Below, in pieces: positions 1 through 28,279 of a DNA stretch of 28,279 nt. How positions within the stretch are numbered: position 1 is the stretch's first letter; each line of letters opens with the position of its first letter. Where the stretch lies: IMG/VR virus record IMGVR_UViG_3300042465_005697, positions 1 through 28,279 of that record. The stretch is one strand, 5' to 3'. The position numbers and the translations under genes are program-made. The notes below the pieces were generated by a model that saw nothing but the letters and a program-made list of their open reading frames with translations, ran no database searches and was not told the origin of the DNA. The stretch comes from a virus (taxonomy: Duplodnaviria; Heunggongvirae; Uroviricota; Caudoviricetes).

Positions 1-22
1 ATCAAAAAAATAAATTAAAAAG

Positions 23-53
23 TTTGTGTATATATAAAAAAGTATTATCTTTG
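23..53 (+). promoter_or_regulatory. Bacteroidota sigma-A type promoter
   Basis: TTTG (23-26), 19-nt spacer, TATCTTTG (46-53); matches TTTG-N19-21-TAnnTTTG. Confidence 0.8.
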
Positions 54-97
54 TAAGAGACAAGGAGGAAATACTAACTATATAAAAACATAAAACG

Positions 98-211
98 ATG
101 GAAACAATTCAAGTAACACAACAAGAGATCTGGGCGGCAACAAGATCTATGGTATACAAGAGTAAGAAATCTTACACTCGTAAGTCAAAACATAAGAACA
201 AGAAGTTCTAA
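98..211 (+). CDS. 37-aa basic peptide, ArfA-like C-terminal motif (not in ORF track)
   Basis: METIQVTQQEIWAATRSMVYKSKKSYTRKSKHKNKKF; lies between a consensus promoter and a terminator. Confidence 0.75.
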   Translation: METIQVTQQEIWAATRSMVYKSKKSYTRKSKHKNKKF

Positions 212-219
212 GATCGTAA

Positions 220-247
220 CCCCGAGAATATCACTCGGGGATTTTTT
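220..247 (+). terminator. intrinsic terminator
   Basis: CCCCGAG-aatatca-CTCGGGG then ATTTTTT. Confidence 0.85.
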
Positions 248-280
248 ATGTTTAAAAAAAAACATTATCACCATTTGATA

Positions 281-288
281 TATTTATA
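281..288 (+). promoter_or_regulatory. TATTTATA motif, putative phage late promoter
   Basis: 4 nt before ATG 293; motif recurs about 20 times before starts. Confidence 0.65.
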
Positions 289-292
289 GATA

Positions 293-952
293 ATGAAATC
301 GTTAATTAGAAGAGTATTACTAGAAGAGACCAAAGAACGTGATTATAATAAGATGCTTAAACTTGCGACAAACTATATTAAAAATGTGGGTCTAAATGGT
401 TTATGTAATGTTAAATTGGTTAAAAGTGATGTAGATATTATTGGTGTAATATTTACTCAGGGACATATTGGAGATACTAAATTACATAATTTGGAAGGGA
501 TATTGAAAAAAATATTTCACATTAGTTTTATATTAGTTGAGTATTGGAAAAGTAGTTGTTCGGAATTTGATGTATTACAGTTGGATGAAGGACGTATTGT
601 TGGGAAAATTCTAAAGGAGGAAATAATGGAAAGCGTTAGAGACAGATTGGTCTTAAAGTGGTTAAACAAGGAGTTTGGTGATTTAACTGAGGTGGTTAGG
701 GATGACAGAACATTTTATGTTGATAAGGACCGAAAACCGTTATTTTTCTATTACCAAGATTTAAAAAATGGGTATGTTTATGTAAATAACAAAAGAATTT
801 GGGTATTTTTTAAAGACATTTTTGGTCTGAAAAAATTGCAAACAAAGGAGATACTGAAGGTGTGGTTGGACCAGACCTATAATTTGAGGGGACTCACACC
901 GTATATAGATCGTTCACCATTTCCATTAAATTGGAACAGACCTATAATTTAA
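293..952 (+). CDS. hypothetical, class A tag, two domains with internal tag
   Basis: MKSLIRRVLLEE; internal KILKEEIMES precedes a KWLNKEFG...IFGL...W domain. Confidence 0.85.
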   Translation: MKSLIRRVLLEETKERDYNKMLKLATNYIKNVGLNGLCNVKLVKSDVDIIGVIFTQGHIGDTKLHNLEGILKKIFHISFILVEYWKSSCSEFDVLQLDEGRIVGKILKEEIMESVRDRLVLKWLNKEFGDLTEVVRDDRTFYVDKDRKPLFFYYQDLKNGYVYVNNKRIWVFFKDIFGLKKLQTKEILKVWLDQTYNLRGLTPYIDRSPFPLNWNRPII

Positions 953-964
953 AATAATATAAAA

Positions 965-1429
965 ATGAAGGAATTAATTAGACATATATTAAAGGAGGAA
1001 ACATCATTACATACCAGATTATTAAAAATGATTAATAATGGTGATTTTTTAACTGCAATTAGATCTGTTGGTGGTTATGGTAATTTAAGAAAGATAATGA
1101 AGGGAATTGACTATCTTTCTAAGGATGTTATGGTTGATACGATTAAAGGGGTTTTGGAAGGTAAAGGGTCTCTTGGTCTTTATGAATTGGGGATAACTCC
1201 AATAACCATAAGAACTATTGGTAACGAAGAACATCATATTGAAGCAATATCGGACAATGGTCTTATTATTGATGTTTATGTTGATTATGATTTGGATGAT
1301 GGTGATGAAACTATTGATAGTTATAGTTTGAGTTATGAGGATATTAAAAGAAATGATTTATTTGAGTTATTTGATGCTATAATTGAATATTATGAGGATT
1401 ATAGTGATGATGAAAACGATCATATGTGA
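965..1429 (+). CDS. hypothetical, class A tag plus VGG module
   Basis: MKELIRHILKEETS; AIRSVGGYGNLRKI; acidic C-terminus. Confidence 0.85.
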   Translation: MKELIRHILKEETSLHTRLLKMINNGDFLTAIRSVGGYGNLRKIMKGIDYLSKDVMVDTIKGVLEGKGSLGLYELGITPITIRTIGNEEHHIEAISDNGLIIDVYVDYDLDDGDETIDSYSLSYEDIKRNDLFELFDAIIEYYEDYSDDENDHM

Positions 1430-2211
1430 TGAGAGAATTAATTAAACATATATTAAAGGAGGAAACAATTGACTTGTCGCAAAGTCTTATGAGACTTTTT
1501 GAAAAAACATTAATTAAACAGAATAGTGATGAATTATGTTCTATATCTGTGGAACAATTGGGTAAACATTATTCTGTTACTTTATTTATTAAAATTGGTG
1601 TTTTTACAAATGTAAGAGAGAAATTGATGAATGATGCTTGGAATATGGTTTATGATGTTACTGGTAAGTCTTCTGCGATATACCAAAAGGATTGTGAAAA
1701 AAAAGATAACATTAGGGAAGAAACTGATCAAGTAGAGGATAATAAATTATCGTTGAAGAATAAGTTAAAAACCATTAGAGATAATTTCGGGATTGAACAT
1801 GCAATTAAGATTACTGGTGGGCTTGAAAATTATGTTAAAATATTTTTTAATAGTAATTTAAAGGATTACTATAAAGAAAGTGGTATTGAACCATACAGAA
1901 TATCTTCAGAACCCAACTTATTTATTGATGACTTAATTGTTCAGTCGTTAGAATTACCTGATGTCTCACCAAAAGAAAAAAGTTTATATAATTTTGTTTG
2001 GGAGAGTGGAGGTACTAAATATAGATTCACGGCAAGATTATATTTGGTTGAATATGCTAGTGGGATAAAAATGTGGAGAGTTGTTGGGTCTAGTGGTGAT
2101 TCGGGGTTTGGTTATAGTTATATAACAAAAAAAAACACATTAGGAAAAAGAGCAAGAATGCAGATATTCAAACAGGTAATAGATAAATTAAAACTTGACG
2201 ATTATAAATGA
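1429..2211 (+). CDS. hypothetical, class A tag, two domains
   Basis: ATG 1429 overlaps upstream TGA; MRELIKHILKEET; internal NIREET then AIKITGG module. Confidence 0.85.
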   Translation: MRELIKHILKEETIDLSQSLMRLFEKTLIKQNSDELCSISVEQLGKHYSVTLFIKIGVFTNVREKLMNDAWNMVYDVTGKSSAIYQKDCEKKDNIREETDQVEDNKLSLKNKLKTIRDNFGIEHAIKITGGLENYVKIFFNSNLKDYYKESGIEPYRISSEPNLFIDDLIVQSLELPDVSPKEKSLYNFVWESGGTKYRFTARLYLVEYASGIKMWRVVGSSGDSGFGYSYITKKNTLGKRARMQIFKQVIDKLKLDDYK

Positions 2212-2534
2212 AGGAATTGATTAGACATATATTACAGGAAGATGTTAATCGTAAGTTGCTCAAACCTATTAAAAACTATGTAAATGGGATTATTCAACAT
2301 ATGGATGAACTGAAAGGTGAAGTATGTGAAGTTCTGGTTCAGATGGATGGTGATGTAATTGTTATTGATCTTTATGTTAATGATGAACATTACGAATTAT
2401 TGGATCAGGAGTATTCGTTGTATAATGTTAGTAGAAAAATGGACTACAATATTAGTAAAACGTTCGGAATAAAACGAAATAAATTAATTACTTATATTGA
2501 AAAATGTTCCACAAAAAGAGAATATTACGATTAA
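2208..2534 (+). CDS. hypothetical, class A tag
   Basis: MKELIRHILQED; ATGA-type overlap with upstream gene. Confidence 0.8.
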   Translation: MKELIRHILQEDVNRKLLKPIKNYVNGIIQHMDELKGEVCEVLVQMDGDVIVIDLYVNDEHYELLDQEYSLYNVSRKMDYNISKTFGIKRNKLITYIEKCSTKREYYD

Positions 2535-2591
2535 TAACAAATTAATTTATTATCAACGCACAATATATATAATTGTAATGAAATAATTTAC

Positions 2592-2599
2592 TATCTTTG
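2592..2599 (+). promoter_or_regulatory. Bacteroidota -7 box
   Basis: TATCTTTG in the intergenic gap before ATG 2623. Confidence 0.65.
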
Positions 2600-2622
2600 T
2601 ATATATAAAAAACTTAATTATT

Positions 2623-2856
2623 ATGAAACCAATGGGTAAAGATGAAATTGATTTCTATAGACTCAAACCATATTTAGATTTTGGTGAAACGGAAAAAGTT
2701 GAGGAATTAATACCTCCTTATGAAATTGTATATTACAAAAATCGTAAAGGTAATTTGGTTACCGCTAGAATTCTTATAAGAAGAAAGAACGGTGAAATTA
2801 TTGTAAGAAACATTAATGGTGTTGATGTATGTTTAACAGAAAAAGATTTAATATGA
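2623..2856 (+). CDS. hypothetical protein
   Basis: 77-aa ORF behind TAnnTTTG. Confidence 0.7.
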   Translation: MKPMGKDEIDFYRLKPYLDFGETEKVEELIPPYEIVYYKNRKGNLVTARILIRRKNGEIIVRNINGVDVCLTEKDLI

Positions 2857-3395
2857 AAGCAAAATTAATTAAAGAAAATGATTATCATTATTATCTAACG
2901 ATAGATGGTAAAATAATAGCAGACACTGAGGCACATCCATTAAGTAGTATTAATGTAAGTAAACTATCCAAACAAAATTGTGATGAAATATTCGGAGTAG
3001 TTGATTTTGAGAAGTTAGATAAAAAAATCAGAGGGTTAATGATGATTAGTGGAACATCTAATGGTACTATTGACCATCCAAACACAGATAAAATGATTTC
3101 TCTATTCAACAAAGCAATGGAGTTGAATAAAGGTAAGGTGTTTACTTATAATCAAATGGTTTCGGCAATTACTGAATCATCAATATCACATAGATTACCT
3201 TCTTTGATTATACAAGACTTACAACCAACAGAAATTGATGTTGAGATTGTTACTGAATCAAAACTAATAGGTCAATGTAACTGTCCTTGTCATACAAAAA
3301 AAGGAATACGTCATATTAAGGATTGTTGCAACCCTAAACGTGTTGAAACCCCAAAACTTGACTCAGAAGGACAATTAATACTTAAAAATATTTGA
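2853..3395 (+). CDS. hypothetical phage protein with Cys/His cluster
   Basis: Start moved to MKAKLIKE (ATGA overlap); CNCPCH...HIKDCC may bind metal. Confidence 0.8.
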   Translation: MKAKLIKENDYHYYLTIDGKIIADTEAHPLSSINVSKLSKQNCDEIFGVVDFEKLDKKIRGLMMISGTSNGTIDHPNTDKMISLFNKAMELNKGKVFTYNQMVSAITESSISHRLPSLIIQDLQPTEIDVEIVTESKLIGQCNCPCHTKKGIRHIKDCCNPKRVETPKLDSEGQLILKNI

Positions 3396-3396
3396 T

Positions 3397-3669
3397 ATGA
3401 AAAAATTAATGTTATTATGTGTGTTATTTTTATTCTCTTGTAATGATGGGGATAATGTGACAATTACTAACTCGGAGTATAAAAAATTAAGAGGAGACAC
3501 TTTAGTTCCAGAATATCCAAAGACAGTATATGTTCCAAGTGATGCTGGTGATAATACTCCTTATTTTGAGGTATGGTTAGGTAGTGATGGGCATGAGTAC
3601 CAACTACACGTAGAATCTCACGTAAGGAATCAATGGGTTCATTATGGTGGTTGTAAAAAATGTGATTAA
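3397..3669 (+). CDS. putative lipoprotein
   Basis: MKKLMLLCVLFLFSC lipobox-like signal; C-terminal HYGGCKKC. Confidence 0.7.
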   Translation: MKKLMLLCVLFLFSCNDGDNVTITNSEYKKLRGDTLVPEYPKTVYVPSDAGDNTPYFEVWLGSDGHEYQLHVESHVRNQWVHYGGCKKCD

Positions 3670-3685
3670 TTATTAAACTATAGTA

Positions 3686-3693
3686 TATTTATA
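3686..3693 (+). promoter_or_regulatory. TATTTATA motif
   Basis: 7 nt before ATG 3701. Confidence 0.65.
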
Positions 3694-3700
3694 ATATATT

Positions 3701-4486
3701 ATGAAAGAACTGATTAAACAGATCATCAAGGAAGAAACTTCCACACAAACAAAATTAATGACTTTAATTAAAAAATTTGGTGTTGATTATGGCGCCAAGG
3801 CGGTTGGTGGGTATGATAGACTGACAAAAATAATGGAAGGAACCGATTTTTTGTATGTTAAACTTGATGTTAGTCCTGAATATATTCATCATTATCTTAG
3901 TGGTAATAGAAGATGGGGTAAAAAAACATTATATGAGGTGATATTAGAGGATCCGTGGGAAATACATTATTGGAGTGAATATGATGTTGAAAATTTAATG
4001 GACGATATTGATGAGGTAAATTTAAATAACATTAGGTCAATATTATCCGAAGATAATGATGAAGATTTAAGTGATGTATCTATTGATAATCTACTTGAAT
4101 ATGACACATTTGGTCATATAACTGATGCGATAAACAACGCAGCAAATACTGTTGATGGCGATGCGTATGGTGATTATTTATATAATCAATTAAAAAAGGC
4201 GTTTGAGGAATATGGTGGTGAAGTATACTCTATGGACGATGAGGGTGTTACGTTTAGCGTTAATTTATCAAAATATTTAAAGGATCTAACTGATGAAGAA
4301 TATGGATACTATCGTGATGTGTGTCAGGATAATTATGTATGTATGTTTAATGAAATGGTATATGATGATGGAGGAACAATTGATAAACCAGAACCTTACT
4401 TTGATGAAAATTGGTATAATTATGATCTTAATAAGACTCAATTTAACGAGATATTGTATGAAAACCTATCGGAACATTTAAATTAA
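3701..4486 (+). CDS. acidic hypothetical, class A tag plus VGG module
   Basis: MKELIKQIIKEETS; GAKAVGGYDRLTKI; D/E/Y-rich. Confidence 0.85.
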   Translation: MKELIKQIIKEETSTQTKLMTLIKKFGVDYGAKAVGGYDRLTKIMEGTDFLYVKLDVSPEYIHHYLSGNRRWGKKTLYEVILEDPWEIHYWSEYDVENLMDDIDEVNLNNIRSILSEDNDEDLSDVSIDNLLEYDTFGHITDAINNAANTVDGDAYGDYLYNQLKKAFEEYGGEVYSMDDEGVTFSVNLSKYLKDLTDEEYGYYRDVCQDNYVCMFNEMVYDDGGTIDKPEPYFDENWYNYDLNKTQFNEILYENLSEHLN

Positions 4487-4490
4487 TGAT

Positions 4491-5108
4491 ATGAAAGATA
4501 TAATTAGAAAGGCATTACACGAAGAGATCCAACGAAGATATAGGAGGGTTACACCTGAGTTATTGGATAGGTTAAGAAGATATTTATCAATCTTACTTAA
4601 AGGGGTTAAAATTACAACATTTGGACCCGAACACACTTATGGTGATATAAGAACTCAATTCTGTAAAAATAATCAATTTATTATGACGGTTATTTTTAAT
4701 GTTAAGGATCATGACGACGAAGAGGACTATCAGGATAATGCCTCGTTACATATAAGTAGAAGTATTTTATCACAGATTCTAAGTACTTTTAATATTAAAG
4801 AAAAATTTGCACTTGAGATTATTGCCGAATATGTAGAAGATAATTATGTTGAGGATATCTCAAAAGAATATGATCTTAACATTTATGATATTGATAGTTC
4901 CGATGTTAGCGATGTTAGTAAGTGTAGACAAAAAGTAATGGACAATCCTCCTGAGTTATCAAAAGAAGATATGATTGAGTGGTTGGTTATAAATCAAAAA
5001 ACCTTCCGTCGCCCTGAGATTGAACGATGGGATGATAAGGACCTTAGATACTGGTACCGTCGTGATTGGATCCGTAATAAAGCCAATGAATTAGGTTATG
5101 ATTATTAA
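4491..5108 (+). CDS. hypothetical, class A tag
   Basis: MKDIIRKALHEE; 205 aa; ends before a terminator. Confidence 0.85.
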   Translation: MKDIIRKALHEEIQRRYRRVTPELLDRLRRYLSILLKGVKITTFGPEHTYGDIRTQFCKNNQFIMTVIFNVKDHDDEEDYQDNASLHISRSILSQILSTFNIKEKFALEIIAEYVEDNYVEDISKEYDLNIYDIDSSDVSDVSKCRQKVMDNPPELSKEDMIEWLVINQKTFRRPEIERWDDKDLRYWYRRDWIRNKANELGYDY

Positions 5109-5126
5109 TATATAAAAATTAAATGG

Positions 5127-5158
5127 ATCCCACACTTTAACAGGTTGTGGGATTTTTG
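5127..5158 (+). terminator. intrinsic terminator
   Basis: ATCCCACA...TGTGGGAT then T run. Confidence 0.8.
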
Positions 5159-5175
5159 TTTGTGCTATATCTTTG
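5144..5175 (+). promoter_or_regulatory. Bacteroidota-type promoter overlapping terminator
   Basis: GTTG-N20-TATCTTTG. Confidence 0.7.
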
Positions 5176-5199
5176 TAGAAACAAATAAAGATAAGGATT

Positions 5200-5478
5200 A
5201 TGAAAGGGATAGAAACAAAAACAATGGTTAATATATTAAATAAAGCTAATACATTTAATCTCCAAAATGATAGTACATCTAGAGTATTTGGGGCTATTGA
5301 GGGTATACTTCTTTGTTACGGAAAATTGACACCCGGAACACCATGGAACTTTAAAGAGTTTGATGTTGAGGTTACAGGATGGTTTGGTAAAGTTACTATT
5401 GAGAAAAGAGAACAAACCTACAGAGAATTAATGGTTGAGTTGTTAACAGAATTGATTGTAGAACAAAAAGAAAAATAA
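5200..5478 (+). CDS. hypothetical protein
   Basis: 92-aa ORF after promoter. Confidence 0.75.
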   Translation: MKGIETKTMVNILNKANTFNLQNDSTSRVFGAIEGILLCYGKLTPGTPWNFKEFDVEVTGWFGKVTIEKREQTYRELMVELLTELIVEQKEK

Positions 5479-5483
5479 AAGAT

Positions 5484-5564
5484 ATGAGTTTAGATACGGT
5501 AATGTTAGGGGTTGGGATTATAGCTGGTTTGATATTGGGGTTAAGTATTAATAGAAAAAAATAA
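5484..5564 (+). CDS. 26-aa single-TM peptide (not in track)
   Basis: MSLDTVMLGVGIIAGLILGLSINRKK; fills the gap, start context like its neighbours. Confidence 0.6.
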   Translation: MSLDTVMLGVGIIAGLILGLSINRKK

Positions 5565-5569
5565 GAGAT

Positions 5570-5881
5570 ATGAAAACAATAGAAGAAAAGAACAAAATGA
5601 TCGCCGAGTTTATGGGATATAGATGGAAAAACGACGATAAAATGTGGATAAAAGGTGAATGGCCGTCATGTAGTTATTTGGATAAATATCTTGAATATAA
5701 TACCTCTTGGGATTGGTTGATGCCTGTGGTTAAAAAATGTAGAGATCTTGTGATAAATCCTAAAAATGGTGATGAGGTTTATATTTTATCCGATCTAGAA
5801 AATAAAGTTATGAGTTGTAATAATGTTATAGCATTTGATGGTCTTGTGGGATTTATTGAGTGGTATAATAATAAAAAATAA
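5570..5881 (+). CDS. hypothetical phage protein
   Basis: NKMIAEFMG...YNTSWDWLMPVVKKC. Confidence 0.8.
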   Translation: MKTIEEKNKMIAEFMGYRWKNDDKMWIKGEWPSCSYLDKYLEYNTSWDWLMPVVKKCRDLVINPKNGDEVYILSDLENKVMSCNNVIAFDGLVGFIEWYNNKK

Positions 5882-5886
5882 GAGAT

Positions 5887-6066
5887 ATGAAAAAGCACGT
5901 ACAAATAGTAAAAATGGATAAATCTATCCTTGAATATTTTAGAATGGTTATGGACTTTGATAACCAAAGTAAGGAATACAGAGAAGTTACCGAAAAGGAA
6001 TTTATTGGTGAATTAACTAGATCGTTAAATTGTGATTTAAATTACAAAGAAATTATGTGGGTTTAA
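5887..6066 (+). CDS. 59-aa hypothetical (not in track)
   Basis: MKKHVQIVKMDKS...EIMWV; same junction sequence as 5570. Confidence 0.65.
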   Translation: MKKHVQIVKMDKSILEYFRMVMDFDNQSKEYREVTEKEFIGELTRSLNCDLNYKEIMWV

Positions 6067-6098
6067 TTTGGTTTATCGGAAAAGATTTAATACTTTTG
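6067..6098 (+). promoter_or_regulatory. Bacteroidota-type promoter
   Basis: TTTG-N20-TACTTTTG, 4 nt before ATG 6103. Confidence 0.8.
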
Positions 6099-6102
6099 TG
6101 TT

Positions 6103-6759
6103 ATGGGAAACATACATTTAATACCAACGGACAATGAACAACATTCTATTGTTCAAAAGAACACAGGATTAGTTTTAATTCAAACACCACGTAAAGAGTA
6201 TAGTGGGACAAAATTAAACATCTACATTACTTCTGATGAAGAAATTAAAGAAGGAGATTGGTATTTATATTGCAATCAAATAAACAAAAGAATAAGGAAA
6301 AATCCTAAAGCTGAATATCCTTACCCTAATTATCAAAAAATCATTCTAACAACAGACCAAGACTTAATCAAAGATGGTGTACAAGAAATTGATAATGAGT
6401 TTTTAGAATGGTTTGTTAAGAATCCAAGTTGTGAGTTTGTTGAGGTTCAGAAATGGTTTGATGGTTTAGATTTTCTTGAATACAAAATCATCATTCCACA
6501 AGAAGAACCTAAACAAGAAACACTTAAAGAAGCGGCTATAAACAATTATCCTGAAGGTGATGTTTGGACTATAGAACAAGCTTTAATTAGAAGACTTGCT
6601 TTTATGAATGGTTCTAAATGGCAAGCTGAAAGAAGTTATAGTGAGGAAGAAGTTAAATCTTTTTTAGATAGATATAGAAGTCAATTTAGGATGGATAAGA
6701 ATGTTGATATTAAACAAAGTGATTTTATACAATGGTTTAACAAATTTAAAAAGAAATAA
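6103..6759 (+). CDS. hypothetical with C-terminal QAERSYSEEEV module
   Basis: 218 aa; C-terminal module paralogous to the next gene. Confidence 0.85.
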   Translation: MGNIHLIPTDNEQHSIVQKNTGLVLIQTPRKEYSGTKLNIYITSDEEIKEGDWYLYCNQINKRIRKNPKAEYPYPNYQKIILTTDQDLIKDGVQEIDNEFLEWFVKNPSCEFVEVQKWFDGLDFLEYKIIIPQEEPKQETLKEAAINNYPEGDVWTIEQALIRRLAFMNGSKWQAERSYSEEEVKSFLDRYRSQFRMDKNVDIKQSDFIQWFNKFKKK

Positions 6760-6760
6760 A

Positions 6761-7000
6761 ATGGAAAAAGAAACATTAGAAGAAGTGGCTACTAAAGTAT
6801 TAGATACTAAATACCCTTACCATCGACCAACAGACGCTGGTTATTGGAAAGATATGTTTATATCAGGTGTTAATTACCAAGCTGAAAGAAGTTATAGTGA
6901 GGAAGAAGTTTATAATATTTTAGTAGAACATACTATTGAATTATTCAAAGGGCAACCTTGTATGTTAGATGAATTTTTTGAAAAATTTAAAAAGAAATAA
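6761..7000 (+). CDS. hypothetical, stand-alone QAERSYSEEEV module
   Basis: Start moved to MEKETLEE just after upstream stop. Confidence 0.8.
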   Translation: MEKETLEEVATKVLDTKYPYHRPTDAGYWKDMFISGVNYQAERSYSEEEVYNILVEHTIELFKGQPCMLDEFFEKFKKK

Positions 7001-7011
7001 ACCATTACATT

Positions 7012-7320
7012 ATGGGTAAGTTATTAAAATATATTGACTCTTTATTTAAAGGGAATGGTCTAAATAATTGTGAGGTTATTTCATTTGGTGATGGATATAT
7101 TATTGAGATAAATATAGATTGTAGTAACAAATTGATCTTTGGTCCACTTAAATCTGTGTTAATGAGAAGACATACTAACATAGTTAATGAACTATTGTCA
7201 AGATATCCAAATATAGAATATAGAATTAGCTTTAACGATATTAATATCCCACATAGTAAATTACAAACAAAAATAGATAGGGGGGTTATATTAGAACCTC
7301 AATTTTCGTCATATGTTTAA
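7012..7320 (+). CDS. hypothetical, tandem paralog 1 of 3
   Basis: LLKYIDSLFKGNGLNNCEV. Confidence 0.75.
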   Translation: MGKLLKYIDSLFKGNGLNNCEVISFGDGYIIEINIDCSNKLIFGPLKSVLMRRHTNIVNELLSRYPNIEYRISFNDINIPHSKLQTKIDRGVILEPQFSSYV

Positions 7321-7585
7321 TTTAACGAATTATATTTATTCTCAATTAAAAGGTAGAGGGTTATCTTTTGAAATGTGGGATGTAACATATGAAGATGGGG
7401 TAAATATTATAACTTTGATTTTGGATTGTGAGTTTAATTATATTGTAACTTCGGATCATCTGCCGTACTACCAGAATGAGATGGTTTTAAGGTGTAAAAA
7501 TATATTTGGTGGAGTTTTACCTGAAGGATCATATGTGACTAAGGTTGTGGTAATTAATGAGAGAAAAAATAAAGAAACAATATAA
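7313..7585 (+). CDS. hypothetical, tandem paralog 2 of 3
   Basis: LTNYIYSQLKGRG...LPEGSY. Confidence 0.75.
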   Translation: MFNLTNYIYSQLKGRGLSFEMWDVTYEDGVNIITLILDCEFNYIVTSDHLPYYQNEMVLRCKNIFGGVLPEGSYVTKVVVINERKNKETI

Positions 7586-7809
7586 TGAAATATGGGTTAA
7601 CGAATTATATGAAATCAATCTTAATTGGGAATGAGTTTGATGAATGTGATGTTACATATGATAATGGGGTATATGTTATAACATTATATCTTGAGAATGA
7701 TGAATATTATAGTAATTTATTGGTCGATACTTTGAAAAGATATTGTGGGTGTTTATTTTCTTACTTACCTGAAGGATCATATAAAACTGATGTTAAATGT
7801 AGGGAATAA
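7585..7809 (+). CDS. hypothetical, tandem paralog 3 of 3
   Basis: LTNYMKSILIGNE...LPEGSY. Confidence 0.75.
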   Translation: MKYGLTNYMKSILIGNEFDECDVTYDNGVYVITLYLENDEYYSNLLVDTLKRYCGCLFSYLPEGSYKTDVKCRE

Positions 7810-7826
7810 AAAATAATACGAAAATT

Positions 7827-7858
7827 AATCCTCCGTTTGTAAAGATGGGGGATTTTTT
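7827..7858 (+). terminator. intrinsic terminator
   Basis: AATCCTCC...GGGGGATT then T run. Confidence 0.7.
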
Positions 7859-7867
7859 GTATATTTG
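7836..7867 (+). promoter_or_regulatory. Bacteroidota-type promoter, -33 box inside terminator loop
   Basis: TTTG-N20-TATATTTG, 4 nt before ATG 7872. Confidence 0.8.
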
Positions 7868-7871
7868 TTGT

Positions 7872-8264
7872 ATGGAAAAAGAATTTGTAGATTATACAGA
7901 AGCGTTAGAGTTGAAAGAATTAGGATTTGATGGTCCTTGTTGTGGTTACTATGACCATCTAATAAAGGAATTAGATGATATATCTTCAGAAGTGTGTGAA
8001 AGACTTTGTAAACACGATACCCATATTAAAGCACCAACTTATTCACAAGCATTTAGATTCTTTAGAGAGAAGTATAGATTAAAAGGGGGAATAGATACCG
8101 CTGATATGATTTGGTCTAAATGGAGTTTTAATATTGAATTAAAAGGTTCATCCTATATATTATATAGTGGGTTAACAGAAAAAATATATTTTAATTCCTA
8201 TGAAGAAGCAGAACTTGAATGTCTTAGAAAGTTAATATCAATAGTAAAAGAAAAACAGTTATGA
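7872..8264 (+). CDS. hypothetical phage protein
   Basis: Start moved to MEKEFVDYTEALELKELGFD (track start lies in the terminator). Confidence 0.85.
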   Translation: MEKEFVDYTEALELKELGFDGPCCGYYDHLIKELDDISSEVCERLCKHDTHIKAPTYSQAFRFFREKYRLKGGIDTADMIWSKWSFNIELKGSSYILYSGLTEKIYFNSYEEAELECLRKLISIVKEKQL

Positions 8265-8437
8265 AAGAATTAATGAAAATAATAAATGGTTGTTTAATTG
8301 TGTCAGGTTTTGCGATCGTGGTTGCGATTGCGATTATGGATAATTTTACAAAAGATATGTTAATACAGGCGTTGGTTGCTTGGGTATATATCCTAATAAA
8401 CTACATTGCGTTAGTGTTACCAAATAAAGAAGAATAA
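8261..8437 (+). CDS. 58-aa two-TM membrane protein (not in track)
   Basis: Two hydrophobic stretches; ATGA overlap with upstream gene. Confidence 0.7.
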   Translation: MKELMKIINGCLIVSGFAIVVAIAIMDNFTKDMLIQALVAWVYILINYIALVLPNKEE

Positions 8438-8439
8438 TT

Positions 8440-8586
8440 ATGGCAACAATTTATAAAGTGGAGGTTGTGTCGTATTGGTGTAGTTATACGAAAGAACAAC
8501 TTGAGAAGATATTACAAGATGCGGTCAATAAAATTGAAAAAGAAAAGGGAAACGAAATTAATATAACGGTAAAAGAAAGATTATGA
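8440..8586 (+). CDS. 48-aa hypothetical (not in track)
   Basis: MATIYKVEVVSYW...KERL; ATGA overlap with 8583. Confidence 0.65.
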   Translation: MATIYKVEVVSYWCSYTKEQLEKILQDAVNKIEKEKGNEINITVKERL

Positions 8587-9014
8587 AAAATTTATTATAT
8601 ATAACATTATTAGTATTATCATTATTTTCCTGTGATATTACCGAAAAGAAATATGGGAAAACGGAGAGCATTTATCTCAGACAATTGGTTAAAACCGATG
8701 AGGTGACCAAGAGTGGATCGGCAAGTTATTTTTTGGTTACTGGATCCGCATCATATAGTGAAGATGTGGAGACCAAAATTAAATTAATGGGAAAGGTTAA
8801 TGGGTTTTATAGGTTAATAGAATTCAATTTTGAGGATGTAAGAATCAAGATAGATAATACGATTGGTCGTCCATATTTGTATATTAATTATCAGGATTAT
8901 AATAAACTTAGTGTGGCGAAACTATTGACCTATGATAGATACTCAATTAGATCATATGTTATTGTATGTCCTGAAAAGTATTTGCCCGAACAGTTATTAC
9001 CAATAACGTTATAA
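8583..9014 (+). CDS. putative lipoprotein
   Basis: MKNLLYITLLVLSLFSC lipobox-like signal. Confidence 0.75.
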   Translation: MKNLLYITLLVLSLFSCDITEKKYGKTESIYLRQLVKTDEVTKSGSASYFLVTGSASYSEDVETKIKLMGKVNGFYRLIEFNFEDVRIKIDNTIGRPYLYINYQDYNKLSVAKLLTYDRYSIRSYVIVCPEKYLPEQLLPITL

Positions 9015-9018
9015 TATT

Positions 9019-9222
9019 ATGAAAAGATTAGTATATGTTAAATATTTGCACAATGTGAATGGTATTACATATTCCAAACAGAAGGTTGGTACGGTAATGG
9101 ATGAGGATCACCACGGAAATTTAACGGTGAAGATATATAACGATGAGATTAGTGAATACGAGACAAAAGTGTTAAGAACGGATCAATTCTCTGACTCACC
9201 GTATCTTATGGATTTTGATTAG
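9019..9222 (+). CDS. hypothetical protein
   Basis: 67 aa; last gene before terminator. Confidence 0.7.
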   Translation: MKRLVYVKYLHNVNGITYSKQKVGTVMDEDHHGNLTVKIYNDEISEYETKVLRTDQFSDSPYLMDFD

Positions 9223-9250
9223 AATAGGGTTAATTAACTCGGGTTATAAC

Positions 9251-9281
9251 AATCCTCCACTAATAATGGGGGGTTTTTTTT
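9251..9281 (+). terminator. intrinsic terminator
   Basis: CCTCCA-ctaataa-TGGGGG then T8. Confidence 0.75.
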
Positions 9282-9290
9282 ATTATGGTA

Positions 9291-9298
9291 TATTTATT
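9291..9298 (+). promoter_or_regulatory. TATTTAT motif
   Basis: TATTTATT 3 nt before ATG 9302. Confidence 0.65.
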
Positions 9299-9301
9299 AA
9301 T

Positions 9302-9799
9302 ATGAATCTAAAAGAATCTATAAGAAAGGTGTTAAGGGAAGAGGAGGATATTAACATATTTGGACATAACTATAATGAATTATTGGGTAATATAACAAGT
9401 TCTGATTCAGGATTAATGTATACTGATCCTGAAGATTTATTAAAACAAAAAATTAAGTTTCTTAAAAAAATTGAAAAGAAAAACTCAATAAAACTTTTTA
9501 GGGTTGTATTTTCAAAATCAAAAAAGAAAATTAACATAAAAAAGTTGGGTCACCACTATGTTTATGATATTGATGACTTTCACGAACAAATGTTAGATTA
9601 TTTATATTATAATGCAAAGAGAAAAGATTCAAGTTTAGAAGAAGATGATGTTTGGGTGGTGGAAATAGAAACACCAACAAGTAATATTGATTATTCCGAA
9701 ACAATATTAACATATTCATTACATCCAAAAGAGGATGAAATTACAATTAAATATCCTAATAATGTTAAAATAATAAATATTTCCAAATATTATGAATAA
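9302..9799 (+). CDS. hypothetical, class A tag
   Basis: Start moved to MNLKESIRKVLREE (track extension crosses the terminator). Confidence 0.85.
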   Translation: MNLKESIRKVLREEEDINIFGHNYNELLGNITSSDSGLMYTDPEDLLKQKIKFLKKIEKKNSIKLFRVVFSKSKKKINIKKLGHHYVYDIDDFHEQMLDYLYYNAKRKDSSLEEDDVWVVEIETPTSNIDYSETILTYSLHPKEDEITIKYPNNVKIINISKYYE

Positions 9800-10139
9800 C
9801 CTACAGGAGAACATAAGAAAGGTGTTAAGGGAAGATAGTGGTCTTCTACCCATGATACGACGCAGAGTTACTCAGGACCATTTAGAGAAAGAATTTATAG
9901 AATCTTTAGATATGGCATCAGAAATGTTAGATATGAGTTATCAAAGAAGTGGTGGTGTTATGGGTTTAGATAGGTTTATAAGTATCACAATATCAATTTT
10001 AATGGATGGGATCCATTATGAAATATTTAGTACAACACCATTAGATTCCGAATGGTATGGTGATGTTACAAGAAGTTTAAAAAACTATTTCAGATCTAGA
10101 ATTATTACAAGACATTCCCAAATAACAAGAAAATTATGA
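9792..10139 (+). CDS. hypothetical, class A tag, RR-domain-like
   Basis: MNNLQENIRKVLRED; MIRRRV. Confidence 0.8.
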   Translation: MNNLQENIRKVLREDSGLLPMIRRRVTQDHLEKEFIESLDMASEMLDMSYQRSGGVMGLDRFISITISILMDGIHYEIFSTTPLDSEWYGDVTRSLKNYFRSRIITRHSQITRKL

Positions 10140-10555
10140 ACATAAAAGAGAACATAAGAAAAGTATTAAGGGAAGAGAGCTCCCTTAAAAAAAGTGTTAG
10201 AAACTTGGTAAAAACCAAGGGATTTTTTATGGCATCACAGATAGTGGGATCATTAGAAAGGGTTTATGAAATACTTAATTTAAAAGGAACGCAAGATGAT
10301 ATGATCTTTATTGTGACTGCGATATTAGATCACGACATAAAAGAAAAGATATGTAAATTTTTTATGGTAAAAACGTATCATTCTATAAAGATATATATTG
10401 AGGTACCTTCAGAAGATCCTGATAGTGATTATTTTGATCCTATAAATAAAAATGCACGTCGTAGGTTTGGGGATAAAATTAGTATTGCTATTTATGAATT
10501 AGGAAATAAACTTGTTAGGGGTCACGACATAAACATTCAACCAGGAAGTTGTTAA
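10136..10555 (+). CDS. hypothetical, class A tag plus VG(G/S) module
   Basis: MNIKENIRKVLREE; ASQIVGSLERVYEI. Confidence 0.8.
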   Translation: MNIKENIRKVLREESSLKKSVRNLVKTKGFFMASQIVGSLERVYEILNLKGTQDDMIFIVTAILDHDIKEKICKFFMVKTYHSIKIYIEVPSEDPDSDYFDPINKNARRRFGDKISIAIYELGNKLVRGHDINIQPGSC

Positions 10556-10579
10556 TATGAATTTACAATAATAAATAAG

Positions 10580-10900
10580 ATGAATATAACATTAGACACA
10601 TATAGAGAATTAGAAGAAAGGGGAGTATATATACATTACTTACCTGAACACTATAACGATGGTAGTAACTTAAACTTTTCAATAGAGTTTAGGAAACAGA
10701 AAACTCAAACGGGATGGTACAACGACAACCACGAGTTCGGTGATGTATATGATACTATGTATAGTTCATTAGAACTAGCCGAATGGTACTTAGAGGATCC
10801 TGATAGAATAGATCTAATTAACTCAGGATATCATAACCCTGAGTACATAAAGTATAAAGATGAATTAAAAGAATTTCTAACCACTGTTACTAAATTCTAA
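10580..10900 (+). CDS. hypothetical protein
   Basis: 106 aa; followed by terminator. Confidence 0.75.
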   Translation: MNITLDTYRELEERGVYIHYLPEHYNDGSNLNFSIEFRKQKTQTGWYNDNHEFGDVYDTMYSSLELAEWYLEDPDRIDLINSGYHNPEYIKYKDELKEFLTTVTKF

Positions 10901-10903
10901 ATA

Positions 10904-10932
10904 AATCCTCCACTAACAATGGGAGATTTTTT
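10904..10932 (+). terminator. intrinsic terminator, paralog of 9251
   Basis: AATCCTCCACTAACAATGGGAGATTTTTT. Confidence 0.7.
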
Positions 10933-10950
10933 AATTAAAGGATAATAGTA

Positions 10951-11013
10951 TTATATGTAAAAACATACAATTAATACTTATTGGGGGATTTTATATGTAA
11001 AAACATACAATTA
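10951..11013. repeat. two identical 23-nt direct repeats with internal palindrome
   Basis: TTATATGTAAAAACATACAATTA at 10951 and 10991. Confidence 0.9.
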
Positions 11014-11053
11014 CATTTTGTGGTATGATGAACCCTAAAAATTGGGGTCTATC

Positions 11054-11542
11054 TTACATAGAAATGGGATAATCGGAGATAAGTCTTTCATAGTTTCTAC
11101 TGACACCAACCAGATCATAGTCATCCAAGCATCTCCAAGAGTTGGAAGATAAGATACGATTAAATCCGATCTCAGACTCTCTTTTATAATATTCAAGTGA
11201 TTCGTCATCAATGATGAGAAACTTCTTGTAACCCTCTGATTTACGTTTAATAACATATCCCGCACGATCATCAGGATCACCAAAAGATAAGTTATTAACA
11301 ATTATACCTCTACTAACCAAGAAGTCCTTAAATTCATTACCATCTTTAGATCCGTTCCAATACCCACGACCCCAAGTAGAGACAACACATATATCAGCAT
11401 CAAACATTGTGACAATACTATTAAGTACTTCAACTGATTTAGGAATAAAAGAATGTTTACCATCAGGATCTCTATCCATTAGTTTAAGATAACTAACAAG
11501 AACACCATCAATATCAAGATATATAACAAAAGGTTTTTCCAT
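11054..11542 (-). CDS. HAD-superfamily phosphatase (HAD_SAK_2 / RNA repair-like)
   Basis: IYLDIDGVL motif I, VVST motif II, FLIIDD motif IV; capless size. Confidence 0.8.
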   Translation of the reverse strand: MEKPFVIYLDIDGVLVSYLKLMDRDPDGKHSFIPKSVEVLNSIVTMFDADICVVSTWGRGYWNGSKDGNEFKDFLVSRGIIVNNLSFGDPDDRAGYVIKRKSEGYKKFLIIDDESLEYYKRESEIGFNRILSSNSWRCLDDYDLVGVSRNYERLISDYPISM

Positions 11543-11546
11543 ATTA

Positions 11547-11578
11547 CAAATATAGTAAAAAAAAATAATATATACAAT
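11547..11578 (-). promoter_or_regulatory. Bacteroidota-type promoter for the HAD gene
   Basis: Minus strand ATTG-N20-TATATTTG, 4 nt before ATG. Confidence 0.7.
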
Positions 11579-11746
11579 TAGAGTATACGATTAAATCATT
11601 CATTCCATCCTCCCGTTCGTAAACTCACTACGGATCTTCATTCATAATTTTATCCTATACTCTTATGTAATATTTTAATAGGATAATCGGAATATATCCG
11701 TTTATCTATAATGTTGTTTACACTAAACTACTTACTGTAAACAAAA

Positions 11747-11799
11747 TAATAAGTCTCCAACCTTATAATGGGGTATAATAAGTCTACAACCTTATAATG
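11747..11799. repeat. two 24-nt direct repeats, one mismatch
   Basis: TAATAAGTCT(C/A)CAACCTTATAATG at 11747 and 11776. Confidence 0.85.
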
Positions 11800-12312
11800 T
11801 ATATTTGGTTTACATGATACAGTTCTCAAGTATAAAAAGTTTACATGATAATCCCCCATTTAATCGTTCGGTAAACCTCACTCACCCCATTTAATTAGTA
11901 CCCACTTTAAGAGACACATTTATCATACCTCCCTCATACTTCGGTCAGGTTTCATTACACAAAATGTGTAACACAAAATGTATAATTATTATGGGAGACC
12001 AATGGTCTTGATGAGGTAATTGTTGTGGTGTGTTTTTGGTTGGTAGATGAATGGGACAATGAATTTATATATGAATAACCCTACGGGTTTGTAAAAAATA
12101 TAATACATTATGTCCCCACTTATTACCATTATTTACTTGTGTTATGGTGTGTCTATTATTAGGGGGAAAAAGTTTGAAACGGTTAATGAATGGTTCCCTA
12201 AACGGGTCGTTGAAGTAAGATCTAACGTCCTAAAGGACTGTCCACGGCTCTCCTATGATAACTATATGTATTTCGCTGGATTTTATATATAGTAATAAAA
12301 GTGGTCTTCCTG

Positions 12313-12510
12313 ACCCCTACAGAGGGGATTTATTGGTCTTTACACTATCGTAAGAACCAATAATGGATGAAGAATTTAGTTAAAGTGGGAAGGAGTGGTA
12401 AGGTCAAATAGTGGTGAGGGGATTGTCCCCTGTTTAACTCGGGACTGACATTTTGTCATTATCAAGAAAATTAACATAAAGTTATTAACAAAAATCCCCT
12501 CTGTAGGGGT
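12313..12510. repeat. 19-bp perfect inverted repeat pair
   Basis: ACCCCTACAGAGGGGATTT (12313-12331) / AAATCCCCTCTGTAGGGGT (12492-12510). Confidence 0.9.
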
Positions 12511-12524
12511 TACAAATGTAAATT

Positions 12525-12896
12525 ATGAAAGAATTGTTAGATGAATTTATATGTACCGTGGTTAGAGAAAACCGCACCATCACCCTGACATATTGTCATC
12601 CCACCTCTTTATATCAGTCGGGGGAAGATATTCCCACTTTTCCCCACCTCTCTGAAGTCGGGGGATTAACATCCCACAGTGGGACTTGTGTATATGAGAC
12701 TCATTCAATGAAGGGGACATCCAAACCGATTGTTCAGAACTTTATTGTTATGGTAAGTTGTGATATGGGTGGTGTGATAGAATACATCCATCAGAAGATT
12801 GGTTTAACGGAAGAAGATTTCAACGATGTAAATGAGTTGATTAGAAATCACTCAAGGATTATAGCTGAGCGGGTGGATCAAGATCTTGATCTGTGA
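12525..12896 (+). CDS. hypothetical protein
   Basis: 123 aa; C-terminal half looks protein-like, N-terminal half overlaps DNA repeats. Confidence 0.55.
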   Translation: MKELLDEFICTVVRENRTITLTYCHPTSLYQSGEDIPTFPHLSEVGGLTSHSGTCVYETHSMKGTSKPIVQNFIVMVSCDMGGVIEYIHQKIGLTEEDFNDVNELIRNHSRIIAERVDQDLDL

Positions 12897-13023
12897 TGAT
12901 ATATTTTTTAATAAACTTCGTTACCAAACTGTTTGGGAAGTAGTTAAAAAATATTGAGCAAATTATTATGGGGATAAATATAACCCCCGATATAAATAAA
13001 TAGCATAGTATTACTGTCTTCAT
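12859..13023 (-). CDS. 54-aa membrane peptide (not in track)
   Basis: MKTVILCYLFISGVIFIPIIICSIFFNYFP...; near-consensus TATCTTTA 4 nt upstream. Confidence 0.5.
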   Translation of the reverse strand: MKTVILCYLFISGVIFIPIIICSIFFNYFPNSLVTKFIKKYIITDQDLDPPAQL

Positions 13024-13059
13024 AATGTAAAGATACTAAAACAAATGTGTTATTCCTAA

Positions 13060-13067
13060 TATTTATT
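13060..13067 (+). promoter_or_regulatory. TATTTAT motif
   Basis: TATTTATT 14 nt before ATG 13082. Confidence 0.6.
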
Positions 13068-13081
13068 AATAAAAAATAGAT

Positions 13082-13876
13082 ATGAGAAGAAATAAAGGTA
13101 AAATATTTACTAAGATACAAGACGTAATGGGTATCAAGAATGGGAAATATTGTTCAAGTGACGTTAGTGTTGTTAGTATAAATGGTGGTGGTGGGAAACC
13201 AGAACAATCTTTTGGGAATAAACCTGAAGCACCAACCGCAACAATCGGGATACCATCGGTAACATATACCAATTGTCCCAATAGGGAAACGGTAACGATT
13301 GATTTTAGGGATATACTAATGAATAACAATATTATCCCTGACTGTGTGTTGGGTGGTAGTGTTATATTAAATGATCTTAATGGTTATGTTGTTAATTATG
13401 GGGAGACAATATGTCCCGCATCTACTATAAAACAAATTCAAAGTTGTGATGGTGATGTGAGGTCCATTTCAATTGATTTCAAAGATTATGTTGTTACAGA
13501 TGGTAAGGTTTATGAGCTTTCATTTAATGGTATGACACAACCAGGATGTTATACAATACTTGGGGATACGCCATTTGTTGATTCTCAGGATTCTGTTAAA
13601 AGTGTTGATGAAAAACCTGATTGTAATAGTTGTGGACCAACGCCACAAACAGTTATACAAATACAAAGTTGTGAAAATGGTTTAACTTATAATGTTATTG
13701 GTGATTTTCCATTTATTAGGGTTGGGGATATCTTAAATTTAACATTTAAAAATAATATAGTGACCAATGGTTGTTATACAATAGTTGGAACAACACTTAG
13801 TACACCTTTAGATACTATATCAACAATATTAGGTAAGTCCGATATTTGTGAAAGTTGTATGAAACCACAACCATAA
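13082..13876 (+). CDS. Cys-rich repeat protein, possibly virion-associated
   Basis: Two repeats IQSC...GCYTI(L/V)G...CxxC; beta-rich composition. Confidence 0.75.
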   Translation: MRRNKGKIFTKIQDVMGIKNGKYCSSDVSVVSINGGGGKPEQSFGNKPEAPTATIGIPSVTYTNCPNRETVTIDFRDILMNNNIIPDCVLGGSVILNDLNGYVVNYGETICPASTIKQIQSCDGDVRSISIDFKDYVVTDGKVYELSFNGMTQPGCYTILGDTPFVDSQDSVKSVDEKPDCNSCGPTPQTVIQIQSCENGLTYNVIGDFPFIRVGDILNLTFKNNIVTNGCYTIVGTTLSTPLDTISTILGKSDICESCMKPQP

Positions 13877-13892
13877 ACAAAATAAAGAAAAT

Positions 13893-13929
13893 TATAACAA
13901 CCATTGAGATTATTTCAGTGGTTGTTATA
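13893..13929. terminator. 15-bp hairpin after Cys-rich gene
   Basis: TATAACAACCATTGA-gattatt-TCAGTGGTTGTTATA with one G-U pair; no clear T tail. Confidence 0.6.
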
Positions 13930-13951
13930 TTTATATATAAGATTAGTTATT

Positions 13952-14061
13952 TTCCCCATGGTAGGGAGTTAGTTATTCAGTCGCTACGGCACGTAAAGAA
14001 TAAGATGACAATGATCTAAAACAAACTTAACACTCTCTCACAAACATGGGGGAATTTTTTT
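13952..14061 (+). ncRNA. candidate structured small RNA
   Basis: TATTTATA at 13928 with no ORF; end stems TTCCCCATG/CATGGGGGAA and AGGGAG/CTCTCT; T run at end. Confidence 0.4.
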
Positions 14062-14146
14062 GTGCTTTATATATTATATAAGGCAGGTTGGAGTCTACAC
14101 TCCAAACAATCAAAGACTGCCAGCCCGTTTCAGGTTCCCCCACCAA
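14046..14146 (-). ncRNA. candidate structured small RNA
   Basis: Consensus minus-strand promoter 14152-14183; multi-stem fold; no ATG ORF. Confidence 0.4.
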
Positions 14147-14151
14147 CAATA

Positions 14152-14183
14152 CAAAGATACAAATTATAATTGACGTGACCAAA
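14152..14183 (-). promoter_or_regulatory. Bacteroidota-type promoter
   Basis: Minus strand TTTG-N20-TATCTTTG. Confidence 0.75.
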
Positions 14184-14217
14184 TAATCCCCAATGTTATT
14201 TCAATTAATATTATTAC

Positions 14218-14225
14218 TATCTTTG
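14218..14225 (+). promoter_or_regulatory. Bacteroidota -7 box
   Basis: TATCTTTG 7 nt before ATG 14233. Confidence 0.7.
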
Positions 14226-14232
14226 TGGTAAT

Positions 14233-14583
14233 ATGAAAGAGAAATATGAAGATCTAATATATAGGATCGTATCAAAAAATTATCCATATGTTAAAAAGAT
14301 TACCTTCACAACCGTGGAGGATGATCCAGATCTTACTGTGACCGTACATATAGATACAGATATGCTTAGTCCCCAATCAAACGATGTGGATGAACCAGAG
14401 GACTATGTTCATCTCCTATTCAATTATCCTTATAGTAATGATATCCGTGATGACTCGTATAATTTAGATGGACTATTGTTTGAGATAACATCCCCACTAT
14501 CTAAACTATTGGTACCAAAAAGTAACACAACCTTTAACACAGGTTCATTCATACAATACATAAAATATGAAAGAGAAATATGA
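14233..14583 (+). CDS. hypothetical, tandem duplicate 1
   Basis: MKEKYEDLIYRIVSKNYPYVK...DEPEDYVH. Confidence 0.8.
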   Translation: MKEKYEDLIYRIVSKNYPYVKKITFTTVEDDPDLTVTVHIDTDMLSPQSNDVDEPEDYVHLLFNYPYSNDIRDDSYNLDGLLFEITSPLSKLLVPKSNTTFNTGSFIQYIKYEREI

Positions 14584-14923
14584 AGATCTAATATATAGGG
14601 TGGTATCAAAACATTACCCATACGTTAAGAGGATTGATTTCCTTGTTGGTACTAAAGAACATTGTGATGAACTAACAGTGATCGTACACATAGATACAGA
14701 CATGCTTAGTCCCCTCAGTAAAGATGTGGATGAACCAGAGGACTATGTACATAACCTATTTAATTATCCCTATGGTTCGATAATAAGTGTTGAATCATAT
14801 AAGTTAGATAATCTAATACAAACTATGACATCCCCATTCACCAAACTAATACCAACCAATGATGATGATCCCTTTATATCAGAATCATTCATACAGTACT
14901 TAAAATATGACAATGTGTCATAG
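14567..14923 (+). CDS. hypothetical, tandem duplicate 2
   Basis: MKEKYEDLIYRVVSKHYPYVK...DEPEDYVH. Confidence 0.8.
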   Translation: MKEKYEDLIYRVVSKHYPYVKRIDFLVGTKEHCDELTVIVHIDTDMLSPLSKDVDEPEDYVHNLFNYPYGSIISVESYKLDNLIQTMTSPFTKLIPTNDDDPFISESFIQYLKYDNVS

Positions 14924-14927
14924 AGGA

Positions 14928-15115
14928 GGGGGGGTTACATATGTGAATTGTTAATAACTTATATTACCCCCCTCATTTCCTGGCACACCCCCCATATTGG
15001 GGATATACCCCCTCCCCCCTCCCGTATGCCCCCTATATATGACATTTTGACAGTCTAAAAGGGGGGACAATCCCTTAAACAAAGTATTCATAAAAAAAAT
15101 TCTGGAAAAAAATTT
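14928..15115. other. C/G homopolymer-tract element followed by A tracts
   Basis: Six C3-C6 tracts 14967-15033, G7 at 14928, G6 at 15061, AAAAAAAATTCTGGAAAAAAATTT. Confidence 0.8.
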
Positions 15116-15151
15116 GATATTTTTATAGGTAAGTATTATATTATTCATTAT

Positions 15152-16120
15152 ATGGGAAGAAGTGATATTAAAATTGGAGATCGTTATGGTATGTTAACTA
15201 TAATAAAAGAAGTGGATCCTACAATCCGTATTGGGGGTAAAGGTTTTAAAAATAGTATTTGGAATGTTAAGTGTTTATGTGATTGTGGTAATAAAACAGT
15301 TGTAAAATTTAGTAATCTTAAAAAAAGCATTAAGAGAGGTACGACCCCATCTTGTGGATGTAAGAAATTTTTTAGTAGATCTAAATTAGAAGGTTTTGAA
15401 CGTGACGAGACAATTGTTAATATGTCAAAAGAAGAAAGAAAAGAAGTGGTAAAGAAAATGATATTGGAAGGTTGTAATAATAAACAAATTTCTTTAATGT
15501 CGGGACGTTCTGAAGGTTTTATTTCATTAATAAGAAAAGAATTAGGTTTGGGTAAGTTTATTGTTGATAGAGAAATTCAAATTGGTAAAAAATTTGGACT
15601 ATTAACAATTATTGATATTGACATAAACAATACTGAAAGATACAAAAAGGTTTTATGTGACTGTGATTGTGGTACAAAAAATAAATCAATTAAATATGGT
15701 AATTTAAAAAAAGGTGTTACAGTATCTTGTGGTTGTTATGTTAGATCATTAGCAAAGAAAATGATGGTGGAAAGTATATTACCTACTATGTTAACTCACG
15801 GAGATTCAAAGGTAGATTCAAAACATCATTATATTTATGATTTATACACAAGTGCAAAACAAAGATGTTATAACCCCAATAATAAAAGGTACTCAACCTA
15901 TGGTAAATTGGGTATAACAATGTATGATGAGTGGATAAATAATTACCCATTATTTAAAGAATATATATTAACTAATCTTGGTGAAAGACCTGTAGGTAAA
16001 TCTAATAATAAGGTTGATTGTTACTCTATTGATAGGATTAATGTAACAAAAGGTTATGAACCTGAAAATCTTAGATGGGCAACATTTATAGAACAAGCGA
16101 ATAATAAACATAAGTCATAA
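15152..16120 (+). CDS. HNH-like free-standing endonuclease / DNA-binding protein
   Basis: Two G(D/K)xxGxLT...C(L/D)CDCG...SCGC modules; C-terminal HG...RCYNP...Y...SIDRI...GYEPENLRWAT..EQANN. Confidence 0.75.
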   Translation: MGRSDIKIGDRYGMLTIIKEVDPTIRIGGKGFKNSIWNVKCLCDCGNKTVVKFSNLKKSIKRGTTPSCGCKKFFSRSKLEGFERDETIVNMSKEERKEVVKKMILEGCNNKQISLMSGRSEGFISLIRKELGLGKFIVDREIQIGKKFGLLTIIDIDINNTERYKKVLCDCDCGTKNKSIKYGNLKKGVTVSCGCYVRSLAKKMMVESILPTMLTHGDSKVDSKHHYIYDLYTSAKQRCYNPNNKRYSTYGKLGITMYDEWINNYPLFKEYILTNLGERPVGKSNNKVDCYSIDRINVTKGYEPENLRWATFIEQANNKHKS

Positions 16121-16140
16121 CACGACCCCCTCTTTTAATT

Positions 16141-16171
16141 AACCCCCATTTTAAACAGGTGGGGTTTTTTT
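16141..16171 (+). terminator. intrinsic terminator
   Basis: ACCCC...GGGGT then T run. Confidence 0.75.
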
Positions 16172-16299
16172 ATAATCTGTAAAATAAAATCCTTCTAATC
16201 TGTAAAGTGAACCCCCCTCTTTTAATTTATACCTCATTATAGAAAAATAAATTTTCAGAAATTTTTGATAAAATTGGGGATTATGTTTATTATTACATT

Positions 16300-16572
16300 A
16301 TGGAGAATGGAATTGTGATTGAGTATGAGGTTAGGGAAGATGGGAGGATGTATTTGGATCTTAAGAGTTTGGTTCCAAAAATTAAGAATGGTAAACACGT
16401 TAAATACCCCGAACTACTATCGGTTATGACTGGGGCCTTGGGTATGGTTATTAGAATGTCTGGTGAACACGGACATAAAACTGAGGGTGAAGTCTTCAGG
16501 GATGTTATGAATCACCTTACAGATGAATTTGTGAACCCCGATTCATTTAAGGACTTGGATATAAAACGATAA
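16300..16572 (+). CDS. hypothetical protein
   Basis: 90-aa ORF. Confidence 0.75.
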   Translation: MENGIVIEYEVREDGRMYLDLKSLVPKIKNGKHVKYPELLSVMTGALGMVIRMSGEHGHKTEGEVFRDVMNHLTDEFVNPDSFKDLDIKR

Positions 16573-16592
16573 TATCCGTATATTTATCTAAT

Positions 16593-16982
16593 ATGAAAAA
16601 CGTTATTAAAGAAATCCTTAAAAGAACATTAGAGAACAAGACATATGAATCTTCATTTGAAGATGAGGTTGATAGTTGGGGTGGGGAAAGTGATTATGAG
16701 GAATATTCATTTAAGTATTACATTGAGATTGGAAAGGTAGTTGGTAAGGGTGGCGACACCGTTGCTGGAATCAATGTGGTTATTACAGATATTGATAGAG
16801 ATGGTGATGATTATTATTATGATTGGGTTGAATCTGATTATAGTGAAAACACTTGGTATATTGATAAACTGTCGGATATCGTATATAACGAAATATTATC
16901 TATGTATCCATTCTCCATTGTTCCCACTTTCTATGGTTATGATGAATATGATAATTTATCTGACAATCAAAAACATCTATAA
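16593..16982 (+). CDS. acidic hypothetical, degenerate class A tag
   Basis: TATTTATC 4 nt upstream; MKNVIKEILKRTLE. Confidence 0.8.
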   Translation: MKNVIKEILKRTLENKTYESSFEDEVDSWGGESDYEEYSFKYYIEIGKVVGKGGDTVAGINVVITDIDRDGDDYYYDWVESDYSENTWYIDKLSDIVYNEILSMYPFSIVPTFYGYDEYDNLSDNQKHL

Positions 16983-17015
16983 TTAACTTTTTATTTTATC
17001 ATATATTTATTGTAT

Positions 17016-17312
17016 ATGAAATTTATTATCACCGAAAATCAAAATGTTTTGTTAAGACGATATCAAGTGGTTAAAGATGAGGTATTAAAACAAATGAATA
17101 TTTATAACCCTTGTTATTACAATGATTATTTTGATTTTAATAAATACAAATCGGATATGATACATTCCTCAATTAATGAGGTTGTGGGTGATTTGGGTAT
17201 TGACGAAAGATCATTGGATCATTTCAGGAATGAATTATCGTCTAACTTAAATGGTATCATTAGAAGATACTATAATAAATATCTTAAGGAGAACTGTCGT
17301 CCAAGATGGTAA
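17016..17312 (+). CDS. RR/PCxY family, class C tag
   Basis: TATTTATT 4 nt upstream; MKFIITENQNVLLRR...NPCYY. Confidence 0.85.
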   Translation: MKFIITENQNVLLRRYQVVKDEVLKQMNIYNPCYYNDYFDFNKYKSDMIHSSINEVVGDLGIDERSLDHFRNELSSNLNGIIRRYYNKYLKENCRPRW

Positions 17313-17339
17313 TTATATGTGGGGGTATATTTATCTAAT

Positions 17340-17720
17340 ATGAAAAACATCATTAAACAAATACTTACGGAAACTGTGATGGATAAACTCATTAGTGATG
17401 TATTCCCCCAACTTAATGATTTAAAAACCAAATCCAATCATAACGCAACAATATATGGTATAAACACGGTTTATTACAACAAAGATGATAAGGAATATTA
17501 CTTTAGGGTTTCTGAACCAAGAAATCAATGGGTTATGAATTGGGATACTGATAAAGTTGATGATAAAATGAGGCCAAAGACATTATGGGTTAATGGTGGG
17601 GTTTATGATGAAATATTAAATTATCTTCCCAATAAGGATATGATTTTAAAATGGTTTAATGAGAAGTATAATCAGGATGCTGAAATAATTATCCGTAGAT
17701 CCCCACTTAAAGGTAGATAA
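17340..17720 (+). CDS. hypothetical, class A tag
   Basis: TATTTATC 4 nt upstream; MKNIIKQILTE; ILKWFNEKY. Confidence 0.8.
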   Translation: MKNIIKQILTETVMDKLISDVFPQLNDLKTKSNHNATIYGINTVYYNKDDKEYYFRVSEPRNQWVMNWDTDKVDDKMRPKTLWVNGGVYDEILNYLPNKDMILKWFNEKYNQDAEIIIRRSPLKGR

Positions 17721-17746
17721 ACATATATTTATAACTAAAAGATAGT

Positions 17747-17995
17747 ATGAAAAAAATTATAAAACTTACAGAATCAGATTTAACAAGGATTGTTAAACGT
17801 GTGTTAAAGGAAAGTTTTATGGAAGAAAGGGATTATGATTACATTATGGAAATCTTGTCAAACGACGGACTACATCCCAATCATGGGTGGTTTGATGAAT
17901 TTGAGAATTCAAGGTTCTATGATGAAGATATGACTGACGACAAATATGCCGAATCAATATATGATTTTATAATTCACGGAGATAACGAATATTAA
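17747..17995 (+). CDS. acidic hypothetical, class B tag
   Basis: TATTTATA at 17726; MKKIIKLTESDLTRIVKRVLKES. Confidence 0.85.
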   Translation: MKKIIKLTESDLTRIVKRVLKESFMEERDYDYIMEILSNDGLHPNHGWFDEFENSRFYDEDMTDDKYAESIYDFIIHGDNEY

Positions 17996-18000
17996 TTATT

Positions 18001-18027
18001 AACCCCACCTCATCAGTGGGTTTTTTT
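18001..18027 (+). terminator. intrinsic terminator
   Basis: CCCAC-ctcatca-GTGGG then T7. Confidence 0.75.
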
Positions 18028-18049
18028 GTTTTCCATATATTTATTGTAT

Positions 18050-18412
18050 ATGAAATTTATTATCACGGAGAGTCAGTCATTAAGAATGGGTAGGTTTATT
18101 ACTGAAGAGAATATTCCCACCGAAACTGACTACTTACATTGGAAGTTACCAAAAAAATTAATTGATGAATTGGGAATTGAATTATGGGATGATGGTGACT
18201 CGGCTTATATTGAGGAGATTCATTTTGACACAAGGAGGGTTTTTATTATGTTATTCCGCAATACCGATGGTATGGAAGAACTGTACGATCACGTTCCCAC
18301 CATACCAGGAGATTTTAAGGATAGTTATTTGATTCGTATTGATGATCTACCACAAAGTGTTAAAAACTTTATTTCAAGAAGATTAAAATATGATTATGCT
18401 AAACACCTATAA
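18050..18412 (+). CDS. hypothetical, class C tag
   Basis: TATTTATT 4 nt upstream; MKFIITESQ. Confidence 0.85.
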   Translation: MKFIITESQSLRMGRFITEENIPTETDYLHWKLPKKLIDELGIELWDDGDSAYIEEIHFDTRRVFIMLFRNTDGMEELYDHVPTIPGDFKDSYLIRIDDLPQSVKNFISRRLKYDYAKHL

Positions 18413-18415
18413 GAT

Positions 18416-18751
18416 ATGAAAGTTATTATAACCGAATCACAATTTAATGACCTGTTCTTTAAACGGAGGTTTGCCCAAATTAATTCACTTGTTGAGGAAA
18501 AGATGGTTTATTACCCCCCTTGTGATTATACCTATGATCCGTATTATGGTTTTCACGAGTACTATGGTGATGTTCGTAACGCAGTTATTTACAATTTCAT
18601 TACTGAAAATATTCGGTTAGATTGGGAAGAAGGTAATATGAGTAAGATTGAAGATCTATCTGAAACTATGAATGAATGGATGTATGAAATATTCTATGAT
18701 AAGGTTAGGGGATATTTTGATGGGGTTATGGAAAAAGGTTGTGAAGAATAA
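18416..18751 (+). CDS. RR/PCDY family, class C tag
   Basis: MKVIITESQ...FKRR...PPCDY. Confidence 0.85.
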   Translation: MKVIITESQFNDLFFKRRFAQINSLVEEKMVYYPPCDYTYDPYYGFHEYYGDVRNAVIYNFITENIRLDWEEGNMSKIEDLSETMNEWMYEIFYDKVRGYFDGVMEKGCEE

Positions 18752-18776
18752 TATTTAATGTTATATTTATAATCAT

Positions 18777-19103
18777 ATGAAAATCATTATCACAGAAAAC
18801 CAAAACTATATTCTTAGACGACTTCAACAATTTATTGAGATTGTTGAAGATCGGATTTTTGAGTATGGAAGAGAAGATAATCCTTGGTGGTGTTCGGCTT
18901 TTTATACTCCCGACATATTTTTTAATAGTTTTAGATCTAATTCTATTGAAGATTTTATTAATCAGAATTGGGATTTCTTTCACAATGATTCTGAAATGGG
19001 TGGTTCCGATATGGATATTTCTATTTTGGATGATTTCATTGAAAACAACTACGGTAACCATCTAAGAAATCTTTGGGTGAGTAGGTGTCAAACCAAACGA
19101 TGA
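18777..19103 (+). CDS. RR family, class C tag
   Basis: TATTTATA 5 nt upstream; MKIIITENQNYILRR...WCSAF...YGNHLRNLWVSRC. Confidence 0.85.
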   Translation: MKIIITENQNYILRRLQQFIEIVEDRIFEYGREDNPWWCSAFYTPDIFFNSFRSNSIEDFINQNWDFFHNDSEMGGSDMDISILDDFIENNYGNHLRNLWVSRCQTKR

Positions 19104-19168
19104 TTTAAATTCTTCCTTTTTTATTGGCGCCGGAATTCCGACTTCGTCGGTTAATTTTCCACACTAAA

Positions 19169-19426
19169 TTATTTTATATACTTATAACCCTCTTTTAGTT
19201 GTTGGTTAAATTCTCCTGAGATCAATCTCATCATATCGGTTTTAATAAATCCTATCTGTGGGTTTTTATGTCTGAATATTAACGTAGATCTATGTATTAC
19301 CCACGATTCATACTGTCCAAAATTTCTCGGAGGTGGAGATCCGTCCTCATTTACAAACACATATATAATTGAATCCTTCACATAACCCTCCAACTCTGGT
19401 AATCTTCTTTTAAGGTCTTTATTCAT
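19169..19426 (-). CDS. RR-family-like protein, untagged, inverted
   Basis: Start moved to MNKDLKRRLPELE; TATTTAC upstream on minus strand. Confidence 0.6.
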   Translation of the reverse strand: MNKDLKRRLPELEGYVKDSIIYVFVNEDGSPPPRNFGQYESWVIHRSTLIFRHKNPQIGFIKTDMMRLISGEFNQQLKEGYKYIK

Positions 19427-19456
19427 ATTTGTAAATATAGTTATATTTATTGATAT

Positions 19457-19759
19457 ATGAAAATCATTATTACTGAAACCCAAGATAAACAAATTCGTTC
19501 ATTTATACGACGAATTGGTATTGCAGATGAAATTATTTCTAAATTGAACCCTAAAGACATTTGTAAATATTGGGACAATACCGAAAATGATGCGTTACAT
19601 TTTTCTGACGATATAATTGTGGGTATAGTTTGGGAAATTAATGATACCCTTAATATTAATTCGTACCACAATAAGGATCTATATAAATTTTTTGAGGATA
19701 TTGGTTATTACGACAAACTAATAAAATTTTTTCATAAATCTTTTGAATCATGCGAATAA
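19457..19759 (+). CDS. RR family, class C tag
   Basis: TATTTATT 5 nt upstream; MKIIITETQ...FIRR...DICKY. Confidence 0.85.
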   Translation: MKIIITETQDKQIRSFIRRIGIADEIISKLNPKDICKYWDNTENDALHFSDDIIVGIVWEINDTLNINSYHNKDLYKFFEDIGYYDKLIKFFHKSFESCE

Positions 19760-20073
19760 TCATAACCGAAACCCAAAAAGAATTATTGGATTATAATAGG
19801 TTATCTAACTGCGTTAAACGAAGATTGGAGCTTAATGTTCTTGATGAAACGGTTATATCTATTATGGACGAACTACCTGTTTCTAGATTCTCATTATCAA
19901 ATTTTGTTGATACGATAATAGATTACCTATATGAAAAACTTGAAACAATAAGTAATTTTGAAATATGTTGGGGAGATGAATCATATTACCAATTTTCAAC
20001 ATCAATTAAACGATTTTTAACCTCAAGATATGAGGACACAATAACAAAATATTATAAAACCTATTATGTTTGA
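19750..20073 (+). CDS. RR family, class C tag
   Basis: MRIIITETQ...VKRR. Confidence 0.8.
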   Translation: MRIIITETQKELLDYNRLSNCVKRRLELNVLDETVISIMDELPVSRFSLSNFVDTIIDYLYEKLETISNFEICWGDESYYQFSTSIKRFLTSRYEDTITKYYKTYYV

Positions 20074-20380
20074 TAGTCAAAATTTCTTCATTAGAAGATT
20101 ACCCAGTATTATTAATTATGTTGAATTGGACATTGAAGAGGTTGAATCCGATGAAAATGGACATAATATGTGTAGTTATTACACTATTGATAGTTTTGTT
20201 TATTCTTTTGTTCAGACAACGATGGATAAATTTGCTGACGATAACGTCCAATTCTTTAATAATCGTGATGGTATGGTGAGATTTACAGATGAAGAAAAGG
20301 AATTCTTTGTTAACATCATAAATAAAAACTACGGAAACTACCTTAGAAATTTATATGTTAGGTTGTGTGGGCATAAATAA
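20066..20380 (+). CDS. RR family, truncated tag
   Basis: MFDSQNFFIRR...MCSYY...YGNYLRNLYVRLC; paralog of 18777. Confidence 0.8.
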   Translation: MFDSQNFFIRRLPSIINYVELDIEEVESDENGHNMCSYYTIDSFVYSFVQTTMDKFADDNVQFFNNRDGMVRFTDEEKEFFVNIINKNYGNYLRNLYVRLCGHK

Positions 20381-20403
20381 ATTATATTGTATATTTATCA
20401 AAT

Positions 20404-20892
20404 ATGTCTTACCCAATTAAATCTATTGAAAAAATCTTTAACACTCTTGGTCACCATAAGATTAAGGATTTATATGGTCTTGATTTAACTTTTAATATTG
20501 TTGATATTGAGGTACTTTCCAATATAATAAATATTAAAGTTAATTTTATTGGAGATTTACCCTATATATTTAGGAATCTAAGTGTTGGTGATGATGAGTG
20601 GAGTATAACTAGGTACCATGACCGTCAACATATTACAAAGATATTGGGAGATATTTTAAAATATGTTGGTATAAACAATGGTTTTGTTAGTATGGAATAT
20701 GAACCTAACACCAACGAATGTTCTAAAACGGGATATTTAACTGGTGTCGGTTGGACTATATGTCTTGATAATGGAATGTTGGATCCATTCATGCCCGATA
20801 GACGTAAATTATTAAGTAATGCAATCTCAGGTAGATGGTGGGATAGTTTATCAACAAAAGATAAAAAGATGTTAAAATCTAATTTTGGATAA
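20404..20892 (+). CDS. hypothetical protein
   Basis: TATTTATC 4 nt upstream; 162 aa. Confidence 0.8.
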   Translation: MSYPIKSIEKIFNTLGHHKIKDLYGLDLTFNIVDIEVLSNIINIKVNFIGDLPYIFRNLSVGDDEWSITRYHDRQHITKILGDILKYVGINNGFVSMEYEPNTNECSKTGYLTGVGWTICLDNGMLDPFMPDRRKLLSNAISGRWWDSLSTKDKKMLKSNFG

Positions 20893-21503
20893 TGAAAATA
20901 ATAATAACTGAATCTCAAAAAGATAAATTATTTAACATCTTTAATAAGTTGTTAAATGATCTTATGGATAACATTAAGGTTGATTCTGAAGATTGGGGAT
21001 TGGGTGAGATGGACGAATTGGATGAGGTTAATTCTGTCGATCATATTGGCGTTGATAGAGTTGTTACCTTTGATGGTATTAAGGTTTATGTTAATCTATA
21101 TGTTAACAAGGAAAGGGATAGTTGGGATAATGTTTGGTCGGAGATTCAATATAGAGTTAATCAACATATACCCCACGCAAAGATTGTTTTAAACGATGTT
21201 ATTGTTGAACAGGAGATGGGATCTTTAAATGAATCTAAAGATAGAAACTTTATTAATCGCAGGATTCATTTAATTGATGACGAATTTAATAGGTCAATTG
21301 ATTTATTTAATCCGAGAGACTTTTTTGATTTTGATGACTACCAATTTTCATTGGTTAATTCCTCAATACATCGGGCAATGGCAGATAAAAAATCTTTTGG
21401 TATTACAAAGAAAGATAATCAATGGATTCCCACTTATGAACTTTTCCGTGATTATTTAAGGGATAAATATATTGATGAAATGAAAAAAAGATTTTATTTG
21501 TAA
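20892..21503 (+). CDS. two-domain protein, class C tag, internal LNES then RR domain
   Basis: MKIIITESQ...GSLNESKDRNFINRR. Confidence 0.85.
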   Translation: MKIIITESQKDKLFNIFNKLLNDLMDNIKVDSEDWGLGEMDELDEVNSVDHIGVDRVVTFDGIKVYVNLYVNKERDSWDNVWSEIQYRVNQHIPHAKIVLNDVIVEQEMGSLNESKDRNFINRRIHLIDDEFNRSIDLFNPRDFFDFDDYQFSLVNSSIHRAMADKKSFGITKKDNQWIPTYELFRDYLRDKYIDEMKKRFYL

Positions 21504-21519
21504 ATAATGATTTAAGAAA

Positions 21520-21864
21520 ATGAAAATAATAATAACTGAATCTCAAAATAAACTTCTATGGTTACGTAGAAGATTAGGTGTTCCTGAAATAATGGATACC
21601 TTAAAGGATATTGTTATTGAGGGTTTTGATTATACCGATCCTTGTGATTATGAAACTTATTATAGTTATGAAACTAACGTGGCAAATGATTCTGCAATAA
21701 CATTTATTAATTCATATATTGAACTTTATGGTGAAGAACATTTTGATTCAACTGAACTTGAGGGTTTTGTTCGTGAATTAGTTATTAGTAAGTACCGTCA
21801 CTTAATTAAAGGAGAATGGAGGAATCGTAATTGTAATGATGATGAATATGAATCGGATTATTAA
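21520..21864 (+). CDS. RR/PCDY family, class C tag
   Basis: MKIIITESQNKLLWLRRR...DPCDY. Confidence 0.85.
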   Translation: MKIIITESQNKLLWLRRRLGVPEIMDTLKDIVIEGFDYTDPCDYETYYSYETNVANDSAITFINSYIELYGEEHFDSTELEGFVRELVISKYRHLIKGEWRNRNCNDDEYESDY

Positions 21865-21877
21865 CTATTTATAAAAT

Positions 21878-22249
21878 ATGAAAATTATTATCACCGAAAA
21901 TAAGATTGAATTGGCAATTATTAAGTATCTAAACACTCATTATAATGTTGATGAGATTCATTCTAACCCATTTCACGATGATTATGGTGATCCTACAGAT
22001 GATGCAATAGAATATTATAATGGAGACTATTTTGAGGATGACTACGGACCTTTCACATTATATAAGGAGTCTTATTGGGTAAATGATGATGATCCTAAAA
22101 AGGAATTATCACCATTATTAATAATTGAGGACGAGAGTTTTTATCAGAGTCTTAACTCTATGTTTGGACCATATTGGGAACCCGTATTTAAGAAGTGGTT
22201 TGAAGATAATTTTGGTGAAAAAATAAAAACTATTGAACTCACCCGTTAA
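21878..22249 (+). CDS. acidic hypothetical, class C tag
   Basis: TATTTATA 4 nt upstream; MKIIITENK...FKKWFEDNFG. Confidence 0.85.
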   Translation: MKIIITENKIELAIIKYLNTHYNVDEIHSNPFHDDYGDPTDDAIEYYNGDYFEDDYGPFTLYKESYWVNDDDPKKELSPLLIIEDESFYQSLNSMFGPYWEPVFKKWFEDNFGEKIKTIELTR

Positions 22250-22256
22250 AATTGTT

Positions 22257-22451
22257 ATGGAAATCATTATAACCGAACAACAATATAGATCACTAAATGA
22301 GATGATTAACCTTGATATTAAGGTTGGTGATACATTGTTGGGTGGTAAATTTAAAAACAAGAAGGTTGTTGTTAAAAAAATCGGAAAAAATGATAAGGGG
22401 GATATTACAATTAACGGAAAACCGTTATTAAGGTTTAGAATAATTTCTTAA
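22257..22451 (+). CDS. small basic beta-rich domain, class C tag
   Basis: Start moved to MEIIITEQQ; LDIKVGDTLLGGKFKNKKVVVK. Confidence 0.75.
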   Translation: MEIIITEQQYRSLNEMINLDIKVGDTLLGGKFKNKKVVVKKIGKNDKGDITINGKPLLRFRIIS

Positions 22452-22477
22452 AACATAATTAATAGAAAATATTTTAC

Positions 22478-22485
22478 TATCTTTG
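22478..22485 (+). promoter_or_regulatory. Bacteroidota -7 box
   Basis: TATCTTTG 7 nt before ATG 22493. Confidence 0.7.
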
Positions 22486-22492
22486 GAATGTT

Positions 22493-22807
22493 ATGGAAAA
22501 ACACTTCAAAATAATCTTATCTAAATTGTTATCGTATTCGTCTGTTGGGAAAGTTCGCACCATTACCGTACCTCATATTGCTTTTTTTAATAAAAATGAT
22601 GAAGTAGTTATGGTTTATAATATAAACACCCAAACAATGGTCTTAAAGACTGATTATATTATCACATTAAGACATATTTTAGGGTTGGAAAAGATAACAC
22701 CACATATTAACAACATCCAAAATCATTTAATTGTAACCTTTCCAACACTAATTATTAATACGTGGTTCTCAGCAATCTATTTAAATTCTAACACTTCCAT
22801 TCGTTGA
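22493..22807 (+). CDS. hypothetical protein
   Basis: 104 aa; weakly similar to the C-terminal domain of 293. Confidence 0.7.
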   Translation: MEKHFKIILSKLLSYSSVGKVRTITVPHIAFFNKNDEVVMVYNINTQTMVLKTDYIITLRHILGLEKITPHINNIQNHLIVTFPTLIINTWFSAIYLNSNTSIR

Positions 22808-22832
22808 CAATCCACAAAAAAAATCATATAAT
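22804..22832 (+). promoter_or_regulatory. perfect sigma70-type promoter
   Basis: TTGACA-N17-TATAAT, 6 nt before ATG 22839. Confidence 0.75.
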
Positions 22833-22838
22833 TTTATT

Positions 22839-23306
22839 ATGACTTTAAATGAAAAACAACTTAGAAAAATAAAAATAACCTTGGAGATATTCAGATCTCA
22901 AATTGGATTATATAATAAGTTAAAAGATGATGGGCAATCCTTGGATGAATTTATATCCTTAAATAGGAACCCATTCTTTGATTTAACAACTAATAAATTC
23001 TTTAAGACGGGATTGGTGTCCAATGAGGTTAAACGATTAAACCTAACACCTAAAAACGTGGTTCACGACCATTTTATTCAGAGAAAGAAGTCAATGAAAT
23101 TATTTTTTGATCAGTTAATTCAAAATCCAAATATGGATGTTAATCAATTCATTGATTTTATGAAAAAATACGTATCAACCGTTGGGTTAACAAAGGAAGA
23201 ACATATGAAGGTAACGATGTTGGCAAAGAATAACGACGAATACAATTTTAACCTATATACCGAATGTGATATTATTATTGATGGTATGGATAAATTTGTT
23301 ATCTAA
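22839..23306 (+). CDS. hypothetical, possible His-Me finger-like nuclease
   Basis: VVHDHFIQR...STVGLTKEEH; resemblance only. Confidence 0.6.
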   Translation: MTLNEKQLRKIKITLEIFRSQIGLYNKLKDDGQSLDEFISLNRNPFFDLTTNKFFKTGLVSNEVKRLNLTPKNVVHDHFIQRKKSMKLFFDQLIQNPNMDVNQFIDFMKKYVSTVGLTKEEHMKVTMLAKNNDEYNFNLYTECDIIIDGMDKFVI

Positions 23307-23376
23307 AAATCTTCTTTTCTTAATAACACCATCTTTGTTGTATTTATAAGGAAAATAAATAGATTATATTTTAATT

Positions 23377-23556
23377 ATGGATAATTCACAAAAAGCCGAA
23401 AGGTACAATCAACTAATGTATGAGTACACTAGATTACAAAACCAAGTTTCCTCAATAAAAGGGGAATCAATAAATTTGGATCAAAAACAAGTCAATGATA
23501 TTAAAAACCTTGAGAATAAGATGAGGTTTATAATGGAATCGGCTTCTAAACTCTAA
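23377..23556 (+). CDS. 59-aa coiled-coil protein (not in track)
   Basis: MDNSQKAERYNQLMYEYTRLQNQV...ASKL; TATTTATA at 23341; terminator follows. Confidence 0.75.
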   Translation: MDNSQKAERYNQLMYEYTRLQNQVSSIKGESINLDQKQVNDIKNLENKMRFIMESASKL

Positions 23557-23560
23557 TTTT

Positions 23561-23591
23561 AACCCCACTTAATTATATGTGGGGTTTTTTT
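23561..23591 (+). terminator. intrinsic terminator
   Basis: ACCCCAC...GTGGGGT then T run. Confidence 0.8.
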
Positions 23592-23613
23592 ATGTTTATG
23601 ATATTTATATGGT

Positions 23614-23946
23614 ATGAAGAAAAAACTTTATAATTTAATGGATCGGATGTTTAACTTTATACCTGAAGAGGGCAAAGATAACGGTAGATATGATATTTTT
23701 TTTAATGCAGATAAAGAACCATTAATAATTATAGACACTCAAGATAACGATATATCTTTTTCTAACCCCCATATTACCACCGTAATGAGAATTATGGGTA
23801 TTAATGATGCTAAGGAATTATTTGGAAAAAGTGAAGGTGTAGATTTAAATGATTATATACTTGAATGGGCAAAGCAAAGGTTTAAAGGTTATTACGAAAT
23901 AAACGATTGGTATATGTCTGGTGACTTATTGGATTATTTAAATTAA
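23614..23946 (+). CDS. hypothetical protein
   Basis: TATTTATA 4 nt upstream; ILEWAKQRF. Confidence 0.8.
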   Translation: MKKKLYNLMDRMFNFIPEEGKDNGRYDIFFNADKEPLIIIDTQDNDISFSNPHITTVMRIMGINDAKELFGKSEGVDLNDYILEWAKQRFKGYYEINDWYMSGDLLDYLN

Positions 23947-23949
23947 AAT

Positions 23950-24237
23950 ATGAAAATTGTTATAACAGAAAATCAACGTCACTTGTTGAGAAGACATAAG
24001 GAAATTGAAGATGAGATATATAGTCAATTACTGGGTTATGGATATCTTCCCCATAATCTTGAGAGTTTTATGGGTGAGATAACTTGGGATGTGGGATCAA
24101 CTCTTGCCGGTAAAATGATCCCTAACGTGGTTGGGGGTGACTATGTAACCTTAAGAAATCAAATCATCCACTACATTAGAAATAATTTTTATGATGAATT
24201 AAAAGAGTATTGGGAAAGTCGCCAACCAAGATATTAA
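23950..24237 (+). CDS. RR family, class C tag
   Basis: MKIVITENQRHLLRR. Confidence 0.85.
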   Translation: MKIVITENQRHLLRRHKEIEDEIYSQLLGYGYLPHNLESFMGEITWDVGSTLAGKMIPNVVGGDYVTLRNQIIHYIRNNFYDELKEYWESRQPRY

Positions 24238-24243
24238 AGAAAT

Positions 24244-24416
24244 ATGAAATCATAGAAAACCAAAATTCTTTTATACGAAGAATTGAAATGATTGATGAAT
24301 TTTTAATGGAAGATTTAGATGTGATTGACCAAGATATTTGTGATTATAATTTTTTTTCATTATACTTTACATATGAATCACGAAAGAGGTTTAAGACAAA
24401 TTCAAAAAATATTTAA
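24244..24416 (+). pseudogene. frameshifted remnant of a class C RR/CDY gene
   Basis: ATGAAATCATAGAAAACCAA equals the 18777 start minus 7 nt; shifted frame reads ENQNSFIRR...ICDY. Confidence 0.65.
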
Positions 24417-24741
24417 AATATGTTATCCGTCACTAACGGCAGACATTACCTATCAATGTGGTTTTTATCATATTGACATTCTCAATGAACATACATCTGT
24501 TTATAATCCTACAAATTTTTCACCCATTTATCGTTTTATAGTTCGTAGAATAGGACATTCGGATGTTTATTATGATGTTGATGATAAAGACATTTACCAA
24601 TATTTTTATAATGTTTTACCAAATATGGTTGGTAAAATTATGATTCATTCCAAAACCCAATATACCGAAATAAAAAAAACGTTTTATGATGAAAATTACG
24701 ATTCCAATTACCACATACCATTCCGTTCCGTAAAACAATAA
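24373..24741 (+). CDS. hypothetical protein
   Basis: Probable start MNHERG at 24373. Confidence 0.6.
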   Translation: MNHERGLRQIQKIFKICYPSLTADITYQCGFYHIDILNEHTSVYNPTNFSPIYRFIVRRIGHSDVYYDVDDKDIYQYFYNVLPNMVGKIMIHSKTQYTEIKKTFYDENYDSNYHIPFRSVKQ

Positions 24742-24764
24742 TTGGAATATTTATAGGTAATATT

Positions 24765-25484
24765 ATGAAAAAAAAGATAATTGAGAAAATATTAACTTTA
24801 GTCCAACGAAAATATCCGTTTGTTAAAAATTTAAAGAGTTTAAAGACTAAATACAATTATGATACTTGGAGTGTACTTGTTGATAAAGACAAATACTTGG
24901 ATTATTTTAACGCTACTGAGGATATGTTGGATACTGATTTGGTTGTTGGGTATGTTGATAGATTTCTTCAAATGAAATATTGGGATAGTGATTTACAGAA
25001 TCTTGGAGCTGAGATTGATAAATATATTGGTGGTGTTATAAAAATAATTATTGGTTCATACCCCAAAATAAAAGATCTTGAATTTGAGAGTATCGGATCA
25101 TATTATATGGATAAAAAACAAAAACAAATGGAACATAATTTAAGTAAAATAATAAAGAGGGTCATTAAGGAATCCGAATTAACTCATTACGCAAGAAGGA
25201 TCCAAGAATTGAGGGATTTAATAAACAATCAAGTTGAGATGCAAGATCCTTGTAATTTTGAGGATGGTGATGAGTATGCTGATTTTTGTATCTCAACAGG
25301 TATGGGTTGGTTTTTTGGGTTTGATCCGTGGAGTGATACTGATTATAGTGATGACGAAGAAGTGGTTAGACCAACTAATCCTGATATTAGTGTTGACGAT
25401 TATAATAAAATAAATACTGAGATGACCAATGAGTTCTATGATGATCTTGTTGCGTTGTGGGATGAATATTCTGAAGAATGTTAA
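24765..25484 (+). CDS. two-domain fusion: KYPFV domain, internal tag, RR/PCNF domain
   Basis: TATTTATA at 24748; internal MEHNLSKIIKRVIKES then YARR...DPCNF. Confidence 0.8.
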   Translation: MKKKIIEKILTLVQRKYPFVKNLKSLKTKYNYDTWSVLVDKDKYLDYFNATEDMLDTDLVVGYVDRFLQMKYWDSDLQNLGAEIDKYIGGVIKIIIGSYPKIKDLEFESIGSYYMDKKQKQMEHNLSKIIKRVIKESELTHYARRIQELRDLINNQVEMQDPCNFEDGDEYADFCISTGMGWFFGFDPWSDTDYSDDEEVVRPTNPDISVDDYNKINTEMTNEFYDDLVALWDEYSEEC

Positions 25485-25486
25485 AT

Positions 25487-25831
25487 ATGAAAAAAATTAT
25501 AAAATTAACTGAGTCAGATCTAGTTCGTATTGTAAAACGAGTTATATCGGAGGCAAATGTTGGATACGTTAAAGGAACTCGTGGGATTGAATCCGAAGTG
25601 TTTTCAAATGTATTAAAGAAATACATTGAGATTGTACCAGAAATGAAAGTCACAATTGAACCAATAATAAATTCAAACCCCCTTGAGGTTAAGTGGAAAG
25701 ATAGACAAATAATTAAGGATGCCTTTGGTAAAGTTGAGGAATGGTGTCACAATAACAACGATGATGTGTGTGGTGAAGTACTTGATTATACCGCAGGTGA
25801 TAGATCAACAATTGTAAATTTAATACCATAA
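25487..25831 (+). CDS. hypothetical, class B tag
   Basis: Start moved to MKKIIKLTESDLVRIVKRVISEA. Confidence 0.85.
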   Translation: MKKIIKLTESDLVRIVKRVISEANVGYVKGTRGIESEVFSNVLKKYIEIVPEMKVTIEPIINSNPLEVKWKDRQIIKDAFGKVEEWCHNNNDDVCGEVLDYTAGDRSTIVNLIP

Positions 25832-25896
25832 CAATATTTTACAACTTAATGAATATTTATATTATGTAAGATTGAATTAATTAAACAAAAATAATT

Positions 25897-26490
25897 ATGG
25901 AAGAAAAAAAATTAAAAGAAGAACTTTTTAGAGAAATAAAAAGAAGAGGTCTAATGGAACAGGAAGATGATTCCGAAAATGAAACTGAAGAAGAAGGTGA
26001 TGGCAAATTGTATAAATTAAACAGTAAGACCATTAAAATCTTAACAGATAGAATTAAAGATGAGTACACCGCACACTATTTTTATAGAGCAGCAACGAAT
26101 TGGTGTAGAGATAAGAACTACAAGAAAGCTGCAGAATTTTTTAATAATGAGGCGGATGATGAATTAACTCACGCAAAGAAACTTCAAGAATATATGACAG
26201 ATTTTAATATCATCCCTGTCATCCCACAAGCACCGATTGATCATAAATTTGATGGTTTAATTGAAATTATTTATGGGGCATATAAAATGGAATTGGCATT
26301 GATGAAAGCATATAATGAAAATTCAAAAGATTTGTTCTCGGATGATATGACAACATTTGACTTCTTAGGTGAATTTAGAGAGATCCAAAAGGGTGCGGTT
26401 GTTGAATATAACGACTTAATTAACGGAAGTGAATTGGTCGACACCAAAGACAAATTCCAAGTATTATACTTTGAACAAACTTATTTCTGA
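25897..26490 (+). CDS. ferritin-like protein with N-terminal extension
   Basis: DEYTAHYFY, FFNNEADDELTHAKKLQEY, AYKME, TTFDFLGEFREIQ match non-heme ferritin (FtnA-like) helices. Confidence 0.85.
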   Translation: MEEKKLKEELFREIKRRGLMEQEDDSENETEEEGDGKLYKLNSKTIKILTDRIKDEYTAHYFYRAATNWCRDKNYKKAAEFFNNEADDELTHAKKLQEYMTDFNIIPVIPQAPIDHKFDGLIEIIYGAYKMELALMKAYNENSKDLFSDDMTTFDFLGEFREIQKGAVVEYNDLINGSELVDTKDKFQVLYFEQTYF

Positions 26491-26510
26491 TAAGAATAAA
26501 ACCTACTACG

Positions 26511-26539
26511 AACCCCATCCTCAGCAGGTGGGGTTTTTT
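26511..26539 (+). terminator. intrinsic terminator
   Basis: ACCCCATC-ctcagca-GGTGGGGT then T run. Confidence 0.8.
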
Positions 26540-26694
26540 AATGTTTTGTTAATACTCACATAACATACTTTCAACATTTTATGCCTATATATTGTATATG
26601 GTAATATTTTCACTAATAAGCGTGTCATTCATTTTAAGAACAATATTAAAAGATCGTAAGGATTATTTTAAATTCATAAATAAATAAATTCATT

Positions 26695-26710
26695 TATCTT
26701 TGTATTTATG
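26695..26710 (+). promoter_or_regulatory. adjacent TAnnTTTG and TATTTAT motifs
   Basis: TATCTTTG-TATTTATG-aat-ATG. Confidence 0.6.
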
Positions 26711-26713
26711 AAT

Positions 26714-27163
26714 ATGGAGATCACCGAAAAACAAGAAAAGGGTATTGAATTATTAATAAAAGGTTTAAGACGAAAGTTTCCTTTTATTCTTGGTGTGGAA
26801 ATTAGAGAAATAACGGAATTCCATATTTGGGTGGTTATTATCGTTGAATTTACTAGGTTTTTAAAATTCTATAATGTACCACCAAGTCGTTTCCATTTAA
26901 AATATGGGTTAGAAACTAGTAAAGAATATTTTGAGGGTTATAAAAACCCGGGATATTTAATGGGGTTAGTTGATGAAGACCATAAAGATGAATTTGGTAA
27001 CGAATATAACAATAAAATGGAGAATTTTTTGAGTGGGCTATATAACTCATTACCGGAAGAATATACACTACAATATAATGGTAGAGCCAATTTGATACAA
27101 ATATGGGGTTACCAAATAGAAGTAGATGTGGATGGAGAATTCCCCACCCACACCGATTCTTAA
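26714..27163 (+). CDS. KFPFI-domain hypothetical, short class C-like tag
   Basis: MEITEKQEKG...RRKFPFI; start could also be 26708. Confidence 0.75.
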   Translation: MEITEKQEKGIELLIKGLRRKFPFILGVEIREITEFHIWVVIIVEFTRFLKFYNVPPSRFHLKYGLETSKEYFEGYKNPGYLMGLVDEDHKDEFGNEYNNKMENFLSGLYNSLPEEYTLQYNGRANLIQIWGYQIEVDVDGEFPTHTDS

Positions 27164-27585
27164 CCAATACTTATAATTTCCAAATCAAAGATTAGTTTTT
27201 TTCCTGATAACGGATGGTTAGCATCAAGGATAACTACCTCATCCTTAACTTCAAGAACTTTCGCATTAACAGGACCTTGTGGTGTCATTGCTTGTAACAT
27301 TTCGCCAGCTTGAACTCCTTCAGGAACTTGTGTTCTTGGAACTTCATTTACCATTTGATCATTTGGGTGACCATATGCCTCTTCAGGACTAATTTCTACA
27401 GTCTTCTTTTCACCGATTTCCATATCAATTAAACCATTTTCAAATCCTTTAATTAAAGATCCTTCACCCAATTTAACGGTGATAGGTTCTCTACCTTCAT
27501 CCAACGATGAGTCAAAAACTGAACCATCTTCCAATTTTCCTGTGTAATGTACTGTTACAACATCACCATTTTGTACTTTTCCCAT
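27160..27585 (-). CDS. slyD: FKBP-type peptidyl-prolyl isomerase, short SlyD/FkpB type
   Basis: VTVHYTGKLEDGSVFDSS, LIKGFENGL, PEEAYG, LDANHPLSGKKLIFDLEI; IF domain present, no His-rich tail. Confidence 0.9.
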   Translation of the reverse strand: MGKVQNGDVVTVHYTGKLEDGSVFDSSLDEGREPITVKLGEGSLIKGFENGLIDMEIGEKKTVEISPEEAYGHPNDQMVNEVPRTQVPEGVQAGEMLQAMTPQGPVNAKVLEVKDEVVILDANHPLSGKKLIFDLEIISIG

Positions 27586-27656
27586 ATTTTATTTGTTTTT
27601 TATAAGTGTAGAAATATTTTTTTGTAATGTAAAATGTTTTTGTAGTATTTATTAAT

Positions 27657-28244
27657 ATGAATTCACCAAGTCGTAATAAAATTAAACAAATCTTAAGGGA
27701 AACATTGTTTTATACTCCATCGGAAAAAATGAAGAACTCAATGTTTAAGTTATGGGATAAACAAAAATCTAAAGGATTAAAGCCCGAGGTGAATACCGCA
27801 TTGGCAAAATCTATGGGATTACACAGTACCTCAATGTTGAATGATTGGGTTGTTGAGTGGTATGGTGGTGTTGACGTGGTGTTTGGTATGATTAAAGAAG
27901 ATTTAGACAACAAAACTTTTACTACAGATGAATTAGGTAGTATATATCACGTTAATATTGGTAATTATGATTTTACATTTGAATTAACTAACCTTAAAAT
28001 GCGTAACCAACGGTCTCGTGATCCAGACATTAGTGTTGATATGGAAATACTTGATGGTGGGGTTGAGTTAATGACCGATGGTGAATATTATGATCTGACA
28101 AGAATTAACGAACCTGGATATATTTATGATGATTTATTGTGGGAGATTAAAATGGAAATAAAAGGGATTATTGAAGAATTTGCGTGGAAAGTTATTGGTC
28201 AATATAGATTCAATGCCGATTCGATTAGTGTTGAACTTATTTAA
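27657..28244 (+). CDS. hypothetical, class A tag
   Basis: TATTTATT 3 nt upstream; NKIKQILRET. Confidence 0.85.
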   Translation: MNSPSRNKIKQILRETLFYTPSEKMKNSMFKLWDKQKSKGLKPEVNTALAKSMGLHSTSMLNDWVVEWYGGVDVVFGMIKEDLDNKTFTTDELGSIYHVNIGNYDFTFELTNLKMRNQRSRDPDISVDMEILDGGVELMTDGEYYDLTRINEPGYIYDDLLWEIKMEIKGIIEEFAWKVIGQYRFNADSISVELI

Positions 28245-28252
28245 TAAAGATA

Positions 28253-28279
28253 TATTTATAATAAAAAAGGAATGAAATT
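28253..28279 (+). other. TATTTATA motif and start of a truncated ORF
   Basis: ATG at 28272 runs off the window. Confidence 0.55.

Follow-up and report, generated by a model that had tools for sequence, protein, structure and literature searches.

Gene and promoter layout of the window

The window, by which we mean the whole stretch of DNA that was analysed, comprises the first 28,279 nucleotides of a 149,690-bp record (202 called genes, about 51% complete) from an uncultured T4-like phage whose host group is Bacteroidota. Its genes fall behind two kinds of upstream element, the heptamer TATTTAT and host-type promoters with a -7 box TAnnTTTG, and we refer to the corresponding units as putatively late and putatively early. 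Some of the genes open with one of four N-terminal tags (families A–D). All units below are on the plus strand unless stated.

The first late unit (281..2534) starts with TATTTAT at 281-287 and holds four A-tagged genes (293-952, 965-1429, 1429-2211, and 2208-2534), the last three of which lack a box of their own; a terminator at 220-240 closely precedes the unit. It is followed by a host-type unit (2592..3669) in which TATCTTTG at 2592-2599, together with an upstream TTG, precedes three untagged genes (2623-2856, 2829-3395, and 3397-3669). The next late unit (3686..5108) has TATTTAT at 3686-3692 and A-tagged genes 3701-4486 and 4491-5108. We found no terminator between the early unit 2623-3669 and the box at 3686, so the tagged genes 3701-5108 may also be transcribed early. 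A tag-free host-type run (5168..9222) comes next, with -7 boxes ending at 5175 (gene 5200), 6098 (gene 6103) and 7867 (gene 7872), the last two each 4 nt ahead of the ATG, and with terminators at 7827-7854 and 9251-9275. TATTTAT at 9291-9297 then heads a late unit (9291..10900) of A-tagged 9302-9799, 9792-10139, and 10136-10555 and untagged 10580-10900. On the minus strand, the host-type unit 11054..11554 consists of an untagged HAD-family gene whose composite promoter ends 4 nt before the ATG. Back on the plus strand, a host-type -7 box without a -33 TTG (TATCTTTG at 14218-14225; unit 14218..14923) precedes the untagged paralogues 14233-14583 and 14567-14923.

A dense array of late cassettes occupies 16581..22451, with TATTTAT at 16581, 17004, 17328, 17726, 18038, 18764, 19444, 20392, and 21866. 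Its box-headed tagged genes are 16593 and 17340 (A), 17747 (C), and 17016, 18050, 18777, 19457, and 21878 (B), its coupled tagged genes 18416, 19750, 20892, 21520, and 22257 are all of family B, and genes 20066 and 20404 are untagged. Two pairs, 17016/18050 and 16593/17340, have near-identical DNA from TATTTAT into the opening codons of the tag. The distance from box to ATG varies. Downstream of the array, a host-type -7 box (TATCTTTG at 22478-22485; unit 22478..22807) lies 7 nt ahead of the untagged ORF 22493-22807. Two late units with an untagged first gene follow: TATTTAT at 23602 heads 23614-23946, to which B-tagged 23950-24237 is coupled, and TATTTAT at 24748 heads 24765-25484, to which C-tagged 25487-25831 is coupled. 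The last two boxes, at 27646-27652 and 28253-28259, head A-tagged 27657-28244 and a B-tagged gene at 28272 that continues beyond the window end (28279).

Four tag families on unrelated proteins

We called tags with HMMs made from the genome's own sequences and run on the N-terminal zones of the 202 called genes, counting a match at E<0.1 as strict; a borderline B match at 67179 (E 0.097) was counted as relaxed only, and an A match in the gene at 79056 was dropped because it is internal, at residue 31. This gave 39 strict tags in the record (A 13, B 14, C 8, D 4), 26 of which are inside the window, plus six weaker ones, while matched internal control segments gave zero matches to the four HMMs. 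The bodies behind the tags are mutually unrelated by BLASTP and form 39 separate families. Pfam found no family for ten of the tagged proteins, Pfam and PHROGs left most early-unit proteins without a function, and no GenBank phage matched the first 12 kb in a megablast search.

The tags end in ...ILKE, ...IITE, ...KLTE/VIKE, and ...RILE, so that all four families close with a protease-type [ILV]-x-E. Third codon positions vary freely within the tags, with all synonymous alternatives in use and the amino acids kept, which indicates selection on the peptide. The record also encodes a Peptidase_S77 protein, the T4 gp21-type prohead protease, at 89409-90137. At the level of sequence, then, the tags share with the capsid-targeting peptides (CTS) of T4 IPI, IPII, and IPIII a short conserved N-terminal peptide borne by otherwise unrelated small proteins, a gp21-type site ([LI]-x-E) at the peptide end, and a gp21-family protease encoded in the same genome (PMC3012670, PMC9026906, PMC12373910). 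The T4 ip genes are likewise clustered in variable regions (PMC3012670, PMC9026906, PMC12373910).

TATTTAT is a candidate late promoter

TATTTAT is the most enriched 7-mer within 30 nt before called starts, where it precedes 54 of the 202 genes against about 3 (3.0) expected, and the window holds 53 copies compared with 37 in shuffles. The box has the form (a)TATTTAT(a) and ends either 4-6 nt (the mode) or 13-16 nt ahead of the ATG. An information profile over 69 sites showed no -35 partner and nothing conserved from -45 to -3; the flanks are weakly A-rich, with an A following the box at 61% of sites and an A peak 4-5 nt downstream. As far as motif and position go, TATTTAT behaves as a phage promoter that lacks a -35 element.

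The functions of the headed genes suggest when this promoter would act. TATTTAT units include TerL with the portal gene coupled behind it, the S77 prohead protease, the scaffold and major capsid protein (MCP), endonuclease VII, and the endolysin, and no TATTTAT stands ahead of the DNA polymerase, FtsH, PhoH, HAD, or M20 genes. Every particle or lysis gene that could be identified belongs to a TATTTAT unit, and no identifiable replication or metabolism gene does. The box is also found ahead of a ferritin-like gene, a homing endonuclease, and many ORFans. TATTTAT would be the late promoter of this phage, a timing that we read solely from the functions of the genes it heads.

We asked how the box is embedded. 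A clear hairpin lies directly upstream at only 7 of the 69 sites (5 of 24 directly headed tagged genes versus 2 of 45 untagged), and we therefore rejected a terminator immediately before the box as a general rule. A spacing of 8 nt or less between box and ATG occurs in 14 of 24 tagged and 13 of 45 untagged genes (p 0.02).

Host-type promoters need more than a -7 box

The early class had been marked in the first-pass annotation by TAnnTTTG, which serves this purpose only in part. By itself the box is not enriched (126 and 130 copies vs 134 expected), and it marks a promoter only when accompanied by a -33 TTG or located between genes. We defined composite host-type promoters as TTG-N15-21-TAnnTTTG. 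There are 41 in the record, about 22 of them within the intergenic 12% and most of these directly ahead of genes or RNA genes; the -33 TTG / -7 TAnnTTTG arrangement with about 19-bp spacing is that of Bacteroidota sigma-A promoters. In 7 of 19 host-type heads TAnnTTTG lies exactly 4 nt ahead of the ATG, the same geometry as for TATTTAT. A naive early class that accepted every TAnnTTTG up to 70 nt from a start was rejected because the box alone occurs at chance frequency; it misplaced the tagged genes 20892, 21520, and 22257, which were 'early' only through chance copies of the box within upstream coding sequence.

Tags segregate with TATTTAT

Every tagged gene had been described as lying either directly behind TATTTAT or in a coupled run headed by it, and this holds for 39 of 39 tagged genes across the record, 24 directly behind a box and 15 coupled, where coupled means a gap of no more than 16 nt or an overlap within a box-headed run. 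Inside the window, 15 tagged genes are 4-14 nt behind TATTTAT, including 293, 3701, 9302, 16593, 17016, 17340, 17747, 18050, 18777, 19457, 21878, and 27657, and 11 are counted as coupled, with 965, 1429, 2208, 4491, 9792, 10136, 18416, 19750, 20892, 21520, 22257, 23950, and 25487 listed for this group. The TAnnTTTG-headed units that had been listed as tag-free are indeed so; none of them holds a tag. The genome-wide contingency test proposed at that stage leaves the association standing: the 28 genes in host-type units and the 55 unassigned genes are all untagged (Fisher 8e-5 and 5e-11). Counted by unit, tags occur in 29 of 69 TATTTAT, 0 of 19 host-type, and 0 of 31 unassigned units. The result holds when distance and gap limits are varied, and when the test is counted as 39 unrelated body families it gives 6.6e-5.

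The two classes had also been described as alternating every 1-4 kb. They do so over 1-16.5 kb, and from 16.6 kb onward nearly all units are TATTTAT units. Within the alternating region, used as a local control, tags are present in 3 of 4 late and 0 of 7 early units (p 0.024). One possible exception lies in the array at 20880..20894 on the plus strand, where 4 nt separate the end of TAATTTTG from the ATG of B-tagged 20892. The site has leaderless host-type geometry, but it lacks a -33 TTG and is located inside the end of gene 20404-20892.

We extended the comparison to 218 loci (1.79 Mb) from other viral contigs, which hold about 470 tagged genes after deduplication. Here tagged genes number 432 in TATTTAT units against 5 in host-type units, and untagged genes 836 against 280 (OR 29, p 1e-37). 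All five host-type cases belong to a single run of B-tagged genes without TATTTAT at its head (relative L026), whose assignment is ambiguous. None of the about 470 tagged genes is directly behind a composite host promoter, versus 165 untagged genes, and TAnnTTTG stands 3-5 nt ahead of the ATG in 3 of 490 tagged versus 104 of 1900 untagged genes. Four further relatives (L013, L047, L052, and L056) offered candidate exceptions in the form of composite promoters ahead of B tags; on examination these were rejected, as they are mostly chance matches in coding sequence or belong to TATTTAT-bearing units. A hairpin and T-run upstream of the box is a common layout in the relatives too; most of their boxed B tags are 4-6 nt from the box, and most C and D tags follow leaders of 12-16 nt.

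A candidate sigma-like protein

A direct search of the record with T4 gp55 found nothing, and gp55 reaches one protein of the record, encoded at 105768-106514 on the minus strand, via two near-complete relatives. This 248-aa protein, which has a second helical domain, matches gp55 region 2 weakly (BLASTP 3e-4 over 38 aa; gp55 profile E 0.42). The best 50 Foldseek matches of its predicted model (pLDDT 69) are all sigma factors, at E 0.018 or more. PHROGs contained no family for the protein or its relatives, and phmmer against the PDB gave weak MarR-type matches only. TATTTAT is probably read by this candidate sigma-like protein.

Discussion

Since all tagged genes are in TATTTAT units and none is behind a host-type promoter, their products are probably made together with the capsid. 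We consider it likely that the phage uses two promoter classes, that all tagged genes are wired to the late TATTTAT class, and that the tags load cargo into the prohead. In the scheme that we infer, from late timing and recognition of the box by the sigma-like protein through to docking, cleavage, and packaging, the host-type promoters (TTG -33 / TAnnTTTG -7) would be read by unmodified host RNA polymerase and drive small untagged genes. Each gene of the tagged set would have its own TATTTAT box or be a translationally coupled downstream gene, and its product would be made alongside the scaffold, the major capsid protein, and the gp21-type prohead protease. Docked into the prohead core by its tag, the protein would then lose the tag to the protease and be packaged as cargo. 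That the tag acts late, in assembly, as first proposed, fits the box, the genes it heads, and the protease; the timing itself comes from gene function only, and early read-through may occur.

The same segregation would arise if TATTTAT were a phage promoter of middle or constitutive type, in which case it would reflect phage-specific transcription and be silent on assembly timing. The ferritin-like gene, the homing endonuclease, and the many ORFans behind the box are compatible with such a class, and same-strand early units can read into TATTTAT units. We regard this as unlikely, given that the particle and lysis genes are all inside TATTTAT units, that the replication and metabolism genes are all outside, and that a single AT-rich box without a -35 is the architecture of T4 late promoters (PMC2988020).

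Promoter and tag could alternatively travel as one mobile cassette (terminator, TATTTAT, ATG, and tag), so that their association would record duplication and recombination, as proposed for PeSL, instead of a need for late expression. The near-identical box-to-tag DNA of the pairs 17016/18050 and 16593/17340 is what such copying would leave, the hairpin and T-run before the box is found more often with tagged genes and recurs in relatives, and promoter-bearing PeSL repeats can shuffle ORFans (PMC2839356). The first-pass annotation had raised co-inheritance as one DNA block as a caveat, and the data largely exclude it: 15 of the 39 tags are not directly headed by a box, 40 of the 69 TATTTAT units are tag-free, tag codons use all synonymous alternatives behind spacers of varying length, the tagged bodies are unrelated, and the rule is kept over the 470 deduplicated tagged genes of the 218 loci. 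Shuffling may well spread cassettes, yet it leaves the absence of tags from host-type units unexplained, and we hold it quite improbable as the origin of the association. Very improbable is that the tag is selected mainly as RNA, an A/U-rich start region that enables translation of leaderless late mRNAs and not protein targeting: its A/U-rich codons, the excess of short spacings before tagged genes, and the 4-6 nt spacing of boxed B tags in relatives would suit such a role, but the amino acids are conserved while third positions are free, the 15 tags on coupled internal genes cannot be leaderless, leaders precede most C and D tags, 13 TATTTAT genes with leaderless geometry carry no tag, and a protease-type [ILV]-x-E closes all four families.

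The reading of the tags as prohead-loading signals on late genes invites comparison with T4. T4 alt encodes a packaged ADP-ribosyltransferase whose N-terminal propeptide is removed by gp21 (PMC9026906), and in the T4 record the gene is preceded by a hairpin terminator, the late box TATAAATA, and then the ATG, which is the layout of the cassettes at 281, 9291, and 18038 here. In T4 this layout is limited to one gene, whose 27-nt leader includes a Shine-Dalgarno site, whereas this phage has 39 or more genes and four tag families, with the TATTTAT box often only 4-6 nt from the ATG. Of the T4 genes compared (alt, ipI, ipII, and ipIII), only alt resembles the arrangement described here. No TATAAATA occurs within 120 nt of T4 ipI, ipII, or ipIII; all three are directly behind early-type promoters with a stem-loop (T4 record; PMC2839356), and T4 produces the internal proteins in large amounts both early and late (PMC6071114). 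Capsid targeting therefore does not by itself require late-only expression. The wiring of the T4 ip genes is not seen here: no composite host-type promoter stands directly ahead of any of the 39 tagged genes, or of the about 470 in the relatives.

The box itself resembles T4 late promoters in being a single 7-8 bp AT-rich element without a -35, ahead of particle and lysis genes (PMC2988020). It differs from the T4 consensus TATAAATA, TATTTAT(A) being the reverse complement of the T4 box. Judging by how far the box lies from the ATG, transcription would start only 4-5 nt downstream of it, as it does at Bacteroidota -7 promoters. T4 late promoters are served by gp55 with gp33 and the gp45 clamp; gp55 has 185 aa, compared with the 248 aa and second helical domain of the candidate sigma here, whose link to TATTTAT is putative. 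The cassettes also recall the PeSL of RB49 and phi1, which are intergenic repeats with a promoter, and in some cases a terminator hairpin, that insulate single ORFans in hyperplastic regions (PMC2839356). PeSL are about 100 bp, carry early sigma70-like promoters, and have been shown to recombine (PMC2839356); the element described here is a 7-bp putative late box, with a clear hairpin at only 7 of 69 sites.

A more far-reaching proposal, which we offer tentatively and at somewhat less than even confidence, is that a plug-in module (an optional terminator, TATTTAT, an often leaderless ATG, and one of four interchangeable tags) loads dozens of unrelated ORFans into the capsid across a very large clade of T4-like Bacteroidota phages, uncultured and from freshwater and marine habitats, with cargo expression locked late, the opposite of T4. 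A possible reason for such a lock is that, until proheads are available, the cargo would do damage or serve no purpose in the cell that makes it. Compact, insulated, and often leaderless late cassettes could serve as engineering parts for Bacteroidota phages. The segregation rule is independent genomic support for reading TATTTAT as a late promoter and for the view that the tags act at the assembly stage, and the cargo genes of this phage group appear to be wired differently from those of T4. If the tags are capsid-loading signals, the combination of a tag and a TATTTAT unit would list, from sequence alone, the probable injected cargo of a huge group of uncultured phages.

A T4-type phage with four families of N-terminal tags

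The phage of the record is T4-type. The window comprises bases 1–28,279 of this 149,690-bp viral record (G+C 31.5%), which is ~51% complete by the CheckV estimate and in which a purpose-built codon-usage caller, with some starts corrected, gave 202 genes. The record encodes a Gp23 major capsid protein (record 91944–93821), a T4-type portal (86073–87911), a Peptidase_S77 (gp21-type) prohead protease (89409–90137) and a large terminase (83996–85759), as well as endonuclease VII, an endolysin and a family B DNA polymerase. A TTG ~19 bp before TAnnTTTG is the Bacteroidota form of promoter, according to the Bacteroides and Flavobacterium promoter consensus. Because the early promoters of the record take this form, with TTG ~19 bp upstream of TAnnTTTG, their sequence points to a host in the phylum Bacteroidota.

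Two unusual accessory genes lie among the tagged ORFans of the window: a ferritin-like protein (25897–26490, +), 36 nt downstream of TATTTAT, and, on the opposite strand, an FKBP-type prolyl isomerase (27160–27585, −). The early regions contain tandem paralogues (6103–6759 and 6701–7000, with AERSYSEEEV and an FKKK end in common) and a mutually related trio of 74–102 aa (starts 7012, 7313 and 7585, within 7012–7809). A stretch of about 900 bases (11600–12520) lacks a convincing ORF, and the hairpin CCCCTACAGAGGGG flanks it in both orientations (12314–12327 and 12496–12509); possible readings are a noncoding RNA and a region of bidirectional termination.

The tags, for which the first-pass annotation gave no definition, were redefined here. 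Small genes beginning MKELIRHILKEE carry the A tag, those beginning MKIIITESQ the B tag and those beginning MKKIIKLTESDLTRIVKRVIKE the C tag, while the D tag (...SEKxRILEMH) has fixed positions within the first 20 residues. HMMs were made from the genome's own copies; run on the N-terminal zones of the 202 called genes (E<0.1), they found 13 A, 14 B, 8 C and 4 D tags, and length-matched internal control segments gave no match to them. The A count leaves out an internal match (residue 31 of the gene at 79056), and the B match at 67179, being borderline (E 0.097), was counted as relaxed only. The strict set has 39 tags, of which the window contains 26, with six weaker look-alikes in addition. 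All four families close with [ILV]-x-E, the pattern of T4 gp21 cleavage sites (PMC9026906).

Bodies that are homologous can be tagged in one gene and untagged in another (window 18777–19103 versus 20066–20380), the gene at 20066 having lost the MKIIITE part and retained SQNFFIRRL, and the body of A-tagged 293–952 resembles an untagged 559-aa late protein (record 72191–73870). One untagged late protein (window 24765–25484) has an internal copy of the latter half of the C tag (NLSKIIKRVIKESE) near residue 122 (25128–25190), which may represent either an internal protease site or a second tagged module that has become fused.

Tags of the record are confined to TATTTAT units

The first-pass annotation had proposed that tags segregate strictly with promoter class, and we found that this association persists across the record. 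All 39 tagged genes of the record belong to TATTTAT units, 24 directly behind the box and 15 coupled further down the same run; in the window, 15 are direct and the other 11 overlap or trail (≤16 nt) a gene of a box-headed run. None of the 28 genes in host-type units, headed by TAnnTTTG that has a TTG at −33 or is intergenic, is tagged, nor is any of the 55 genes without an assigned promoter (Fisher test on genes, 8e-5 for late versus early and 5e-11 for late versus rest). Counted by unit, tags are held by 29/69 late, 0/19 early and 0/31 remaining units, and the segregation is unchanged with a distance limit of 25 or 45 nt and a coupling gap of 20, 60 or 120 nt. Between 1 and 16.5 kb, where the classes alternate, three of four late units and none of seven early units hold tags (p 0.024). 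At 3669–3701 no terminator separates an early unit from the late box into which it continues; terminators do intervene at 211–293 and 9222–9302.

TAnnTTTG alone, which the first-pass annotation took as the early marker, did not hold up: its 126 and 130 copies are no more than chance would give (134 expected), and it marks a promoter only with the −33 TTG or in intergenic DNA. A naive count that makes the genes at 20892, 21520 and 22257 'early' rests on copies within upstream coding sequence and was rejected. The end of TAATTTTG lies exactly 4 nt upstream of the 20892 ATG, which is the spacing of leaderless early genes, but the −33 TTG is absent there. Among relatives, this 4-nt host-type geometry precedes 3/490 tagged genes, about the chance expectation, versus 104/1900 untagged ones.

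When IMG/VR was searched with degenerate DNA versions of the B and C tags, more than 119 and more than 100 stretches matched, many more than chance predicts. In 218 loci (1.79 Mb) genes and tags were called as for the record, and duplicates were removed. The viral contigs with the B and C tags (L010–L231) number well over 200 and reach 322 kb; in them, tagged genes are often tandem and many directly follow a hairpin terminator and TATTTAT. In the 218 loci, 432 tagged genes fall in TATTTAT units versus five in host-type units, the untagged numbers being 836 and 280 (odds ratio 29, p 1e-37). Directly behind the box stand 53% of tagged versus 26% of untagged genes; directly behind a composite host promoter, in which both elements are present, stand 0 tagged versus 165 untagged genes. 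All five exceptions form one run in a single locus (L026); a terminator precedes the head of this run, and no promoter is recognisable there. The segregation of tags with promoter class is real and general.

Box and tag might merely have been inherited together as one DNA block, but this mostly does not account for the association. Recent box-plus-tag copies are likely in two pairs only (17016/18050 and 16593/17340). The tagged bodies (residues 26 onwards) have no BLASTP similarity among themselves, so the 39 tags were counted as 39 families, and the segregation test at that level still gives 6.6e-5. Moreover, all synonymous codons are used inside tags (in B tags, ATT, ATC and ATA for Ile and ACC, ACG, ACA and ACT for Thr), the box-to-ATG spacer is variable, and the box is absent from 15 tags and the tag from 40 late units.

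The TATTTAT box and its timing

TATTTAT is a real signal, being the top enriched 7-mer in the 30 nt upstream of called starts (54 genes versus 3.0 expected) and lying within 45 nt of the start in 69 genes. Its profile is an invariant heptamer with a weak A on each side and an A peak 4–5 nt downstream; upstream of the sites in the record nothing is conserved and there is no −35. The box-to-ATG distance has two peaks, 4–6 nt and 13–16 nt, in record and relatives alike. Of the 19 host-type promoters of the record, 7 have TAnnTTTG exactly 4 nt upstream of the ATG (window 6091–6105, 7860–7874 and 11540–11554(−), record 52079–52093 and others), as do 95 genes on related contigs. The two classes thus have one geometry in common, which argues that TATTTAT is a promoter element of the −7/−10 kind and that in either class, the early one included, many mRNAs would be leaderless.

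Lateness of the TATTTAT class was judged solely by the functions of the genes that it heads. Its units contain terminase, prohead protease, endonuclease VII, endolysin and homing endonuclease, with the portal coupled, and a scaffold-like gene to which the capsid gene is coupled downstream; DNA polymerase, FtsH-like protease, PhoH, HAD phosphatase and M20 peptidase lie outside. T4 late promoters have a single TATA-type box without a −35 (PMC2988020), and TATTTAT is like them both in this and in its pattern of gene functions. By this analogy we infer that the class is late, and the first reading of the tag as acting late, in assembly, is reasonable on such function-based timing.

T4 gp55 as query had no direct match in the record. 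It weakly matches a 245-aa protein in two near-complete relatives, and a 248-aa homologue, 69% identical to that protein, is encoded at record 105768–106514 (−) (L005:5768–6514) in an operon headed by PhoH, not TATTTAT. The 248-aa protein weakly resembles gp55 region 2 and belongs to a family of at least 8000 metagenomic members; it matched no Pfam domain and no PHROG family. The best PDB sequence match of the family is gp55 (weak, E 0.42), and the best 50 Foldseek matches of its model (pLDDT 69) are all sigma factors, at E 0.018 or worse. We regard it as a candidate late sigma and candidate reader of TATTTAT, a lead and not a result.

A variant of the T4 arrangement

The expected analogue of the tags is the CTS of T4 internal proteins, and we took the T4 promoter regions from record AF158101 itself. 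No TATAAATA late box lies within 120 nt of ipI (73591–73878), ipII (65416–65718) or ipIII (65834–66415); these genes are preceded by promoters of early type in which a stem-loop separates −35 from −10, in agreement with PMC2839356. The internal proteins of T4 are produced in quantity both early and late (PMC6071114). The sole T4 match to the layout seen here is alt (123454–125502), where a hairpin terminator is followed by the late box TATAAATA and a gene with a cleaved N-terminus. Whereas the T4 ip genes are wired to early promoters, the cargo-type genes of this phage group are tied to the late class alone. Because the ip genes are early-type and only alt is arranged as here, the wiring of cargo-type genes in this group is, judged by its promoters, a variant of that of T4; it would combine known elements, T4 late promoters and capsid-targeting propeptides, with putative packaging and cleavage of the tagged proteins.

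Follow-up and report, generated by a model that had tools for sequence, protein, structure and literature searches.

Short N-terminal tags common to unrelated proteins of a T4-like jumbo phage are candidate capsid-targeting propeptides

Otherwise unrelated proteins of a giant, uncultured T4-like phage, whose host group is the Bacteroidota, have in common short N-terminal tags of 7 to 22 residues. Judged from sequence, the most likely role of these tags is that of an address by which a large and swappable protein cargo would be loaded into the capsid, and we consider it probable that they are propeptides of the same type as the T4 capsid-targeting sequence (CTS), cut by the phage's own head protease. 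The window (the whole stretch of DNA analyzed, 28,279 nucleotides) corresponds to the first 28 kb of a fragment of 150 kb, the whole phage genome being roughly 300 kb. We scanned 205 ORFs of the 150-kb record (G000) for tags and used the complete genome of a relative (G001) to compare bodies and tags. About 42 ORFs in the record are tagged; the system reaches well past the window, and further tag classes, D and E, lie outside it.

The tags and the genes that carry them

Among the 205 ORFs, class A was found 16 times at an N-terminus and once elsewhere, as compared to a total of 0.52 expected from shuffled sequences; class C was found 13 times at an N-terminus and nowhere else (0.09 expected in total), and class B 7 times and nowhere else (0 expected). 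The tags are essentially confined to N-termini and occur far more often than by chance. They end in ITE, LTE, LKE, LRE or IKE. Class B is class C plus class A, with 22 residues, two hydrophobic-x-Glu (h-x-E) sites and invariant glutamates E9 and E22. In class C, P2 is restricted to Thr or Ser and the register at Met1 is exact, a constraint that exceeds what a cut site needs. Classes A, B and C all fit a single pattern, h-x-x-h-h-x-E-polar, whose density in the first 45 residues of proteins is 11 times that found elsewhere.

The sequence-only reading had listed 26 genes in the window as tagged. Retranslation of all of them upheld 25: the 11 full-form class C sites and both class B sites stand as described, as do the class A genes, with the exception that those at 16593 and 17340 are looser variants. 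The ORF at 26714..27163 (MEITEKQ), which had been taken for a short form of class C, is not a member; the tag pattern is absent, a host-type promoter (TAnnTTTG) lies upstream and the motif is missing from its G001 homologue. This ORF and all the window features listed below are on the + strand.

Class A genes lie in several units headed by a promoter-like motif, TATTTAT. The operon at 293-2534 (motif at 281..287) contains 293..952 (MKSLIRRVLLEE, 219 aa), 965..1429 (MKELIRHILKEE, 154 aa), 1429..2211 (MRELIKHILKEE, 260 aa) and 2208..2534 (MKELIRHILQED, 108 aa). The first of these encodes a two-module protein in which a tag-like internal junction, KILKEEIME|S (599..631), directly precedes the second homologous module; residues 111-202 are homologous to a G001 protein with a class C tag. 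The unit at 3701-5108 (motif at 3686..3692) holds 3701..4486 (MKELIKQIIKEE, 261 aa) and 4491..5108 (MKDIIRKALHEE, 205 aa), the latter being class A in its G001 homologue too, and the unit at 9302-10555 (motif at 9291..9297) holds 9302..9799 (MNLKESIRKVLREE, 165 aa), 9792..10139 (..NIRKVLRED, 115 aa) and 10136..10555 (..NIRKVLREE, 139 aa). A longer ORF from 9266, extending over the 9302 gene, runs through the motif. At 27657..28244 (..KIKQILRET, 195 aa) the motif lies 4 nt upstream of the ATG (27646..27652) and the G001 body homologue is class C. The looser variants are 16593..16982 (MKNVIKEILKRTLEN, 129 aa), which departs from the strict pattern, and 17340..17720 (MKNIIKQILTET, 126 aa), an A/C hybrid tag whose G001 homologue is class C; each has the motif 5 nt upstream of its ATG (16581..16587 and 17328..17334).

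The class C genes begin with 17016..17312 (MKFIITENQ, 98 aa), where the motif is again 5 nt upstream of the ATG (17004..17010). They continue with 18050..18412 (MKFIITESQ, 120 aa) and 18416..18751 (MKVIITESQ, 111 aa) in the unit 18050-18751 (motif at 18038..18044); 18777..19103 (MKIIITENQ, 108 aa; motif upstream at 18764..18770); 19457..19759 (MKIIITETQ, 100 aa) and 19750..20073 (MRIIITETQ, 107 aa) in the unit 19457-20380 (motif at 19444..19450); and 20892..21503 (MKIIITESQ, 203 aa; class C in its G001 homologue too) and 21520..21864 (MKIIITESQ, 114 aa) in the unit 20404-21864 (motif at 20392..20398). The unit 21878-22451 (motif at 21866..21872) holds 21878..22249 (MKIIITENK, 123 aa), which is predicted to be folded, and 22257..22451 (MEIIITEQQ, 64 aa), and 23950..24237 (MKIVITENQ, 95 aa) lies in the unit 23614-24237 (motif at 23602..23608). 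The class B genes are 17747..17995 (MKKIIKLTESDLTRIVKRVLKES, 82 aa; motif upstream at 17726..17732) and 25487..25831 (MKKIIKLTESDLVRIVKRVISEA, 114 aa). The latter belongs to the unit 24765-25831 (motif at 24748..24754), in which the untagged-looking 24765 gene has an internal class B-type helix, IKRVIKES (25152..25175).

In G000, units headed by TATTTAT hold 34 of the 42 tagged ORFs versus 71 of the 163 others (p 1e-5); in G001 the association does not reach significance (p 0.12). The motif also precedes head and tail genes and may mark both middle and late genes, and promoterless internal genes of operons carry tags as well. Given that the distance from the end of TATTTAT to the ATG is only 4 to 8 nt in many tagged genes, the tagged mRNAs may be leaderless.

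The head protease and its candidate sites

A gp21-like protease had been anticipated elsewhere in the genome, and a Peptidase_S77 gene (PF03420, E 7e-22) is present at 89.4 kb. It belongs to a head module that lies at 86-94 kb of the record and follows the T4 gene order, consisting of TerL, the gp20 portal (PF07230), two small core genes, Peptidase_S77, an acidic scaffold and the gp23 capsid protein (PF07068), which aligns to T4 gp23 structures. S77 is encoded in 10 of 10 large tag-bearing records tested; to our knowledge it is present in every T4-like phage, so its co-occurrence with the tags is weak evidence. The further expectation that scaffold and capsid proteins carry the same sites was borne out in that hydrophobic-x-Glu sites, free in their middle residue, are conserved in the scaffold, in a core protein and in the capsid propeptide. 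In alignments of 34 to 52 orthologues, the scaffold has 11 conserved [ILVM]-x-E triplets whose middle residue varies and the core protein g87933 has 6, as compared to 1 to 5 conserved control triplets, and orthologue alignments of the portal and TerL revealed no excess of such triplets (Fisher p 0.005). In the capsid protein, 5 of 8 conserved sites fall in the first 60 residues (p 4e-4), including LINE|ATSEGS. The pattern h-x-x-h-h-x-E-polar is also found at the N-termini of the scaffold and core protein. Two tagged proteins, 82561 and 96099 (record coordinates), sit in the structural block, and in approximately 25 orthologue N-termini of each the residues ahead of the Glu differ in number and identity, always end in h-x-E and are followed by an invariant APV.Y or ATS.SGS; orthologue homology restarts exactly after the Glu.

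Our working model is that the short amphipathic N-terminal peptide (h-x-x-h-h-x-E) would bind the scaffolding core during prohead assembly such that the attached protein becomes enclosed in the prohead, whereupon the gp21-type serine protease would cut after the tag Glu and free the body inside the head. Classes A, C, B (C plus A), D and E would be interchangeable heads on fast-evolving small proteins. We infer, from core binding and cleavage onwards, that the freed bodies would reside in the virion and then be ejected into the host, where the cargo may have an anti-defence role; its delivery at infection is suggested purely by analogy.

The tags might instead be docking helices that are never removed and whose conserved partner, a hub protein of the phage or a target in the host, lies outside the capsid, with h-x-E merely ending an amphipathic helix. 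We consider this unlikely, although it would account for the findings that: (i) the class B motif shows the same degree of conservation as the body in 299 orthologues; (ii) it is predicted to be helical and unpacked; (iii) multi-module proteins have further copies of it, internal and C-terminal; and (iv) class C fixes more residues than a cut site requires. However, a docking helix does not predict that the propeptides of scaffold, core and capsid have matching h-x-E sites in which P2 is free, nor does it predict the exact restart of orthologue homology after the Glu, and no candidate partner was identified.

Matches to a class B profile were obtained in 8,053 protein clusters; among the best 150 of these matches, every single-copy one starts at residue 1-13. 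The internal and C-terminal copies, found in multi-module proteins of relatives, fit cleavage linkers or C-terminal propeptides and not a purely N-terminal address. An address peptide has no need of such copies, an observation that weighs against capsid cargo.

The tags could also be degrons or client tags for a phage-encoded Clp chaperone-protease system. The clade does encode a ClpA/B-type double AAA+ ATPase (AAA_2, ClpB_D2-small), an sHSP and an FKBP, the ATPase gene is flanked by class B and class D genes, and ClpP is encoded in G001. This explanation has nevertheless been weakened to the point of being improbable: class B genes occur without ClpP in G007 (96% complete) and G008; ClpP is encoded in only 3 of 5 further tag-bearing records; phage immuto has approximately 10 proteins with the unified pattern and neither ClpP nor a Clp ATPase homologue; internal copies would be useless as terminal degrons; and the invariant Glu is left without explanation.

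Modularity and peptide-level conservation

The claim that the bodies are unrelated holds for the most part. The 70 tagged proteins of two genomes form 56 BLAST body clusters, 45 of which are singletons, with a few paralogue groups as the exception; 4 of the 56 clusters mix classes A and C. Few bodies from the window have a G001 homologue. The same tag occurs on unrelated bodies and homologous bodies have different tags or none, as in the immuto orthologue of g37829, which is without the 20-residue tag. In AlphaFold models the tags are at low confidence beside confident bodies and are not packed onto them; for the 21878..22249 protein, pLDDT is 87, residues 1-3 are below 50 and helix 1 starts from I5. 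In keeping with the sequence-only reading, the tags are modular add-ons that are interchangeable over homologous and unrelated bodies.

It is also conceivable that there is no signal and that the N-termini were simply inherited from the ancestor of a single large superfamily of paralogues that diverges fast. Paralogy is indeed detectable among some class C and class A genes, and adjacent class A genes share codons above expectation (0.68 versus 0.52). Common ancestry alone is nonetheless very unlikely, as bodies have diverged past BLAST while 7 to 22 tag residues remain near-invariant with randomized codons, homologous bodies have different tag classes or none, and the predicted folds do not include the tags.

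Judging from codon usage, selection on the tags acts at the peptide level, because synonymous codons are fully randomized. Where class C tags have the same residue, codon identity is 0.529, as compared to 0.526 expected from genome codon usage, and this rules out homogenization at the DNA level, the alternative that the sequence-only reading had itself raised. Its observation that the two class B copies differ mostly at synonymous sites is also correct (9 synonymous versus 3 non-synonymous codons of 22). Conservation at the level of the nucleic acid or translation start, in the form of a recombination cassette, a start enhancer for leaderless mRNAs or a leader for a modifying enzyme (radical-SAM maturase), is very hard to credit: the promoter motif 4 to 8 nt before many tagged ATGs speaks for it, but synonymous sites are at random expectation and promoterless internal genes are tagged. 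A RiPP-like leader of the radical-SAM type is excluded, PF04055 being absent from G000 and from the complete G001.

Implications and comparison with known systems

It is possible, if the less probable outcome, that the small tag alphabet is a general capsid-loading code of abundant freshwater and marine T4-like jumbo phages, polyproteins and an injected repertoire included. Were this true, the more than 8,000 class B-tagged protein clusters would constitute a vast unexplored repertoire packaged in heads and injected with the DNA, and some cargo would be made as tag-body-tag-body polyproteins that the head protease separates. The injected proteome of uncultured phages could be read straight from sequence. 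If the capsid-targeting reading as such is right, the proteins that enter the host ahead of or with the DNA, prime candidates for anti-defence and host takeover, could be listed from sequence for a whole, environmentally abundant lineage without a cultured member. Exchange of a 7-to-22-residue tag would be shown to drive the turnover of capsid cargo, and the tags would be a natural short-peptide toolkit for loading foreign proteins into Bacteroidota phage capsids. Flavobacterium phage immuto, a cultured relative with a smaller tag set of the same pattern, makes the idea directly testable.

There is precedent for such a system in T4, where the CTS is MKTYQEFIAE (PMC8442874), with residues 4 and 7 mapped as targeting and 8 and 10 as processing (PMC9026906). 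The h-x-x-h-h-x-E spacing of the tags (i, i+3, i+4, i+6) corresponds to these T4 residues 4, 7, 8 and 10. Both are short N-terminal peptides that start with MK in exact register at Met1, end in L/I-x-E and are common to unrelated, fast-evolving small proteins, and this genome has a head module of the gp20-gp21-gp22-gp23 type. Peptides of the T4 type are about 10-19 aa long. Apart from MK and the spacing, the tags do not resemble MKTYQEFIAE in sequence, and on these grounds are an analogue of the T4 CTS and not a demonstrable homologue. Unlike T4, with one tag class and a handful of tagged genes, this phage has at least three to five classes, a composite class B (22 residues, two h-x-E sites) and about 42 tagged genes in half a genome; its relatives have internal and C-terminal copies, its host is in the Bacteroidota and its tag system is known from sequence alone. 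A total of 40 to 80 different proteins would far exceed T4's handful, which counts against capsid cargo.

In phiKZ, 201phi2-1 and SPN3US, head and ejection proteins are cleaved after S/A-x-E by a diverged gp21 homologue (PMC9026906, PMC5694885, PMC10052503). These too are large phages with many head-associated proteins, redundant propeptide sites and cleavage after Glu with few other determinants, as predicted here. However, their propeptides are long, with no short identical tag common to them, the P3 residue of their motif is small, and our phage has a canonical T4-type capsid protein. At the polymorphic internal-protein (IP) loci of T-even phages, diverse IP genes retain only the CTS (PMC3012670). 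There, as here, close relatives keep the tag and differ in the bodies, but the T-even genes occupy one locus whereas the tagged genes described here are scattered across more than 90 kb, in many small operons and on both strands.

N-terminal tags on mostly unrelated protein bodies

The tag observation is real and strong. Retranslation bore out 25 of the 26 tags that the sequence-only reading had placed in the window, the 'short form' at 26714 proving not to be a member; looser forms of the tag stand at 16593 and 17340. When the record's 205 ORFs were all scanned, with expected totals taken from shuffles, class C (MKIIITE[SNT]Q) occurred 13 times at an N-terminus and never elsewhere (0.09 expected), class A (I-R/K-x-I/V-L-K/R-E-E) 16 times at an N-terminus and once elsewhere (0.52 expected), and class B, the 22-residue C-plus-A composite, seven times, always N-terminally (0 expected). 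Tags were found on approximately 42 ORFs, which lie on both strands and reach 97 kb, and the tag system therefore exceeds the window. Two more classes, D (..SEK.RILEMH) and E (..INRIK.MMG), are found on larger proteins. Three large class E proteins (457-634 aa) at record positions 45064-49843 have long hydrophobic stretches and are membrane-spanning in appearance; these might be ejection or channel proteins. Tagged and untagged proteins showed no difference in pI or length, and a full-text search of the searchable literature for the tag strings returned no paper.

Selection on the tags acts at the level of the peptide. Homogenisation of the DNA, which the sequence-only reading had named among the findings that would refute a cargo system, is ruled out by the codon-identity figures: in class C the same codon was used in 52.9% of pairs at identical residues, where genome codon usage predicts 52.6%, and in class B the rate was 56.5% against 50.0%. 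Codon excess was confined to adjacent class A paralogues (68% against 52%). That the bodies belong mostly to unrelated families also held, as BLAST sorted the bodies of 70 tagged proteins from this record and the complete relative genome G001 into 56 clusters, of which 45 had a single member, and classes A and C were mixed within 4 of the 56. Bodies and tags also recombine in other ways: (i) the second half of the protein starting at 293 has a class C homologue in G001 and is directly preceded by an internal KILKEEIME|S, where the bar marks the proposed cut; (ii) an internal NITE|S precedes the body of protein g40104 where it recurs in G001; and (iii) in Flavobacterium phage vB_FspM_immuto (immuto), the orthologue of protein g37829 begins where the 20-residue tag and linker of g37829 end. 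Pure paralogy and explanations at the nucleic-acid level both fail on these codon and modularity data.

AlphaFold models suggest that in two tagged proteins the tag stays unpacked from the fold. In g58055 (class B) the body is predicted with a pLDDT of ~80-87 and the helical tag with 46-60, while in g21878 (class C; overall pLDDT 87) residues 1-3 fall below 50 and helix 1 starts at Ile5. Neither model matched a PDB structure in Foldseek at E 1e-3 or better, and Pfam searches of ~30 tagged bodies gave nothing save one sub-threshold lytic-transglycosylase (SLT) match (E 5e-4; 20.0 bits against a cut-off of 21.3) at record positions 67179-67943 (L010:19179-19943). This protein carries the tag MKKKIVITEEE and the match spans the catalytic region; a packaged wall-cutting enzyme would befit an ejected protein.

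The source phage and its transcription units

The record, of 149,690 nt, is ~51% complete (CheckV). The window has a G+C content of 29-31% and nearly every gene in it lies on the + strand. Head genes of the record follow T4 gene order: large terminase, gp20-type portal (PF07230), two small genes, Peptidase_S77 prohead protease, an extremely acidic scaffold candidate and a gp23-type capsid protein (PF07068) that matches solved T4 gp23 structures. The protease, at 89409-90137 (PF03420, E 7e-22), is the gp21-like enzyme that had been predicted to lie elsewhere in the genome. More than 590 IMG/VR contigs are related to the record; G001 (308,574 nt, terminal repeats, 100% complete) encodes a protease 84% identical to this one, and the closest cultured relative is immuto (NC_055915), whose capsid protein is 40% identical. 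Megablast with the window and tblastn with g58055 against 50,697 phage records gave no match, tRNA and Rfam scans within the window were empty, and the small head-module genes and candidate late-transcription genes had no useful match in PHROGs. Upstream of many untagged genes is TAnnTTTG, which we take for the -7 promoter element of Bacteroidota; lipoprotein-type signal peptides (..LFSC) were seen in two window proteins (3397-3669 and 8583-9014), one with a homologue in G001. From the head module, the relatives, TAnnTTTG and the lipoprotein-type signals we conclude that the source is a T4-like phage of ~300 kb with a Bacteroidota host.

A second motif, TATTTAT, lies within 45 nt upstream of 64 same-strand starts (24 for its reverse complement), including those of the terminase, protease, scaffold and tail genes and nearly all tagged operons. 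Tagged genes were in TATTTAT-headed units more often than untagged genes, both in the record (34/42 against 71/163, p 1e-5) and in the window (19/24 against 8/39, p 6e-6); in G001 the association was weak (p 0.12). At 12 of the 13 unit heads that are tagged, only 4-8 nt separate the end of the promoter-like TATATTTAT (13 window sites, 281-27652) from the ATG, so that tagged mRNAs may have little or no leader; at structural genes the gap from TATTTAT to the start is ~12-22 nt. TAnnTTTG sites (approximately 2592-2599, 5168-5175, 14218-14225, 22478-22485 and 26695-26702) lie upstream of most untagged window genes, so that host-type units, probably early, are interleaved in the window with phage-type units. 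Untagged auxiliary genes there include a ferritin-like/rubrerythrin protein (25897-26490, + strand), an FKBP-type peptidyl-prolyl isomerase (27160-27585, - strand) and an RNA-repair HAD domain of 'Swiss Army Knife' type (11054-11542, - strand). Tandem untagged paralogues were also seen, three at 7012/7313/7585 (7012-7809) and two, 63% identical, at 14233/14567 (14233-14923).

A boundary at the glutamate

Two tagged proteins of the structural block are informative as to where the tags end. Orthologues of g82561 have ~25 distinct N-termini, varied in sequence and 16 to 43 residues long, every one of which closes with h-x-E (h being hydrophobic) followed by APV/I.Y, and the N-termini of g96099 end in LRE, LSE, IKE, INE, ITE or LFE before ATS.SGS. 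In immuto, the proteins at 25061-25456 and 111675-112139 share a 23-residue leader (MKKQILSEQF.RMQ.LAGIITES), which closes with IITE|S, and diverge directly afterwards. Homology that restarts right after an invariant Glu, with P2 free to vary, is as a cleavage boundary would predict.

The sequence-only reading proposed looking for the same sites in capsid and scaffold, and we found them conserved in the capsid N-terminus, the scaffold and a core protein, g87933. Conserved [ILVM]-x-E triplets were counted among orthologues from related loci (34 to 54 unique sequences per protein), with x-D, x-K and x-Q/N as controls. The scaffold had 11 (controls 2, 4 and 2, respectively) and g87933 had 6 (1, 5 and 2), against 7 in the portal (10, 11 and 10) and 7 in the terminase (5, 7 and 8); the core proteins differed from portal plus terminase (Fisher p 0.005). 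In scaffold and core protein the middle residue is freely variable and the Glu is usually followed by Ser, and g87933 even conserves the class B and class C triplets themselves, in LTE|S and ITE|T. Of eight conserved sites in the capsid protein (625 residues), five lie no further in than residue 60 (p 4e-4), the last being LINE|ATSEGS. These conserved sites lend indirect support to the predicted use of h-x-E by the phage's protease.

Explanations weighed and likeness to T4

We favor, with some reserve, the best-supported reading, namely that the tags are putative capsid-targeting propeptides of the T4 type (CTS). S77 is encoded by 10 of 10 tag-bearing large records tested, which is necessary for this reading and not proof of it because any T4-like phage is expected to have the enzyme. 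That the tags are instead docking helices for a non-capsid partner seems unlikely to us, and its chief support comes from internal and C-terminal tag copies in relatives. A class B profile matched 8,053 representative clusters among 1.84 billion proteins at E 1e-3 or better; in the top 150 all single-copy matches begin at residue 1-13, and about a third of top matches have a second or third internal copy. Furthermore, a marine contig (L112; ENA ERZ11848503, present in a TARA sample as well) encodes a series of Cys-rich proteins (110-725 aa), without Pfam matches, in which motifs of class A, B and D type are N-terminal, internal and C-terminal. C-terminal propeptides exist in T4 Alt and gp21 (PMC9026906), and such copies are compatible with cleavable linkers or C-terminal propeptides.

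We give little credence to Clp client tags, an idea prompted by the clade's genes for a ClpA/B-type ATPase, sHSP and FKBP and by the ClpP gene of G001. A ClpA/B-type double AAA+ ATPase and Hsp20 adjoin at record positions 75024-77593, and ClpP is present in G001 (54098-54619) and three of five other tag-bearing relatives, but it is absent from the other two large records, one of them 96% complete, and immuto has pattern tags without Clp genes. A radical-SAM leader is ruled out because no radical-SAM gene is present in this record or in the complete G001.

With regard to the capsid-targeting reading, a single pattern, h-x-x-h-h-x-E-polar, fits class A, class C (Met1 being the first hydrophobic) and the second half of class B. 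It occurs 37 times in the first 45 residues of the record's proteins and 11 times in all remaining sequence, an 11-fold difference in density, and the N-terminal matches include the scaffold (twice) and g87933; the N-terminal regions of the capsid protein and protease hold only a shorter tag core (VIKED, residue 20, and ILKES, residue 35, respectively). The pattern also fits ~10 immuto proteins, where strict class patterns find none; these include the pair with the shared leader and proteins with ..LIKE|E and ..IIKE|A. In the T4 CTS, MKTYQEFIAE (PMC8442874), genetics mapped targeting to residues 4 and 7, and processing to residues 8 and 10 (PMC9026906). These functional residues and the tags described here have the same i, i+3, i+4, i+6 spacing, a resemblance of layout and not of sequence homology.
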